Source: an uncultured archaeon | GTDB taxonomy: Archaea > Iainarchaeota > Iainarchaeia > Iainarchaeales > JAAZKV01 | Direction: 5' to 3' | Length of the DNA: 32,000 nucleotides | Assembly: GCA_964551375.1 (NCBI GenBank) | Contig: CAZKBG010000002.1 | Span: forward strand, 45,558-77,557 | Shown: piece by piece, positions 1 through 32,000 of the stretch | Layout of the letters: each line of letters begins with the position of its first letter | Numbering within the stretch: the stretch's first letter is position 1 | The notes under the pieces: model-generated | The model's database searches: none | Told to the model about the DNA's origin: nothing | The model's input: the letters and a program-made list of their open reading frames with translations, nothing else | Made by a program: the position numbers and the translations under genes

Positions 1-441
1 GAAGACAGGGAAAAAATCTGCAACGGAAGCGGGAACGTAATATTATCCACTTCAGGAATGATGAACGGCGGTCCTGTGATAGAATACTTCTACAAAATGG
101 CTGAAAACCCCGCAAATACTTTGGTGTTTGTTGGTTACCTTGCTGAAGGAACATTCGGAAGAAAAATACAACAGGGACTAAAGAGCATGCCAATAAGCGA
201 TAATGGCAAAACAAAAAAACTTGATGTTAAAATGAGAATTGAAACAATAGACGGATTCAGCGGACACGCTGATTTCAACGAGCTTGTATCATACGTTGCA
301 TCGCTAAAGCCAAAGCCAAAAAAAATACTGGTAAACCACGGCGACCCGACAAGAAGCGTTGAGTTTTCAAAATACTGCGCGGCAAAATTCGGAATAAGCA
401 GCTCAGCTATTAGAAACCTTGAAGCAGTAAGATTCAAGTAA
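1..441 (+). CDS. C-terminal fragment of an archaeal beta-CASP / metallo-beta-lactamase ribonuclease (aCPSF1/FttA-like); 5' end lies outside the window
   Basis: Frame 1 is open from base 1, upstream of the track start at 58. The translation reads ...GNVILSTSGMMNGGPVIEYF...VGYLAEGTFGRKI...GFSGHADFNELVSYV...KKILVNHGD. This matches the conserved C-terminal His motif (beta-CASP motif C) and the final MBL motif of archaeal CPSF1-type RNases. TAA stop at 439-441. Confidence 0.8.
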   Translation, partial: EDREKICNGSGNVILSTSGMMNGGPVIEYFYKMAENPANTLVFVGYLAEGTFGRKIQQGLKSMPISDNGKTKKLDVKMRIETIDGFSGHADFNELVSYVASLKPKPKKILVNHGDPTRSVEFSKYCAAKFGISSSAIRNLEAVRFK

Positions 442-476
442 GAGCTTTGAGAAAAAGCAATCCTGATTAATTTGTT

Positions 477-509
477 TTGCAGCAAAAAATGCTGCAAAAA
501 TATTTTTTT
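477..509 (+). terminator. Hairpin plus oligo-T terminator-like element downstream of the RNase gene
   Basis: Perfect 8-bp stem TTGCAGCA (477-484) / TGCTGCAA (490-497) with an A5 loop, followed by a T7 run at 503-509. The element starts 36 nt after the stop codon. Confidence 0.45.
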
Positions 510-525
510 GCCAAAGTCTTGCTTT

Positions 526-566
526 TAGCATCAACAAAGCTGGTTTTAAATATCAGTTTGATGCTA
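526..566 (+). promoter_or_regulatory. TATA-like box bracketed by a perfect 9-bp inverted repeat, upstream of collagen-like gene 1
   Basis: TAGCATCAA (526-534) and its exact reverse complement TTGATGCTA (558-566) flank TTTTAAATAT (544-553). The ATG at 580 lies about 30 nt downstream of the TATA-like box, which fits a leaderless or short-leader archaeal transcript. Confidence 0.4.
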
Positions 567-579
567 TGATTCAATTAGC

Positions 580-1257
580 ATGGTTTTTTTAGATAAGTTT
601 GACAAGTTGCTTTTATTATTTCTAGTTTTTGTGGTAGGAATATTTTTTGCCACGGCGGTAGATATCGACCCAAACATTCCAAGCCATCAATTCTCGCAGA
701 TTGCGGTTGGAGTGGAGAGAGTGGTGAATGACAATAATATTTTGTTAGCAAAATTCGGGGGAACAGGCGTAGCAACATGCCCTGACGGAACTGTTTTGAT
801 TTGGAATAATGTTTCTGGAACTTGGATTTGCGGAAGCGGAGTTCCAGGACCGCAAGGTCCTGCAGGCGTTCAAGGTCCGCAAGGACCAGTTGGTGCGACA
901 GGCGCAACAGGCCCTACAGGATATGCTGGAGCTACTGGTCCTCCTGGTCCGCAAGGAGCTCAAGGCCCTACTGGACCAATTGGTCCAAACGGCGCTACTG
1001 GCCCTGCCGGTCCAACAGGCGCGACAGGAGCACGGGGACCAACAGGAGCTACTGGCCCTGCCGGTCCAATGGGTTCGCCAACTTTTTGCTATTATGAAGG
1101 AGTAGCGTGGGGAATTGGGATGTCTTGCTTTGCGGGAAATCAATCTCCGGCTGCAACAACATCTTATGGAAATCTTATCCAATGTACAACAGGCGGATGG
1201 ACAAGCGGCTCAAGGGTATACGGTCCCGGAGGATACACAGCATATCCAATATGCTGA
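580..1257 (+). CDS. Membrane-anchored collagen-like repeat protein, paralog 1 (225 aa)
   Basis: ATG start. Four parts: an N-terminal hydrophobic anchor ([21 protein letters not shown]); a conserved ~50-aa head ([50 protein letters not shown]); 27 uninterrupted Gly-X-Y triplets; and a ~58-aa Cys-containing C-terminal domain ending YPIC. Paralogous to 1306-1995 and 2090-2782. Confidence 0.85.
838..1080 (+). repeat. Collagen-like Gly-X-Y coding repeat (27 triplets), locally GC-rich
   Basis: The tract [81 protein letters not shown] has Gly at every third residue without interruption. It contains a perfect 22-nt direct repeat (994-1015 and 1048-1069). Confidence 0.9.
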
Positions 1258-1274
1258 TATTAAAATTAAAAATT

Positions 1275-1290
1275 AAAAGTATTATTTATA
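1275..1290 (+). promoter_or_regulatory. BRE/TATA-like promoter element for collagen-like gene 2
   Basis: AAAAGTATTATTTATA lies about 20 nt upstream of ATG 1306. It shares the AAAGT-TTATT pattern seen upstream of most genes in the window. Confidence 0.35.
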
Positions 1291-1305
1291 GTGTTGGTTA
1301 TTTTT

Positions 1306-1995
1306 ATGGCAATGTTTGGAAATTTTAGCAAAATCGTTCTGATTTTTTTTGTGCTTGTGCTAAGCGTAGTATTTGTCGTTTCGACTGATGTGGTTATATC
1401 AAAACCTTATCATCAGTTTTCTGCAATAGCTGTCGGGATTGAAAAAGTTGCAGACAACAGCAATATACTTTTGGCAAAGTTTGGAGGAACAGGGCTGGTT
1501 AATTGCCCTGACAAAAATGTTTTGGTTTGGAATAATGTTTCAGGCACTTGGATTTGCGGAAATCCTCCTGCAGGAGTGCAGGGGCCTATGGGTCCGCAGG
1601 GGCCAGCGGGCATAGCAGGTCCGCAAGGACCAGTTGGCGCGACAGGCGCTACTGGAGCTAACGGCGCAACAGGTCCTCCAGGCGCCACAGGAGCAAGAGG
1701 ACCAACAGGTCCTGCAAATACCACTACTGGTCCACAAGGGCCAAAGGGATCTACTGGTGCAACAGGCGCTGCAGGTCCTGCTGGTGCAACAGGTCCGCAA
1801 GGCCCGGCGTTAGTAAGAGTAACATGCACTTACAATGGAAGACTTTACAGTCCAGGAGCAAAATGTTTTACAGGAAGCTGTCCTATTGCTACTACAAGCT
1901 CGGGACAATTAATTACCTGCAACTCCAACGGGACTTGGAGTTCGCCGACAACAGTATACGGCTGGGGAAATTCATGCCAGTATTCAATATGTTAA
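1306..1995 (+). CDS. Membrane-anchored collagen-like repeat protein, paralog 2 (229 aa from ATG 1306; the track ORF starts at GTG 1291)
   Basis: Starting at ATG 1306 gives [14 protein letters not shown]. This aligns residue for residue with [14 protein letters not shown] (paralog 3) and [14 protein letters not shown] (paralog 1). Same head domain ([53 protein letters not shown]). Gly-X-Y tract of 16 + 9 triplets split by NTTT. Six-Cys C-terminal domain ending YSIC. Confidence 0.85.
1573..1809 (+). repeat. Collagen-like Gly-X-Y coding repeat (16 + 9 triplets with one NTTT interruption)
   Basis: [79 protein letters not shown]. Nucleotides 1618-1649 match 874-905 of paralog 1 at 31 of 32 positions. 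Confidence 0.9.
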
Positions 1996-2050
1996 TATTT
2001 ATGGTGAAAAAATAGTTGCTGTGAATTTATGAAAGGAGTTAAATATTTGG

Positions 2051-2070
2051 AAAAAGTTTATTTGATAAAA
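2051..2070 (+). promoter_or_regulatory. BRE/TATA-like promoter element for collagen-like gene 3
   Basis: AAAAAGTTTATTTGATAAAA is centred about 29 nt upstream of ATG 2090. Confidence 0.35.
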
Positions 2071-2089
2071 TGATATTCGGGTTTTATTT

Positions 2090-2782
2090 ATGATAGGTTT
2101 TGGAAAAATTGATAAGTTGCTTTTAGTTTTTATGATTCTAGCCTTGGGAATATTTTTTGTCATGGCAGTAAATGTAAACACTTCAAAACCTTATCATCAG
2201 TTCATGGCAATTGCATCAGGAACTGAAAGAGTGATTAATGATTTTAATCAGCTGAACGCAAAGTTTGGCGGAACCGGAGTTGCGACATGCACTGATGGAG
2301 CAGTTCTAACATGGAGCAATGCTCAAAATTCATGGATTTGCGGAAGCGCAGCTACTGGAATTATAGGTCCGCAAGGTCCAGCCGGTCCTACTGGTCCTGC
2401 TGGTCCAACAGGCGCTACTGGCGCGCGCGGGGCTACTGGCGCGGCAGGGGCGCAAGGACCTATTGGCGCTACTGGACCAACAGGCTATGCTGGGGCAGCC
2501 GGTCCTACTGGTCCTGCTGGTCCAACTGGAAATACTGGCGCTACTGGCCCCGCTGGCGCTACTGGTCCTGCCGGCCCAGCTGGCCCTGGAGATCCTGGAA
2601 ATGTGTGTTATTATAACGGGCACACAGTTGCTGCTGGAACAACTTGCTTTGTCAGCGGAAGCTGCCCAATTGCATGGACTTCATATGGACAAACAGCAAC
2701 ATGTTATACAGGCGGAAGCTGGGGAAATTTTAGAACAGTAAGCGGAAGCGGCGGCTCAAGCTGCGCATATAATTTCTGCTAA
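2090..2782 (+). CDS. Membrane-anchored collagen-like repeat protein, paralog 3 (230 aa)
   Basis: ATG start. Hydrophobic anchor ([21 protein letters not shown]). Head domain ([53 protein letters not shown]). About 26 Gly-X-Y triplets. Six-Cys C-terminal domain ending YNFC. Confidence 0.85.
2357..2602 (+). repeat. Collagen-like Gly-X-Y coding repeat (~26 triplets)
   Basis: [82 protein letters not shown]. It contains a perfect 30-nt direct repeat at 2380-2409 and 2497-2526, offset 117 nt (39 codons, in frame). Confidence 0.9.
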
Positions 2783-2819
2783 AAAAATACTAAAAATTAT
2801 GCTAAAAAAAAGATTTTCT

Positions 2820-5123
2820 TTATTCGTCTTTATCCTTCTTTTCAGGCTTTTCTTTTTGAAGCCTTGGAATCATAGTGGTTGAAATCCAATTCTTCCACTG
2901 CCCAAGAAGCTGGTCATAATTAATTTTGCCGTCCTCTTCAATCATAGTTTCTTTCATCAAAAGAAGCTTGTTGTTGCAAAGACTTGTGTGCTCCGCTTCA
3001 AGAAGACTTTTTAAATTAAGAGAATTTTTCTGCTCAACGAGGAATAGTTTTGCATTCGCCCTCAATCTGATTTCAGCCCAAATATCGCTCACAGTAAGCC
3101 CGCTTGTTTTCTGAATCTTTTGTAATAATTCGCTTTCTTTTAAATTATCTTCCATTAATTCAAGAGAATCTTTTGCGGCGTCAAAACTCATAAGCGCAAG
3201 CAGTCCGCCTTCAACTGAAGGGTCAGTATTCCAGTGCTTTTTAATTTCAGTAATTTCAACAACTCTTCTCTGTCTTCCAAGGCTTCCCTTAAACCTAATG
3301 GGTCTAGCAACAACAATCAAATCAGTCGCCTTAAATGAAGTTGTTGGAACTCCTAAATCGTTAACAACACGGTCCCAAACAGAATAAGCTGAATCAGCGT
3401 GAATTGTTCCAAGAACTACATTTCCCGCAGCTCCAACACGCATTGCTTCATACAAAACTTTTGCTTCCTTTGATCTTACTTCCCCGATAACAAGAGCAGA
3501 ATCACCTAAACGAAGAGCGGTACGAAGAGCTTCTGCAGGGTCAACTTCAGTTTCAGTTTTTGAAACACTAATCGGACTTCTTGTTTTAAGTCTTTGAATG
3601 TTAAATCCAATATCCTTCATATAAGGAACAGGAATTTCAAGAGTGTCTTCCTGAACAATAATTCTTGAGTTCTGAGGAATTTCAAGCATCATTGCCTGAA
3701 GAAGAGAAGTTTTTCCCGAGCCTCTTGAGCCCGCAATAAGAGTAGTCGCCTGCATATCAATAAAGAAGCTAATCATTCCTGCTGCAAGCGGATTAATGTA
3801 ACTCACATCAATAAACTGCTCAAGCGTCCAAGGCGTCATTTTATGCAATCTAAACGCAAAACCATAACTTGAAGGAGTAAGAGGAGGGCCGATTAACGCA
3901 ACTCTTGTTTCAAGGTCCGCCAAATCATAATCAAGAACAGGATGCGCTTCATCAAAAGGCCTTGAAGACATCGCTCTTAATTTTGAAATCAAACTATTTG
4001 CCTCAAATTCAGTGAAAGTAATATTTGTCTGGCACTGTCCGTACTCAGAATGAACAATATAAATTGGGCGCGAGCCAATCGGTGAGTCAATGTAAATATC
4101 GGTAATTCTTCTGTCGTTTAATAAAATTTCTAAAATACCATATCCAACAGTGTATCTTGCAACAACTTTTGAAAGAGAGGACATGTCATCAGGAGTAATT
4201 GCAATTCCGCTCCTTGCTGCAATTTCTTTTATTGTTGATTCGTACAAACGCTCAAAGTATCTTCTTGAAGTCGCAACAGTGCTTAAGGAAGTTCTTCCCG
4301 GCTTGTATGCTGAAACAACTTCCCTTGTTCTGCTCAAAACAAAATACTGGTCAGGCGCAAGCGAATACTCGGGCGGATTTATGTAATAAAGTTTCTCAAC
4401 TTTATTCGGGTCCGCAAAAACCTGAACGCTTGATTCTTTCACAGGATACTCGTCAAGAAGCTCAAAGTTTTCAATCCCTGAAAAAGAAAGTTTTGAGCCG
4501 ATAAAGCTTGGCTTAATATCAGCTTCAAAAAGCGCTTTGTAAATAATGCTTGTTTCAGGAACTTGCTGTAATTCAGTAAGAAGTTTTTTTGCTCTTATTA
4601 CAAGAAGAAGCGCGTCAAATCTGTTTCTTAAATCAACAAGAGTTGCGACATACGGTTCGGTGCACTGGATATACCCTGCTCCTGCCTGCTTTAATTTTTC
4701 TTCCTCTTTTCTTAATTCCTGAATTAAGCTAAGATATGCAAGAAGCGGATCATAATTAATCAAATCGCTTGCAATCCTTACTACCATCTGGTGGCGCTCT
4801 GAAAAAAAAGCCTCGCAGTCCTTTCCTGCCCTTCCAAGATGCCCAAAACTCCAAACACTCTCAACGCTTAATTTCTGCGCGAAGTTAGCCACTTCCATCA
4901 GCATTTTTGTCTGGACATCCTCGTAAACTCTCTCATACTTTTCGCTAAATACAATCTTGTCAGCTTCAACTTCCTGCAAAACTTTTATCACGTGGAAACG
5001 GCAGTGATGGTCTTCCCCGATTGAAGCGCTGTAAATACAGTTTTTACAGTCAAAAATAAGCGCACGCTTGCCGCCAATGTCTTTAACAACAAAGTCTCCA
5101 ACCTTGTATCCGCCAATCTTCAT
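2820..5123 (-). CDS. Type II/IV secretion system / archaeal type IV pilus-archaellum family ATPase (FlaI/PilB/GspE-like), unusually long at 767 aa
   Basis: Walker A GSRGSGKTS (aa 465-473, nt 3705-3731). Asp box RIIVQEDTLEIP. Walker B DSALVIGEVR. His box LGTIHADSA. An upstream N-domain motif RITDIYIDSPIGSRPIYIVHSEYGQCQTNITF is typical of FlaI-type ATPases. GGTGA (complement of 5130-5134) lies 6 nt upstream of the ATG. Confidence 0.9.
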   Translation of the reverse strand: MKIGGYKVGDFVVKDIGGKRALIFDCKNCIYSASIGEDHHCRFHVIKVLQEVEADKIVFSEKYERVYEDVQTKMLMEVANFAQKLSVESVWSFGHLGRAGKDCEAFFSERHQMVVRIASDLINYDPLLAYLSLIQELRKEEEKLKQAGAGYIQCTEPYVATLVDLRNRFDALLLVIRAKKLLTELQQVPETSIIYKALFEADIKPSFIGSKLSFSGIENFELLDEYPVKESSVQVFADPNKVEKLYYINPPEYSLAPDQYFVLSRTREVVSAYKPGRTSLSTVATSRRYFERLYESTIKEIAARSGIAITPDDMSSLSKVVARYTVGYGILEILLNDRRITDIYIDSPIGSRPIYIVHSEYGQCQTNITFTEFEANSLISKLRAMSSRPFDEAHPVLDYDLADLETRVALIGPPLTPSSYGFAFRLHKMTPWTLEQFIDVSYINPLAAGMISFFIDMQATTLIAGSRGSGKTSLLQAMMLEIPQNSRIIVQEDTLEIPVPYMKDIGFNIQRLKTRSPISVSKTETEVDPAEALRTALRLGDSALVIGEVRSKEAKVLYEAMRVGAAGNVVLGTIHADSAYSVWDRVVNDLGVPTTSFKATDLIVVARPIRFKGSLGRQRRVVEITEIKKHWNTDPSVEGGLLALMSFDAAKDSLELMEDNLKESELLQKIQKTSGLTVSDIWAEIRLRANAKLFLVEQKNSLNLKSLLEAEHTSLCNNKLLLMKETMIEEDGKINYDQLLGQWKNWISTTMIPRLQKEKPEKKDKDE

Positions 5124-5276
5124 TATAATTCACCAATGCTTCTAAACTTAACTTCAGTTAATCCAAATTAACCTTTTTTTGATTTGTCCTGATGTGTAAT
5201 AAAGCAAGTAAGAAGTATAAAAACTTGATTTTATCACAAGTAAACTTATTTAAGCTTCAAGAACGTTATCTGGCTC
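5124..5276. promoter_or_regulatory. Divergent intergenic promoter region between the ATPase (-) and the archaeosortase-like gene (+)
   Basis: A 153-bp AT-rich spacer. On the plus strand, AAACTTATTTAAGC (5242-5255) lies about 25 nt upstream of ATG 5277, which looks leaderless. On the minus strand there is a TTTTTATAC-like element (complement of about 5213-5225) and a GGTGA ribosome binding site. Confidence 0.4.
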
Positions 5277-5918
5277 ATGAGCATAAAGAAAAAAACCGCC
5301 AAACTTTCGCAAAAAAAAAGCGGGGCAGGGTTCATTCTTGACTATTTTAAAGAACAGCACAAAAAAATCAGAACCGACAAAAAGAAACAGTTTGTTTTCT
5401 TTGTTTTGGGATTTGTGCTTTCATACCTGATTCTTACAGTTTTAGTGAGCATAGTTCCTGATATTTACTATAAAGAAGCAGTTGGGGGAATGGTTAGAGG
5501 AGCGCTTGGAGCGCAAGGGATAAACACCACTTCAGTTGGCAATGTTGAATGCATGGAATTTTCATGGCTGAGCGACACTGCAAAAGGAAGCTGCTATTCA
5601 TTCACCGCAGAGGGAAAGAATATTGTAATTTCCTGGCTCTGCACGGGGATTTTAGAAATAATAATACTAATATGCGCAATAATTGCAAGCTTTGGAGTAA
5701 AATGGAAAGAAAAAGCTGTCGGGATTATAGCCGCAATAATTCTTGGAATAGTTTTTAACATTTTAAGAATAGGGATAACAATAAATCTCATCTTTTCGCA
5801 GGATGTTGCAACTGTTGAAATAGCCCATGATGCTTTATTTAGAATAATTTTGTTTGTTTACATAGCAGTCGTTTATATTATTTGGTTTTATTGGGCTGCG
5901 AACAAAAGCGAACGATAA
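5277..5918 (+). CDS. Short exosortase/archaeosortase-family membrane protein (213 aa)
   Basis: Polytopic membrane protein. The family signature triad appears in the expected order and context: Cys122 in ISWLCTGILEI (the C-S/T-G motif), Arg164 in FNILRIG (the N-x-x-R motif) and His184 in EIAHDALF. The Cys-Arg spacing is 42 residues, as I recall it for characterised archaeosortase A. Lys-rich cytoplasmic N-terminus. Confidence 0.65.
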   Translation: MSIKKKTAKLSQKKSGAGFILDYFKEQHKKIRTDKKKQFVFFVLGFVLSYLILTVLVSIVPDIYYKEAVGGMVRGALGAQGINTTSVGNVECMEFSWLSDTAKGSCYSFTAEGKNIVISWLCTGILEIIILICAIIASFGVKWKEKAVGIIAAIILGIVFNILRIGITINLIFSQDVATVEIAHDALFRIILFVYIAVVYIIWFYWAANKSER

Positions 5919-5950
5919 CAGGCTGTAATTTAGAGCGATTATTGCCTGCC

Positions 5951-5967
5951 AAAAAGGTTTATTAAGC
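5951..5967 (+). promoter_or_regulatory. BRE/TATA-like promoter element for giant gene 1
   Basis: AAAAAGGTTTATTAAGC lies about 45 nt upstream of the TTG start at 6007. An SD-like AGGGGAT (5995-6001) lies between them. Confidence 0.3.
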
Positions 5968-6006
5968 AAGTAATGTTAATTATTTACAGGTAAAAGGGGA
6001 TAAGCG

Positions 6007-9000
6007 TTGATTTCAGAAAAGCTTGCGGGGTTTTACACAAAGCTTGAAGACAAATATTTTGATGTGCTTGACGCGCTTGACAAAAAAGGCATACCAGTTT
6101 ATGCTTATTCTGATTTTTTTGAAAATAAAGGAATACCAAGCTTTGTTGTGACAATAGCAATAATAGTCGCAATAATCGCAATTGTAACGCTTGCTCTAAC
6201 TTATCAAGGCGCTGATGTCGGCGAATTAACTTTATCATTAAAAGACAGCGACGGACAAAGCCTAAATGATGTTTCACTTGTAATAAAAGACGCAAAAGGA
6301 GAAGTGCTTTTTGAAGGAAGCGCAAGCGACGGAGAAACGATAAAATTAAACCGTGCGCTCTTTAACGGCGAAGAAATATCAATAACCGCCGAGGTGGAAG
6401 GATACCAGCCAAAAACAATCGCATTCACAGTCGGCGAAGAAAATAATGTTCCCAAATTATCATTTGACCCTTATTTTGAAGGAATTGAAGCTGCAGTAAG
6501 AGTAATTGATTCTGAAGGCTCAACTCCAGTATATGACGCAACAGTGCTTGCAAATTCAAGAGCAAATTTAAGCTACCAGTTTGTTTCAGACCAGAACGGA
6601 ATTTACAAAAAAAGCGGAGTTCCTGCCGGAGTAGATTTACTTCTAAAAATAACAGCAGAAGGATATGACAATTACGAGCAGACAGTTTCATTTAGAGCGG
6701 GCGAAGTAAGAGAAGTAATGCTTACTCCTTCAAATAATGGACTTGCGGCAGAAGTAAATATTGCAATTGATGTCTCAGGACCAGATGGCAAATCAATTGA
6801 CCAGGCAAAAGTAACTGTGTACGACAAAAGAAATTCAACAGTTCTATTTAGCAGCTACACAACAGACGGAACAGTGGTTGCAAAATTACTTTCAGGAGTT
6901 CCGCTAAGAATTGTTGTTGAAAAACAAGGGTACTTAACTTATGATTCTGATGTAGACGGCGGAGGAGTAACTGTACGAACTGACGGATTAAGATTCCCAG
7001 TTAAACTAAGACTTGGGGGGCAGAAATTACACGTAACTGTGCTTGATTCACAGTCAGCATTCGGCGTTGAAGGCGCAACAGTTCAATTGTTTAGAGAAAC
7101 AGGAGAATTAATTTCAAGCCAGGTTTCAAAAGTTTCAGGAGCTGAATTTAGCGGAATTGATTCAAATTTAACAATTTACGTTACAGCATACAGAGACGGA
7201 TACCTTCCCACAAGAGAGAAAGTAAGAGTAAGCATCACTGAAGAAGTAAAAATACTGCTCAATAAAGTAACTTCAAATAATTCAACAAGACTTGACATTT
7301 ACACGCTTGACAAGCTTGGAAAAACAGTTAACGGCGTAAAAATTTTAATAATTGATATTAACGGCTCGGAAAAAGTGCCTTATGGAATTCCAGAAATTGA
7401 AACAAGCGTTGCGGGATACGTTAATGCGACAGTTGCAATCGGAAAAACATACTCTGTAAAAGGATACACTGATGTTCTTGACGGAGCAATTGATGTTGAA
7501 GTAAAACAGGGCGAAATAGAAAAGAAAGTTTACTTAAAAATGCTGAAAAAATCAAACGTTTTAGAAATGAAATTCATTGACGTGTTTGGAAAAAATGTAA
7601 AAGGCAAATCCACAATATCAGGGCTTGACGGGACAATATTATTTGACGGACCGATTTTAGAAGGAAGCATATTCTTTGACGCGCAGCAAAAAGACGTAGT
7701 TGAAGTAATGGTTACAAAAGATGACGGAAATGTATTCACTGAAAATGTCACAGTAAAAGGAAAAGACTATGTTGAAGTAATGGTGTATTCAAAAGACTCC
7801 GCAGCTCTTTCTCCAACAATTGAATTTATTGGAATTGAAGACGAAAGTGGAAACGTAGCTGATGGAATAATTCCAGGCGCATTCTTCTGGGCAAAATTTA
7901 ATGTAACATTCCCAAGGTCAGCAACAAAAGGCGGAGTTCACTTTAGAGTAGGGCAGGACGATGTTGAATTTGTTGAATCAGAAAAATTTGCGTTATATGA
8001 TTTAAGCATGCAAAATGCGACAGTTGATTACTCTTTATCCTATACTCCTTTGCCAGCCCCAGGAAACGAAATAGTTGACAGGGCGAATAAAGGAACTCAA
8101 GGAAGCAAAAACAAGTGGATTGAAGGAGTTGTAAGCCAGCCCCAAGGAACATACACTGCAAAAATTAAAGTAAGAGCTGAAGACTTTTTAGCGGGAAAAG
8201 CAGAGTTAAAATTCAGAGCATGGGCAATAGTTGGCTCGGATTATTACAGAATGCCCCAAGACGCAGATCTTTTATCAAAAGGATACAGCGATAAAAAAGC
8301 GGCATTATACGCGCTGACAAGCACTCAATCAGTTACAATTTACGAATCCCTTCCTGAATGCGCGGATAATTTATGCATGGCAGTTAATTTTGTTGACGAA
8401 GACGAACAATTCCTAAATGAAAAAGGATTTGAAGCATGGAAAGGAAAACAATACGCAATTGAAATTGAATTATCAGCAAAAGAACAGGAATATGCGCAAG
8501 TTACAGTAACAACTGATGCCAATATTGATTTTAGCTCCTCGCAGACAACCAATTTTGGATTTGTAAAAAGAGGAGAGCAGATTGGGCAAGTAAAGAAAAC
8601 AGCAGCAGCTGCAGTGACAATAGCTAAAGGCGGAAAACAGAAAGTAAGATTCTACTTCACAGCAAACAAAGTAGGCGCGGCTTCAATTAATGTAAGCGCA
8701 ATAGGAAAATCAACAGTAGTAAAAGATGTTTTATTTAACGTAGTGGAAGAAAAATCACTTCTTATAGAATTATCAGAAAATCAGGTAATGGCAGGAAGAA
8801 ACTTTACAGTAAGAGTGACTGACTCGGGACTTAAAGGAGTAGAAAATGCTCTTGTAAAAATAATTGACAGCGAAGGAAAAACCGCAAAAAGCATTCTTGG
8901 CGACGGAACTGACGGAAAAGGAAAAAACGGATACTATAGAATACAAAATAATTTAGGAGTGGGCCTTTACACTGTTGAAGTATCACTAACAGGATATGCT

Positions 9001-12000
9001 ACACAAGCGCTTCCTTTGATGATTGCGACTCAAAATGTGCTTGCATTCAAAGAAGAACTTGAAGCAAAACTTCCAGTAAATCAAAAAAGCCTTGTAATAA
9101 CAGAAGCGCTTACAAACGAATCAGAATTTACAGTTCAAAATATTACAATCCAGACTGAATCAGAAAATGAAAAAGAAAAAACTGTTTCAAAAACAAGCAC
9201 AAGCACTACTGCAACTGACAGTTTCAAAGTAGTTGCTACCACAACCCCTGCATTAAGCAAAGGACAAAAACAGCCAGTGCAGATTACAGTAAGCTACCTT
9301 GGAGATTTAACAGAAAGCGCTGATGAAACAACCACAATTTCAATTTCAGGACTTGTTGAAGGAAAATTCCTCACAAAAACAACAGCAAAACTCCACATGA
9401 TGTATAATAAAAAACTTGACCCGACATGCCTTGAAGTAAAACCATCAAACGCGGTTCTAAATCTGCTTGGAAGCCCAGGCTCAACTGATACTACAACACT
9501 TGAAATTACAAATAACTGCGAAACAGCTCTTTACATTGCAAAAAGAATAAGAGAAACAACAACAGGCGCGCTAAGAGGAATGCAGCTTGACGCTGATAAT
9601 ATAGACCTTCAGCCAGGCGAAACAAAGAACCTTACAATTAGCGCGGTAAACCAGATAGCAAGAGGAGCCTCAAGAGAGCAATCCTTCGGATTTGAACTTG
9701 TTTATGACTCAAACGCAATTAAGAAAACAATTCCAGTAACAGTAAAAACAATTAATCCGGTATTTGCGCTTAATTACCCTGCGCAAATAACTCTATACTT
9801 AGCGCAGACAAATGTGAATGAAAAAGCAACTGCTGCACAGCCGATATTTATCTCAAATAGGTCATCCTTCCCAATTGATAATATACAATTAGCGCAAGGA
9901 ACTGATTCACTATCTCAGGCAAATGTAAAACTCACAATCGAACCAACTGCAACTGTAAGCCTCCTTCCTGGACAGGCAATATCCCCTCCAAAAATATTAT
10001 TCGCTTCAGCAAGCTCAAGAATAACCGAGCCGGTAAAAGCAAGAATTGACATAAGCGGAACAATGGGAAACCTTGAAAACAGGTCATGGCAGAACGACAA
10101 TTACGGCTATTCAAATAATTACACAAATTCTTCAAGATCAATAAATACTTACTCGCAGGCAAACTCAAGAAATTACTATAATAATTACTACGGAAGCACA
10201 GGGCAAATGCTTGGCTCAATAGATGTAACAGTATTCTATTCAGGATACAACTGCTTAACAGGACACGTTACTGAATCATTCTTCTTCCCAAGCGAAGGCG
10301 GGGAAATAGGAAAATTAATTAAAATAGTAAACGGATGCGCTGAACCAGTTACAGTAGTGGGAGTGTCGCAGGCATCTCAGGCAAAAAGCCAGACAATCTT
10401 TGGAATGCCAGCAGTAATGACTTCAATTATGATGGGAGTGCCAAGAGTAAGCGTAGCTCCAGGACAAATGATACAAGTTCCAATGACAATTAGAACAGCA
10501 ATACCAAATATAAAAAGACAAAATTACCAAGTAGTGCTTGAAGCAATTTCAGAAGTAAGCCAAACTCCAATTACTTCAAAACCATTCCCAGTAAATATTT
10601 CATCAGGAAACAGCACAAGAGAAGAGCATGTTAAAGGCGCTCCTGTAAAAGTAAAAGTATGCGGCTCGCAGACAGAAACAGAAGTAGTAATGCCAAAAAT
10701 AGTTGAAAACGCAAACTGCGCAGAAGGATACTGCGATGCAAAAAACGCTGTGAAATACATTGCCGCAAAAGTTGAAAAAGTAATACAAAACGCAAGATCC
10801 CAAGGATACTCATACAAAAACACAATTGAAAATGAAGTAATACCGTGCCAAGTAACAGGAATATGCACATTCGAAGAACTGAATATGGTTCCTGAAGAAT
10901 TTGACTTATACTTACAGAACGACAGAATCACTCCAGAACTGCTTGAAGCTGAATTAAACAAAGTTCAATACGAAGGCGCAAACAATACTCCATACAGAGA
11001 AACTGTTGGAACAACAAACGGATTAGTAGTAGAGCCAAAGTATGTTGAATTATCAGTAATCAGAGGGTTCATACTAACAGGATATTATAGAAGAATATTC
11101 CTTGACCCAGCATTTACTGGATGCGGATATTATAGAATTGCAATAAACGGAGCATTCCCAGCAGGACCTCAAGGGCTTGACTCAATGTCCCCAGTACTTT
11201 CAATAAATGCAGTTCCTCAAAATTCAAGAAGCTCCCTATTAACAAACGAGTGCGTTTCATCAATACAAAATATTGAAAACTTCAATCCAATAGACACAGG
11301 ACTTGAGCCTGGAAGAGAATTCGGCACATGGATGACAACAATAACCACTGATTCACAGCTAAAAGACCTCGCAACACAAATATCAAAATCAAGATACAAA
11401 TCAGAAAAGAGAGTGGCATCGGGAATCGGAAACAAAGTTGAATTAAAAGTTGGAGCATTAACTGGCATACTTGCGCAGGCATGCATAAGCGGAAATGACA
11501 GAAGAACAATTTCAGTTACAATTGCGGACACAATGCTAAGAACAAATGACGCTGCGACAAAAACTGCGTTTAACACAGCAGTTGTAAAAATGATTTCAGA
11601 CGCATTGAACGGCTCATTTGGGGACAACTGCCTTGTGAGAAGCGGAGATTCATACTCATGCGTTAACTTAACTGACTTGCCAAGCTCAATAGGCAAAAGA
11701 CAGCTTGCTCTCCTTAACACTTCTATTAACTTTATTTCCCAAAACGGGGGGTGCACAACTGGAACAGTGTACTCAAATGTTCCTGAATCGCTCAACTTTG
11801 AAGTGACTCCAAATTCAGTTAAAAAGGAATTTATTGGAATAAGAAGAATTTCAATAAGCGCTGATGATGCTTTAAACGGTCCGATTGCCACAATTTCAAA
11901 AACACCAACTGGAAATACTACAGTTGGAACAACTACAAATGCTTCCTCAACTTCATCAGCACAGCCTGCTGTTTCAACTCAACCACCTACTCCAACTCAG

Positions 12001-14883
12001 CCTTCTGCTCCGACTCCACCAGCAGGAGGAAATACATCTGGAAGAACTCCTCCGACTCAGCCGCCCGCTCCGACTCCGCCAACTGCATCTAATGCAAATT
12101 TAAATTCACAACTGCCAGCTTACTCTTCAAAAGCAATTGAAACAGGCGAAATGTACTCCAAAACATTCTTTGGAGCGACTCAAAACCAGTCTTTAGATAA
12201 GCCGATGGTGCTAAAGGAAAATCCGGCTTCTTCGGATTATAGATATTATAGAAACATAAAAATCTGCGCAGAACCTGGCGACTCACAATTCAGCGGAGTA
12301 GACCCACAGCTTGCATACATACAAGCAAATGGAGTGCAGTTTGATGTTGAAGTTCTAAATAGAGAAGCAAAAGAAAATAAAGGAACCTCAAAACAGACTA
12401 TCACAATTTCAACAGGAACAATGCACCCTGATGATTTAATTACCGCAATCGCAGACATTACAAGCAGACGCATTGAGCCAGGAAAGCCTTATTACTTAAC
12501 AGCAATGTGGGAAGGAGGACCTGACGCATTAAACCTTGAAGCTTATAAAAATTCATTATTAAAACAGGGAAAACTGAAAGGAACAAGCATTGCTGGAGAC
12601 GAAAAAACAGACGGAACACTTGATGCGCAGACAAAAGGAAAAGCTGCTGCATTTAATAAATATCTAATGAATTGCGCAGTATCTTCTGCGATATGCAACG
12701 GACTGCTCGGCCCTGCTAATGCAGTTCTTGGAGTTCTTGGAGACTGTGGAATTCCAGCTACTCTTGTGCTAAGAGAAGATATGTACGCCGCTTACCCTTC
12801 ATCAAGAAGCGTGGGAGAATTAATTTCAGGCGCTGTTGGAACAATAATCGGCGCATTAAATACTGTATTTGAAACAGTTGGACTTGGAAAAGACTTGATT
12901 CCAAAAAATCTTTTCGGAGATGAAGGGCTTGGAAGGCTTGCTCCTCAAAGCTGGTCTGAAGCAAATGTAAAAACAAAAGCAATAGTTGAAGGAACTATAG
13001 GCGGACTTGGAGCAGAAGCTCTTAGAGCGGCTCCGCTTGGATTGTCAAGATTTGGAGGCGCATTAAATAAACAGAGCATAAGCGCTTACTCAACAGAAAT
13101 AGGGACGCTTTACGAAAAGCAGATGCAGACTTTGCTTGAGTCTTCAATAAATCCTGCATTAACTACTGCTGAAAAAGAGGCAATGAAAAGAACTGCCGGA
13201 CAAATTGCAAAAGAATATGGACAGACTGTTTCAGAAAGCTTTTCTAAGAACCTGCTTGACCAATACGACGCAGCATGGAAAAGAAAAGGATTCCCGTTGA
13301 ATTTTGAGAGCAACCTTTATGCTACTGCAGTTCCGGATACTGAAAAAGCAGTTGGGGAAGCGCTTTCAAAATCAAAAATAAGCACAGGAGAATTCCTTGC
13401 TAAAAAATCATCAACAGGAGTGACAAACATTGAGAGATTATTCAACGGAACATCAGTGGCTGATATAAAATCAAAAGGACTAATTGCGCCTGCAAGCGAC
13501 CTTGAAACAATTTTTAACAGACAATTCAGCCTTGATGCAGGAACATTCAATTCGAAAATAATGGAAAAATTCAAAAGCTACGGGTATACTGAAGGCTCAT
13601 ATGTTACAAAGAATCTCACTTCAGACGATTTGAGACCGATTGTTGAAGATTTAATTAAAGAAGACTTAAAAGTTACTGACGGAGTTGCGCGAAAGAAAAT
13701 TGTTGATGATATTCTTAGAAAAATGGCTACAGGTTCAACAACATCTACGGGGGCATACACTCCAAAGAATTATGCTGCTGCAACAGAAACAATTTCAAAA
13801 GGAACTAAATTTTATTCAGGAGGGGCATCTCCTCAAACAATACTATCTGATGTAAGGTCTGCTGCTGATGATGTGCTTAACGATTATTTGATAAAGAGCG
13901 GAAAAATGGCTGATTTTGCAAAAACTGCAGGCGCAGAGCTTGACAAAACAATAGCCGGCGCATTGTCTGATGATGTTTCAAAAGTTGGCAAAGCTTCAAA
14001 GTGGAAAGCCGCAGCACAAGGGGTTTTTACAAAGCGCTTTGCGGGGATGGCTGCAACAGGAATTTTATGCGGAGTAGCATCAAACGCAATTGGAATGAAT
14101 GCTTATGACTCACAGCTTCAGACAACAATAAAAGAAGAAGGAAAAAGAATTGTTGAACTTCCAAATATAATACTTGAAAAAGGACAGACTTACCTGCTAA
14201 AGAAAAGCGACAAAGAAGTAAACGGCAAGAATCCTTACTCAATGACAAAAATTGCAAACCAGTCAGATTTGACTACCCCAGTTCTTGGAAAACAGCCAGA
14301 AAGAATTTCAAGCCAGCCTGACAACAAAGACAAGCTTCCTGAACAGAGACCGCTTACTGCTTACCCAATAGTAACAAACAGAACCGTTGCAATCAAACTT
14401 GCGACAAGCAAAGAAGGCTCGGTATTTATGAAAACAAATGTTGGAAGAGATACTGCAAAAATACAGGAATCTGATCCGTTCATTAGATTCTCAAATCCAG
14501 AATTCATCGCGCTGGTATTCAAATACACAGGCATGATTGGATTTGACTGCAAGCAAAAACCTGCTGCTTCTGCAAATGACACTGTGGCTATGGGAGCAGA
14601 GCCGCTTGCTATTGCAATAGGAACAACAAAAGCAGCATTGAGAGAATATACTTCTGAAGGTGTGAGCAGGGAATATAATGGAGAAAGCACATGGCTCAAA
14701 GAGAAACTCCGAATTGCGCTTGAAGCGAGAAAAAGCACAGCTGATAAAATTGACTTGAGCGTGGCAAAGAAAGTATTCCCAAAAGCAAATCAGGAAGATT
14801 TGCAGATATTCGTTGACGATGTTGCATTCTGGGAAAAAGCATTTACTCAATCTTCTCAAGAGTCGGCTAACTACTGCCCATAA
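6007..14883 (+). CDS. Giant surface protein 1 (2958 aa): N-terminal signal-anchor, multiple carboxypeptidase-regulatory-like/PEGA/Ig-like beta-sandwich repeats, P/T linker, ~930-aa C-terminal region with Gly-zipper hydrophobic segments
   Basis: Uninterrupted 8.9-kb ORF with a TTG start. The N-terminus ISEKLAGFYTKLEDKYFDVLDALDKKGIPVYAYSDFFENKGIPSF plus a TM helix (aa 45-66) is paralogous to the other two giants. Repeated modules follow the pattern xLTLxhxDxxGxxhxxhxhxhxD...G...h....GY, for example ELTLSLKDSDGQSLNDVSLVIKDAKGE...EVEGYQPKTIAFTV. Many N-x-S/T sequons. Confidence 0.85.
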   Translation: MISEKLAGFYTKLEDKYFDVLDALDKKGIPVYAYSDFFENKGIPSFVVTIAIIVAIIAIVTLALTYQGADVGELTLSLKDSDGQSLNDVSLVIKDAKGEVLFEGSASDGETIKLNRALFNGEEISITAEVEGYQPKTIAFTVGEENNVPKLSFDPYFEGIEAAVRVIDSEGSTPVYDATVLANSRANLSYQFVSDQNGIYKKSGVPAGVDLLLKITAEGYDNYEQTVSFRAGEVREVMLTPSNNGLAAEVNIAIDVSGPDGKSIDQAKVTVYDKRNSTVLFSSYTTDGTVVAKLLSGVPLRIVVEKQGYLTYDSDVDGGGVTVRTDGLRFPVKLRLGGQKLHVTVLDSQSAFGVEGATVQLFRETGELISSQVSKVSGAEFSGIDSNLTIYVTAYRDGYLPTREKVRVSITEEVKILLNKVTSNNSTRLDIYTLDKLGKTVNGVKILIIDINGSEKVPYGIPEIETSVAGYVNATVAIGKTYSVKGYTDVLDGAIDVEVKQGEIEKKVYLKMLKKSNVLEMKFIDVFGKNVKGKSTISGLDGTILFDGPILEGSIFFDAQQKDVVEVMVTKDDGNVFTENVTVKGKDYVEVMVYSKDSAALSPTIEFIGIEDESGNVADGIIPGAFFWAKFNVTFPRSATKGGVHFRVGQDDVEFVESEKFALYDLSMQNATVDYSLSYTPLPAPGNEIVDRANKGTQGSKNKWIEGVVSQPQGTYTAKIKVRAEDFLAGKAELKFRAWAIVGSDYYRMPQDADLLSKGYSDKKAALYALTSTQSVTIYESLPECADNLCMAVNFVDEDEQFLNEKGFEAWKGKQYAIEIELSAKEQEYAQVTVTTDANIDFSSSQTTNFGFVKRGEQIGQVKKTAAAAVTIAKGGKQKVRFYFTANKVGAASINVSAIGKSTVVKDVLFNVVEEKSLLIELSENQVMAGRNFTVRVTDSGLKGVENALVKIIDSEGKTAKSILGDGTDGKGKNGYYRIQNNLGVGLYTVEVSLTGYATQALPLMIATQNVLAFKEELEAKLPVNQKSLVITEALTNESEFTVQNITIQTESENEKEKTVSKTSTSTTATDSFKVVATTTPALSKGQKQPVQITVSYLGDLTESADETTTISISGLVEGKFLTKTTAKLHMMYNKKLDPTCLEVKPSNAVLNLLGSPGSTDTTTLEITNNCETALYIAKRIRETTTGALRGMQLDADNIDLQPGETKNLTISAVNQIARGASREQSFGFELVYDSNAIKKTIPVTVKTINPVFALNYPAQITLYLAQTNVNEKATAAQPIFISNRSSFPIDNIQLAQGTDSLSQANVKLTIEPTATVSLLPGQAISPPKILFASASSRITEPVKARIDISGTMGNLENRSWQNDNYGYSNNYTNSSRSINTYSQANSRNYYNNYYGSTGQMLGSIDVTVFYSGYNCLTGHVTESFFFPSEGGEIGKLIKIVNGCAEPVTVVGVSQASQAKSQTIFGMPAVMTSIMMGVPRVSVAPGQMIQVPMTIRTAIPNIKRQNYQVVLEAISEVSQTPITSKPFPVNISSGNSTREEHVKGAPVKVKVCGSQTETEVVMPKIVENANCAEGYCDAKNAVKYIAAKVEKVIQNARSQGYSYKNTIENEVIPCQVTGICTFEELNMVPEEFDLYLQNDRITPELLEAELNKVQYEGANNTPYRETVGTTNGLVVEPKYVELSVIRGFILTGYYRRIFLDPAFTGCGYYRIAINGAFPAGPQGLDSMSPVLSINAVPQNSRSSLLTNECVSSIQNIENFNPIDTGLEPGREFGTWMTTITTDSQLKDLATQISKSRYKSEKRVASGIGNKVELKVGALTGILAQACISGNDRRTISVTIADTMLRTNDAATKTAFNTAVVKMISDALNGSFGDNCLVRSGDSYSCVNLTDLPSSIGKRQLALLNTSINFISQNGGCTTGTVYSNVPESLNFEVTPNSVKKEFIGIRRISISADDALNGPIATISKTPTGNTTVGTTTNASSTSSAQPAVSTQPPTPTQPSAPTPPAGGNTSGRTPPTQPPAPTPPTASNANLNSQLPAYSSKAIETGEMYSKTFFGATQNQSLDKPMVLKENPASSDYRYYRNIKICAEPGDSQFSGVDPQLAYIQANGVQFDVEVLNREAKENKGTSKQTITISTGTMHPDDLITAIADITSRRIEPGKPYYLTAMWEGGPDALNLEAYKNSLLKQGKLKGTSIAGDEKTDGTLDAQTKGKAAAFNKYLMNCAVSSAICNGLLGPANAVLGVLGDCGIPATLVLREDMYAAYPSSRSVGELISGAVGTIIGALNTVFETVGLGKDLIPKNLFGDEGLGRLAPQSWSEANVKTKAIVEGTIGGLGAEALRAAPLGLSRFGGALNKQSISAYSTEIGTLYEKQMQTLLESSINPALTTAEKEAMKRTAGQIAKEYGQTVSESFSKNLLDQYDAAWKRKGFPLNFESNLYATAVPDTEKAVGEALSKSKISTGEFLAKKSSTGVTNIERLFNGTSVADIKSKGLIAPASDLETIFNRQFSLDAGTFNSKIMEKFKSYGYTEGSYVTKNLTSDDLRPIVEDLIKEDLKVTDGVARKKIVDDILRKMATGSTTSTGAYTPKNYAAATETISKGTKFYSGGASPQTILSDVRSAADDVLNDYLIKSGKMADFAKTAGAELDKTIAGALSDDVSKVGKASKWKAAAQGVFTKRFAGMAATGILCGVASNAIGMNAYDSQLQTTIKEEGKRIVELPNIILEKGQTYLLKKSDKEVNGKNPYSMTKIANQSDLTTPVLGKQPERISSQPDNKDKLPEQRPLTAYPIVTNRTVAIKLATSKEGSVFMKTNVGRDTAKIQESDPFIRFSNPEFIALVFKYTGMIGFDCKQKPAASANDTVAMGAEPLAIAIGTTKAALREYTSEGVSREYNGESTWLKEKLRIALEARKSTADKIDLSVAKKVFPKANQEDLQIFVDDVAFWEKAFTQSSQESANYCP
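10087..10206 (+). repeat. Tyr/Asn/Ser-rich low-complexity segment inside giant protein 1
   Basis: WQNDNYGYSNNYTNSSRSINTYSQANSRNYYNNYYGSTGQ. Confidence 0.7.
11980..12087 (+). repeat. Pro/Thr-rich linker with an internal duplication inside giant protein 1
   Basis: QPPTPTQPSAPTPPAGGNTSGRTPPTQPPAPTPPTA. The unit PTQP(S/P)APTPP occurs twice. It separates the beta-sandwich-rich part from the C-terminal region. Confidence 0.75.
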
Positions 14884-14956
14884 TTTTTAATCATAAACTT
14901 AATTTCTCACACCATTAGTCGCTTAGAAACTCTTTTTAATAACAAAAACCTTCTAA

Positions 14957-14995
14957 ATCAGAAGTCAAGTCTGATGCAGCCGGATTTTTTGGCTG
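14957..14995 (+). terminator. Two adjacent small hairpins with a T6 run, either a terminator of giant gene 1 or a 5' UTR structure of the next gene
   Basis: First hairpin: ATCAGA (14957-14962) / TCTGAT (14970-14975) with a 7-nt loop. Second hairpin: CAGCC (14977-14981) / GGCTG (14991-14995), whose loop contains T6. Confidence 0.25.
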
Positions 14996-15029
14996 AGAAT
15001 TGATTTGATTGTCAAGTTTAGTTGATTTT

Positions 15030-16496
15030 ATGATATATCCAAAAATTAGCCAGAGAGGATTTAACATGTTCTCCGCAATAGTTGCGGTTCTACTAATCAT
15101 GGCTGGAGTGGTAATAACAAACACGCTAATTTCAACCGAAGAAAAAACAAATCGGCAAGTTTACTCAATGCTGAATAATTATCAATTAACCGATGCCGCC
15201 GCAGTTGCAAGAGCAGATGCGCTTCAGAACTTTAATTATGCATTTAGAGTGCAGATGGAAAATTATCTTACTTACGACAAATATGAAATGGGAGAATATG
15301 CTGATGATGAAACAAGCGGACTTGGATTATTTACTATAACCACTGGAAGCGAAGCTTTCACATTCACTGAAATGAAAGCAGCATTTGAACAATCGGTTCT
15401 GCAAAAATCAGGCCCGGGGGACTTTAATTCAGTGCTTGAATACGTTGCGGGAAACACGGTTAATCAATTTCAGGAAAGAACATACGGAAGATTCAGCGTT
15501 TACTTAAGCGAACGATCCGAAGACAGAGCGGGAGCGCAGGCAAAAGTAAAAGATGTATTATACGCGGCAACTGCTCCTCATATGAATAACTTATTTGATG
15601 TAGTTGAATGCGGAGAGAACGAATGCAAGAATGGCTCATTTTATTTTAACATTCCATTAAACGAAATATCTGACTCGCAGTACGAATCACTGCCAAGAAT
15701 TGTAGTAAAAGACCTTGTTACTCATGAAGAAATAAAAATGCCAATCCTTCCAAGAACAAATATTAGAATTTACATGCCGCTGCGATTTTTCAAAGCAATA
15801 TTTGAAGCAAGAAAATTTGCAATTATAATGAGAGCGCAGCATAATGCACTTCAAAGCTACCGGCTTGGATTCTGCGATCCTGGATGCGCTCCAAGAACAC
15901 ATCCAGTGAATGCCTCAACTGGCTCTTATGGAAAGAACTGCCCCCAGACTGATTCAGGGGATGCTTCAACAGTAGCATTATCAGCAGCTCCGCTTGGAAT
16001 AACTCAATACCAAGCAGGGGGAACAAATGCTGGCTCGCTTGGACTTAAAGCCCACGCTACTGAACTCTTATGTTCCTATGCTGGCGGAATCTTTGACACC
16101 ACTGACACCACGTTCATGCCTTTTTCTAATTCACTAAAAGCAAAGGACCCCCAAATGGTTGATGTGGCAAACTGCCCCATTCATGCAATTACTGTGGAAC
16201 TTCCTAATGCAAAACCTATGTTTGAAATGACAGGGCTTACAATTTCCTACGCTGATGGGCTTGAAAAATATTTAAGATGCGGATGGATAATGGGAATCAC
16301 TTCACAAGTTGTTTTTAAAGAGACAAATCCGCTTTACATTGTTAGAGGAACATATGATCAGGGAAAAGTTGACTTATTTAAAATACAAATAAAGGATGTG
16401 GCTTTCCCTGCGCAGTGGAGCGCGGACGGAACTTACCCTACTCCGACAGCAAAATGCAAAGCAACAGGAAGCGCATGCGAGACATACACCTCTTAA
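15030..16496 (+). CDS. Large secreted protein with a class III (type IV pilin-like) signal peptide (488 aa from ATG 15030; the track ORF starts at TTG 15009)
   Basis: The N-terminus is MIYPKISQRG/FNMFSAIVAVLLIMAGVVITNTLIS. It has a short basic leader, Gly at the putative -1 position and then an uninterrupted ~22-residue hydrophobic helix, as in archaeal prepilins. The rest is Cys-containing and hydrophilic with no recognisable motif. Confidence 0.6.
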   Translation: MIYPKISQRGFNMFSAIVAVLLIMAGVVITNTLISTEEKTNRQVYSMLNNYQLTDAAAVARADALQNFNYAFRVQMENYLTYDKYEMGEYADDETSGLGLFTITTGSEAFTFTEMKAAFEQSVLQKSGPGDFNSVLEYVAGNTVNQFQERTYGRFSVYLSERSEDRAGAQAKVKDVLYAATAPHMNNLFDVVECGENECKNGSFYFNIPLNEISDSQYESLPRIVVKDLVTHEEIKMPILPRTNIRIYMPLRFFKAIFEARKFAIIMRAQHNALQSYRLGFCDPGCAPRTHPVNASTGSYGKNCPQTDSGDASTVALSAAPLGITQYQAGGTNAGSLGLKAHATELLCSYAGGIFDTTDTTFMPFSNSLKAKDPQMVDVANCPIHAITVELPNAKPMFEMTGLTISYADGLEKYLRCGWIMGITSQVVFKETNPLYIVRGTYDQGKVDLFKIQIKDVAFPAQWSADGTYPTPTAKCKATGSACETYTS

Positions 16497-16640
16497 GCGC
16501 AAAATCAGTATTTTTTGAATTAAGAAAATGATTTTTCGCCAATAGATGCGTGTTAATCGCCATCAAGATAAGATTAATAAAGGGAAGAATGATATAATTA
16601 TTATAGTGAATAAGTTTTATTCAACTTATAAGTGATGAAA

Positions 16641-19600
16641 ATGGGTATTGGGGACTCTCTAAGAGACGCTTATTATTCGCTCGAAGACAAATGGTACTCT
16701 TTCATTGACGGAGTTTCTGAAAAAGTTCCCGCTGTGGGCAGTTTTGTTGACGCCCTTGAAGACAAAGGCATACCAAGTTTCCCTGCTTTTATATTATTAA
16801 TAATAATAATAGTGGCTCTATTGGCATTTTTCTTTTTATCATCATCACAAGCAACACTTACAATCAAAATCACTGACGACACAGGAACCGGAGTGGAAGG
16901 AGCAAGCGTAATAGTGCTCCAAGATGACGTTGAAATCGCAAATGTTACCACAAAAGAGAACGGACTTGCGGTATTTTTGCTTCCAAGAGGCGAATACAGC
17001 TTAAAAGTTGACAAAGAAAATTATTCTACTTCTACAAAATCAATAACGCTTGACGGCGACAAGGAAGAAGATTTGACACTAAGCCTTGAAGACACTACAA
17101 TTACAAAAGCTGTTTACTTAAAAACCGCTAACGGCGAACTTGTGAGCGGAAGCGGAACAGTAATTTACAGATGCAGAGGAGACACTGGAGATCAGACAGC
17201 GACTTATGCAAGCGGGAAGTTTGACGCGACAGTAAAAAAATCCTGTGCAGCAGTTGAAGTTATTACAATACAAAATTATAATTTAGTAGAGCCAATCGCA
17301 TCATTCTCTGGAAATTCAGCGGTAACAGTTGAACAAATAGTTGTATTGACTGGGAGAGTTACAGTTTCATTATCAATCGCAGGCTCAACAGATCTGCCTC
17401 CTGCGGGCGTAAGAGTACAGCTTGTTCCAAATGATAACACAACTTCAATAAGCGCAATAACACAAGGGGGCGCAGTAGTTGTATTTGAAGAAGTTCCTGT
17501 AAAAAGTTATTATGTTCTTGTAACAGACCCAAACGGAGCATTCTCTGTTTTTGACGGCTCAAAATTAAACGAGACAAAAAATGTTTTAAAAGGTGAAACA
17601 ACTCAATTCACAGCAGCGCTTGCAAGAGTGCAGGCGACAAAAATTATAGTTAATGTAAAAGACTCAGCAACAGGGCTTCCTGTAAAAGGAGCTGAAATAA
17701 AACTAACTTCCGCAGCAAACACAAATGATGTTTTAACAAAAATAACAGGCGCATTAGGGCAGGGCGAATTTTCAGTAGCGCAAGGCTCAAACTATGTTGT
17801 TACAGTTGACCATCCTGACTATGTTTCAGGAAAAACAATGCCCGCAGCTGCAGGCGAAACAATCAACTTCCAAGTGGAAAAGGTTGACTCATCAAACAGC
17901 AACACTTTAACAGTGCAGGTAGTTGACTCAAAAGACAAACCTGTTGATTATGCAAGAGTGGTACTGAAGAAAATTGAAGCAAACGAGCCAATTGTCGGAG
18001 AAAAAATTACAGGGGCAAGCGGAGAAGCGCAGTTCTTCAACCTTGAAGTAGGAAAATCATACATTGCGTCAATTTCAAAAGAAGGATTTGGAAGCCAGAC
18101 TTCGCCAAGCGTGCAAATAGAGCCAAAATCTGGAAAAACAGTAAAAGTAACATTTGATATTGGATACGGAAAAGTTTTAGTAAAAGTTCTTGACCCTGAA
18201 AAAGCAGTTCTTGCAGGAATCAGCGTAAAAGCATTTAATTCACTAACAACAAAGCAGGAAGGAGAAGCACTATTAACAGGAAGCGACGGAATTGCGGAGT
18301 TCTCTGAAATCAGAGCGGATAAGAAAGTATTCTTTATAATTGAATCAAGCGCTTACGCAAAATATTTCACAGCAACAGTGCAGCCAACTGCAAATGCAGA
18401 GCTTGGAAAAGAAGTAGTGCTAATGAGACCAACTGGAAAACTGCTTGCTGAGCCAGTAATAATATTTAGCGGAACAGAAGAAATGAAAAACGGCGCAGGA
18501 AGCGAAGTTGGAGTAAGCCAGGGAATTTACACTCTAAAAGCAATACTGCAGGTTCCAAAAGGACAATTCAGCGAAGCAGGAATGCATATTAGAACAGGAA
18601 AACAAACTCAAAATTTGACTAACAATTTAGAAGAAGACGGACTTTACATTTCAACAATAGAAGCATCAGGAAGAATAACAAAAGGAACCTCTTACACTCC
18701 GCCAACTGGATATGATATTGACTCAAAGAACACCACACAAGGCAATGCAAAATGGGCAAATATAGTGTGGAAAAACCCTGCTGAAGGAACTTACGAAGTA
18801 GAAGCTGAAGTAAGCGTAACAGAAACAAACCCAAATGTGCCTCTTGAATTATTCTACAGAGGATGGGCTAAAGGAAGCGCAACACTAAGAGACCCTGCAA
18901 GCAACGTAGCAGGAAATGAATTATACTCAATTGCAAAAAGAAAAATACTTTCAGTTGGCTCGGCAAGCATGTGCACAGCAAGCTTCTGCAAAAGTTATAT
19001 TCTAACTCCATTAACAGGCTCTGAAGCAGGAAGAGCAAGAATAGTAAGCGGAACAGTAGAAGCAAAGAAAGGAGTAACTTACTCACTAACAGCAGATTTG
19101 ACTAATTACAGCGGAAAAACAATTTCAGGAGCCGCACTAAGCGTTGAAGGAAAAAGCGTTGATATTAATTCAATTACAATTAATGATGTTCCTCAAACTG
19201 ATTTAGCAAGCTCAATAAATCTTGGAAACATCGGAGCGGATTCGCCAGTAAAAATAGTTGTTACATTCACAACAAAAACAAGCGGAAGTTCAGGAGTAAG
19301 ATTCATAATTAACTCCTCAACAAAGAACGAGTTTGACGAACTGATTGCAATTAATGTTAAAGTAAACAAAAAATTCCTGCTTTCAATTGTTCCAAAAATA
19401 ATTATCCCTTACATTAACAACACAATGTTCTTTGAAGCAACTGATGGAAATAACTCACTAAGCGGAGTATTAATCCAAATCAAAAACGGAAAGAACACGC
19501 TTGGAAAAGTTGAAACAAGCGGAGAAGGACTTGCAACTTACGAACTTAGCGAGCCAAAACTTGACGATGAAATAACATTTATCGCAAGCAAAGAAGGATA

Positions 19601-22600
19601 TGACAATGTTGAAGTTACAAAGAAAGTTGACGCTGCGCTACTAACAATAACTCCTCAATCAATATCTGAAACAATCAAAATAGGGGATGTTACTGGACTA
19701 ACTACAACAGTAATAATGCAAAATAACACTTCAAAAAATGTGAGACTTGGAAGCGTTCAAATAAACGGGGACATGAAAACTTATATTGACGCAAAATTCA
19801 TTGAAACATTAGCAGGAACAATAATCGAACAGGGAAAAGACAAAAACTTCACTTTATCACTAAAATTAAACTCAAGCGCAATTAAACTAAAAGCTCCAAA
19901 AGACTTGACTGGAACTGTGGTAATAAACACTGAAATACCAGGGACAAGCGCAGGATACTTAAACGAAATACCAATCTCAATAAGACTTTCAATGCCAGGG
20001 TACATGGATGACGCAAAATGCCTCAAAGTTACTCCTGCAACAATTGACTTTATTACAAGCGATACTGAAGAAAGCAAAACAGTAGTGCTGTCAAATTTAT
20101 GCACAGCAGAAGACTTCCAAATCCCGCTTCACGATATATCAGCTAAACTAAATGAAGCAATGAAAGTTGGAACAATAAGCGTAAACGGCTCTGGATTTGC
20201 GACAGTAAACCTTGGCGATAAATATGTGAAAATCGCAGACAGCCTTGAAAAAGATTCTGAAACAGAACTAACAATAAGATTCTCTCCAAATTCAGCAGTA
20301 TCAAGCGGAAAACAAACTGTTACTGTAACAATAATGGGAAAGAATATACTTGACGACAAAACTGAAGAAAAAGTTGAAACAACCCTAAAAGTTAATTCAA
20401 CAATGAACAGCCTTTCAAAATGCATTGAAATAGTAGAGCCATCAGGCGGAATACTGCTTGATATTGCTCCATGGAACTTAGGATACAACAGAATCCAGCA
20501 GTCAAACATGTCAGCATACGCTGGCGGGTACCAAGGATTCACAAATAGAAGCGCTCCATACAATATGTCTTACATGGGCGGAATGGGGATGATGGGATAC
20601 GGAACTAACGGATACGGTTCAGCATACGGCGGATTTAACTCATACGGAATGTACCCAGGAAGCGTAGCAGGCGGCGGAATGCAAAACATGAGCTACCAGC
20701 AGAATTCATTTATAATAAAGAACAACTGCCAGACAGATGTTGATATAGACCTTGACCCAGATTCAAGAGTTACAGTATCAACTGACAAATTCACACTATC
20801 TGCAAACAGCGACGAAACAGTTACAGTTGATCCGGGATACGTTCTTGGAAAATACAAAATAAAAATAAACGCAAAGCCAAAAGGAACAACAACTTCAATG
20901 AAAAACCTAAAAGAAGTTTCAGTGACAATAAGAAGACTTGGGGATATGGACACTGACTGCATTAAAACAAATGTAACAACAATTAACCTAAATTCATTCT
21001 TATACAGGCCTCAGAAATACTCTGTTTTCAATTACTGCTATGATACAGGAGCTGCATTATCAAGAAGCAATGTTGCATCAATTGAATGCTCGGCTCCGCA
21101 GAACAACAGTCTTGGATTAAATTACTTCCAGCAGGGACAAGAATCATACTACGGCTCAAGCTACCCTCTAAATGGACAGAATGCAACTTACAACAGTTAT
21201 ATCCAGCCAAGCGGATGCCAGACAAACTCATGCTCATTAATTACAGGAACAAGAGTAAGACAAAGAACTACTGAACAGGGGACAACAGGAACAATAGAAA
21301 GAGTAGACTTTGATGTAATGCCAAGCTCGCAATACATACCGCAGCAGAAATTATTTGACAATAAAGTCGGAAAATACGGAGCATTCCAAAACCTTAGCGC
21401 AATAAGATCATGGGCTACTGAAACCGACGCAAGAACTAATGTTTACGGAAATTTAAATATCAGCTACACAAACCAATACGGTTCGGCTGAATGCATGGAA
21501 TTCCCAATCACAATCACTGATGTTTGGAGAATGGGAGAAAGCATAGATTCGGCAATCAACTGGGGAGACCCAACAGCAAGGCCAAAAGACTGCCAAGAAG
21601 CTGACGCGCTGAATATTACTAAATACTGGGAGAATAAAACTCCAAATAAAGACGGAGTAGTTCCTGACAGCGGAGACGGATTTAATGCACAGGATAGATA
21701 TGTTTACATGGCAGAACCGCCAGCGCTAAAAATCGGACCATCGCCGACTCAAAACAGCATGAGTTACCCTTCATCTTACGGAAACAACATGTATGCATAC
21801 ATGAATCCTCAATACGGAATGTACAACAACCAGCAGGGCGCTCAATACTATAGTTCAGGAAATGAATCTTATATGAGAGGACAGCCAGCAAATAACGGGA
21901 ATTCTGGAAGCGCAACAAAGAACTGCGGACTTCTTGACGGAATTGATGTCAAAACTGTAATCAATCCAAAAGATGCAGGCGGAGCAAAAGTAACAGTAAC
22001 TGACAGAGGAACAGGAAGCATAATCAACAACTCAAGAGGCTCAAACTTAATGGTGGAAATTGACAGAAGCACAATGACAGTTAACTGTGTGCACTTAAAC
22101 ATTCCAATTACAGCAAAAGTAACAAGATCAATCAACTTTGAATCACAGGACTTGACATGGTTCCTTGATGTAAAATTCGCAAAGAAAGGAATACCTTACA
22201 ACGAAGCAGAATGCATGAAGACAACAACAAGCACAGTGACAGACTGCAAAGATGCATTAAGAAGCATACTTCTAAAGAACAACACAAAACAAAACGATGC
22301 TGCAGGAATTGAAGCTGCAATTAAAGAGCTTTTAGACAAGCGACCAGAATGCAGGCAATATGTTGATGTGTCAGTTGCAAATACTATTTTAGGGCAGATT
22401 GCTCAAGATACAAACTTAGGAAAAGGATGCGCTTTATCTCCTGCTGAATTCGGACACACTTTAATAAAAAGCACAAAGTCAACTCCTGCTGACACAGTTG
22501 ACTGCACACAATACTTCTGCAGCGGAGAAATGCTGAATTTATTCTTGTTAAAGAAATTCTCTGAGGCAAGAACCATGTTGAACAATGAATTATCCGATTT

Positions 22601-24212
22601 AAGGAGCCCGCTTGAAATAGAAAAGAAAAGCAAAGTCGCAAAATACGATGCTGCAAAAGATGTTATGATTTCAAGATTATACAGAAGAGCAATTGAAAGA
22701 GATATTAATATCTGCAACAGCGGAGCAAAAGCATTCTACTCAATTGAAGGCACAAAAGCGCTTGATATTTACGGCAAATACGAATTAAGCAATTTAAAAG
22801 TTGATTCAGCTGCAAAGAAAATAATCACTGACAAAGGCGCAGGAGCAGTTCCATTAACAAACATGGTTACATACGTTCTTGGCGCAAGCGACTTGAAGAA
22901 AGATTACAACAGTTTGCTAATCAAAGTTCCAGTTAATCCAGATGTAAACAAAGGGCTTGAAGGAATCGGATTTGTAGTATCAGGCTCGGATTATTACTTA
23001 TCACTTGAAACATACTCTGATTTATTGACTCAGGTTGCAAAAGACCTTGATAATGCTAAAACTTGCGATAAAGCAAACACTGCCTGCAAAATTACTCTGT
23101 GCGGAAGAAATGATGTTGTTCTTGAACCAAATGTAATAAAATACATTAATGACTTTGGACAACTCGTGAAAGGGGTATACGACAGAGAAGATATGGATCA
23201 GATTGATATTGAAGCAATTTACTCAAAGAATCCAAAATTAAACAAAGTTCATGACCTTGCTAAATTTAATTCAGTTCTTTCAAATACAAAAATTGGAAGC
23301 TCAAAATTAAATTCAGGACTTGCGCCGAGCGTTCTTCTTGCAAAAACAACACTTCCTGCAAATGGGTTTGATGCAAAAGCAATCCTGAATAATTCTTTAG
23401 GAGACCTTGGACAGTTAAAAATAGCTTATTCTGGAGAAAACAATCCTAAAATCGGAAGGTATTCGCTCGAACTTGATTATGCTTATGTTGGAACTGAAGT
23501 TTCAAAAGAAGCAAAAGCAACACTTTCTGACCATAATTCAACAATTGAGGGCGCTCCAAAAGTGCAAAATAACGCATTGCTATTATACGGACTTTCTGAA
23601 AATGACTTATTTGTTGTAAATTCAACAGATGCAATTTTCACAAGCCCTGCAAGAAATACAATTATTGGAGAAAGAACTATTGGTTTAGCAGGACAAATGG
23701 CATTCTTTAAGAAAATACCTTTAAAAGTAAGCGCAAGATTGTATGCCGGCGAAAGCGGATTAATGTACAAACCAGTTACAGGGCAAACATCCGTTCCGTC
23801 ATTGATTAACTGGTATGCTAGTGCGCAAGCTCCAAAAGGGCCTGATTCATTAGTTCAAGCAGGCAACGAGACTTGGTATAATATTAACATAATAAAATCA
23901 AACGAAACACAAAGTATTTATGGAATCTACTATTATCCTGATGGCGGAGCGCTTTTTGTTAACCGCGGAACTGCAAAGGGCGGGGAAATTACATTGACAA
24001 AAGCAGGGTATATGTTAAACATTCCAATCAGCACTGTTCCTTTGACAATACCTGGCGCAGATTCCCAGCGCAAAGAATTGTCGGCTGTTGTTTCAGCTAA
24101 CACAATGACGCTTGACGGACTCTTGCCTGAAATTAATGAAGGAAGAGCATGCTACTCGGATGACGGAACTTTGAACTGGAATGAAAGCAAATTAATCAAA
24201 GGCGCAAACTAA
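16641..24212 (+). CDS. Giant surface protein 2 (2523 aa from ATG 16641; the track ORF starts at GTG 16632): N-terminal signal-anchor plus many beta-sandwich repeats and Cys-rich regions
   Basis: MGIGDSLRDAYYSLEDKWYSFIDGVSEKVPAVGSFVDALEDKGIPSF plus a TM helix aligns with the N-terminus of giant 3 (MGIGESLKGIYYSGEEKWYAFWDKV...). GTGAT (16632-16636) lies 4 nt before ATG 16641. Repeated modules include TLTIKITDDTGTGVEGASVIVL and TKIIVNVKDSATGLPVKGAEIKL. Two Tyr/Gly/Met/Asn-rich low-complexity tracts. Confidence 0.85.
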   Translation: MGIGDSLRDAYYSLEDKWYSFIDGVSEKVPAVGSFVDALEDKGIPSFPAFILLIIIIVALLAFFFLSSSQATLTIKITDDTGTGVEGASVIVLQDDVEIANVTTKENGLAVFLLPRGEYSLKVDKENYSTSTKSITLDGDKEEDLTLSLEDTTITKAVYLKTANGELVSGSGTVIYRCRGDTGDQTATYASGKFDATVKKSCAAVEVITIQNYNLVEPIASFSGNSAVTVEQIVVLTGRVTVSLSIAGSTDLPPAGVRVQLVPNDNTTSISAITQGGAVVVFEEVPVKSYYVLVTDPNGAFSVFDGSKLNETKNVLKGETTQFTAALARVQATKIIVNVKDSATGLPVKGAEIKLTSAANTNDVLTKITGALGQGEFSVAQGSNYVVTVDHPDYVSGKTMPAAAGETINFQVEKVDSSNSNTLTVQVVDSKDKPVDYARVVLKKIEANEPIVGEKITGASGEAQFFNLEVGKSYIASISKEGFGSQTSPSVQIEPKSGKTVKVTFDIGYGKVLVKVLDPEKAVLAGISVKAFNSLTTKQEGEALLTGSDGIAEFSEIRADKKVFFIIESSAYAKYFTATVQPTANAELGKEVVLMRPTGKLLAEPVIIFSGTEEMKNGAGSEVGVSQGIYTLKAILQVPKGQFSEAGMHIRTGKQTQNLTNNLEEDGLYISTIEASGRITKGTSYTPPTGYDIDSKNTTQGNAKWANIVWKNPAEGTYEVEAEVSVTETNPNVPLELFYRGWAKGSATLRDPASNVAGNELYSIAKRKILSVGSASMCTASFCKSYILTPLTGSEAGRARIVSGTVEAKKGVTYSLTADLTNYSGKTISGAALSVEGKSVDINSITINDVPQTDLASSINLGNIGADSPVKIVVTFTTKTSGSSGVRFIINSSTKNEFDELIAINVKVNKKFLLSIVPKIIIPYINNTMFFEATDGNNSLSGVLIQIKNGKNTLGKVETSGEGLATYELSEPKLDDEITFIASKEGYDNVEVTKKVDAALLTITPQSISETIKIGDVTGLTTTVIMQNNTSKNVRLGSVQINGDMKTYIDAKFIETLAGTIIEQGKDKNFTLSLKLNSSAIKLKAPKDLTGTVVINTEIPGTSAGYLNEIPISIRLSMPGYMDDAKCLKVTPATIDFITSDTEESKTVVLSNLCTAEDFQIPLHDISAKLNEAMKVGTISVNGSGFATVNLGDKYVKIADSLEKDSETELTIRFSPNSAVSSGKQTVTVTIMGKNILDDKTEEKVETTLKVNSTMNSLSKCIEIVEPSGGILLDIAPWNLGYNRIQQSNMSAYAGGYQGFTNRSAPYNMSYMGGMGMMGYGTNGYGSAYGGFNSYGMYPGSVAGGGMQNMSYQQNSFIIKNNCQTDVDIDLDPDSRVTVSTDKFTLSANSDETVTVDPGYVLGKYKIKINAKPKGTTTSMKNLKEVSVTIRRLGDMDTDCIKTNVTTINLNSFLYRPQKYSVFNYCYDTGAALSRSNVASIECSAPQNNSLGLNYFQQGQESYYGSSYPLNGQNATYNSYIQPSGCQTNSCSLITGTRVRQRTTEQGTTGTIERVDFDVMPSSQYIPQQKLFDNKVGKYGAFQNLSAIRSWATETDARTNVYGNLNISYTNQYGSAECMEFPITITDVWRMGESIDSAINWGDPTARPKDCQEADALNITKYWENKTPNKDGVVPDSGDGFNAQDRYVYMAEPPALKIGPSPTQNSMSYPSSYGNNMYAYMNPQYGMYNNQQGAQYYSSGNESYMRGQPANNGNSGSATKNCGLLDGIDVKTVINPKDAGGAKVTVTDRGTGSIINNSRGSNLMVEIDRSTMTVNCVHLNIPITAKVTRSINFESQDLTWFLDVKFAKKGIPYNEAECMKTTTSTVTDCKDALRSILLKNNTKQNDAAGIEAAIKELLDKRPECRQYVDVSVANTILGQIAQDTNLGKGCALSPAEFGHTLIKSTKSTPADTVDCTQYFCSGEMLNLFLLKKFSEARTMLNNELSDLRSPLEIEKKSKVAKYDAAKDVMISRLYRRAIERDINICNSGAKAFYSIEGTKALDIYGKYELSNLKVDSAAKKIITDKGAGAVPLTNMVTYVLGASDLKKDYNSLLIKVPVNPDVNKGLEGIGFVVSGSDYYLSLETYSDLLTQVAKDLDNAKTCDKANTACKITLCGRNDVVLEPNVIKYINDFGQLVKGVYDREDMDQIDIEAIYSKNPKLNKVHDLAKFNSVLSNTKIGSSKLNSGLAPSVLLAKTTLPANGFDAKAILNNSLGDLGQLKIAYSGENNPKIGRYSLELDYAYVGTEVSKEAKATLSDHNSTIEGAPKVQNNALLLYGLSENDLFVVNSTDAIFTSPARNTIIGERTIGLAGQMAFFKKIPLKVSARLYAGESGLMYKPVTGQTSVPSLINWYASAQAPKGPDSLVQAGNETWYNINIIKSNETQSIYGIYYYPDGGALFVNRGTAKGGEITLTKAGYMLNIPISTVPLTIPGADSQRKELSAVVSANTMTLDGLLPEINEGRACYSDDGTLNWNESKLIKGAN
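20505..20708 (+). repeat. Tyr/Gly/Met/Asn-rich low-complexity segment 1 in giant protein 2
   Basis: NMSAYAGGYQGFTNRSAPYNMSYMGGMGMMGYGTNGYGSAYGGFNSYGMYPGSVAGGGMQNMSYQQNS. Confidence 0.75.
21741..21911 (+). repeat. Tyr/Asn/Gln/Met-rich low-complexity segment 2 in giant protein 2
   Basis: SPTQNSMSYPSSYGNNMYAYMNPQYGMYNNQQGAQYYSSGNESYMRGQPANNGNSGS. Confidence 0.75.
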
Positions 24213-24330
24213 ATAAAACTAAATAAAACGCGCGGAAAAACTTTTGTAATTCAAATTTTGCCTAAAACAAAAACAAAACTAATTTAAGAAACTCATTTTG
24301 TTGGACAAATTAATTTTTGAATCCTTAAAT

Positions 24331-24348
24331 AAACAAGTTTATTAATAA
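24331..24348 (+). promoter_or_regulatory. BRE/TATA-like promoter element for the 356-aa membrane protein gene
   Basis: AAACAAGTTTATTAATAA lies about 55 nt upstream of GTG 24398. AGGTGA (24388-24393) lies 4 nt before the start codon. Confidence 0.35.
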
Positions 24349-24397
24349 GAAAAAAGATGATGATAAGAGCAGAAAGCTTGATTATTTAGGTGAAAAA

Positions 24398-25468
24398 GTG
24401 GATAATAGAGTGCTGACATTTGTACTAATAAGCATAATTGCATTCTTGTCAGGCTTTGCCGCTTCATACCTCTTTCCAATTCAAACTCCTTTTGTTGATG
24501 TTCCATTCAGCGTTCTTGCAATAGGATTAATCCTTGGAGGGGCCGCTTTTTTTGGATATCTTGGCTTTATTCCAGCACTTCTTTTGGGACTCCAGCTGGG
24601 CGCGGAAAAAAACGCGGCAGTATTCATTTACATTGCGCCTGTAATACTTGCAATTTATGCGGGAACTTATATTGGAGTTTTAATAAACAAAGATTTTGAA
24701 AGAAAAGAAATATTTGCAAAAAAAGCAAAAAATATTATTGTAATAGTGGCAATCGCCCTTGTAATATCATTCGCGGTTGAAATGGCGGTGCCGTACACTG
24801 TAGAGTACTGGCCGAAGGATTATCTTGGGATGAGTGTGGGCGGAGGATATATGTCATATGATTCCGATTTGACAGGGGAAAATATTATTTTAAGGGGAGA
24901 TTCATTAACAATTCCAATTGAATTAAAACAAATAGTTGTTGGAAAGAACAATGCTTCCGTGTTTAACACTTCAACGAATGCGATTTTAAAAATAAAAGAC
25001 GCTGATGAAGGCACGCCAGTTTATGGGGCTGAAGTTACTGCCACAAGCCAGAGCGGAAATGAACATGAATTTATTGAAACTTCAAGCGGAATGTACAAAA
25101 AAGATCAGTTCCCATTCGGAGAACAAGTAACATTAATTGTAAAATCAAAAGGATACGAAGAGTACAATAAAAAAGTTACATTTAACCGCGATATTATAAA
25201 TGAAATCTCGCTTACTCCAGAACCTGTGGGCGAGGAAGCAGAATCAAGCGTTACAATAAGGGTATTTGGAAGCGATGGAAAGACAATAAACCAGGCAAAA
25301 GTAACTGTTTATAATAAAGAAACATCCGCAACACTCCAAATAGGATACACTCAAAACGGACAAATTACGCTTAAAGCAATGACTGGGACAAGACTGAGAA
25401 TAGTTGTTGAAAAAGGAAGCACAGCCGCAGGGCTTATTGGAAAACTTGCGAGCCTTAAAAGAAGATAA
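24398..25468 (+). CDS. Polytopic membrane protein (about 5 TM helices) with C-terminal extracellular beta-sandwich domains (356 aa)
   Basis: GTG start with a strong AGGTGA ribosome binding site. Hydrophobic helices in aa 1-135 include VLTFVLISIIAFLSGFAASYLF, VLAIGLILGGAAFFGYLGFIPALLLGLQLG, VFIYIAPVILAIYAGTYIGVLI and IIVIVAIALVISFAVEMAV. The C-terminal part has carboxypeptidase-regulatory-like modules. Residues 282-341 are about 50% identical, by hand alignment, to residues 249-308 of giant protein 1. Confidence 0.75.
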   Translation: MDNRVLTFVLISIIAFLSGFAASYLFPIQTPFVDVPFSVLAIGLILGGAAFFGYLGFIPALLLGLQLGAEKNAAVFIYIAPVILAIYAGTYIGVLINKDFERKEIFAKKAKNIIVIVAIALVISFAVEMAVPYTVEYWPKDYLGMSVGGGYMSYDSDLTGENIILRGDSLTIPIELKQIVVGKNNASVFNTSTNAILKIKDADEGTPVYGAEVTATSQSGNEHEFIETSSGMYKKDQFPFGEQVTLIVKSKGYEEYNKKVTFNRDIINEISLTPEPVGEEAESSVTIRVFGSDGKTINQAKVTVYNKETSATLQIGYTQNGQITLKAMTGTRLRIVVEKGSTAAGLIGKLASLKRR

Positions 25469-25469
25469 T

Positions 25470-25560
25470 TTTAAAAAAGCATGAAAATTTAGCAAATTGC
25501 CAAAAATTTTGCAAAAATTTTATTAAAATCAAAATTTTTCTCAAAAATTAAAATAAATTG
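25470..25560. repeat. Phased AnTn tracts upstream of giant gene 3
   Basis: CAAAAATTTT occurs at 25501-25510 and again at 25512-25521. Further A4-6/T3-5 tracts start near 25473, 25484, 25525, 25531 and 25543, so many fall roughly one helical turn apart. Confidence 0.5.
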
Positions 25561-25580
25561 AGTTTAATTGAAGCTTATAG

Positions 25581-25596
25581 AAAGGTATTTATATAG
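25581..25596 (+). promoter_or_regulatory. BRE/TATA-like promoter element for giant gene 3
   Basis: AAAGGTATTTATATAG lies about 50 nt upstream of ATG 25644. Confidence 0.3.
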
Positions 25597-25643
25597 TTGA
25601 AACATTAATTTTATGGTATCGAGCAAAATACGGACGCATTGAT

Positions 25644-28600
25644 ATGGGCATTGGGGAATCGCTAAAAGGAATATACTATTCTGGCGAAGAAAAGTGGTAT
25701 GCTTTCTGGGATAAAGTGGACGCACACATTCCTGTTTACAAAGTAATTGACCCAATTGATTCAGTAATACCGACATTTGCGCTGTTTTTGATTATTATCT
25801 TTTTAATTTTATTATTCGCAGGATATGCGCTTCTTGGCGGAATAGCTCCTGCAACCGCGACTCTAAAACTAAGCGTTGTTGACAGCGACGGAATGGGAGT
25901 AAGCGGAGCAACAGTGACTGTTGAAGGAGTTGATGGCGAATTCTACTCAAACGACTTCGGATTAATTGAAGACTTAATTGTTCCGTTTAATTCAACGCTT
26001 GAAGTAAATGCGGAGAAAGGCGAGAGCAAAACAACAATTCCAATTACAATTGACGAATTTGAAAAAATTGCAGAAGTAGTGCTTCCAGTTGAAAGAATAA
26101 GCTTTGAGCAGAAAACAATAAGATTCCAGAGCGAAGACGGCGCACTAATCCAAAGCGAATTAAGATTACATTACACATGCTCATCAGGAGTGGCTGCTCC
26201 TGAAGATGTTACAATTTACACAGGCAGCGCGAACTTAGCACAGCCTGCAAATTGCGGAACTCTTGAAGTAGAAGTAACTTCATCAAAATACGAAAGAGCA
26301 AGATTTTCAGTAAGCGGACCATCAGGAGTATTTACACTAAAATTACTTGCGCCGGTTGAAAAAGGACGAGCTACAGTAAACCTAAAATACGAATCAAGAT
26401 TAATCACAGAACAAGTTACAGTTCAGGCATTTAGGGCAGATAATGCATTCCTTCCAGTAAACAGCGCAACAAGCGTAAACGGACAAGTTCAATTTGAACT
26501 TCCACTTGGGGATTACAAATTCAAATCACTAATGCAAAGCGGGTACAAGCAGAAAGAATCATCAGTAGTTTCAATCACAAAAGCAAATTCAAACCCTGTT
26601 ATTGACTTAGATTTGCAGAAAGAAATAATCGGAGTAATTGTAGTTCAGGCAAAAGAAAATGGAGCTGCCTTAAGCGGAGTTCATATGAGCCTGACAAAAA
26701 AACTTCTAACCAGACAAGAGCCTGTAATTGACAGAGACACAAACGAAGGCGGATATGTTCAATTTGAAATTGCGGAAGACGCAAATTACACAGTAACAGC
26801 TACAAAAGATAATTACTGCGAAGTATCAGTTGCAGTATCAATAGGAGACTCAAGAGTAATCTCAATGAAGCAGAATGACTCAACATGCGGATACAAACTA
26901 ATTGCAAGAGTAATAGACCAGGACAATAAGCCGGTAGCTCACGCAAAAGCGGCAATATTCATTGAAACAGCAGAAGATATTTACAAAATGCCAAGAGCAG
27001 AACAAGTAACAGGATACAATGGGGACGCAAACTGGAACCCTGTAAGAAAAACAAACAGCGACGAGAAATTCAAAGTATTCGCATATAAAGCATCATACTC
27101 CGGATGGAGTGAAGCAAGAGTATTTGACTCGCTATCCTCAAGCACTCCATTTGTTGTAAAACTTGAAATCCCGATGGGAACAGTAAAAGTAATAGCAAAA
27201 GACAGAGACGCTAATCCATTGCAGTTTGCAGAAGTTCAGTTATTTGATGAATACGACGGAACAGCAGTAAGCGGCAGAAAATTAATTGAAAACGCTGACG
27301 GCTCAATTGAATTCAACTTAAAAGCTGACAAGAGAGTTTATGCAGTAGTAAAGAAAGAAGGATACGAATCATACACTACACTTCCAACAATGATGGTTGC
27401 AGGCGGAACAATTACATTTGACGTTGAACTATTCAAGCCACCTGTTCAGGAAATCTTTGTTAGATCGCTTGGATTCTTCAAAAACGGAACACCAGTTCTA
27501 AAAGTAGAGCCAAGCCAGGAATACGACGCATTGTTTGAATTAACTGCCCCTTCAACAAAAACATACTCAGAACTTGGATTCTTTGTAAGAATGGGCGCAG
27601 ATAATATGACTAAAACTGAGCTTGATAAAATATTTATCAAAGATGTAATGGCTTCAGGAGTAAAATCAATAGTAACAGGAGCGACTTACAATAAGCCAAT
27701 GGGATACTATAACACTGACTCAAAATACACTAACCTTGAAGAAAGCAAGTGGGCAGAAATAAAATGGCCAATGAACGGATATGTTCCTGGAAAAATCATA
27801 GTAGGAGTAAAAGTAAAAATCAGGCCAACTGCGCAGGCTGAAGAAAGACTTGAACTTGGATACAGAGCATGGGGCAAAACAACAAGCGGAGTATACGAAA
27901 GAGACTTAATTGACGACGAACTTGGAACAAGCCAGAGCTCAACAACAAAACAAGAACTTTACGCTTCAACAAAGCCAGATTACATTACAGTTGGAATGGA
28001 AACACTATGCGATACTCCAGAAAGCGGAAAATCATTCTGTATAACAGCAACTTACACTGATCCAGACGGATTCACAAAAAGCTTCAATGACTCATTTGAC
28101 ACTAAGAACAATACTCCTTACAATGTTTCAATCAAAATCATGAACAACTCAACAGTTGGATTTGATGACGCAAAAATAATGGTTGAAAACCCTGAAGAAA
28201 ATTTATACATGGGCACAATGACAGCAGTAACTCCAAGATTCTCTCCAAGCGAGATAAACGTAAACGGATACGCTACTGACTGGATTGACATGCCAAGATA
28301 TGTAAAGAACTCATCAATTGAAATCCAATCAATGCAATTAACTCCGCAAAAAACAGGGACAGGCACATTGCTTGTAAAAATACGCGAAGGCGCATCAATG
28401 ATTTATGAAAAAGCATTTACAGTAAATATTGCAAGCGACAAGAAATTAACAGTGCGATTCATGAAAGGCGGAGTATTTGGAGACGAAATGCCTAAATTAG
28501 TATCAGGAAAAACTGAACTACTAACAGTTAAAGCATTAAACACAGTAAGCGGATTAGAAGTACAAGACGCAGTAGTAAAATTATTCGACAGATTTGGAAC

Positions 28601-31600
28601 AAAACTATTTGAAGCAACTACAAACAAGCTTGGAGTAGCAACAATACAAATACCAGCATCACTTCCAGGCGAAAGATTAGTTCTTTCAATTGAAAAATCA
28701 GAATACGAAACAGTGAGAAAAGATATTGTAATTGCAGAAGATGTAGTAAGCGTAGACCCAACTTCACTAAACTTCACAGTTAACCCGCAGTCAAAACTAA
28801 CAGATATGAAAACAGTGAAAATCACAAACGAAACAGCAATTGACCTTTATATAAAAAGCATAACACTAACAGGAAAACTAAAGGGAGTTCTTGACGAAGC
28901 CTCAATTTCAGCATGGTTTGAGAACTTTAAAGGAAAGAAAATAAAATCACAAGACTATGAAGAAGTAGTATTCAAAGTAGCAAGCGCAGCAGTAGTTCCA
29001 ACAGCAGAAGACCTTGAAGGAACATTTAACATTACACTAATATCACAGGGAAAAGAATGGGTAAAAGAAATCCCTGCAAAAATCAGAGTAGGACTTGGAA
29101 AAGATGTTGACAACCAATCATGCCTTGAAGTAACAAAAACAATGTGGGACACAACAACAAGAGGAGCGCAGGTTGAAGCATCATTTGAACTAAGAAACAA
29201 CTGCACAGTAAACGGAGCGCCAGTAATTTTGAAAAACATCGGCGCAACAGTATCACAATCAACAACAGTAACAGGCACATTTAATGCGCAGTCAAAGAAC
29301 ATACAAGTAGAACTTGGAAGCGCATTTGCAAGAATATTTAAAACATCAATGGACAAGGGGGAGAAAGTTCCAGTAACAATAAAATTCACCCCAATGCCAG
29401 GCTCAGCAGGAATAGCAACAGGCTCAATAATATTTGAAGCGCTGAATAATACTGACTCAAAAGCGCAGAAACTAACTGCTGAAATGAAATACAATATAAT
29501 TTACGAAAACTTGCAGGACTGCGTAGTGCTTGGAGCAGACGAATTAACAATTGAAGAAGAAGGAAGCGGAACATTTACAGTAAACAATAACTGCAAATCA
29601 AAAGTAGATGTTATACTAAGACCACAAGACTTGCAGGGCTCAATAAATAACACTGACTTTAAATTAAACGCAGGAGAAAACAAAGAAGTAACTGTAAAAT
29701 CATACAAAGGGCAAATAGCAGGAGCATACAATGTAGTTCTTGAAGCAAGAAGCACAGGAGCATCACTTGAACCGGTTGCAAATATTAAAGTAATAATAGA
29801 GCCAAAATCAAGCTGCTTTAAACTTACAAGATACGTTTATGATATATTTGACTACGAAGACAGCGTAAATCCATTTGACGGAATAGACAGAGGATACTTA
29901 ATCAACAACTGCGTTACAAAGAATGTAACAGCAAAAGTAACAGGAACTATTCCTTACGACTCATCAGCAATCCTAAAAACAATGCTATGGGGCGGACTAG
30001 TAGGCGGAGTAACAGCATACTTTAAGACAGGAAAATTTTGGCCAGATTCATGGTTCAACAAAAAGGACCCAAAAGTATCCTCAAATATACAAACAGGATA
30101 CACTGATGTAGCGCACGCTCAAAGATCTGAACTTACAAGAGTAAGCACAGAAATGCAAACAGCAAAAGAAACAAATTACGGACAAATAGACGCTAAACTA
30201 AAGGCGCTTAAGAAACAAGCCGATGACACTAATGCAAAAGTAGTGAATAGATATAACTTAAATCGCGCAGAATGCGAAAAAATCTCAGCTAACCCTGCTG
30301 ATGCTTCAAGAATTGCATGCTTAACAAAAGCAACTTCAATAAAAGCAGACGCTCAAGCAATAATTACAAAACAATACGCTGCCGCTGAAACTGATATTAA
30401 TGCGTTAAGAGAAAAATTAAAGAAAGCTGAAGCAGAGTTCTCAACTCAATTAAAAGCTTCAGGCGAAAAGATGGATTCATACACAGAACAGCAGAGATCA
30501 AACGCTTCATTCCAAGTAGGACAAGGAACTATAAACAATGAGAAAGCAAACAGAGAAATGGACGCAACTCTAAGAGCAAATATTTCAAACTTAAGAAACG
30601 AAATGAACGCAAAGATTGACGCATGGAATGGATACAGAAGCGACTTCATGAACACACTTTACAAGAAATATGAAAAACTTGACTTAAGCGATGTAGAGAA
30701 ACAGAAGAATAACAAAATAACAGCTGATGCGGCTAAACCTGAAAAGTACTCATTAACAACTGCAGCGCTTGACGCAGTAACAGTTGACAAAGTAGAAGAG
30801 AAAGAGTTCTCAACAGCTCCAGCAATTACTGCTATTGACACAACAAAATCAGGACCAAGCCAGATAGCATCAAATGGACTTGCATCAACTAATGCTACAA
30901 CTGTAACTGCGACTGATGTAATAACATCATCAGATGGATATACTTTGATTAAAGATGATGGAACAAATCCAAGCGCGGCTCCAGCTGATTATCAGCCTAT
31001 GAACAGTTTGACAAGCAATATTGGAAGATATTACAGAAATCCTGAAAGTTTAATAGTCCGCCCAACTGGTAATGATTCTTACACAGTAACAAGAAATGAC
31101 GGGCAGTTAATTGGGACTTGGAGTTATAATAATTCAGTTTGGACTGAAACAATTGATTCAAGCACAAATTACTATGATAGTTCATTTAATCACTTAAAGA
31201 AAAATGCTAAAGTTGACGGCTTTTTCCTGCTTGCAACAAGCGGAACAGGAGCTTCAACAGGAAGCACTTCATCTTCTGGCTCAAACTCAAACCAGTCAAG
31301 CGGAATGAACGCAATATTAAACGGAGTAATTGGATACGGAGCAGGCTCGGTAATGCCTAACGGACTTGGCGGAGCACTTGCAGGCGCATTAACTACTGGA
31401 TTTATGCAGTGGATGCAGGCGCAAGACACTACAGTAAATTACAAAGACACTTTCGAAATGAACTGGATTGAATTTGTAAGTGCAACACTGGACAGCCCAA
31501 GCGGAGTAAAAATGGATGTGGGCGAAGCAATGTATGATTATGAAACTTACTACGGAACAACAGTAACTGGAAGCACAGTTTCAGAAACTACAAACGCAAC

Positions 31601-32000
31601 ATACTCAGGAAACATAAAATACAACGCAGAAGCATTGAATGCTACAGTTGGAACAGTGGAAGAAAGAGAATTGACATTCACAAACAGCGGAAAACTAATC
31701 CAGGAAAAGAAATGGACTCCGTTTGTAGGATTAATGACAGTAAAAGGACAAGAAAAAATATATGATACTACTTACAAATATGATGAGATTAAGGAAAAAG
31801 CAATAGAAAGAGGAGACTACGAAGAAGAAGACGGGTTCTTTGACAACTTCTTCTCAGGACCAAACAATGTAGGCGAAATAGCGCAAATAGCCGACTCTGA
31901 TATTGATGTTAACTCGGTAAGATCATACGAAAAGAAATTCCACTTGCTGTTTGAAGCATGGCAGTACGTTGATTGCGGACCAAGAACATACGCTTGCCCA
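25644..32000 (+). CDS. Giant surface protein 3, 3'-truncated by the window edge (at least 2119 codons); absent from the supplied ORF track
   Basis: My own translation of the frame with positions divisible by 3. An in-frame TAG sits at 25578-25580, and the first ATG is at 25644. The ORF track lists no + strand ORF in this interval, and the many short antisense ORFs mirror those inside giants 1 and 2, which is the basis for calling the frame open to base 32000; I hand-translated only 25644 to about 26460, 29880-31440 and the last 30 nt, so the intervening roughly 3.4 kb (about 26460-29880) and 31440-31970 are inferred rather than directly checked. The N-terminus MGIGESLKGIYYSGEEKWYAFWDKVDAHIPVYKVIDPIDSVIPTF plus a TM helix (FALFLIIIFLILLFAGYALLGG) is followed by TATLKLSVVDSDGMGVSGATVTVEG..., paralogous to giants 1 and 2. 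Confidence 0.85.
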   Translation, partial: MGIGESLKGIYYSGEEKWYAFWDKVDAHIPVYKVIDPIDSVIPTFALFLIIIFLILLFAGYALLGGIAPATATLKLSVVDSDGMGVSGATVTVEGVDGEFYSNDFGLIEDLIVPFNSTLEVNAEKGESKTTIPITIDEFEKIAEVVLPVERISFEQKTIRFQSEDGALIQSELRLHYTCSSGVAAPEDVTIYTGSANLAQPANCGTLEVEVTSSKYERARFSVSGPSGVFTLKLLAPVEKGRATVNLKYESRLITEQVTVQAFRADNAFLPVNSATSVNGQVQFELPLGDYKFKSLMQSGYKQKESSVVSITKANSNPVIDLDLQKEIIGVIVVQAKENGAALSGVHMSLTKKLLTRQEPVIDRDTNEGGYVQFEIAEDANYTVTATKDNYCEVSVAVSIGDSRVISMKQNDSTCGYKLIARVIDQDNKPVAHAKAAIFIETAEDIYKMPRAEQVTGYNGDANWNPVRKTNSDEKFKVFAYKASYSGWSEARVFDSLSSSTPFVVKLEIPMGTVKVIAKDRDANPLQFAEVQLFDEYDGTAVSGRKLIENADGSIEFNLKADKRVYAVVKKEGYESYTTLPTMMVAGGTITFDVELFKPPVQEIFVRSLGFFKNGTPVLKVEPSQEYDALFELTAPSTKTYSELGFFVRMGADNMTKTELDKIFIKDVMASGVKSIVTGATYNKPMGYYNTDSKYTNLEESKWAEIKWPMNGYVPGKIIVGVKVKIRPTAQAEERLELGYRAWGKTTSGVYERDLIDDELGTSQSSTTKQELYASTKPDYITVGMETLCDTPESGKSFCITATYTDPDGFTKSFNDSFDTKNNTPYNVSIKIMNNSTVGFDDAKIMVENPEENLYMGTMTAVTPRFSPSEINVNGYATDWIDMPRYVKNSSIEIQSMQLTPQKTGTGTLLVKIREGASMIYEKAFTVNIASDKKLTVRFMKGGVFGDEMPKLVSGKTELLTVKALNTVSGLEVQDAVVKLFDRFGTKLFEATTNKLGVATIQIPASLPGERLVLSIEKSEYETVRKDIVIAEDVVSVDPTSLNFTVNPQSKLTDMKTVKITNETAIDLYIKSITLTGKLKGVLDEASISAWFENFKGKKIKSQDYEEVVFKVASAAVVPTAEDLEGTFNITLISQGKEWVKEIPAKIRVGLGKDVDNQSCLEVTKTMWDTTTRGAQVEASFELRNNCTVNGAPVILKNIGATVSQSTTVTGTFNAQSKNIQVELGSAFARIFKTSMDKGEKVPVTIKFTPMPGSAGIATGSIIFEALNNTDSKAQKLTAEMKYNIIYENLQDCVVLGADELTIEEEGSGTFTVNNNCKSKVDVILRPQDLQGSINNTDFKLNAGENKEVTVKSYKGQIAGAYNVVLEARSTGASLEPVANIKVIIEPKSSCFKLTRYVYDIFDYEDSVNPFDGIDRGYLINNCVTKNVTAKVTGTIPYDSSAILKTMLWGGLVGGVTAYFKTGKFWPDSWFNKKDPKVSSNIQTGYTDVAHAQRSELTRVSTEMQTAKETNYGQIDAKLKALKKQADDTNAKVVNRYNLNRAECEKISANPADASRIACLTKATSIKADAQAIITKQYAAAETDINALREKLKKAEAEFSTQLKASGEKMDSYTEQQRSNASFQVGQGTINNEKANREMDATLRANISNLRNEMNAKIDAWNGYRSDFMNTLYKKYEKLDLSDVEKQKNNKITADAAKPEKYSLTTAALDAVTVDKVEEKEFSTAPAITAIDTTKSGPSQIASNGLASTNATTVTATDVITSSDGYTLIKDDGTNPSAAPADYQPMNSLTSNIGRYYRNPESLIVRPTGNDSYTVTRNDGQLIGTWSYNNSVWTETIDSSTNYYDSSFNHLKKNAKVDGFFLLATSGTGASTGSTSSSGSNSNQSSGMNAILNGVIGYGAGSVMPNGLGGALAGALTTGFMQWMQAQDTTVNYKDTFEMNWIEFVSATLDSPSGVKMDVGEAMYDYETYYGTTVTGSTVSETTNATYSGNIKYNAEALNATVGTVEERELTFTNSGKLIQEKKWTPFVGLMTVKGQEKIYDTTYKYDEIKEKAIERGDYEEEDGFFDNFFSGPNNVGEIAQIADSDIDVNSVRSYEKKFHLLFEAWQYVDCGPRTYACP

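Follow-up and report, generated by a model that had tools for sequence, protein, structure and literature searches.

A 32,000-nt stretch of DNA (the window) from a DPANN archaeon of the Iainarchaeota/Diapherotrites carries one half of a type IV pilus (TFF) surface locus that is conserved across the Iainarchaeota. The conserved order is an exosortase-like gene, giant A, a large prepilin, giant B, a small four-TM protein and giant C, transcribed divergently from a pilus ATPase. In the window's lineage the platform/pilin half appears to have been displaced to another part of the genome, and three lineage-specific collagen-like genes occupy a variable spot outside the conserved core. We read the locus as encoding an attachment organ made of a pilus and giant adhesins, with an exosortase-like maturation step, and give this explanation as a whole a probability of about 0.55.

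The window encodes ten credible genes: three collagen-like proteins (g1–g3), an ATPase (g4), an exosortase-like protein (g5), three giants (g6, g8 and g10), a prepilin-type protein (g7) and a polytopic protein (g9). A first-pass annotation of the same DNA had put every one of these classes in its place but counted eleven genes where the sum is ten. Scanning the window gave no further credible ORF beyond the ten, and no tRNA genes or Rfam families were detected in it. Platform and prepilin peptidase genes are missing from the window, as that annotation had said, and also from the 10 kb upstream. The profile searches it had suggested were run and returned matches to Collagen, T2SSE, the exosortase signature and CarboxypepD_reg. 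Gene neighborhoods were compared across a set of about 200 related loci.

The TFF secretion ATPase g4 (nt 2820..5123, reverse strand, 767 aa) scores 67.3 bits against Pfam PF00437 (T2SSE; cut-off 24.9), which places it among T2SSE-type ATPases. Its Walker A (GSRGSGKTS, nt 3705–3731) and Walker B (IIVQED, nt 3642–3662) motifs are invariant in 13 orthologues, and an N-terminal extension of ~290 aa contains a C-x2-C-x11-C-x2-H motif (nt 4992–5048). Among solved structures, its closest relative is A. fulgidus GspE (2OAP). Two more specific identities were rejected, the archaellum motor FlaI (NCBIfam NF058587, 147.5 bits, equivalog cut-off 550) and the bindosome ATPase (NCBIfam BasE model, 68.6 bits, cut-off 1000). 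Orthologues are 58–84% identical to g4, and the genes next to them at related loci encode pilins and a TadC-like platform instead of archaellins or FlaH/FlaJ. In 44 of 61 species-level loci the ATPase gene is followed by the platform gene at a distance of at most 3 kb; the platform's match to T2SSF is weak (E 2e-5, 24.8 bits, cut-off 25.2). Six or seven small class III pilin genes follow the platform in most relatives, and these small proteins begin KGQ and continue into a hydrophobic helix. No prepilin peptidase gene was found in any related-locus stretch examined.

Within the window's clade, the platform and pilins are seen on related contigs only. Contig Ga0247841_10000080 carries the giant cluster at 38–60 kb and an ATPase-less platform/pilin operon at 131–150 kb, ~90 kb apart, and contig Ga0172369_10000048 carries a g7 homologue together with an ATPase-less platform/pilin operon. 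The ATPase had earlier been proposed to drive a new, stand-alone machine. Its orthologues instead head a conventional ATPase-platform-pilin operon at those 44 of 61 loci, and g4 is an ordinary pilus ATPase whose partners appear to lie elsewhere in the window's lineage. The first-pass annotation had itself listed such an outcome among those that would count against its proposal.

The gene g5 (nt 5277..5918, forward strand) encodes a minimal exosortase/archaeosortase-family protein of 213 aa. It scores 36.4 bits against the family signature TIGR04178 (cut-off 23), which bears out the archaeosortase-like enzyme of the first-pass annotation, and its homologues are labelled "exosortase/archaeosortase family protein" in source records. 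Membership in a named subfamily (ArtA–E, XrtA, XrtH, XrtX and others) was rejected, the highest scores being those for XrtH (33.4 bits, cut-off 86), XrtX (31.3, cut-off 170) and ArtD (16.3, cut-off 125); the best match at subfamily level, below cut-off, is exosortase H. Cys122, Arg164 and His184 are invariant in sets of 56 and 34 homologues, and the conserved catalytic residues of ArtA-type enzymes are a Cys, an Arg and either a His or a second Arg (PMC6098224). Four TM helices and a small β-sheet loop are predicted, with an AF2 model at pLDDT 81. Both the charge distribution across the 56 homologues and the AF2 model predict that the triad lies on the outer face. A C-terminal sorting signal of motif, TM helix and basic residues was present in 0 of the 10 window proteins, none of which ends in a TM helix.

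The three giants are encoded on the forward strand: giant A (g6, nt 6007..14883, 2958 aa), giant B (g8, nt 16632..24212, 2526 aa from a GTG start or ~2523 aa from an ATG) and giant C (g10, nt 25644..32000, >2118 aa, cut by the window end). All share an N-terminal module (N-module) of ~70 aa, at nt 6007–6216 in giant A, that comprises a leader of ~42 aa, an [IV]Px[FL] motif and a TM helix. The leader is acidic/aromatic and is itself conserved. The motif with its two preceding residues reads KG-IPSF in giant A, KG-IPSFP in giant B and SV-IPTF in giant C. Three paralogous giants with a common N-terminal anchor module had been described before; the lengths agree, and the module is present in all three. 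No long amphipathic pilin helix follows the TM helix, and β-sandwich domains begin at once. In giant A these are of the CarboxypepD_reg type, and giant B matches CarboxypepD_reg at E 2e-26.

Judged from their sequences, the giants are three ancient paralogues in fixed order. Orthologues are 45–52% identical (47–49% for giant B) and paralogues 23–25%. Orthologue lengths are 2827–3068 aa for giant A, 2342–2503 aa for giant B and 2721–2892 aa for giant C, and giant A orthologues occupy the same position at loci L197, L200 and L201. Identity to orthologues is 0.45–0.66 in the proximal part and 0.19–0.30 in the distal third; in giant A, the proximal two thirds are conserved and the distal third is variable. 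The giants carry even numbers of closely paired Cys.

The N-module occurs in ~1,051 representative clusters. Of the 150 best matches listed, a single protein has the module starting beyond its first ~50 residues, and 86 have a length of 1,300 aa or more; the shorter entries among them are probably mostly fragments. The leader has a median length of 42 aa in 134 modules. Position −1 before [IV]Px[FL] is Gly in 72 of the 134, and position −2 is K or R in 94. By giant, the sequence is KG|IPSF in A and K[GN]|IP[ST]FP in B, and the −2/−1 residues in C are [SNE][VI] (SV in the window copy). At −2/−1, giant A and the window copy of giant B agree with the class III pattern [KR][GA]. Canonical prepilin-peptidase cleavage cannot explain the N-module family, since only 72 of 134 modules have Gly at −1. 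Models of CTERM sorting domains (NCBIfam; PEF-, Loki-, PGF- and IPTL-CTERM among others) gave nothing significant against six motif-plus-TM segments; one segment aligned faintly with Loki-CTERM (E 0.47) and PEF-CTERM (E 1.9), and these alignments begin exactly at IPSF.

Between giants A and B in every long locus compared lies the large prepilin-type protein g7 (nt 15009..16496, forward strand, 488–495 aa), whose likely true start at nt 15030 gives 488 aa. A basic leader precedes the pattern [KR]G|FN[ML]F[ST]A[IL]VA (RG|FNMFSAIVAV in the window). With a short basic leader, [KR][GA] at −2/−1 and a hydrophobic helix of ~20 residues, g7 has by sequence a class III (type IV prepilin) signal peptide; it corresponds to the protein previously noted in the window, and its N-terminus proves to be family-wide. 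The prepilin-type N-terminus is kept in full-length homologues, and many database entries begin at an internal Met past the predicted cleavage site. All 67 homologues are annotated as "hypothetical", and all are from the Diapherotrites/Iainarchaeota. The AF2 model (pLDDT 87.5) has a 73-residue N-terminal helix (residues 8–80), and Foldseek found no match to its fold in the PDB (E > 0.1).

The polytopic protein g9 (nt 24398..25468, forward strand, 356 aa) consists of a conserved ~160-aa four-TM protein with a GLQLGAEKN motif and an inserted copy of the giant A β-sandwich segment. Its CarboxypepD_reg domain (E 5.5e-8) is 41% identical to residues 162–306 of g6, in line with the earlier claim that it shares the giants' β-sandwich domain type. 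Orthologues of 157–166 aa lie between giants B and C in L197 and L199–L201.

Across the Iainarchaeota, the exosortase-like gene is divergent from the ATPase and within 5 kb of it in 42 of 53 species-level loci. In 28 of 44 species-level loci, the exosortase-like gene is followed at a distance of at most 1.5 kb by the start of an N-module giant; about a third of loci (~16), including that of the complete AR10 genome (L058), have the gene without an adjacent N-module giant. The order giant A, g7, giant B, small TM protein, giant C recurs in four further long loci (L197, L199, L200 and L201), whose ATPases are 75–83% identical, where known. The N-module is present on each of the three giants in L197, L200 and L201, and L199 begins inside giant A. 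The exosortase-like gene and a giant have been relocated as a pair beyond the platform in L052 and L064, and in L081 the exosortase-like gene lies beyond the platform without an N-module giant. Through independent rearrangements (L034, L052 and L064) the exosortase-like gene and giant remain with the pilus operon as neighbors turn over.

Because the neighborhood is conserved and the exosortase-like gene and giant move together, the giants are not scattered hypervariable surface genes, a possibility that the first-pass annotation had raised; they keep a fixed order. The association of ATPase, exosortase-like gene, giants and class III-signal protein is conserved to ~58% ATPase identity. The proposal of one coordinated apparatus is supported as regards the gene linkage of the ATPase, exosortase-like gene, giants and prepilin, and is not supported for the collagen-like genes or for a stand-alone engine. 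The coupling of the parts is read from gene neighborhoods in a single phylum, whose common descent makes the locus look more conserved than it would otherwise.

The collagen-like genes g1 (nt 580..1257, 225 aa, Pfam Collagen E 2e-15), g2 (nt 1291..1995, 234 aa, E 1e-10) and g3 (nt 2090..2782, 230 aa, E 1e-12) are on the forward strand, g2 and g3 being paralogues of g1. They score 41–57 bits against Pfam PF01391 (cut-off 27.2), which places them in the collagen triple-helix family, and their Gly-X-Y regions have a tandem 9/27-nt periodicity. The g1 product combines Gly-X-Y repeats with a conserved N-domain and a Cys-rich C-domain, and carries a Sec-type signal or anchor. In an alignment of the three paralogues, the N-domain of g2 is 50–60% identical to those of g1 and g3. 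The N- and C-domains have matches only in the window's own sample. At related loci, including those of close relatives with an 83% identical ATPase, no collagen-like genes were found. The spot between the ATPase and aCPSF1 is variable, holding collagen-like genes here and other small genes in relatives. Since they are missing at all related loci and sit in this variable spot, the collagen-like genes cannot be counted as parts of the conserved apparatus, and their earlier assignment to it as stalks is not upheld.

Under the explanation we prefer, the giants would be Sec-inserted fibrils anchored N-in/C-out, with the body outside the cell. An extracellular location is suggested by β-sandwich domains of surface type, paired Cys and a fast-evolving distal third. 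This distal third would contact surfaces or partner cells, borne on a conserved membrane-proximal stalk. The N-module leader and [IV]Px[FL] would stay on the cytoplasmic side of the anchor helix, and a conserved cytoplasmic leader would imply a cytoplasmic or membrane partner. Leader and motif could be read by cytoplasmic or membrane parts of the pilus, such as the N-terminal domain of the ATPase or the platform. In the filament of small pilins that the pilus machine would build, g7 would be a minor subunit or sit at the tip. With a Cys/Arg/His site that is predicted to face outward, the exosortase-like enzyme may act in maturation or anchoring of the giants or of another locus product. Counting against this mechanism, [IV]Px[FL] and the active site of the enzyme are predicted on opposite faces of the membrane. 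It is a tentative suggestion, with a low probability, that the N-module is a new class of N-terminal sorting signal, read by the exosortase-family enzyme, by the pilus ATPase/platform, or by both.

Several other explanations bear on the same observations. The first-pass model, a single new apparatus to which all ten genes belong, collagen-like stalks included, and which one ATPase drives without an ordinary pilus, would suit the co-location of the genes in the window and the signal sequences and Cys-rich ends of the collagen-like proteins, as in surface proteins. It is already contradicted by the neighborhood comparison, in which collagen-like genes are missing from every relative, even at 83% ATPase identity, and ATPase orthologues head a normal platform-pilin operon, and we consider it extremely unlikely. 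A bindosome-like system would make the giants and g7 all class III substrates, cut by a PibD-type peptidase at [KR]G|IP and assembled by the ATPase and platform into or onto a pilus-like structure, with the enzyme unrelated. Large non-pilin proteins can reportedly use class III signals in the Sulfolobus bindosome. The sites in giants A (KG|IPSF) and B (K[GN]|IP[ST]FP) stand directly before an uncharged helix, canonical [KR]G| sites occur in g7 and the small pilins, and the giants are linked to the pilus operon. Such processing is quite unlikely nonetheless, given that Gly at −1 and K/R at −2 are found in 72 and 94 of 134 modules and giant C has [SNE][VI], that the leader is ~42 aa, acidic and conserved as opposed to the short basic class III leaders, that the TM helix of the giants does not lead into a long amphipathic pilin helix, and that the ATPase reaches 69 bits with the BasE model (cut-off 1000).

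Another reading makes the N-module itself the signal that the adjacent minimal exosortase-family enzyme recognizes and cuts or transfers. It draws on the direct succession of exosortase-like gene and giant in 28 of 44 loci, the relocation of the two as a pair, the retained Cys, Arg and His of the enzyme, and its best subfamily match to exosortase H. What does not vary in the module is [IV]Px[FL] next to the TM helix, an arrangement that resembles the PEP, PGF, PEF and IPTL motifs of known signals. Also in its favor, the faint Loki-CTERM/PEF-CTERM alignment begins at IPSF, and ArtA can process a signal away from the C-terminus (PMC6098224). Those CTERM matches are non-significant (E 0.47 and 1.9), however, and no basic cluster follows the N-module TM helix. 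The motif would be at the inner face if the body is outside, whereas charge and the AF2 model predict catalytic residues at the outer face; ~16 loci also have the enzyme without an adjacent giant. We regard this reading as unlikely. The giants might otherwise be a Sec-inserted, S-layer-like envelope or sheath uncoupled from the pilus, with the enzyme serving proteins with C-terminal signals elsewhere and the synteny inherited or due to co-regulation. The synteny may be partly historical because all related loci are from one phylum; a classical sorting signal is found in 0 window proteins, the operon is split in the window's lineage with ATPase and giants kept, and the conserved sizes of the giants are those that structural envelope proteins would have. 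This possibility seems improbable to us against the persistence of the exosortase-like gene and giant with the pilus operon through the rearrangements in L034, L052 and L064, the embedding of a prepilin-type protein between the giants, and a conserved cytoplasmic leader that would imply a cytoplasmic or membrane partner.

By resemblance only, this archaeal pilus locus with large adhesin-like proteins is assigned to the archaeal TFF "system 2" loci (Makarova et al. 2016, PMC4858521; 10.64898/2026.04.22.720090), which likewise have an extended ATPase N-terminus, a single-gene platform, several class III pilins, membrane accessory proteins and large adhesin-like proteins. A sortase-family gene, DPANN Iainarchaeota loci and giants with a dedicated N-terminal module go unmentioned in these two sources (PMC4858521; 10.64898/2026.04.22.720090), and unlike "system 2", the present locus is split in one lineage. 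The g5 protein belongs to the family of the ArtA/PGF-CTERM and exosortase/PEP-CTERM enzymes (PMC6098224) and has the conserved Cys, Arg and His. Its gene, as in the ArtA/PEP-CTERM systems, adjoins those of very large surface proteins with a Pro-containing motif abutting a TM helix. At 213 aa, g5 is much smaller than ArtA and the exosortases and falls below every named subfamily cut-off; its neighbors have no C-terminal tripartite signal of the PGF/PEP-CTERM type, and their motif and TM helix are N-terminal, without a basic tail. To our knowledge, linkage to a pilus operon is not a feature of archaeosortase/exosortase systems.

The Sulfolobus bindosome (Bas), the analogy drawn in the first-pass annotation, is similar in having a PilB/PilC-type pair linked to large non-pilin surface proteins with class III-like N-terminal signals. 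It differs in its cargo, sugar-binding proteins as opposed to giants of 2,500–3,000 aa with β-sandwich repeats, and in that the giants' leader is long and conserved and Gly at −1 is often missing. Like the modular minor pilin PilB of S. sanguinis (PMC8179133) and PilY1-type tip adhesins, g7 combines a prepilin N-terminus and long helix with a large globular part; it has no sequence or fold match to solved pilins or adhesins, and its family is limited to the Iainarchaeota. The giants of nanohaloarchaea (PMC10266531), likened here by description only, are also very large secreted or anchored proteins with a presumed contact role in a ~1-Mb DPANN genome. What sets the giants of the Iainarchaeota apart from these is their fixed set of three, an N-terminal module of their own and the conserved link to a pilus operon.

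Genomes of the Iainarchaeota and other DPANN archaea measure ~1 Mb, and yet about 25–30 kb is given in this lineage to three giants in fixed order beside a pilus ATPase. If the link is functional, it would provide a testable handle on how uncultivated cells attach to surfaces or partners, built from a sorting tag that ~1,050 clusters carry, together with candidates for the processing enzyme and the motor. If the synteny is only historical, the picture of a new machine would be corrected to an ordinary pilus ATPase with a split operon, and the collagen-like genes would be removed from the system. Known exosortase/archaeosortase settings involve C-terminal signals in Euryarchaeota and bacteria. 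The locus, if our explanation is true, would extend this family to DPANN archaea, to a pilus context and possibly to N-terminal signals. Should the N-terminal signal reading be true, this would be the first exosortase-type system to act on N-terminal signals and to be physically coupled to a type IV pilus machine, and its job would be the display of 2,500–3,000-aa adhesins on a DPANN archaeon.

Ten genes occupy positions 580–32000 of the window (ORF inventory), preceded by the 3′ end of an aCPSF1-type β-CASP gene (58–441; Pfam RMMBL and Beta-Casp). The collagen-like genes g1 (580–1257), g2 (1291–1995), and g3 (2090–2782) lie on the plus strand and match Pfam Collagen. They are followed on the minus strand by g4 (2820–5123), which encodes a T2SSE-type pilus ATPase of 767 aa (67 bits, cut-off 25). 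The 213-aa product of g5 (5277–5918) passes the exosortase/archaeosortase family signature model. Giants A (g6, 2958 aa), B (g8, 2526 aa), and C (g10, >2118 aa within the window) contain CarboxypepD_reg-type β-sandwich domains near the N-terminus and have no other family match. No family match was found for g7 (15009–16496), and the polytopic protein g9 (24398–25468), encoded between giants B and C, has one CarboxypepD_reg domain (Pfam). The first-pass annotation named these gene classes correctly but counted eleven genes, although its own list sums to ten. Scans of the whole window detected no tRNA genes or Rfam families, and a tandem-repeat scan returned nothing relevant.

Homologues of the ATPase are 58–84% identical, and the named ones belong to Diapherotrites/Iainarchaeota MAGs. 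Housekeeping functions are encoded in the 10 kb that precede the window on a Logan contig of the same sample: a wyosine radical-SAM enzyme, HerA, the proteasome, and aCPSF1. The window is chromosomal DNA of a DPANN archaeon. Gene content beyond position 32,000 was deduced from orthologous loci. Beyond the housekeeping block, some 10 kb before the window starts, is another very large gene (L001, 1–941), whose 1,743-aa product has no recorded Pfam hit.

ORFs were called and clustered in 80 species-level loci around orthologues of the ATPase. A polytopic protein of ~780 aa is encoded on the same strand within 3 kb after the ATPase in 44 of 61 loci with sufficient sequence. This platform protein has a weak T2SSF match (E 2e-5; 24.8 bits, cut-off 25.2). 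It is followed by six or seven proteins of 150–260 aa, which are assigned as class III pilins because their N-termini read KGQ or KGF and continue into a hydrophobic helix. A zinc-ribbon protein, a ~180-aa membrane protein, and one larger protein are encoded at the 3′ end of the operon. The product of g4 scores 147 bits against the archaellum FlaI model (cut-off 550), and its closest solved relative is A. fulgidus GspE (2OAP). Its conserved N-terminal extension of ~290 aa contains a C-x2-C-x11-C-x2-H motif (window 4992–5048, minus strand; ATPase residues 26–44), likely a zinc-binding site, in which Cys41 and His44 are invariant and Cys26 and Cys29 nearly invariant across 13 orthologues. The archaeal TFF 'system 2' has been described as having an ATPase with an extended N-terminus, one platform gene, several pilins, and large adhesin-like proteins (preprint 10.64898/2026.04.22.720090). 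The ATPase and operon described here fit that description by resemblance. The ATPase had at first been read as the centre of a candidate uncharacterised surface apparatus, but its orthologues adjoin a platform gene and class III pilins in most relatives, and g4 is the organism's ordinary pilus ATPase, with partners that were very likely relocated.

Approximately one in ten ATPase orthologues is ~1,270–1,290 aa long and contains intein/homing-endonuclease domains (PF14528, PF14890; homologues P0014, P0037, P0043, P0044, P0050, P0056, P0069, P0078, P0083, and P0088; loci L109, L110, L114, and L117). The window ATPase is without an intein. Three contigs (L026, L027, and L028) encode an Iainarchaeota-type ATPase (66% identical), but their GenBank records belong to Chloroflexota and Falkowbacteria MAGs; these labels probably reflect binning contamination. 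In some relatives (L036 and L114), the pilus ATPase is closely preceded by another, distant secretion ATPase (484–574 aa) and the small genes that accompany it. The one in L114 shares 28% identity with g4, and this second ATPase may belong to a second filament system.

In the window and its closest relatives, aCPSF1 rather than the platform gene comes after the ATPase. The relatives with this arrangement, among them L005/L023, L006–L009, L012, and L166–L167, have ATPases 79–84% identical to that of the window. A platform-profile scan of metagenome contigs identified platform and pilin operons with no ATPase upstream (e.g., L090, L093, L098, L099, and L126). Contig Ga0247841_10000080 carries a platform/pilin operon at 131–150 kb and an orthologous giant cluster at 38–60 kb, and Ga0172369_10000048 carries a g7 homologue and an ATPase-less platform/pilin operon. 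Because ATPase-less operons share contigs with the giant cluster or a g7 homologue, the other half of the pilus machine is very likely encoded elsewhere in the genomes of the window's lineage, as judged from these related contigs. In L086, which has a partial ATPase 81% identical to that of the window, the platform gene is still just downstream, with nothing but an opposite-strand ORF of 134 aa in between. The platform of a relative with a 985-kb contig was not among the best 80 scan loci; the scan used two peptide patterns, so this absence is uninformative. Beside the relocated operons are genes for proteins of ~600–820 aa whose N-terminus, AQGTIEYLV..., is of another, classical archaeal class III type (L090, 4863–7325 and 16229–18067; L099, 5524–7863 and 123–2372). 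They add to the large pilin-like proteins that these organisms encode.

The linkage proposed in the first-pass annotation is found in related genomes for the ATPase, exosortase-like gene, and giants. The exosortase-like gene is divergent from the ATPase and within 5 kb of it in 42 of 53 loci. In 28 of 44 loci, the first 1.5 kb after the exosortase-like gene contain the start of a giant with the shared ~70-aa N-terminal segment (N-module); in several more loci the giant is slightly farther away. Other positions occur: in L052 and L064 the platform and two pilins are followed by the exosortase-like gene and giant as a pair, in L081 the exosortase-like gene has this position without an N-module giant, and in L034 the giant alone has moved there. 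Four long loci (L197, on the 985-kb contig, L199, L200, and L201) define the core order as exosortase-like gene, giant A (2827–3068 aa), g7-like protein (483–534 aa), giant B (2342–2503 aa), a 157–166-aa membrane protein, and giant C (2721–2892 aa). The exosortase-like gene is seen only in L197 and L201, since the L199 sequence opens within giant A and that of L200 lies past the exosortase-like gene. Orthologues of the window proteins are 45–52% identical, whereas the paralogous giants share only 23–25% identity, so the triplet is old and fixed rather than a group of recent or scattered hypervariable copies. Distant genomes (ATPase 61–66% identical; e.g., L030, L041, L054, and L055) retain at least the exosortase-like gene, one giant, and the g7-like gene in order.

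Each giant starts with a leader of ~42 aa in which acidic and aromatic residues are abundant (consensus Y-x-K-x-E-D-K-[FWY]-[YF] ... D ... KG[ILV]PVY ...). The leader is followed by an [IV]Px[FL] motif, an uncharged helix of ~20 residues, and immediately the first β-sandwich domain. An N-module profile was built from the three window copies and searched against 1.84 billion proteins, matching 1,051 representative clusters at E ≤ 1e-3, of which 514 reach E ≤ 1e-10. Among the best 150 matches listed, the module starts within the first ~50 residues in all but one, and 86 are at least 1,300 aa long; most of the shorter entries among the matches listed are probably fragments. Named proteins are from Diapherotrites or Iainarchaeum, apart from a few with a Micrarchaeota label; in every case the annotation reads hypothetical or 'carboxypeptidase-like regulatory domain'.

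Giant A and the window copy of giant B have KG directly before IPSF, resembling a class III site. A canonical class III signal for all giants was rejected, because the −1 residue is Gly in only 72 of 134 N-modules and is missing in 46%. Giant B orthologues have KN at this position and giant C has [SNE][VI]. The constant element is [IV]Px[FL] plus the helix, not the peptidase site. NCBIfam sorting-domain models gave no significant match to the N-module (only Loki-CTERM, E 0.47, and PEF-CTERM, E 1.9), and no window protein has a classical C-terminal sorting signal. Several features of the giants point to extracellular bodies held in place by the N-terminal helix, in which the stalk is conserved and the tip variable. 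Their domains are of surface-protein types, sequons occur slightly more often than expected, and cysteines are even in number (24, 28, and 16) and closely paired. Identity to orthologues is 0.45–0.66 over the first ~1,700–1,900 residues and 0.19–0.30 in the last third. With this placement, the leader and [IV]Px[FL] would be cytoplasmic.

The enzyme g5 passes the family signature model and fails every named subfamily model. No variation occurs at its Cys122 (in LCTG), Asn161, Arg164, or His184 among 56 homologues encoded in the fetched loci and 34 database homologues, consistent with the conserved catalytic-type residues of archaeosortases (PMC6098224). In an AF2 model (pLDDT 81), four long helices are accompanied by an amphipathic helix and a small β-sheet. 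Across the family, K+R averages 8.6 in the N-terminal tail and 3.2 in the C-terminal tail, a Lys cluster occupies residues 143–146, and the 80–119 loop is acidic. By the positive-inside rule, the Cys, Arg, and His are predicted to lie on the outer side of the membrane, where canonical members of the family also have them. The cytoplasmic motif would thus be on the wrong face for a simple scissile site. An N-out topology, with cytoplasmic giants, would bring the motif to the enzyme's active face; it was rejected on the paired cysteines, surface-type domains, and variable distal third. The candidate link of g5 to the pilus operon and giants comes from synteny.

All 67 homologues in the g7 family come from this phylum, and none is annotated. 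Their N-termini have a basic leader and then [KR]G|FN[ML]F[ST]A[IL]VA. The AF2 model of g7 (pLDDT 87.5, pTM 0.78) has a 73-residue N-terminal helix and an α/β body with ten conserved cysteines, and a Foldseek search of the PDB returned no match. g7 is most plausibly a large pilin that occupies a minor or tip position. g9 corresponds in the window to the conserved four-TM protein of ~160 aa with a GLQLGAEKN motif. It carries an insert of ~190 residues copied from giant A (residues 162–306, 41% identical), placed ahead of the conserved C-terminal tail, and the ancestral tail (...KLASLKRR) is kept.

The collagen-like genes are mutually paralogous (Pfam Collagen, E 1e-10 to 2e-15). Each encodes an N-terminal hydrophobic signal, a common N-domain, and a Cys-rich C-domain, and the products are probably secreted trimeric surface proteins. 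They had been proposed as stalks of the apparatus but are absent from every related locus, where the gap between ATPase and aCPSF1 holds nothing or assorted small ORFs. The N- and C-domains matched only the window's own sample and nothing else in the ~200 fetched loci. These genes are a lineage-specific addition outside the core system. A phage tail-fibre origin was rejected as unsupported: IMG/VR and PHROG matches are confined to the Gly-X-Y repeat, and tblastn against phage genomes found nothing. Window 442–2819, between the ATPase 3′ end and aCPSF1, is a variable spot filled here by the three collagen-like genes; in relatives (L006, L007, L009, L012, and L166) it holds zero, one, or two unrelated small ORFs and, in L007, a 658-aa ORF. 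Just 3′ of the aCPSF1 stop, at 475–499, the sequence GCAGCA-AAAAA-TGCTGC makes a perfect hairpin between runs of T and A; this is a possible terminator or regulatory element preceding the collagen-like genes.

A conserved association, apparently not previously described, joins the pilus machine to a minimal enzyme of the exosortase family, a large prepilin, and three N-anchored giants with a private N-terminal tag. Neither a 2016 survey (PMC4858521) nor the preprint 10.64898/2026.04.22.720090 mentions a sortase-family gene in archaeal pilus loci. Pilus loci with large adhesin-like proteins are already known in archaea; what is new is the exosortase link and the N-module, and there is a modest chance that a new sorting mechanism is hidden in the locus.

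Follow-up and report, generated by a model that had tools for sequence, protein, structure and literature searches.

The window analysed here, a stretch of 32,000 nucleotides from an uncultured archaeon, carries three adjacent genes for collagen-like proteins. They are genuine and represent an archaeal variant, uncharacterised so far, of a kind of collagen-like fibre that bacteria and phages are known to make. In the reading that we favour, with moderate confidence, these genes would give rise to exported trimeric fibres with a collagen stalk, either displayed on the envelope of a small-genome DPANN cell (Diapherotrites/Iainarchaeota-like) or released from it. The archaeal source, already proposed in a preliminary description of this DNA, is supported by the genes that lie upstream on the same contig, which encode aCPSF1, a proteasome subunit, HerA and a wyosine radical-SAM enzyme; the best named relatives of this aCPSF1 belong to Candidatus Diapherotrites / Iainarchaeum MAGs, with 86% identity.

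Three tandem genes and their collagen tracts

The three genes follow one another on the plus strand (580-1257, 1306-1995 and 2090-2782) and, according to the list of open reading frames, encode proteins of 225, 229 and 230 residues, which are 55-59% identical in pairwise comparison. All share the four-part plan that had been recognised previously and that alignment and triplet count bear out: an N-terminal hydrophobic segment, a head of about 60 residues, a Gly-X-Y tract and a Cys-rich C-terminal domain of 58-61 residues. Identity varies along this plan, from 31-50% in the N-terminal segment and 42-49% in the C-terminal domain to 52-62% in the head and 63-70% in the collagen tract. The KFGGTG motif, Cys67 and Cys84 of the head and a Cys at the C-terminus (the proteins end in ...PIC, ...SIC and ...NFC) are invariant in the three paralogs, in agreement with the preliminary description, and 84, 88 and 87 residues separate the Cys of the head from the first Cys of the C-terminal domain.

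In paralog 1, an exact match of which is present in public protein collections, the N-terminal signal or anchor (residues 1-26, positions 580-657), delimited by motif alignment and by a modelled helix, comprises MVFLDKFDK, a hydrophobic core and ATA. The head (residues 27-86, positions 658-837), defined by alignments and by a profile that retrieves the family, contains LLAKFGGTG and the Cys67-Cys84 hairpin, and is followed by 27 uninterrupted Gly-X-Y triplets (residues 87-167, positions 838-1080, 63.4% GC) with Pro at X in 15, Thr at Y in 10 and a single charged residue. The C-terminal domain (1081-1254), recognised by alignment and by its likeness to the modelled domain of paralog 3, has four Cys, with Cys as its last residue. 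Paralog 2 is identical to P0001, and the family alignment favours its start at ATG 1306, giving 229 residues, over an alternative GTG at 1291. Its collagen tract (1573-1809, 64.6% GC) consists of 16 and 9 triplets separated by a break of four residues, ANTT (1717-1728), which holds an N-x-T sequon, while the C-terminal domain (1810-1992) aligns with the others and has six Cys. Paralog 3, the subject of AF2 model m7eb8a36e8b24, has 26 triplets (2357-2590, 66.2% GC) and again six Cys in its C-terminal domain (2591-2779), as seen in both alignment and model. The earlier count of 25-27 triplets thus holds, and so does the continuity of the tract in paralog 1, even if that paralog alone had been named and paralog 3 is equally uninterrupted.

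The Pfam Collagen model (PF01391) matches the three proteins with 56.7, 41.7 and 48.1 bits, respectively, against a gathering score of 27.2 (E values of 2e-15, 1e-10 and 1e-12), so that by long tract and gathering score all three belong with the collagen triple-helix repeat proteins, and the claim of a tandem triplet of collagen-like paralogs in an archaeal genome is sustained. Their repeats do form GC-rich islands, as had been noted, with 63-66% GC, whereas the head has 38-40% and the window as a whole 39%. Taken together, the tracts have Pro in about 55% of X positions and Thr in about 38% of Y positions, with only one or two charged residues per 80. Judged from its sequence, this composition is compatible with a stable helix formed without hydroxyproline, of the Thr/Pro type rather than the charge type; since the tracts are nearly uncharged, the stability of such a helix without modification is uncertain. 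The triplets TGA, TGP and QGP, which are over-represented in archaeal collagen-like proteins (PMC11923368), occur also in the tracts of the window. In AF2 monomer models most of the collagen part has pLDDT below 50, as expected for a single chain.

Upstream of the triplet, an inverted repeat followed by a T-run (475-509, plus strand) forms a terminator-like site downstream of the aCPSF1 gene and separates this gene from paralog 1, which is preceded on the same strand by the A/T-rich, TATA-like TTTTAAATAT (544-553), a putative promoter. Each of the three paralogs has an A/T-rich spacer of its own. The off-frame and antisense open reading frames within the repeats (e.g., 745-1182 on the minus strand) arise as by-products of the repeat's high GC content. 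We considered and rejected that the paralogs had recently duplicated or exchanged sequence by gene conversion, given a head DNA identity of 66-72% and the absence of long identical tracts.

Head, tip and shaft modules in a family of archaeal proteins

The conserved head of the preliminary description stands, though not as a domain of compact globular shape: a short linker, itself conserved, leads into a Cys-bracketed hairpin of 18 residues, the first copy of a repeat that in most relatives builds the stalk. The pLDDT of the head in AF2 monomers is only 58-77; in the model of paralog 3 the C-terminal domain is rich in beta structure, and most of its blocks reach 83-89. Neither head nor C-terminal domain has a match in Pfam, NCBIfam, PHROGs, PDB or viral structure models, and searches with the tip, by fold or by sequence, returned nothing significant.

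An exhaustive search with the head profile produced 38 matches. Within a set of 1.84 billion representative proteins, the family makes up about 18 clusters, and the survey for head homologs that had been suggested earlier thus uncovers rare and unannotated relatives. All cluster representatives are unnamed or "uncharacterised" and come from uncultured archaea; residues 1-86 are common to them, whereas the downstream parts differ. Genomes carry two to four paralogs of the family, for instance, a 946-kb contig has four, MAG GCA_964544205.1 has four distributed over three loci, and a 99.7-kb contig has two. On the sequences collected, the head defines a rare and previously undescribed family, with a constant N-terminal module and a variable tip. 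Its spread is underestimated by our pattern scans, which require near-exact motifs: among genome contigs, the window's own head patterns found none and the family patterns one MAG, and in JGI metagenomes a first scan found none and a second three loci. A word-indexed protein search with the head or the C-terminal alignment gave no matches, a result that carries no information, as it missed even the window's own proteins, which are present in the collection.

The shaft of these proteins is of two types, Cys-bracketed beta-hairpin repeats or collagen, the latter in 5 of the 19 aligned members. Relatives of the window proteins have two to four copies of the hairpin repeat instead of collagen, or both hairpin and collagen, and the aligned sequences show, at the level of architecture, that the two would act as interchangeable shaft modules. 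The collagen-bearing relatives P0007, P0009 and the second gene of locus L006 have 14-16 triplets, and the last two also carry the C-terminal domain type of the window. In keeping with a fibre nature, the hairpin repeat reaches 17 copies in giant proteins, while a form of it free of Cys precedes a C1q-like domain in P0025 and matches phrog_9627 and, weakly, PHROGs of tail fibres.

Export, assembly and role of the predicted fibre

The N-terminal segment has an n-h-c layout that would direct the proteins to Sec export, with the C-terminus outside. In all 19 aligned family members, [AVT]-x-[AS] occupies residues 24-26, directly after a hydrophobic core of 14-17 residues, with Gly at -7 and polar N-V-D following; small residues of this kind at -3 (A/V/T) and -1 (A/S) constitute the classical signal peptidase I pattern, and cleavage probably occurs after residue 26. 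The hydrophobic segment had been interpreted as a membrane anchor in the preliminary description; its presence is plain, but the anchor is doubtful, because the motif reads as well or better as a Sec cleavage site. It is still quite possible, albeit not what we would expect, that the helix remains uncleaved and that the products are type II membrane-anchored stalks, with three helices tethering each trimer in the cytoplasmic membrane and the N-terminus, M-x-F-S-K-F-D-K, in the cytoplasm. The uncharged stretch of 18-23 residues is of signal-anchor length and enough to span a membrane, and AF2 predicts a continuous helix from 6 to 27 with pLDDT of about 90-95. Furthermore, the motif F-[SG]-x-F-D-K shows more conservation than is usual in a simple signal peptide, the first nine residues being at least as conserved across the family as the head, which would be odd for a peptide to be discarded, and DPANN cells may lack a wall that could hold a released fibre. 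Among the window's three paralogs, however, this segment is the least conserved part. Since the conserved [AVT]-x-[AS] fits a signal-peptidase site, a cleavable signal seems somewhat more likely than an anchor. Attachment as substrates of an archaeosortase/exosortase (PGF-CTERM-like) was rejected despite the archaeosortase-family gene at 5277-5918, for the three proteins have neither a C-terminal TM segment nor a sorting signal; LPXTG is equally absent from them.

In the exported trimeric fibre that we favour, the constant head, consisting of the linker and one disulfide-bracketed beta-hairpin, would be the docking or registration module at the cell-proximal end. From their composition, with Pro in X and Thr in Y, the approximately 80 residues of Gly-X-Y would form a triple helix of about 23 nm, which O-glycosylation of Thr may stabilise as it does in BclA, and the divergent Cys-rich beta domain at the distal tip would nucleate trimerisation, bind a ligand, or both. 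It is tempting to consider that the three chains co-assemble into one heterotrimer similar to C1q, because there are exactly three same-strand tandem paralogs with nearly equal Cys spacing, and their divergence suggests that they have been kept as distinct genes. We nevertheless consider this unlikely: the separate spacer of each gene speaks against it, the break present only in paralog 2 would make the chains lose register, and relatives with a single collagen-bearing gene per locus (P0007, flanked by one gene for a RIO-kinase-like protein and one for a KH-domain protein, and L006, where one collagen-bearing copy lies beside a collagen-free member) argue that homotrimers suffice.

As to the function of such fibres, DPANN archaea are thought to depend on physical contact with other cells, and their attachment structures are largely unknown. 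The fibres would most likely serve in adhesion or in contacts between cells, each genome supplying several variants of the tip; this proposal rests on analogy, given that no operon partner is conserved and no docking target known. Indeed, no constant partner emerges among the neighbours of eight related loci. Giant CarboxypepD_reg proteins recur in the vicinity (in the window and at L010, L011 and L014), but their adjacency is not conserved, and the extra family member of L010 is absent from L014. Beside the triplet there is an envelope gene cluster, formed by a T2SSE/FlaI-like ATPase (2820-5123, minus strand, identified by Pfam search), the archaeosortase-family protein mentioned above (identified by NCBIfam search) and three giant surface proteins. 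This cluster and the uncharged, Thr-rich nature of the tracts, reminiscent of the BclA nap, would suit a component of the envelope or matrix (an S-layer-associated spacer, a sheath or extracellular matrix) rather than an adhesin, an idea to which we give little credence. The low copy number and patchy distribution of the family are against it, and the tips, poorly conserved between the paralogs and accompanied by entirely different C-terminal domains across the family, fit ligand recognition better than a uniform lattice. It would be bolder still, and quite improbable, to see here the collagen-stalk branch of an undescribed fibre system specific to DPANN archaea, modular in having a constant head for export and docking, interchangeable shafts (collagen or disulfide-stapled beta-hairpins) and hypervariable Cys-rich tips; assembled from the three chains as a C1q-like heterotrimer, these fibres would recognise and hold partner or host cells, possibly in conjunction with the neighbouring envelope cluster.

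The ATPase that abuts the triplet could also suggest type IV pilin-like subunits assembled by it, all the more because 18 of 19 family members have G or S at position 5 and a complete type IV pilus operon is found 4.6 kb away from the member at L008. Yet there is no [KR]-[GAS] site before the hydrophobic stretch, where the residue is K with D at -2, whereas the true pilin of a related genome reads MIAKKG/QGTIEY, and a match to the Pfam model Class_IIIsignal is absent. Moreover, the window ATPase is without a T2SSF partner, and no ATPase appears in the other contexts of relatives that we inspected, some of them no longer than 3-5 kb. With this signal motif and inconsistent gene context, we reject a pilin or class III signal protein as very unlikely.

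Least probable of all is an origin as fibre genes of a virus or provirus, remnant or active. Matches to tail-fibre PHROGs are many (down to E 5e-23) and the hairpin repeat is distantly related to phage proteins, but every PHROG match of the three window proteins either overlies the collagen tract or begins no more than about 27 residues before it, and neither head nor C-terminal domain has any when searched separately, as had been advised. Scans of IMG/VR and tblastn of 50,697 phage genomes retrieve no relatives, the BFVD viral fold search gives no significant match, and the flanks of the window and of related loci, where a check for prophage genes had been recommended, contain instead housekeeping genes such as those for aCPSF1, proteasome, thermosome, topoisomerase VI, RIO kinase, Cdc6, SepF and HisRS/PolB.

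Relation to known collagen-like fibres

We know of no experimental study of an archaeal collagen-like protein, and to this extent the preliminary description was right in calling such proteins uncharacterised. It has to be modified in that the class (InterPro IPR008160) is already catalogued, though analysed only in bulk by triplet statistics (PMC11923368). The head/tip family with its hairpin-or-collagen stalk is not described in that catalogue, and Pfam, NCBIfam and PHROGs do not describe it either; it takes a known class of proteins into a new lineage with new flanking domains, and overturns nothing. The locus is a compact expressible set of three ectodomains of about 200 residues, which could show whether a genuine collagen triple helix that has neither hydroxyproline nor charge pairs is made in an archaeon, and could also tell heterotrimers from homotrimers and reveal the ligands of the variable tips.

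Among bacterial proteins, BclA has a short N-terminal attachment region, an uncharged Thr-rich Gly-X-Y tract and a C-terminal globular tip, and forms a trimeric hair-like nap; it has no Sec signal and is attached to the exosporium basal layer via N-terminal proteolysis. The window proteins resemble it in the succession of an N-terminal targeting region, a GPT-like tract of comparable length with Thr in Y, and a tip. However, the tip of BclA is a C1q/TNF-like domain of about 130 residues (BclA_C), against the 58-61 residues of the Cys-rich beta domain in the window, where Pfam finds no C1q or BclA_C at E up to 0.1 or 1, and the Bacillus exosporium belongs to a different domain of life. With the collagen-like adhesins Scl1 and Scl2 of streptococci and Lcl of Legionella the proteins share an exported prokaryotic collagen-like stalk bearing a globular domain, and the corresponding NCBIfam models (NF038329, NF038330 and NF046116) match the collagen part, albeit with 43-57 bits against cut-offs of 325-500. 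The polarity of Scl is reversed, its variable domain being N-terminal and its anchor C-terminal, and Scl2 is stabilised by charges, in contrast to the nearly uncharged tracts of the window.

Complement C1q is encoded by three adjacent genes (A, C, B), with a collagen region of about 81 residues, interrupted in one chain, and a C-terminal globular domain. Three adjacent paralogs, an N-terminal segment with Cys, about 80 residues of Gly-X-Y, one broken chain and a C-terminal domain are found in the window too, but the gC1q domain is missing and homology does not go beyond the repeat. Phage fibres (phrog_6320, 819, 5073 and 1806) likewise consist of a collagen shaft with a conserved end for attachment and a distal end that varies, and match the collagen region of the window with E of about 1e-19 to 5e-23; this similarity is limited to the Gly-X-Y tract and a few residues around it, and the window proteins differ in carrying a predicted N-terminal export signal. 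In evolutionary terms, the swapping of collagen and hairpin shafts on one conserved head would represent a natural case of modular fibre evolution, parallel to that of phage tail fibres but in a cellular genome.

Three tandem collagen-like genes and their host

The tandem triplet of collagen-like ORFs reported in the preliminary description is borne out, with paralog 1 at 580-1257 (225 aa), paralog 2 at 1306-1995 (229 aa), and paralog 3 at 2090-2782 (230 aa), all on the forward strand and 55-59% identical in pairwise protein comparison. For paralog 2 a GTG at 1291 is also a possible start; the ATG at 1306 yields the N-terminus common to the entire family. All three exceed the gathering score of Pfam Collagen (PF01391), with E-values of 2e-15, 1e-10, and 1e-12, respectively. 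Direct counting gives 27 Gly-X-Y triplets for paralog 1 (nt 838-1080), 16 plus 9 triplets around a 4-residue ANTT break for paralog 2 (nt 1573-1809), and 26 for paralog 3 (nt 2357-2590), the last also uninterrupted, so that an unbroken tract is not limited to paralog 1 as first described. Position X is Pro in about 55% of triplets and position Y is Thr in about 38%, and each tract has only one or two charged residues. Equally in line with that description, the tracts form GC-rich islands (63-66% vs. 39% for the window), because the codons for Gly, Pro, and Ala demand GC, and none of the paralogs departs from KFGGTG, Cys67, Cys84, and the terminal Cys. The off-frame and antisense ORFs that lie inside the tracts arise as by-products of the repeated sequence.

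Upstream of the triplet, the same contig of the public assembly carries genes for a wyosine radical-SAM enzyme, HerA, a proteasome subunit, and aCPSF1. Among its named relatives, this aCPSF1 has its best matches in Candidatus Diapherotrites / Iainarchaeum MAGs (86% identity), which makes the host a DPANN archaeon of Diapherotrites (Iainarchaeota) type and upholds the archaeal origin of the triplet. A 10-bp inverted repeat and T-run directly past the aCPSF1 gene (475-509), together with a TATA-like TTTTAAATAT at 544-553, about 31 nt upstream of the paralog 1 ATG, suggest a separate and nearly leaderless transcript for paralog 1.

A constant head with changing shafts

A word-indexed protein search with the head (residues 27-86) found no match; short profile queries of 60-86 aa retrieve nothing from that collection even though paralogs 1 and 2 are in it as identical entries, and such negatives for short domains do not amount to absence. 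Searched exhaustively by profile, 1.84 billion representative proteins yielded 38 matches, paralog 2 itself among them, about 18 of which have the entire N-terminal module (residues 1-86) and come, in the data examined, from uncultured archaea only. The members looked up belong to clusters of one or two and are either unnamed or labelled "Uncharacterised protein [uncultured archaeon]". Several occur together in one genome: four paralogs lie on one 946-kb contig, four genes over three loci in MAG GCA_964544205.1, and two on a 99.7-kb contig.

Downstream of the head, the family proteins diverge completely. The majority carry a Cys-bracketed hairpin of 18 residues, C-x-D-G-x-V-L-x-W-x(5,6)-W-x-C, in two to four copies, of which the head's own Cys67...Cys84 segment is the first; collagen is present in 5 of the 19 aligned members. 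The match P0009 and the second gene of the related locus L006 add to the head another two hairpins, 14-16 triplets, and the C-terminal domain of paralogs 1-3. Collagen and hairpin repeat thus seem exchangeable as shaft modules, the head staying constant and the tips varying.

As C-x-D-G-x-[VI]-L-x-[WY]-x(5,6)-W-x-C, the hairpin also recurs in 4-17 copies in giant proteins that are 1.3-4.7 thousand residues long (matches P0019-P0033), at least two of which are encoded on presumably bacterial contigs of 3.9-6.0 Mb. A Pfam scan of two such giants (P0024 and P0027) matched the repeat to no family; seemingly widespread, this fibre repeat has apparently not been described. Its Cys-free form matches phrog_9627 strongly and tail-fibre PHROGs weakly, and in P0025 precedes a C1q-like domain.

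Searched separately, neither head nor tip matches anything in Pfam, NCBIfam, or PHROGs, phage tail-fibre families included; PDB sequences gave no match, and fold searches of PDB and BFVD nothing significant. AF2 builds the head from a transmembrane-type helix at residues 6-27, a short helix around 37-42, and a single hairpin at 72-85 (pLDDT 58-77), and the tip as a small beta-rich domain (pLDDT 83-89 in most blocks). In this model, the head described earlier is not a compact globular domain.

Family contigs from short reads end in or beside collagen-bearing genes: at their 3' ends, the Logan contig with the window's own paralogs (SRR12133403_186900) breaks within paralog 3, just past the head, and L006 just past the collagen tract of its second gene. 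Because of such breaks, collagen-bearing genes are likely under-represented or truncated in metagenome assemblies, and the family would probably look rarer than it is.

Proposed export and assembly, and genomic neighbourhood

In the family, the N-terminus opens with M-x-x-F-[SG]-x-F-D-K; 14-17 residues form the hydrophobic core behind it, position -7 is Gly, and residues 24-26 read [AVT]-x-[AS], with polar N-V-D next. This is the signal peptidase I pattern as judged by motif, and because of it we consider cleavage somewhat more likely than permanent anchoring. That the segment stays uncleaved as a signal anchor is the less probable reading, yet one of some weight: its uncharged stretch of 18-23 residues is enough for a membrane span and the extreme N-terminus is strikingly conserved, but [AVT]-x-[AS] occurs in 19 of the 19 aligned members. 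Of the membrane anchor originally proposed, the hydrophobic segment stands while the anchoring is put in question. A class III (pilin) signal is rejected, as [KR]-[GAS] is absent in front of the hydrophobic segment; a related genome's genuine pilin begins MIAKKG/QGTIEY, unlike the paralogs.

The proteins would be exported via Sec, and head and/or tip would bring three chains into register as a Pro/Thr-type uncharged triple helix of about 23 nm (81 residues x 0.286 nm), perhaps stabilized by Thr glycosylation as in BclA and exposing a variable, disulfide-rich tip at its distal end. That the head stays constant points to a shared docking site at the cell-proximal end, and the divergent tips, 42-49% identical among the paralogs and unrelated across the family, suggest ligand recognition. 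Because no partner gene is conserved, the role is built on analogy, and adhesion or cell-cell contact would be the most economical one for a DPANN archaeon. Three tandem chains might also form a C1q-like heterotrimer, a possibility that we rate as less likely than not; relatives with a single collagen-bearing gene per locus speak against it as a requirement.

Downstream of the triplet lies, on the reverse strand, a FlaI/TadA-like T2SSE ATPase of 767 aa (2820-5123) whose N-terminus is extended by about 300 aa and which has no T2SSF platform gene beside it. Its best NCBIfam match, FlaI, scores 147 bits, well under the cut-off of 550, and it shares only 30% identity with the 802-aa ATPase from a complete pilus operon in locus L008; no ATPase was seen in the contexts of the other relatives examined, several of only 3-5 kb, a further point against a pilin signal in the paralogs. 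An exosortase/archaeosortase-family protein of 213 aa follows on the forward strand (5277-5918; TIGR04178, 36 bits vs. cut-off 23); its candidate catalytic residues lie in WLCTG, NILRIG, and IAHD. Paralogs 1-3 lack a C-terminal sorting signal for it, and no protein of the window has an obvious signal of motif, TM, and basic tail. Directly upstream of a family member, both L006 (1458-2645) and L008 (8772-9965) encode a secreted protein, rich in Cys and 395-397 aa long, that ends in PDNNIF, a TM helix, and a KK-rich tail, a putative tripartite signal of the kind processed by archaeosortases.

Three giant proteins, of 2958 aa (6007-14883), 2526 aa (16632-24212, MKMG... aligned from 16635), and more than 2100 aa (25644-32000, running off the window end), share an N-terminal motif of about 50 aa (GIGESLKGIYY..EDKWY.F.D...KGIPSF) followed by a TM helix and CarboxypepD_reg domains; their KG/IPSF plus hydrophobic stretch is reminiscent of a prepilin-type site placed behind an unusually long leader. 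A giant of locus L010 has this N-terminal motif too, and loci L011 and L014 have giants near family members, by CarboxypepD_reg domains or syntenic position. A 495-aa protein on the forward strand (15009-16496), without Pfam or NCBIfam match, begins MIYPKISQRG/FNMFSAIVAVLLIMAGVVI, with the look of a class III (type IV pilin-like) signal; L011 has a 494-aa ORF near its giant gene.

A prophage origin is rejected, for the triplet's flanks are cellular and free of viral genes, head and tip lack PHROG matches, and IMG/VR scans for relatives and tblastn against 50,697 phage genomes were negative. Where full-length paralogs match tail-fibre PHROGs, they do so over the Gly-X-Y tract or from a start no more than about 27 residues ahead of it, and related loci are flanked by genes for thermosome, topoisomerase VI, RIO kinase, NUDIX, Cdc6, SepF, HisRS, and PolB.

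Comparison with known collagen-like proteins

Functionally, the nearest analogues are BclA, with its Thr-rich uncharged collagen nap and globular tip, the Scl/Lcl adhesins, and the collagen-like fibres of phages; judged by the non-collagen domains that define each family, the paralogs belong to none of them. Archaeal collagen-like proteins have already been catalogued and analysed in bulk (PMC11923368), and therefore archaeal collagen repeats as such are not new; TGA, TGP, and QGP triplets are over-represented in that set as in the window's tracts. The initial view of collagen-like proteins as rare and uncharacterised in archaea is qualified by this catalogue, although none of them is known to have been characterised; for Diapherotrites we found no paper on such proteins. 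What is new is the family itself, with its conserved head, interchangeable hairpin/collagen shafts, and variable Cys-rich tips, confined within the data examined to uncultured archaea.

Follow-up and report, generated by a model that had tools for sequence, protein, structure and literature searches.

S1, a 213-residue protein encoded in the 32,000-nucleotide stretch of Iainarchaeota DNA analyzed here (the window), is best explained as a fixed component of a conserved Iainarchaeota surface-apparatus supercluster, not as the cell's general sorting enzyme. Its substrate may be CT1500, in this genome a 1,553-aa protein encoded at C1:89082-93743, a reading to which we give a probability of roughly 45%. 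New here are the two-lineage pattern of archaeosortases in this order, the S1 supercluster and the CT1500 tail signal, which matches no curated model.

S1 is a short member of the archaeosortase family

The S1 gene and two AT-rich boxes, both read from the sequence, are arranged as follows:

5242..5255, plus strand: AT-rich box AAACTTATTTAAGC, 22-35 nt upstream of the S1 start, a candidate for an archaeal TATA-type promoter of S1
5277..5918, plus strand: S1, 213-aa short archaeosortase-family protein (ORF with ATG start, TIGR04178, invariant residues, hydropathy, AF2 model)
near 5951-5967, ahead of giant 1: similar AT-rich box AAAAGGTTTATTAAGC

An earlier note on this DNA had proposed a 213-aa ORF with three short motifs of the exosortase/archaeosortase family; the frame, starting with ATG, is exactly where the note had placed it, and the translation contains all three motifs (L121-C122-T123-G124, N161-I162-L163-R164 and A183-H184-D185). 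The family assignment, which the note had set as a test, holds as well: S1 matches NCBIfam TIGR04178 (exo_archaeo signature) with 36.4 bits (cut-off 23, E 4.9e-9), residues 118-206 aligning to model positions 3-94 of 97, the Cys, Arg and His fall in the invariant columns, and a six-frame search of the genome recovers the same match. The Pfam half of the suggested model check came out differently, with PF09721 (Exosortase_EpsH) reaching 16.3 bits against a gathering score of 25.7, over the last ∼80 residues of S1 only. This model is mainly built on long, 8-TM forms; a precomputed PF09721 match is present in many S1 orthologues at 45-59% identity. Close homologues of S1 already carry the name "exosortase/archaeosortase family protein".

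A further criterion of the family is its suspected catalytic triad of nearly invariant Cys, Arg and His. In an alignment of 172 sequences (19 S1, 19 from a second lineage, S2, described below, and 134 distant representatives), C122, N161 and R164 are each found in 172/172 and H184 in 170/172, the other 2 having gaps, at an overall identity of only 25-45%; conservation of these four residues at so low an identity points to purifying selection on the active site. It also makes it very improbable that S1, small as it is with its four TM helices only and with an activity predicted from sequence, has merely kept the family fold and serves a pilus-like machine as scaffold or membrane adaptor without catalytic activity. 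To judge from these residues, S1 is very probably a functional short-form archaeosortase, a polytopic cysteine endopeptidase or transpeptidase; archaeosortases are membrane enzymes by which surface proteins are trimmed and anchored.

The description of S1 as a miniature enzyme was right about its short length, but the size is ordinary for the family: nearly all of the best 150 relatives listed from a library of 1.84 billion proteins have 140-260 aa, and the curated models of several subfamilies have 150-190 positions (ArtD 150, XrtM 150, XrtH 158, XrtK 163, XrtX 168, XrtF 174, XrtG 187). None of the subfamily models is matched by S1 above its cut-off (86-170 bits), the scores being 33.4 bits for XrtH (TIGR04177), 31.3 for XrtX (NF046081), 28.5 for XrtF (TIGR04128) and 26.3 for XrtG (TIGR03110). 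Against ArtD (TIGR04175, cut-off 125 bits) S1 scores 16.3 and S2 53.2 bits, and against ArtA (TIGR04125, cut-off 75 bits) S1 gives no match at E <= 10 and S2 gives 19.6 bits. With all of these scores well short of the respective cut-offs, S1 falls in none of these subfamilies.

Hydropathy analysis gives S1 four hydrophobic helices, with TM1 at residues ∼39-57 behind a basic cytoplasmic N-terminus and an outside loop at ∼84-118 that contains a three-stranded sheet; TM2 is predicted to begin at Cys122, TM3 to end at Arg164, and His184 to lie just ahead of TM4. Since basic residues (13 Lys/Arg among the first 38 residues, and KWKEK in the loop 140-146) put the N-terminus and this loop inside, the Cys122/Arg164/His184 site is predicted to lie at the outer face of the membrane. 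The helices of an AF2 model (pLDDT 80, pTM 0.69) agree with the hydropathy prediction. A fold search against solved structures gave no match reaching E < 0.9, and S1 has no solved relative among them; the sole sequence matches among solved structures, designed 'Pizza' propellers aligned with the outer loop, were judged spurious because no single stretch was significant.

The neighbors of S1 in the window carry no tail signal

S1 is flanked by an ATPase gene and by genes for very large and pilin-like proteins:

2820..5123, minus strand: dedicated T2SSE/PilB-type ATPase, 767 aa (Pfam T2SSE, 67.3 bits), divergent from S1
6007..14883, plus strand: giant 1, 2,958 aa, immediately downstream of S1, without a C-terminal sorting signal
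15009..16496, plus strand: pilin-like protein, 495 aa (p495), next after giant 1, with a class III (prepilin-type) signal ...QRG/FNMFSAIVAVLLIMAGVV
16632..24212, plus strand: giant 2, 2,526 aa, paralogous to giant 1 and sharing its N-terminal module, without a C-terminal signal
24398..25468, plus strand: 356-aa protein with 4-5 N-terminal TM helices and CarboxypepD_reg-type domains
25644..32000 (window end) and on to C2:79474, plus strand: giant 3, 2,757 aa in full, without a sorting signal

The C-termini reported for the neighbors in the earlier note are all correct (YPIC, YSIC and YNFC for the collagen-like proteins, ANYCP for giant 1, KGAN for giant 2 and ETYTS for the 495-aa protein), as is the tail quoted for the 356-aa protein (...TAAGLIGKLASLKRR); the end of this last protein, ...AAGLIGKLASLKRR, is without a TM helix. 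The statement that no neighbor has a tripartite signal can be extended to giant 3, the C-terminus of which lies outside the window. Of the three sources of a substrate that had been offered (giant 3, a protein encoded elsewhere, or one with a non-canonical signal), giant 3 was therefore dropped: the downstream sequence shows that it ends 1,917 bases past the window in ...NTCIDKRP, with neither a C-terminal helix nor a basic tail. The second is favored, in the form of the single 1,553-aa protein. C-terminal sorting signals were likewise sought and not found in the next giant (C2:79620-87236), in all six giants of the genome and in the giant and p495 orthologues of 20 genomes.

S1 might nevertheless act on its cluster partners, the giant or pilin-like proteins, through a non-canonical site, trimming or covalently anchoring them on the outer side of the membrane after prepilin-type processing, as an archaeal analogue of pilus-dedicated sortases. 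A giant orthologue is immediately downstream of S1 in most genomes of the order, and the N-terminus of giant 1 is a conserved ∼45-aa module ending in [KR]G-IPSF and followed by a single TM helix; in the giants generally this module, ending in [KR]G-IP[SA][FL], abuts the only TM helix. In addition, one continuous ORF of a distant lineage (P0176) encodes an S1-type sortase fused, in a topologically consistent way, with a protein whose N-terminus is a class III signal; this ORF is next to the orthologous ATPase. We nonetheless regard such action as unlikely, as the giants' motif would be cytoplasmic (N-in helix) whereas the S1 triad is predicted at the outer face, the outer side of the giants' helix is without a conserved motif, and the [KR]G site is of the kind expected for the two A24 prepilin peptidases of the genome. 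The P0176 fusion, moreover, is a single case that could stem from a lost stop codon, and its non-sortase part showed no similarity to p495 and giant 1, with which it was compared. The two A24 peptidases also rule out S1 as a stand-in for a missing prepilin peptidase.

S1 is part of a conserved supercluster

In related genomes, CT1500 (a secreted protein of ∼1,500 aa), small membrane proteins, 6-7 pilin-like genes, a platform gene and a ∼765-aa ATPase gene follow one another and are succeeded, divergently, by S1, an N-anchored giant and a ∼500-aa pilin-like protein. The ATPase, the most conserved member of the cluster, lies <10 kb from S1 in 17 of the 20 fetched loci (∼15 GTDB families); its identity is 59-83% among the loci fetched from the order, with lower values for family f3 (55-57%) and for the distant lineage (49%), where the ATPase-S1 pair is nevertheless retained. 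An orthologue of giant 1 is found near S1 in about 15/20 loci, directly downstream in most. Families f3 and f30 have S1, the ATPase and CT1500 at scattered positions, and in the present genus the supercluster is split, with CT1500 away from S1; the neighbors of S1 in the window probably lack a tail signal because the likely target, the 1,553-aa protein, has been moved elsewhere in the genome by rearrangement.

CT1500 carries a single-copy tail signal

The relatives of the 1,553-aa protein sit in the S1 supercluster in most related genomes: CT1500 forms the end of the same supercluster in 14 of the 19 genomes checked outside this genus, namely G022, where it is 11 kb from S1, and 13 further genomes. 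Its tail, F-N-[IL]-P-S-[LM]-P-E-[TN] followed by ∼19 hydrophobic residues and ∼5 Lys/Arg, is present in 70/71 protein clusters and occurs once per genome in G000 and G022. The protein encoded at C1:89082-93743, our candidate substrate of S1, has a Sec signal peptide (...NPGFAYA/VESS) and ends in FNLPSMPET, a TM helix and KRKRK. As in the signals of membrane-embedded sortases, the motif abuts the helix. When CT1500 tails were compared with curated CTERM models (PGF, PEF, PEP, LPXTG, Loki, Heimdall, GPS and others), none scored above its cut-off, the best being Loki-CTERM with 13.1 bits against 19.9. Genome G022, which is 91% complete and was fetched almost whole, has an S1-type sortase only, together with a CT1500 whose signal is intact. 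M2, a membrane protein gene always adjacent to and upstream of CT1500, was considered as an alternative protease and set aside because the protein has no invariant polar residue; it also matches no family.

Several observations speak against the pairing of S1 with CT1500. The two are not adjacent but 11-25 kb apart, at opposite ends of the supercluster; as the giant directly downstream of S1 lacks a canonical signal, the strongest linkage of S1 is to a protein that does not resemble a substrate. In f3, S1 is 1.3-1.6 kb from a secreted protein with another tail motif (SAFFSL or SGFFTL). Finally, S1, the ATPase and CT1500 are dispersed in f3 and f30, and S1, S2 and CT1500 are all near-universal.

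If the pairing is correct, CT1500 would be exported by Sec via its signal peptide, and its C-terminal helix would retain it for a time in the membrane, the Lys/Arg tail lying on the cytoplasmic side. S1 would then recognize FN[IL]PS[LM]PE[TN] where it abuts the helix and cut there, and the new C-terminus might be transferred to a lipid or another anchor, by analogy with ArtA. In the present genome, a lineage-specific split of the cluster would have separated CT1500 from S1.

Other tail-anchored proteins in the genome

The whole-genome tail scan that the earlier note had called for yielded ∼15 secreted proteins with a motif, a TM helix and a basic tail. Two signals recur in several copies: class A, (I/V)PD(N/S)(N/G), and class B, [TA]G[LF]F[GA][LF][GA] followed by a short spacer, a TM helix and a basic tail, the latter on 4-5 adhesin-like proteins. 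Neither class A nor class B tails scored above the cut-off of any curated CTERM model, and none of the candidate tails exceeded 7 bits with the PGF_CTERM model, with no PGF-CTERM proteins found. A 434-aa tail-anchored protein (C1:400476-401780) scores 19.6 bits against 15.9 with LPXTG_anchor, yet has no LPXTG motif.

A different division of labor, in which S1 processes a multi-copy tail signal, most likely class B, and S2 takes class A and perhaps CT1500, is on the unlikely side. It would account for a genome in which two sortases coexist with two or more recurrent multi-copy signals, and several loci agree with it: both f3 genomes examined have a class-B-like protein 1.3-1.6 kb from S1, a class B protein lies 6.5 kb from S1 in G039, G022 (S1 only) has one class B protein (VGLFALG, TM helix and basic tail), and class A proteins are found 3-5 kb from S2 in G000 and G139. 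The adjacency counts are not above background, however. At ∼15 tail-anchored proteins per Mb, one is expected by chance within 10 kb in roughly 1/4 of loci, and beside both S1 and S2 the counts do not exceed this and the classes are mixed; in G008 it is a class-A-like protein (VPETN) that adjoins S1. The 4-6-residue spacer between motif and helix is, in addition, unlike the signals of membrane-embedded sortases. A class B protein also occurs in G102, an assembly without S1, a case made uninformative by contig breaks. Nor is the pairing of S1 decided by the whole-genome scan of G022, where tail-anchored proteins are few: CT1500, a single class B protein and one or two that resemble class A.

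Two ancient archaeosortase lineages

This Iainarchaeota order has two archaeosortase lineages, S1 and S2, which form clean clades in the tree (support 100/100); both are ancient. Among 151 genomes of the order, 132 have S1 and 136 have S2; among the 53 high-quality ones the numbers are 52 and 50. Residues E127 and R189 are invariant in S1 only, and a Ser and a Phe in S2 only; of the two paralogues it is S2 that comes closer to pacearchaeosortase (23 bits) and ArtD (53 bits). The genes beside S2 encode, in almost every one of 20 loci, SecD/F, a TIGR00297/DUF92 protein and a CDP-archaeol synthase (161.6 bits against a cut-off of 148), a lipid-gene and Sec neighborhood that is a housekeeping context. 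The S2 gene lies outside the window and complicates the assignment of a substrate to S1; being linked to lipid synthesis, S2 could process all tail signals, that of CT1500 included.

Phyletic profiling of S1, S2 and the tail signals gave no separating pattern, all of S1, S2 and CT1500 being near-universal in the order. Every assembly checked that seemed to lack S1 breaks at a contig end where S1 is expected, so co-occurrence of the three has no discriminating power: in G139 and G094 the sequence stops right after aCPSF, the ATPase of G076 and G149 is at the edge of a contig, and in G102, G085 and G115, which were dropped as true losses of S1, the pilin operon runs into the contig end.

The near-universal presence of both paralogues and the invariant residues that they share would also be expected if S1 and S2 were redundant or broadly overlapping general archaeosortases, with the S1-ATPase adjacency an inherited gene order of no functional meaning; f3 retains S1 even though it is detached from the cluster. 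This is distinctly unlikely, as the two clades are deeply separated, with their own invariant residues and their own neighborhoods across ∼15 families, and both are kept in reduced genomes of ∼1 Mb. The described archaeosortase subfamilies, furthermore, each pair with their own motif (PMC6098224).

A whole order of genome-reduced DPANN archaea appears to keep two specialized archaeosortases, S2 with lipid synthesis and Sec, and S1 with a cluster of pilus-like and giant proteins, a candidate apparatus for contact with a host. More doubtful is a reading in which a type IV pilus-like motor displays giant N-anchored proteins as a so far undescribed surface machine of Iainarchaeota (DPANN), with S1 as its integral maturation enzyme that covalently anchors either its dedicated ∼1,500-aa partner or the giants or pilins. 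Were this true, S1 would be the first archaeosortase to form part of a pilus or secretion apparatus, and FNLPSLPE-CTERM a new signal with one target; if the pairing with CT1500 holds, protein anchoring would be tied to surface machinery that these symbionts probably need. A strongly conserved tail signal, present once per genome, makes for a concrete, testable enzyme-substrate pair, and new annotation models are possible for both the S1 sortase subfamily and the CTERM domain.

Comparison with known systems

The pilus-dedicated (class C) sortases of Gram-positive bacteria are encoded inside pilus gene clusters, have a Cys/His/Arg active site and build covalent pilus polymers. S1 is by analogy similar in being encoded in a pilus-type cluster and in its putative Cys/His/Arg site, but the folds are unrelated, the pilins of the S1 cluster have the class III signals typical of non-covalent type IV pili, and an LPXTG-type motif was sought on them and not found. 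With a bacterial rhomboid tail-signal enzyme S1 would share a functional coupling to a machine of the T2SS/T4P ATPase family, which in the bacterial case then handles the processed proteins. The rhomboid, however, is a serine protease of a family unrelated to the Cys/Arg/His exosortase fold, and its system is bacterial and involves an outer membrane; for S1 the coupling is suggested by gene order alone. Closer at hand are the short subfamilies (ArtD, XrtH, XrtX, XrtF, XrtG, XrtK, XrtM and pacearchaeosortase), which resemble S1 in length (models of 150-190 positions) and in their C-terminal core and include its best-scoring subfamily models (XrtH, XrtX, XrtF and XrtG); S1 differs from them in its own invariant E127 and R189 and in its own conserved neighborhood.

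Archaeosortases have been described mainly for Euryarchaeota, with experimental work only in Haloferax (PMC6098224), where Cys173, Arg214 and Arg253 of ArtA are critical (PMC9263693); in genomes with several archaeosortase paralogues, one motif has been assigned to each (PMC6098224, PMC9263693). S1 shares with the ArtA/PGF-CTERM system of Haloferax volcanii the superfamily signature and the invariant Cys and Arg, and is likewise predicted to act at the outer face on the motif, helix and basic tail of a large, Sec-exported surface protein. S1 is nevertheless smaller (∼213 aa and four TM helices, against 271 positions of the ArtA model), its candidate signal is FNLPSLPE instead of PGF, and its candidate target is a single protein per genome, compared with 1 to 52 in genomes with ArtA. 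S1 is, moreover, linked to a pilus-type ATPase cluster, the link to lipid genes lying with S2 (carS here; pssA/pssD in Haloferax).

A short archaeosortase with invariant active-site residues

5277-5918, + strand: S1, a 213-aa open reading frame of the exosortase/archaeosortase family

The motifs that the earlier note had read in S1, LCTG (Cys122), NILR (Arg164) and AHD (His184), are all present, and the proposed family membership is borne out by a match to TIGR04178, the NCBIfam exosortase/archaeosortase signature, at 36.4 bits against a cut-off of 23 (E = 4.9e-9, residues 118-206). PF09721 gives 16.3 bits, under its threshold of 25.7, and a precomputed PF09721 match is present in many S1 orthologues; the subfamily models all score far under their cut-offs (XrtH 33.4, XrtX 31.3, XrtF 28.5, XrtG 26.3 and ArtD 16.3 bits). 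Across 172 aligned sequences, of which 19 are S1 orthologues, 19 come from a second paralogue clade and 134 are distant representatives, Cys122, Asn161 and Arg164 never vary (172/172) and His184 is kept in 170, the remaining two being gapped there, with the Cys/Arg/His triad of S1 falling in invariant family columns. Activity of Haloferax ArtA needs Cys173, Arg214 and Arg253 (PMC9263693). As judged from sequence, S1 is a genuine family member with active-site residues under strong constraint; it is a new subfamily within a known, already annotated family, its close homologues bearing the NCBI and JGI label "exosortase/archaeosortase family protein."

S1 had been called miniature. Its small size is real, but it is ordinary beside the curated short subfamilies, whose models span 150-190 positions, and beside its relatives, since nearly all of the best 150 listed from a library of 1.84 billion proteins measure 140-260 aa. 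By hydropathy and the positive-inside rule, the basic N terminus (13 Lys/Arg in 38 residues) and a KWKEK loop are predicted to lie inside, and the three conserved residues at helix ends on the outer side. The same four long helices appear in an AlphaFold2 model (pLDDT 80, pTM 0.69), which adds a small sheet of three strands to the outer loop. Searches by sequence and by fold for similar solved structures found none; profile matches of the outer loop (residues 61-112) to designed "Pizza" beta-propellers in the PDB reach a whole-sequence E of 3e-6 with no single stretch significant, and were judged artefacts because these targets are repetitive.

S1 belongs to a pilus-like supercluster

2820-5123: T2SSE ATPase of the S1 cluster

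A T2SSE ATPase of ~765 aa lies beside S1, in divergent orientation, in 17 of the 20 S1 loci fetched (~15 GTDB families). It is by far the best-conserved gene at the locus: identity to the window copy is 59-83% in the loci fetched from the order and 55-57% in family f3, with the sortase at 30-50% and the giant surface protein at ~25%. Of the seven T2SSE ATPases in the genome, it also diverges most from the Pfam model (68.8 bits). Beyond the ATPase the cluster continues with a platform protein of ~780 aa and with six or seven small proteins that bear class III signals (...KGQ/AFS...); on the S1 side the next gene is usually the giant-1 orthologue, and after it comes a ~500-aa pilin-like protein. 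S1 is thereby established as part of a conserved pilus-like and giant-protein supercluster. This cluster is split in the window's genus: its half with the platform and pilins lies on the genome's contig C1 (79097-86525), and collagen-like genes and aCPSF occupy the place of that half in the window.

A more distant lineage also has the ATPase-S1 pair; its ATPase, 49% identical to that of the window, lies divergent from a fusion ORF.

L180:7134-10442 (ENA ERZ27252234, contig k141_2270134): P0176, fusion ORF

P0176, a single case, is one continuous ORF of 1,102 aa in which an S1-type sortase (archaeosortase residues ~1-190) is joined, through a duplicated stretch rich in Lys/Arg, to a ~850-aa protein starting ...NSKG/FYAVTPFLGVIIIL, a class III prepilin-type signal. 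Comparison of the non-sortase part with giant 1 and with p495, the window's 495-aa pilin-like protein, gave no resemblance. P0176 may be a natural fusion or reflect a lost stop codon.

In each assembly examined that lacks S1, a contig ends at the expected site of the missing genes. Contigs end in or beside the supercluster in the related assemblies G076, G094, G102, G085, G115, G121, G139 and G149, the break points falling behind aCPSF, within the ATPase or past the pilin genes, and because of these breaks the apparent absences of S1 or the ATPase are artefacts. Assembly of this region seems difficult, perhaps owing to strain variation in the giant genes. The window itself spans 45558-77557 of contig C2 in an assembly of 1.09 Mb that is 93% complete. 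In this assembly, the small contigs C3, C7 and C10 (and C5, C9) have 48-59% G+C, against 37-38% in the two main contigs, and are probably bin contamination.

A conserved tail signal at the far end of the supercluster

The C termini of the window neighbours of S1 had been quoted correctly in the earlier note. Giant 3, there a candidate substrate, is rejected: read past the window end, the full 2,757 aa end ...NTCIDKRP, with neither helix nor basic tail. The six giants of the genome have in common a conserved N-terminal module of ~45 aa with one TM helix after it, and a C-terminal sorting signal was found in none of them, nor in giant and p495 orthologues from 20 other genomes. p495 carries a typical class III (prepilin) signal, QRG/FNMF. 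The giant module (..LEDK[WF]Y..LD.L..KGIPVY..) lies at 6007-6204, 16641-16841 and 25644-25838 in the window. Its end, [KR]G-IP[SA][FL], abuts the only TM helix, and the [KR]G, invariant in giant-1 orthologues from 15 genomes, resembles in sequence a prepilin-peptidase site whose leader would be unusually long.

Elsewhere in the proteome, a scan of all ORFs for a C-terminal motif, helix and basic tail, of the kind that the earlier note had proposed, found ~15 secreted proteins.

C1: 26069-28801, 43129-44196, 346817-349983, 917827-919767: class A/B tail proteins, first set
C1: 261632-265279, 396559-399600, 416080-417273, 835956-839408: class A/B tail proteins, second set
C1: 89082-93743: CT1500, 1,553-aa secreted protein, single member of a third tail group, ending ...SSFNLPSMPETAAGIAVFMMLFLLVAFMTTQGRYKRKRKDLL

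Class A, (I/V)PD(N/S)(N/G) abutting the helix, comprises four Cys-rich proteins, and class B consists of four or five adhesin-like proteins whose tails have [TA]G[LF]F[GA][LF][GA] and a short spacer; neither tail matched the curated models. Other families of the order have the variants VGLFALG, SAFFSL, VPETN and LPETN.

Beyond the displaced half-cluster, 2.5 kb from its final pilin-like gene, lies the gene for CT1500. G022, a related assembly read almost whole, has an intact cluster whose far end, 11 kb from S1, carries a CT1500 orthologue of 1,501 aa that is 33% identical and terminates in ...FNLPSLPEN + helix + RIRK. Of 15 more genomes in which this flank was read, 12 have CT1500 there with a visible tail and one more has it truncated by the limit of the range fetched, so that, with G112 included, CT1500 is in the supercluster in 14 of the 19 genomes checked outside the window's genus. 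Families f3 and f30 encode it elsewhere in the genome, and there it retains the signal. In a database search, 70 of 71 CT1500-family protein clusters (1,339-1,726 aa, every one annotated "hypothetical") have the tail signal, the lone exception appearing truncated. The signal reads F-N-[IL]-P-S-[LM]-P-E-[TN], followed by a median of 19 uncharged residues and a median of 5 Lys/Arg, and motif, helix and tail occur together once per genome in the window's genome and in G022. CT1500 carries a Sec signal peptide and matches no Pfam domain; its tail, which no curated CTERM model matched, is a candidate new sorting-signal domain. A single protein whose tripartite tail is strongly conserved and uncatalogued is normally part of the supercluster. 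A small membrane protein, M2, is always upstream of CT1500; none of its polar residues is invariant and no family model matches it, which makes a role as competing protease unlikely.

Two archaeosortase lineages and a proposed substrate

C1: 832095-832637: S2, second family member in the genome, 182 aa

The model nearest to S2 is ArtD (53 bits). Among 151 sampled genomes of the window's GTDB order, 53 of them high-quality, the S1 type is present in 132 (52 of the high-quality genomes) and the S2 type in 136 (50). The split between them is supported 100/100 in a maximum-likelihood tree, and Glu127 and Arg189, invariant in S1, are replaced by Ser and Phe in S2. S1 is one of two ancient paralogues.

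Since the ancestral cluster was split in the window's genus, the substrate of S1 is likely encoded elsewhere in the genome, the option of the earlier note that is favoured, with CT1500 on C1; the puzzle of its signal-less neighbours is largely resolved rather than refuted. We propose, at slightly less than even odds (roughly 0.45), that S1 would cut the CT1500 tail at the outer membrane face and transfer the protein to an anchor, as ArtA does. Gene order points to this pairing, as does the rule of one motif per archaeosortase subfamily, each described subfamily having its own (PMC6098224). Against it, the two genes lie at opposite cluster ends, they are dispersed in f3 and f30, and in f3 a class-B-like protein is 1.3-1.6 kb from S1; S2 could instead serve all tail signals. 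Phyletic patterns cannot decide between these pairings because everything is near-universal.

The novelty is that archaeosortases of a DPANN order have split into two specialised paralogues, that one of these is consistently linked to giant surface proteins and a type IV pilus-like ATPase, and that the FNLPSLPE tail signal has a single target per genome. The other paralogue, S2, neighbours a CDP-archaeol synthase (NF003114, 161.6 bits against 148) and a TIGR00297/DUF92 protein, with SecD/SecF divergent, a setting retained in nearly all of 20 loci fetched across the order (C1: 832095-833923 in the window's genome). This linkage to CDP-archaeol synthase resembles that of artA to pssA/pssD in Haloferax (PMC9263693), and because its lipid-gene setting recalls that system, S2 is likely a general lipid-anchoring enzyme.

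What the first reader, a model, noticed from the sequence alone, without database searches (positions are those of the whole stretch)
6007..6204. Conserved N-terminal module shared by all three giant proteins, possibly a dedicated targeting or anchoring signal
The three giants begin with a homologous ~45-aa polar, aromatic-rich segment followed by a TM helix. The first beta-sandwich repeat follows immediately.
- Giant 1: ISEKLAGFYTKLEDKYFDVLDALDKKGIPVYAYSDFFENKGIPSF-TM (6007-6204).
- Giant 2: MGIGDSLRDAYYSLEDKWYSFIDGVSEKVPAVGSFVDALEDKGIPSF-TM (16641-16841).
- Giant 3: MGIGESLKGIYYSGEEKWYAFWDKVDAHIPVYKVIDPIDSVIPTF-TM (25644-25838).

The conserved core is Y-x-x-L/G-E-D/E-K-W/Y-Y/F-x-F/V-x-D ... 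IP(V/A) ... (G/V)IP(S/T)F.

This is not a Sec, Tat, lipoprotein or class III signal pattern. A cytoplasmic segment conserved this well before the anchor suggests recognition by a dedicated factor, for secretion, membrane insertion of very large cargo, or cytoplasmic tethering.
Basis: partly seen in the sequence, partly recalled or inferred. Interest (0 to 1): 0.65.

Follow-up and report, generated by a model that had tools for sequence, protein, structure and literature searches.

The report
Leader-anchor signal of DPANN giant proteins
The three giant proteins begin with a real, strongly conserved, undescribed N-terminal unit (a two-helix hairpin, an invariant IPSF motif and one membrane helix) that heads giant surface proteins in nearly all Iainarchaeota and part of a second DPANN phylum, always alongside a small archaeosortase-like enzyme and a pilus-type ATPase, so it is probably their dedicated sorting or docking signal.

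Summary
All three giants start with a homologous ~45-residue segment followed by one membrane helix.

- **Spread.** The genome holds six such giants. The module occurs in 206 of 215 genomes of the phylum (Iainarchaeota/Diapherotrites), including 58 of 58 high-quality ones. It also occurs in 50 of 401 sampled genomes of a second DPANN phylum whose records are titled Micrarchaeota. A profile search of 1.84 billion proteins gave 1125 clusters; in the 150 listed, the match lies at the N-terminus.
- **Shape.** AlphaFold2 (pLDDT 95.6) predicts two helices, a GIPS turn, the membrane helix and then the first beta-sandwich.
- **Motif.** [IV]-P-[ST]-[FL] abuts the helix with no spacer; the Pro is present in all 227 sequences.
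- **Not a known signal.** It fits no Sec, Tat, lipobox, class III, ESPR or KxYKxGKxW pattern, and no Pfam, NCBIfam or PDB entry.
- **Partners.** In the second phylum the archaeosortase-like gene is found in all 50 module-positive genomes and in none of the other 351, apart from two weak hits. The long ATPase is found in 49 of the 50. The gene order ATPase / archaeosortase-like / giant is conserved.

The module is most likely a dedicated sorting or docking signal. The mechanism is open, because the motif faces the cytoplasm while the enzyme's active site faces outward. A look-up of this scan's earlier notes with the giant 2 N-terminal sequence found no look-alike stretch on other DNA.

The parts
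6007..6144 (+). Giant 1 N-terminal cytoplasmic module (46 aa, ISEKL...KGIPSF), the subtype that always follows the archaeosortase-like gene
   Evidence: Orthologues are 59-94% identical in related genomes.
6145..6204 (+). Giant 1 single membrane helix, directly abutting IPSF
   Evidence: Hydropathy scan and family logo.
16641..16781 (+). Giant 2 N-terminal module (47 aa, MGIGD...KGIPSF): predicted helix 1, helix 2 and GIPS turn
   Evidence: AlphaFold2 pLDDT 95.6, with helices at 2-26 and 28-39 and a turn at 40-43.
16782..16841 (+). Giant 2 membrane helix; the first beta-sandwich starts 2-3 residues after it
25644..25778 (+). Giant 3 N-terminal module (45 aa, MGIGE...VIPTF)
25779..25838 (+). 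Giant 3 membrane helix
6007..14883 (+). Giant 1 (2958 aa), beta-sandwich-rich surface protein
   Evidence: It has 24 Cys (an even count) and a composition like secreted proteins.
16632..24212 (+). Giant 2 (2526 aa)
25644..32000 (+). Giant 3 (2757 aa in the genome; it runs off the window)
5277..5918 (+). Small (213 aa, 4 membrane helices) exosortase/archaeosortase-family protein, the most specific co-occurring partner. Cys122, Arg164 and His184 are invariant and predicted at the outer face of the membrane.
   Evidence: TIGR04178 scores 36.4 bits against a cut-off of 23. Invariant residues; co-occurrence and synteny.
2820..5123 (-). Long (767 aa) FlaI/GspE/CpaF-type secretion ATPase, divergently transcribed from the archaeosortase-like gene. 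It carries a ~300 aa N-terminal region with no known fold.
15009..16496 (+). 495-aa protein whose N-terminus (...QRGFNMFSAIVAVLLI...) looks by eye like a class III (prepilin-type) signal. It is conserved directly upstream of giant-2-type genes.
   Evidence: Homologues lie upstream of the module in 15 loci.
24398..25468 (+). 356-aa membrane protein, hydrophobic in its first ~130 residues, whose beta-sandwich part is ~40% identical to the first domains of giant 1

Best explanation
The segment is the N-terminal 'leader-anchor' of a family of giant archaeal surface proteins.

**Anatomy.** It consists of a cytoplasmic hairpin of two helices (~40 residues; the first helix is amphipathic with an aromatic face). 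An invariant [IV]-P-[ST]-[FL] motif then abuts a single membrane helix with no spacer. A short Gly/Ser/Ala/Pro spacer of variable length leads into the first extracellular beta-sandwich. The N-terminus is inside the cell and the giant body is outside.

**Proposed function.** I read it as a family-defining sorting or docking signal that ties these giants to machinery inherited with them:
- a small archaeosortase-like membrane enzyme, encoded directly upstream and found only where the module is found;
- a pilus-type (FlaI/GspE-like) ATPase, transcribed divergently from that enzyme.

The likeliest arrangement has two parts. The IPSF-plus-helix element would be recognised within the membrane by the archaeosortase-like protein. 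The cytoplasmic hairpin would serve as a handle for a cytoplasmic partner, most plausibly the ATPase. The known precedent is the way secretion ATPases of this family dock on the cytoplasmic N-domain of single-pass proteins such as GspL.

**Shown:** the anatomy, the conservation, the distribution, the co-occurrence and the synteny. **Inferred:** the topology. **Hypothesis:** who binds the module, and whether it is cut off.
For: **Family hallmark.**
- Six giants in the genome carry the module.
- It occurs in 206 of 215 genomes of the phylum and 58 of 58 high-quality ones.
- It occurs in 50 of 401 sampled genomes of a second phylum.
- It matches 1125 representative clusters among 1.84 billion proteins. 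In all 150 listed the match lies within the first ~125 residues (starting at residue 1-36 in most), and the 77 of those that are >=1200 aa have a median length of 2455 aa.

**Selective constraint on the module itself.**
- Paralogs are 42-56% identical in the module, against 22-24% or no detectable similarity in their bodies.
- Giant 5 shares little beyond the module with the others.

**Structure.**
- The AlphaFold2 model has pLDDT 95.6, with helices at 2-26 and 28-39, a turn at 40-43, the membrane helix at 44-65 and strands from 68.
- The first helix is amphipathic, with a hydrophobic moment of 0.40-0.50.

**Motif.**
- Pro is at 100%, Ser/Thr at 96% and Phe/Leu at 97%, directly abutting the helix.
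- Motifs that abut the helix without a spacer are the pattern seen in signals read by membrane-embedded sorting enzymes (Haft preprint 10.1101/2023.06.07.544157).

**Partners.**
- The archaeosortase-like gene is present in 50 of 50 module-positive genomes. It gave only 2 weak hits in 351 module-negative ones.
- It is found in 55 of 58 high-quality genomes of the own phylum.
- It lies directly upstream of giant-1-type genes in 13 loci.
- The ATPase N-domain is found in 49 of the 50.
- The head-to-head ATPase / archaeosortase-like / giant order persists even in reduced, divergent lineages (G198:C82 and G200:C50).

**Topology.**
- Lys+Arg average 1.4 in the 15 residues before the helix and 0.5 after it.
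- The bodies contain only domain types known from extracellular proteins.
- All six giants have an even number of Cys, and their composition resembles secreted proteins.

**Not driven by size.** Other secreted proteins of 1200-1994 aa in the same genome use ordinary signal peptides.
Against: - No direct evidence of binding or processing exists.
- The active-site Cys, Arg and His of the archaeosortase-like protein are predicted at the outer face of the membrane. This follows from its very basic N-tail and its KWKEK loop being inside. The invariant IPSF lies at the inner face, so classic exosortase-style cleavage at the motif does not fit.
- The outer end of the helix carries no conserved motif.
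- The ATPase is not specific to the system. Its closest relatives in module-negative genomes sit in ordinary operons of ATPase, polytopic membrane protein and pilin-like genes. This genome keeps such a membrane protein plus pilin-like genes elsewhere, at C1:79097-86525. The ATPase may therefore be linked for regulatory reasons only.
- The co-occurrence counts are not phylogenetically independent. The 50 positive genomes may form one clade, and no kinship information was available for them.
Confidence: 0.55

Rival explanations
1. It is a plain permanent signal-anchor. In this reading the hairpin and IPSF are conserved for structural reasons. They could act as an interfacial 'fluke' that fixes topology and resists extraction of a giant ectodomain under load. 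Alternatively they could act as a cytoplasmic bundling domain that joins the 4-6 paralogous giants into one complex. The neighbouring enzyme and ATPase would then serve other steps of the same surface structure.
For: - The first helix is amphipathic and aromatic, which suits the membrane interface.
- There are several paralogs per genome, typically 4-6.
- No conserved cleavage motif is present.
- The ATPase has its own candidate platform protein encoded elsewhere.
Against: - The Pro of IPSF is invariant, Ser/Thr and Phe/Leu are 96-97% conserved, and the hairpin positions are nearly invariant across two phyla. That is more than anchoring needs.
- Other large anchored or secreted proteins in the genome do without the module.
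- It co-occurs strictly, and sits adjacent, with one specific archaeosortase paralog.
- Reduced lineages keep the module with only 1-3 giants, so bundling many paralogs is not required.
Confidence: 0.2
2. It is an extended, cleavable Sec signal peptide. This would be an archaeal analogue of the ESPR extension of autotransporters, or of KxYKxGKxW signals, that paces or routes export of very large proteins and is removed by signal peptidase I.
For: - It is an N-terminal conserved extension before a hydrophobic core on very large surface proteins.
- Small residues follow the helix, for example SQA|T, ATA|T and QGA|D in the window's giants.
- The spacer after the helix is rich in Gly, Ser, Ala and Pro.
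Against: - The hydrophobic stretch is ~20-22 residues, the length of a membrane span rather than an h-region.
- The n-region is 45 residues, net acidic and folded.
- There is no fixed -3/-1 register across the family.
- There is no match to ESPR or KxYKxGKxW models.
- Secreted proteins of up to 1994 aa in the same genome use ordinary signal peptides, so size does not demand it.
- If cleaved, the giants would have no visible anchor.
Confidence: 0.12
3. It is a true archaeosortase substrate signal placed at the N-terminus. The small archaeosortase-like enzyme would cut at or near IPSF, or at the outer spacer, releasing or re-linking the giant.
For: - The module's strictest co-occurring partner and immediate upstream neighbour is an exosortase-family protein with an intact Cys/Arg/His triad.
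- The motif abuts the helix, as in PEP-CTERM and PGF-CTERM signals.
- The genome's other archaeosortase paralog has its own C-terminal signals that also begin with [IV]P ([IV]PD[NS][NG] plus helix plus basic tail).
- Giant 2's IPSF-helix gives weak, non-significant hits to the Loki-CTERM and PEF-CTERM models (E 1.4 and 6).
- ArtA can process a signal that is not at the C-terminus (review PMC6098224).
Against: - The orientation is reversed relative to every known signal of this family: IPSF is predicted inside and the active site outside.
- No Arg cluster follows the helix; the flank after it averages 0.5 Lys+Arg.
- The outer boundary has no conserved motif.
- A sortase-type acyl-enzyme would retain the anchor, not the giant.
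- An N-out topology would put beta-sandwich giants with even Cys counts in the cytoplasm.
Confidence: 0.08
4. It is an over-long class III (prepilin-type) leader. A prepilin peptidase would cut at the cytoplasmic face before IPSF, and the pilus ATPase would then assemble the giants through their N-terminal helix, as in pili or the Sulfolobus bindosome.
For: - The topology is the same as that of prepilins.
- A pilus-type ATPase, and a 495-aa protein with an N-terminus that looks like a class III signal, lie in the locus.
- A subset of modules reads [KR]-G before IPSF.
- A protein with a GxGDxK motif, as in prepilin peptidases, exists elsewhere in the genome (C1:697030).
Against: - The residue before IPSF is Gly in only 36% of members; it is Val in 29% and Asn in 21%.
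- The leader is 45 residues and folded, against 3-30 residues in known cases.
- No peptidase gene is linked to the locus.
- The giants' helices show no pilin-like conservation.
Confidence: 0.05

Closest known systems
PGF-CTERM/archaeosortase A and PEP-CTERM/exosortase sorting systems (Haft 2006, 2012; review PMC6098224; preprint 10.1101/2023.06.07.544157)
   Same: - A short invariant motif abuts a membrane helix with no spacer.
- It marks a set of surface proteins.
- It co-occurs strictly with, and lies next to, an exosortase-family enzyme that keeps the Cys/Arg/His triad.
   Different: - The signal is at the N-terminus, not the C-terminus.
- The motif is on the cytoplasmic side, with a 40-residue folded hairpin in front of it.
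- No Arg cluster follows the helix.
- The orientation in the membrane is reversed, so the known cleave-and-lipidate chemistry cannot simply be transferred.
Class III (prepilin-type) signal peptides with type IV pilus machinery, including the Sulfolobus bindosome (Bas) system for large non-pilin surface proteins
   Same: - The topology is N-in/C-out, with a cytoplasmic leader directly before the helix.
- A FlaI/GspE-type ATPase and a protein with a class-III-like N-terminus lie in the locus.
- Large globular cargo sits on an N-terminal helix.
   Different: - The leader is 45 residues and folded.
- The cleavage-site rule ([KR][GAS] at -2/-1) is not met across the family.
- No A24 peptidase or platform gene lies in the locus.
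Extended signal peptides of very large bacterial surface proteins: ESPR of type V secretion (PF13018) and KxYKxGKxW of the accessory Sec system (TIGR03715)
   Same: - They are conserved N-terminal extensions in front of the hydrophobic core on giant adhesin-like proteins.
- KxYKxGKxW also routes its proteins to a dedicated ATPase-driven pathway.
   Different: - There is no sequence relationship.
- The module is acidic and helical rather than short and basic.
- Its hydrophobic core has the length of a membrane span.
- Its partners are an archaeosortase homologue and a pilus-type ATPase, not SecA2/Y2.
GspL/EpsL-type single-pass proteins that dock the secretion ATPase GspE/EpsE through an N-terminal cytoplasmic domain (from my own knowledge of type II secretion)
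   Same: - These are N-in single-pass membrane proteins.
- Their cytoplasmic N-terminal part is the binding site for the N-domain of an ATPase of the same superfamily.
   Different: - GspL's cytoplasmic domain is a ~250-residue actin-like fold, not a 40-residue hairpin.
- Binding is not shown here.
SPEARE and other giant surface proteins of DPANN archaea
   Same: They are giant proteins of small-genome archaea thought to mediate cell contact.
   Different: This is a different phylum, and no shared N-terminal module was detected.

Membership tests
Sec (class I) signal peptide | Short, positively charged n-region | tested here: not met
   The region before the helix is ~45 residues, predicted as two helices, with on average 5.2 Lys+Arg against 7.7 Asp+Glu.
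Sec (class I) signal peptide | h-region of about 7-15 residues followed by an A-x-A type cleavage site | tested here: inconclusive
   The hydrophobic stretch is ~20-22 residues, the length of a membrane span. Small residues follow it, but with no conserved register.
Tat signal peptide | Twin-arginine motif before the h-region | tested here: not met
   No Arg-Arg appears at any position of the family logo.
Lipoprotein signal (lipobox) | Invariant Cys at +1 after the h-region | tested here: not met
   No Cys-enriched column follows the helix.
Class III (prepilin-type) signal | Short leader ending in [KR]-[GAS] directly before the hydrophobic helix | tested here: not met
   The leader is 45 residues. 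The residue before IPSF is Gly 36%, Val 29%, Asn 21% and Ile 8%.
Class III (prepilin-type) signal | N-in/C-out topology with the globular part outside | tested here: met
   Lys+Arg average 1.4 before the helix and 0.5 after it; the bodies contain extracellular-type domains; Cys counts are even. This is an inference from sequence, not an experiment.
Exosortase/archaeosortase tripartite sorting signal | Signature motif abutting a membrane helix | tested here: met
   [IV]P[ST][FL] is directly followed by the helix in 227 of 227 sequences.
Exosortase/archaeosortase tripartite sorting signal | Located at or near the C-terminus, with the motif on the outer side | tested here: not met
   In the 150 listed representatives the match lies within the first ~125 residues. 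The motif is predicted on the cytoplasmic side.
Exosortase/archaeosortase tripartite sorting signal | Arg/Lys cluster after the helix | tested here: not met
   The 15 residues after the helix hold 0.5 Lys+Arg on average.
Exosortase/archaeosortase tripartite sorting signal | Co-occurrence with, and proximity to, a cognate exosortase-family gene | tested here: met
   50 of 50 against 2 weak hits in 351 in the second phylum; 55 of 58 high-quality genomes in the own phylum; adjacent in 13 loci.
ESPR (PF13018) / KxYKxGKxW (TIGR03715) extended signal peptides | Match to the family model | tested here: not met
   No hit even at E <= 10 in Pfam or NCBIfam.
Exosortase/archaeosortase family (for the gene at 5277-5918) | Signature model above cut-off and an invariant Cys/Arg/His triad | tested here: met
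   TIGR04178 scores 36.4 bits against a cut-off of 23. C122, R164 and H184 are invariant in 9 diverse homologues. No named subfamily model reaches its cut-off.
FlaI/GspE/CpaF secretion ATPases (for the gene at 2820-5123) | T2SSE domain above cut-off and similarity to solved members | tested here: met
   PF00437 scores 67.3 bits against 24.9. PDB matches: 2OAP E 2e-32, FlaI 4II7 E 4e-24, CpaF E 5e-23. Residues 1-~290 match nothing.

The most novel reading that the evidence does not exclude
The module is the first N-terminal, cytoplasm-facing sorting signal read by an exosortase/archaeosortase-family enzyme together with a type IV pilus-type motor. That would define a new pathway for inserting, processing or assembling giant surface proteins. 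The pathway would be universal in Iainarchaeota and present in part of Micrarchaeota, and it probably builds the cell-contact surface of these small-genome archaea.
Probability: 0.3. Interest if true: 0.9.

Novelty: new variant of a known kind. Interest (0 to 1): 0.72.

Why it matters
Dedicated sorting signals such as LPXTG, PEP-CTERM, PGF-CTERM and class III leaders have each led to the discovery of a surface-assembly pathway. This is a sharply defined, easily searchable signal for an uncultured group whose biology is thought to depend on cell-surface contact.

- It marks the five largest proteins of this genome and a sixth giant (about 4% of its coding capacity).
- It links them to an archaeosortase homologue that has no visible C-terminal substrates, and to a pilus-type ATPase.
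- It gives a handle for cataloguing these giants in metagenomes.
- It raises a mechanistic question for the exosortase family: can a member act on, or bind, a reversed N-terminal anchor?
- It makes the surface apparatus of Iainarchaeota and Micrarchaeota testable, through complex prediction, N-terminal proteomics and heterologous topology assays.

Tried and rejected
**Searches that found nothing**
- The module gave no significant hit in Pfam, NCBIfam or PDB sequences, even at E <= 10.
- A scan of viral contigs found no relative.
- Four full-text literature searches found no description of the module or the system.
- I recalled that Sakai et al. 2022 (PMC8784108) described a conserved giant-protein cluster. 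Checking the text showed this was wrong.
- A look-up of this scan's earlier notes with the first ~140 residues of giant 2 found nothing.

**Structure work on the ATPase**
- The AlphaFold2 model of residues 1-335 has a confident helical bundle at 69-200 (pLDDT above 90).
- Residues 202-287 score pLDDT below 50 for most of the stretch, although many of their positions are invariant.
- Foldseek against the PDB gave no match at E <= 0.001, so the fold gave no clue to function.

**Ideas considered and dropped**
- *A conserved motif at the outer end of the helix, as a possible archaeosortase site.* None was found.
- *An N-out topology, which would fit the archaeosortase geometry.* Rejected on charge bias, domain types, even Cys counts and composition.
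- *An extension driven by protein size.* Rejected because proteins of 1200-1994 aa in the same genome use ordinary signals.
- *An ATPase N-domain specific to the module system.* Rejected because orthologues at ~25% (N-domain) and 36% (full length) identity occur in ordinary pilus operons of module-negative genomes.

- Multimer prediction could not be run; the structure tool takes single chains of the window's own sequences only.
Full report
**1. Observation**

The window has a one-sided gene order:
- three collagen-repeat genes at 580-2782;
- a 767-aa secretion ATPase on the minus strand at 2820-5123;
- a 213-aa exosortase/archaeosortase-family gene at 5277-5918;
- giant 1 at 6007-14883 (2958 aa);
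- a 495-aa protein at 15009-16496 whose N-terminus (...QRGFNMFSAIVAVLLI...) looks by eye like a class III signal;
- giant 2 at 16632/16641-24212 (2526 aa);
- a 356-aa membrane protein at 24398-25468;
- giant 3 from 25644, which runs past the window end.

They are 36-39% identical over the first ~70 residues. Each has one strongly hydrophobic segment, at residues ~46-66, and no C-terminal anchor.

A profile built from only these three N-termini finds three more giants in the same 1.09-Mb genome at E 8e-23 to 5e-18. Each hit lies at the start of an 1843-2554 aa frame.

**2. Distribution**

Record titles of related loci name the organisms Candidatus Iainarchaeum or Diapherotrites, as do source names for ATPase homologues.

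- *Own phylum.* A six-sequence profile finds the module in 206 of 215 species genomes. That includes 58 of 58 genomes that are at least 90% complete, and 75 of 79 genera. Copy number is 1-9, commonly 4-6. Uninterrupted frames are mostly 1300-3000 aa.
- *Second phylum.* Five loci titled Micrarchaeota or 'archaeon' lie in genomes outside this phylum. In an even sample of 401 genomes of the phylum that holds one of them (G215), 50 carry the module, with 1-7 copies each.
- *All proteins.* A 72-sequence profile (A3) searched against 1.84 billion representative proteins gives 1125 hits at E <= 1e-3, of which 840 are at E <= 1e-10. In all 150 listed the match lies within the first ~125 residues, starting at residue 1-36 in most. 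Seventy-seven of them are at least 1200 aa (median 2455, maximum 3075). The short ones look like truncated gene calls.
- *Viruses.* No relative was found in viral contigs.
- *Databases and literature.* Pfam, NCBIfam and PDB sequences give nothing for the module. Four literature searches found no description.

**3. Anatomy**

AlphaFold2 was run on the first 150 residues of giant 2 with a 54-sequence alignment. It gives pLDDT 95.6:
- helix 2-26;
- helix 28-39;
- a four-residue turn, GIPS, at 40-43;
- the membrane helix at 44-65;
- beta strands from residue 68.

The first helix is amphipathic with an aromatic/hydrophobic face, and its hydrophobic moment is 0.40-0.50.

A position-specific count over 227 non-identical members, anchored on the motif, shows the following:
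- [IV] at 89%, Pro at 100%, [ST] at 96% and [FL] at 97%, immediately followed by the hydrophobic stretch;
- a median of 27 uncharged residues after the motif, which is ~20-22 of helix plus a spacer rich in Gly, Ser, Ala and Pro;
- no Arg-Arg, no Cys and no fixed A-x-A;
- Gly 36%, Val 29% and Asn 21% at the residue before the motif.

Tyr, Glu, Lys and Asp of helix 1 are invariant in 72 diverse sequences. Aligned on the first beta strand, the outer end of the helix shows no conserved motif.

**4. Topology**

Lys+Arg average 1.4 in the 15 residues before the helix and 0.5 in the 15 after it. The bodies match only families known from extracellular proteins: CarboxypepD_reg, SpaA, PEGA, SdrD_B and macroglobulin MG domains.

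All six giants have even Cys counts (24, 28, 28, 20, 26 and 18). Their Thr+Ser+Asn content is 22-24% and their Lys+Arg content 9-10%. Those values resemble secreted proteins of this genome, not its cytoplasmic ones.

I therefore take the module to be cytoplasmic and the giants to be outside. This is an inference from sequence.

**5. The module is under its own constraint and is not a by-product of size or recent duplication**

Among the six paralogs the module is 42-56% identical. The bodies are 22-24% identical over the aligned parts, or not detectably related. Giant 5 shares little beyond the module with the others.

The C-terminal region shared by giants 3, 4 and 6 also occurs in two 1743-aa proteins with different N-termini.

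Other secreted proteins of 1200-1994 aa in the same genome use ordinary signal peptides.

**6. Partners**

*The archaeosortase-like gene (5277-5918).* It passes the exosortase/archaeosortase signature model, TIGR04178, at 36.4 bits against a cut-off of 23. No named subfamily model reaches its cut-off. Cys122, Arg164 and His184 are invariant in nine homologues from both phyla.
- In fetched loci it lies directly upstream of giant-1-type genes in 13 cases. The ATPase lies divergently upstream of it in 7.
- In the 401 genomes of the second phylum a profile of it hits all 50 module-positive genomes: 49 at E <= 1e-21 and one fragment. Elsewhere it gives only two weak hits, near E 1e-6.
- In the own phylum it is found at E <= 1e-15 in 172 of 215 genomes and in 55 of 58 high-quality ones.
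- The misses include a reduced, divergent lineage. There a shortened version that still carries Cys, Arg and His sits between the ATPase and a giant (G198:C82 and G200:C50).

*The ATPase.* Its N-region (residues 1-281) is found at E <= 1e-31 in 49 of the 50 module-positive genomes. It is often head-to-head with the archaeosortase-like gene; compare the coordinates for G542, G370, G265 and G438. Within the phylum this region is 50-80% identical, and several homologues carry inteins.

*The ATPase is not specific to the system.* Module-negative genomes G489 and G604 have its closest relatives, at 36% identity over the full length. There it sits in an ordinary operon with a 703-aa polytopic membrane protein and, in G604 at least, small pilin-like genes. 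This genome keeps a homologue of that membrane protein elsewhere (812 aa, C1:79097). It is followed by about seven pilin-like genes, and no ATPase gene is apparent nearby.

My reading is that the motor gene of a pilus-type system has been separated from its platform and pilins in module-bearing genomes, and now sits head-to-head with the archaeosortase-like gene and the giants. This is an inference from gene order.

**7. Mechanism**

By the co-occurrence-plus-neighbourhood logic that identified earlier sorting enzymes, the small archaeosortase-like protein is the cognate partner of the module. The invariant motif abutting the helix also looks like a signal read by a membrane-embedded enzyme.

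The geometry, however, is reversed. The enzyme has a very basic N-tail (13 Lys/Arg in 38 residues), a KWKEK loop and a basic C-tail. These place Cys122, Arg164 and His184 at the outer face. IPSF is at the inner face, and the outer boundary of the giants' helix is not conserved.

The model I commit to has two parts:
- The IPSF-plus-helix element is recognised laterally in the membrane by the archaeosortase-like protein. Whether that protein also cuts in the loose outer spacer is open.
- The cytoplasmic hairpin is a docking handle for a cytoplasmic partner, most plausibly the co-located ATPase. Secretion ATPases of this superfamily dock on the cytoplasmic N-domains of single-pass proteins such as GspL in the same way (from established knowledge of type II secretion).

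One point favours a cytoplasmic partner other than the enzyme's own N-tail. In the reduced lineage the enzyme's N-terminal part is not conserved, while the module and the ATPase N-region are.

Confidence in this model is about 0.55. The rivals are set out separately with their odds: a plain structural anchor or bundling domain, an extended cleavable Sec signal, a true reversed archaeosortase substrate, and an over-long prepilin leader.

**8. Dead ends**

The ATPase N-region model has a confident helical bundle at 69-200. Residues 202-287 are poorly predicted for most of the stretch although many positions there are invariant. Foldseek against the PDB gives nothing at E <= 0.001.

**9. Comparison and novelty**

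The system works most like the motif-plus-helix sorting signals of the sortase and exosortase world, and like prepilin leaders. It fails defining features of each (see the membership table). I file it as a new variant of a known kind, namely dedicated sorting signals. Within that kind it is the first N-terminal, cytoplasm-facing one linked to an exosortase-family protein.

A look-up of this scan's earlier notes with the giant 2 N-terminal sequence found no look-alike stretch on other DNA. Earlier notes on this genome had described the giants, the enzyme and the ATPase separately.

**10. Caveats**

- Genome counts are not phylogenetically independent, and no kinship was reported for the second phylum's genomes.
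- Topology, retention or cleavage, and all interactions are unproven.
- The taxon names come from record titles.

Noticed in passing
Genome contig C1:832092-832640 (-), outside the window; candidate substrates at C1:261632-265279, 416080-417273 (-), 396559-399600 (-) and 835956-839408 (-): A second archaeosortase paralog is present (182 aa; best model archaeosortase D at 53 bits, below its cut-off). Four surface proteins end in [IV]PD[NS][NG] plus a membrane helix plus a basic tail. They look like an undescribed C-terminal sorting signal for that paralog, and one lies about 3 kb from it.
   Followed up: partly
Homologues of the ATPase at window 2820-5123 (-), e.g. P0177, P0185, P0189 and P0217: About ten of the 120 listed homologues are ~1270-1290 aa and carry intein/homing-endonuclease domains (PF14528, PF14890). 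The ATPase N-region is 50-80% identical across the phylum, unusually conserved for a surface-system gene.
   Followed up: no
Window 4260-4520 (-), ATPase residues ~202-287: Many positions here are invariant across 38 homologues (IKPSFIGS..., NPPEYSL.PD.YFVLSKT.E.V..Y.PG), yet AlphaFold2 gives pLDDT below 50 for most of the stretch. It may fold only on a partner. It contains an invariant Pro and Phe in a PSF motif (Ser ≥90%), like the giants' IPSF, which may be coincidence.
   Followed up: no
Genome contig C1:79097-86525, outside the window: An 812-aa polytopic membrane protein (no Pfam hit) is followed by about seven small pilin-like genes, with no ATPase gene apparent nearby. In module-negative relatives (G489, G604) its homologue lies directly after the orthologue of the window's ATPase. 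The pilus operon therefore appears split in this genome.
   Followed up: partly
Window 24398-25468 (+): The beta-sandwich part of this 356-aa membrane protein (residues ~195-339) is ~40% identical to the first domains of giant 1 and its orthologues. It looks like a small membrane-bound copy of the giant's base.
   Followed up: no
Genome contigs C2:31846-37077 and C1:200096-205327, outside the window: Two 1743-aa proteins share the C-terminal region of giants 3, 4 and 6 but have other N-termini. One (MDLFGSSEGLNDSFDDAGDKFSGFVEGIKKNPLP followed by a membrane helix) could be a degenerate one-helix version of the module.
   Followed up: no
Loci L047, L049, L082, L096 and L100: Contigs carrying the module are deposited in bins titled Chloroflexota/Chloroflexi, Falkowbacteria, Saccharibacteria and Thaumarchaeota. 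These are most likely mis-binned DPANN contigs.
   Followed up: no
Genome contig C1:813373-815061, directly after giant 5: A 562-aa secreted protein with a C-terminal membrane anchor and basic tail follows the module-bearing giant 5. The same pattern (giants followed by a small anchored partner) was noted elsewhere in this genome by an earlier finding.
   Followed up: no

Follow-up and report, generated by a model that had tools for sequence, protein, structure and literature searches.

Among the giant repeat adhesins of bacteria are the SiiE/LapA/Bap-type adhesins. The giant adhesin of Mobiluncus mulieris is 7651 aa long (PMC10619420). In Nanohaloarchaeota, the SPEARE proteins (Hamm et al. 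2019, PMC6642349; reanalysed in PMC10266531) have 5,000-9,400 aa, vary between lineages, and contain a VirB4/TraG-like ATPase domain; another ATPase gene is located next to theirs (PMC10266531). By description, SPEARE proteins are similar to the protein reported here, denoted as giant 3: both come from DPANN archaea, have thousands of residues, are membrane-anchored, consist mainly of Ig-like/beta-sandwich repeats, include a coiled-coil part, and are proposed to act at the surface.

The window, which is the whole stretch of DNA that we analyzed, has 32,000 nt (G000:C2:45558-77557) and belongs to a MAG of 1.09 Mb in 10 contigs (93%-complete). A preliminary description of the window had claimed a third giant gene of at least 2119 codons that was absent from the ORF track. 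We confirmed the sense frame, which runs on the plus strand from ATG 25644 to 32000, is open at its 3' end, and was given as 2119 aa in an open-ended ORF listing. The whole frame was translated without any in-frame stop, and the last codons, VDCGPRTYACP as read by hand, were identical in the program translation. On the minus strand, the region 25644-32000 has only short antisense ORFs of 82-179 aa. The ORF covers 19.9% of the window, in agreement with the 20% claimed, and this fifth looked non-coding only because the ORF list had dropped frames running off the edge; for annotation, such frames should be listed. When the contig was extended, the stop was reached 1917 nt beyond the window edge, and the full gene has 2757 codons (G000:C2:71201-79474, 2757 aa), of which the window holds the 5' 77% and 638 codons lie beyond it. 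A C-terminal signal, which had also been expected past the window, was absent, as the protein ends in NARENTCIDKRP without a hydrophobic tail or PGF-CTERM. The 2757-codon gene that begins at 25644 is real and intact, and it belongs to an archaeon of the Iainarchaeota (DPANN). The features of giant 3 and its upstream flank are listed below, with residue numbers of giant 3.

24398 to 25468, plus strand: p356, the upstream neighbour, a four-helix membrane protein with two stalk repeats
25580 to 25595, plus strand: archaeal BRE/TATA-like element gaaaggtatttatata, ~49 nt upstream of the ATG, read in the sequence
25644 to 32000, plus strand: giant 3 coding sequence, codons 1-2119 of 2757, continuing to the equivalent of 33917 (open frame, orthologues)
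25644 to 25841, plus strand: leader (residues 1-40) and single strong TM helix (~41-62)
25851 to 29933, plus strand: stalk, residues ~70-1430, about 1360 aa (PF13620, iterated HMM, Cys pairs)
29961 to 30026, plus strand: Gly-rich hydrophobic helix A, ~1440-1461, LWGGLVGGVTAYF (alignment, model)
30075 to 30668, plus strand: three long helices modelled at 1478-1545, 1554-1626 and 1632-1675 (AlphaFold2 model m2bdcf40a9b3f, pLDDT 70-91)
30669 to 31283, plus strand: rest of the insert, with a small beta unit of five strands (~1803-1845) set in disordered Ser/Thr-rich linkers
31293 to 31418, plus strand: conserved Gly/Ala-rich hydrophobic helix B, ~1884-1925, GLGGALAGALTTGFMQWMQAQDT (alignment, model)
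31419 to 32000, plus strand, with 638 codons beyond the window: conserved Cys-rich C-terminal module, ~1926-2757, ~830 aa

Met1 and the leader residues L7, K8, Y11, W18, and Y19 do not vary among 27 sequences, which identifies ATG 25644 as the true start; the nearest upstream in-frame stop ends at 25580. The BRE/TATA-like element is likely the promoter of giant 3 itself, and similar A/T elements are located 45-55 nt upstream of giants 1, 4, and 5. With this element upstream and a T7 run downstream, giant 3 is predicted to be its own transcription unit. Bacterial-type promoter and terminator scans around giant 3 gave chance level only.

Residues 1-50 are the best conserved stretch of giant 3, with 77% mean identity among orthologues, and the leader is common to five other giants of the genome (giants 1, 2, 4, 5, and C1:807844). 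As a leader-anchored giant, giant 3 combines the ~40-residue leader G.YY..E.KWY.F.D...P with a downstream (V/I)P(S/T)F motif, a single TM helix, and, after the anchor, a colinear stalk, in which the repeat positions coincide in giants 1-4 and BLASTP alignments cover ~1300-1400 residues with giants 2 and 4. The TM helix has a Kyte-Doolittle (KD) 19-residue peak of 3.06 (median 3.16 in the 27 orthologues) and is the only strong one in the protein. Giant 3 does not resemble PGF-CTERM/archaeosortase A substrates, since its C-terminus FKSQMNARENTCIDKRP has no hydrophobic segment and gave no PGF-CTERM family match.

The stalk begins with five CarboxypepD_reg-like beta-sandwiches (72-591), followed by a conserved ~340-aa region (600-950), a further sandwich (958-1037), and Cys-paired beta domains. 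For the region 600-950, searches of Pfam (up to E 1), NCBIfam, PHROGs, PADLOC, and a PDB profile found no family, only beta-sandwich/coiled-coil noise. The gathering score of PF13620 (CarboxypepD_reg, cut-off 32.3) was passed with 48.9 bits in the window part and 39.6 bits at full length, and an iterated HMM detected six CarboxypepD_reg-like units at 72-1037, colinear in giants 1-4; the PF13620 membership of giant 3 is one of fold, not of function. In the alignment of 27 sequences, six Cys pairs are invariant in the stalk, and invariant pairs occur throughout the stalk and head. N-glycosylation sequons in the stalk are at 1.44x expectation. Sequon density does not discriminate topology, because it is 1.07 in the central part and 1.12 in the C-terminal module. 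Neither tandem DNA repeats nor DNA-level similarity between its domains was found in giant 3.

The insert that follows the stalk is hypervariable, with 273-652 aa and an orthologue identity of about 0.1. Its first part, in which the three long helices are modelled, is probably an elongated three-helix bundle; against the PDB, this part gave compositional coiled-coil matches only. In the rest of the insert, the model has pLDDT below 50 for the linkers and 70-76 for the beta unit. Some orthologues have up to 18 Cys in the insert, and orthologue P0020 has a LysM domain at the equivalent place (38.3 bits, cut-off 20.9). A diversity-generating retroelement (DGR) or repeat-driven variation was rejected: PF00078 reverse transcriptase gave no match in the genome and did match control genomes, and neither a template/variable repeat pair (BLASTN against the genome) nor tandem DNA repeats were found. 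Helix A is modelled as a helix, and its character is kept in all orthologues. The two conserved Gly-rich hydrophobic helices are not accounted for by a simple fibre model.

The C-terminal module, or head, is strongly constrained and shows 40-65% identity among orthologues. It gave no sequence match beyond beta-sandwich/coiled-coil noise in Pfam (up to E 1), NCBIfam, PHROG, PADLOC, or a PDB profile. Two structure models were of moderate confidence (pLDDT 73 and 65), and that with a mean pLDDT of 73 (m8457ececdb11) is beta-rich with a CARDB-like subdomain at ~2226-2334. When both models were searched against PDB and BFVD, the CARDB-like subdomain matched with a TM of ~0.65 over ~120 aa and the other matches were generic helical bundles, while the whole module reached a TM of at most 0.14. 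Fold matches to cycloisomaltooligosaccharide glucanotransferase, integrin, and fusexin were multi-sandwich artefacts with rmsd above 20 Å, and that to fusexin (TM 0.10, rmsd 33) is meaningless. Profile scans found no enzyme signature in the head, and Pfam and NCBIfam gave no catalytic or known sorting domain in giant 3.

The preliminary description had taken giant 3 to be clearly paralogous to giants 1 and 2. All three have the leader, the membrane helix, and colinear beta-sandwich repeats in common, so the paralogy holds, but its strength is unequal: giant 2 (16632-24212) matches residues 1-1294 by BLASTP with E = 1e-58 and 24% identity, whereas giant 1 (6007-14883) is much weaker, with E = 9e-8 over ~800 residues. 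A fourth giant, encoded directly downstream of the window, is the paralogue closest to giant 3 (E = 1.6e-55 over the N-terminal 1400 aa) and also matches it in the C-terminal module; the module is common to these two and two leaderless 1743-aa proteins. The array order is a ~497-aa prepilin-like protein, giant 2, a small membrane protein, giant 3, giant 4, p139, and p108, and it was found again in two other genomes, where every giant shares 35-53% identity with its own orthologue versus only ~23% with paralogues. By sequence comparison, giant 3 is one of four ancient giant paralogues whose order is kept in related genomes. Related genomes conserve the N-terminal ~150 aa of p356 at the position between giants 2 and 3, and the two stalk repeats fused to it here are copies from giant 1. 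No paralogues of the small membrane proteins were found beside other C-module giants. The direct flanks of giant 3 are a membrane protein and another giant, and a T2SSE pilus-type ATPase is located 20 kb upstream.

Related MAGs contain 26 full-length orthologues of giant 3, with 2615-2997 aa and 40-77% identity, and their alignment is almost gap-free outside the variable insert. The C-terminal module is present in 172/201 sampled genomes of the phylum, all within one order, and in 341 representative clusters. Full-text literature searches did not find a published description of these Iainarchaeota giants.

Taken together, we consider giant 3 to be a predicted single-pass, N-anchored cell-surface fibre displaying a presumed binding head, with a probability of roughly 0.7. 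The N-terminal helix would hold the protein in the membrane behind the conserved ~40-residue cytoplasmic leader, and from the membrane outward there would follow a stalk of roughly 14 disulfide-stapled beta-sandwiches, the exposed variable insert, and the conserved multi-domain ~830-aa head. The stalk may serve as a spacer with a length of a few tens of nanometres. The head, which is conserved, and the insert, which is swappable, may bind a ligand that is located either on another surface or on the envelope of the cell itself, and giant 3 may act with giants 1, 2, and 4 and the interleaved small membrane proteins as one conserved surface apparatus. The presence of a single strong TM helix supports an anchored fibre; the invariant Cys pairs, the sequon excess of the stalk, and the PF13620 beta-sandwiches support an extracellular body; and the hypervariability, the Cys content, and the LysM domain of P0020 support exposure of the insert. 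As the head has no recognisable binding fold, its ligand binding is inferred from position and analogy. Since Iainarchaeota have been proposed to be free-living (PMC10936187), a host ligand is not to be assumed.

For an adhesin, conservation of this degree (one-to-one orthology, 40-77% identity) is unusual, and a structural role fits it at least as well. Giants 1-4 might then be building blocks of a permanent coat or sheath (S-layer-like or canopy), in which the head of giant 3 contacts the giants laterally. This is a possible reading, though we doubt it. It would suit a C-terminal module that is near-universal in the order (54/58 high-quality genomes), ancient paralogues that are each one-to-one with fixed order, strong gap-free conservation, and small polytopic membrane proteins conserved within the array. 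However, no S-layer family matched anywhere in giant 3 (Pfam-A, NCBIfam), and a whole-library hmmscan that included S_layer_N/C, S-layer DUF1608, and other S-layer models returned beta-sandwich families only, which is weak evidence, as divergent S-layer proteins often escape such models. Moreover, ~14 tandem sandwiches and an exposed, hypervariable insert, which contains LysM in one lineage, are more typical of projecting fibres.

Somewhat more speculatively still, giants 1-4 could be a new cell-surface organelle spread across the order, to which giant 3 would give a new-fold head and a cassette-like insert between Gly-zipper helices. It is equally speculative that its other parts would be the three small polytopic membrane proteins located between the giants, together with the prepilin-like protein (495 aa), the pilus-type ATPase, and a mini archaeosortase. 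If so, the insert would be an exchangeable ligand-binding or membrane-active element that decides the attachment of ultra-small cells.

It seems improbable that giant 3 is a contact-dependent membrane-active device, in which the fibre would make contact with a partner cell, whose membrane the Gly-zipper helices and the bundle would then enter for bridging or delivery. Such a role has been proposed for nanohaloarchaeal giant proteins. The Gly-zipper-like amphipathic helices are conserved while the intervening sequence is not, the archaeon belongs to DPANN, the neighbourhood contains a pilus-type ATPase, and the LysM of one orthologue could bind a bacterial wall; yet giant 3 has no VirB4/TraG-like ATPase or other secretion domain, no pore-forming or fusion protein resembling it was found, and the unsettled lifestyle of Iainarchaeota (PMC10936187) speaks against the idea as well.

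A three-pass topology, in which the Gly-rich segments are TM helices and the insert is cytoplasmic with both conserved halves outside, is more improbable again. Two conserved hydrophobic helical segments do bracket the insert, Lys-rich residues follow segment A, and the conserved Cys pairs in both flanking halves are compatible with an out-in-out arrangement. With KD >= 1.6 as the TM-grade threshold for internal segments, however, segment A is below TM grade in 27/27 orthologues (median 1.08 versus 3.16 for the true TM helix) and segment B is at TM grade in only 5/27. The high Cys content of orthologue inserts and the LysM domain are both typical of extracellular proteins, and the Ser/Thr-rich linkers are typical of exposed, glycosylated regions. 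We rejected this topology on the hydrophobicity and on the LysM and Cys content, and giant 3 does not classify as polytopic.

That the frame is a chance opening, a pseudogene, or an assembly chimera rather than a functional gene, as might be suspected for a MAG whose 10 contigs include some of foreign GC content, is refuted by the 26 independent full-length orthologues from other assemblies, colinear end to end, with identical, conserved synteny, in addition to a probability of ~1e-66 for 2119 open codons by chance (a stop is expected in 6.95% of codons at the local base composition) and a gene that has no stop, frameshift, or N run on the contig.

Although the genome has only 1.09 Mb and shed most other functions, about 3% of it is occupied by the four giant genes. 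The array order preserved in related genomes of the family, with each giant kept as its own orthologue (two arrays examined), together with the recurrence of the C-terminal module across the order, implies an important surface role in a phylum that has no cultured member and whose lifestyle is unsettled. The ~830-aa conserved module without a fold match and the hypervariable insert, with a glycan-binding LysM in one lineage, provide handles for experiments.

In contrast to SPEARE, neither an ATPase nor another enzymatic domain was found in giant 3 (Pfam and NCBIfam, full protein), and no ATPase gene adjoins it. Giant 3 also has a distinctive leader, its conserved C-terminal module is a different one, and its orthologues are strictly one-to-one within an array of four giants. 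SlaA/SlaB-type archaeal S-layers and envelope glycoproteins are, like giant 3, archaeal, extracellular, beta-rich, sequon-rich, and conserved with membrane partners; unlike them, giant 3 lacks an S-layer signature, a C-terminal anchor, and PGF-CTERM, and in addition to its far greater length, it has a variable insert and four paralogues. The bacterial giant repeat adhesins share with giant 3 a tandem Ig-like/prealbumin-like stalk, intradomain cross-links, which in giant 3 are presumably disulfides, and a distal non-repeat region that is presumed to bind. They are retained by LPXTG or T1SS retention anchors, whereas the anchor of giant 3 is the N-terminal TM helix, and their tandem repeats are near-identical copies, in contrast with the old, divergent domains of giant 3.

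An ORF listing that allowed open ends contained an ATG-initiated frame at 25644..32000 on the plus strand, which runs for 2119 codons without a stop to the window end. The preliminary description had reported this sense ORF, unlisted in the supplied track, as a third giant gene, covering 20% of the window and ending in ...VDCGPRTYACP. The full translation ends in the same residues, the frame occupies 19.9% of the window, and both the reading and its sequence observations were upheld. Given local base frequencies of A 0.40, T 0.22, G 0.20 and C 0.18, a stop is expected in 6.95% of codons, and the probability of 2119 codons without one by chance is ~1e-66. Minus-strand ORFs within the frame are short (82-179 aa). 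A is strongly over-represented on the sense strand of 25644-32000 (A = 0.40; AT skew about +0.3), a bias common to all giant genes of the window.

The proposed extension of the contig located the stop 1917 nt beyond the window end, so that giant 3 spans C2:71201-79474 of the source genome (G000; 1.09 Mb, 10 contigs, 93% completeness; the window corresponds to C2:45558-77557) with 2757 codons; the sole N run of this contig lies far from the gene. The nearest upstream in-frame stop ends at 25580. No orthologue departs from Met1 and the motif after it, which identifies 25644 as the true start. Three short contigs of the same genome (C3, C7 and C10) have 57-59% GC versus 38% elsewhere, which probably reflects a foreign origin in a virus, a plasmid or contamination during binning; C3 encodes two proteins of >1000 aa. 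The finding of giant 3 is in itself the correction of an ORF-listing artefact.

Using residues 2060-2757 as a query, we retrieved 30 proteins, one of them the query, nearly all of 2600-3000 aa and all unnamed or 'hypothetical', several of them from 'Candidatus Diapherotrites archaeon' or 'archaeon' MAGs. End-to-end alignment with giant 3 was obtained for 26 of the 30, at 40-77% identity. Mean orthologue identity was 0.77 for residues 1-50, 0.37-0.65 for both ~51-1450 and 1900-2757, and ~0.1 for 1500-1850, and the central stretch varied from 273 to 652 aa in length. Giant 3 is a real, conserved and intact gene, with the following features.

Features of giant 3 (plus strand; nucleotide positions of the window, then protein residues)
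25580-25595: putative A/T-rich BRE/TATA-like element, gaaaggtatttatata, read in the sequence ~49 nt upstream of the start
Residues 1-66: leader and only strong membrane helix (Kyte-Doolittle peak 3.06; median over 27 orthologues 3.16)
Residues ~70-1430: stalk, with CarboxypepD_reg-like sandwiches at 72-144, 241-319, 330-408, 417-505, 512-591 and 958-1037
Residues ~1440-1461: Gly-rich helix A
Residues 1478-1545, 1554-1626 and 1632-1675: helical part of the variable insert, modeled as three long helices (pLDDT 70-91)
Rest of the variable insert: modeled as disordered Ser/Thr-rich linkers and a small five-strand beta unit (1803-1845)
Residues ~1884-1925: Gly/Ala-rich helix B
Residues ~1926-2757: C-terminal module (C-module), ~14 mostly invariant Cys, strongly conserved motifs such as DGRQGYGA, WTGIGQGC and GGDYYWNN

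The protein is anchored once, at its N-terminus, and continues with a long series of beta domains of the disulfide type, a hypervariable insert and, distally, a conserved module that lacks enzymatic signatures. PF13620 matched at 48.9 bits, above its cut-off of 32.3. The stalk also holds a well conserved region (600-950) without family assignment between the sandwiches, and more beta domains after them; six Cys pairs are invariant among orthologues, and N-glycosylation sequons in the stalk reach 1.44x expectation. Giants 1, 2 and 4 have their stalk repeats at colinear positions. As neither DNA tandem repeats in the gene nor DNA-level similarity between its domains was found, the stalk is not a recent repeat expansion.

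In the case of the C-module, searches of Pfam (even at E = 1), NCBIfam, PHROG, PADLOC and PDB sequences gave no match. When 1.84 billion representatives were searched exhaustively with phmmer, it was recovered from 341 clusters at E <= 1e-3 (89 at E <= 1e-30), almost always at protein C-termini. It was present in 172 of 201 sampled genomes of the phylum (54/58 high-quality genomes), all belonging to one order, and no sampled genome outside that order gave a match. Usually several copies occur per genome, at the ends of open frames of 2300-3000 aa. Within the source genome it is common to giant 4 (two blocks, E = 1e-20 and 6e-13) and two leaderless 1743-aa proteins, and one block is also found in a 2123-aa giant. 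An AlphaFold2 model of residues 1894-2757, built from a 30-sequence alignment, was of moderate confidence (mean pLDDT 73; 80-91 across the last ~400 residues) and predicted a mostly beta structure with helical linkers. When this model was compared with PDB and BFVD using Foldseek, only a CARDB-like sandwich subdomain was recovered (TM ~0.65 over ~120 aa), and the whole fold had no match (query TM at most 0.14). A C-terminal signal had been anticipated, but the end of giant 3 carries neither a hydrophobic tail nor PGF-CTERM, and the protein was rejected as a PGF-CTERM substrate.

Giant 3 belongs to a conserved gene array that also encodes three paralogous giants and several small membrane proteins. 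Giant 4 (C2:79620-87236, positions 8620-16233 of locus L002; 2538 aa) begins 145 nt 3' of giant 3 and has the same leader, colinear stalk and C-module; its own Gly-rich helix pair encloses a Ser/Gly-rich insert that is shorter and has no long helices. Two further giants (2123 and 1743 aa) are encoded upstream on the contig, and the leader is common to six giants of the genome. At G000:C2:25487-37077, the leader-bearing 2123-aa giant and the leaderless 1743-aa protein overlap by 13 nt; the latter has its own N-terminal anchor and a giant-3-type C-module, which therefore also occurs on leaderless proteins. Two orthologue loci (N-terminal ~1500 residues 53% and 45% identical) share one gene order: ~497-aa protein, giant 2, 161-166-aa protein, giant 3, giant 4, two small proteins. 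In the most distant array (L005:18968-20129), giants 3 and 4 are separated by a PIN-domain gene together with two small ORFs on the minus strand, probably a toxin-antitoxin insertion. Giants are 35-53% identical to their positional counterparts versus ~22-25% to paralogues, so the paralogues are ancient and the whole array is conserved. Further upstream, the window encodes three collagen-like proteins, an ATPase of the T2SSE type and a small protein resembling an archaeosortase.

The small array proteins (the N-terminal 150 aa of p356; p139; p108) are polytopic membrane proteins without detected paralogues elsewhere in the genome. The four-helix p356 (24398-25468), between giants 2 and 3, has 356 aa here and 161-166 aa in related genomes, the difference being due to a C-terminal half (residues 195-339) with 41% identity to giant 1 residues 162-306; this half appears to consist of two stalk repeats that were captured. 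The genes of p139 and p108 (G000:C2:87348-88093) overlap start to stop directly 3' of giant 4, their products are 68% identical to counterparts in the orthologous array L004, and both are candidate membrane partners of the giants. Other giants are preceded by A/T elements resembling that of giant 3, and a T7 run follows the giant 3 stop; on these grounds each giant seems to have an archaeal transcription unit of its own. Scans for promoters and terminators of bacterial type gave chance-level results only.

Giant 3 most likely forms a surface fibre. A sandwich domain usually measures ~3.5-4 nm, at which the stalk would be some tens of nm long, and its predicted role would be to present the insert and head for binding; candidate ligands lie on another organism, a substrate or the cell's own coat. 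A structural coat would likewise be compatible with the high one-to-one conservation of the giants.

The character of helices A and B is kept in all orthologues while the sequence between them is not. The two Gly-rich helices pointed to a possible three-pass topology (out-in-out), in which the insert would be cytoplasmic, but helix A falls below the usual TM threshold in 27/27 sequences (median 1.08), helix B passes it in only 5/27, the insert holds 12-18 Cys in several orthologues (P0018, P0020-P0025), and that of P0020 includes a LysM domain (residues 1992-2034, 38.3 bits versus cut-off 20.9) between helix A (ends 1456) and helix B (starts 2072). LysM is an extracellular glycan-binding module. 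Based on these observations, the insert is most likely exposed to the outside and behaves as an exchangeable cassette, at which, judging from the LysM domain and the Cys-rich inserts, lineage-specific small domains seem to be swapped in. Compared with fold libraries, the central-region model, likewise of moderate confidence, resembled generic helical bundles only, with nothing below E = 0.01. Hinge packing and membrane activity are candidate roles of the Gly-zipper-like helices.

The Iainarchaeota have been suggested to be free-living (PMC10936187). Full-text literature searches yielded no description of their giants, S-layer families did not match giant 3, and its candidacy as a DGR target was rejected. 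Among described proteins, the nearest are the 'SPEARE' giants of Nanohaloarchaeota (PMC6642349, PMC10266531), which are membrane-anchored but carry a VirB4/TraG-like ATPase domain that giant 3 lacks, and which differ from it in their size, their anchor and their pattern of conservation. The overall plan of giant 3 recalls that of bacterial giant Ig-repeat adhesins (e.g. PMC10619420), from which it differs in anchor, in the age of its repeats and in family. Taken together, giant 3 is an uncharacterised protein, yet not unprecedented in kind as a probable giant anchored surface fibre, and its head and insert are of real interest.
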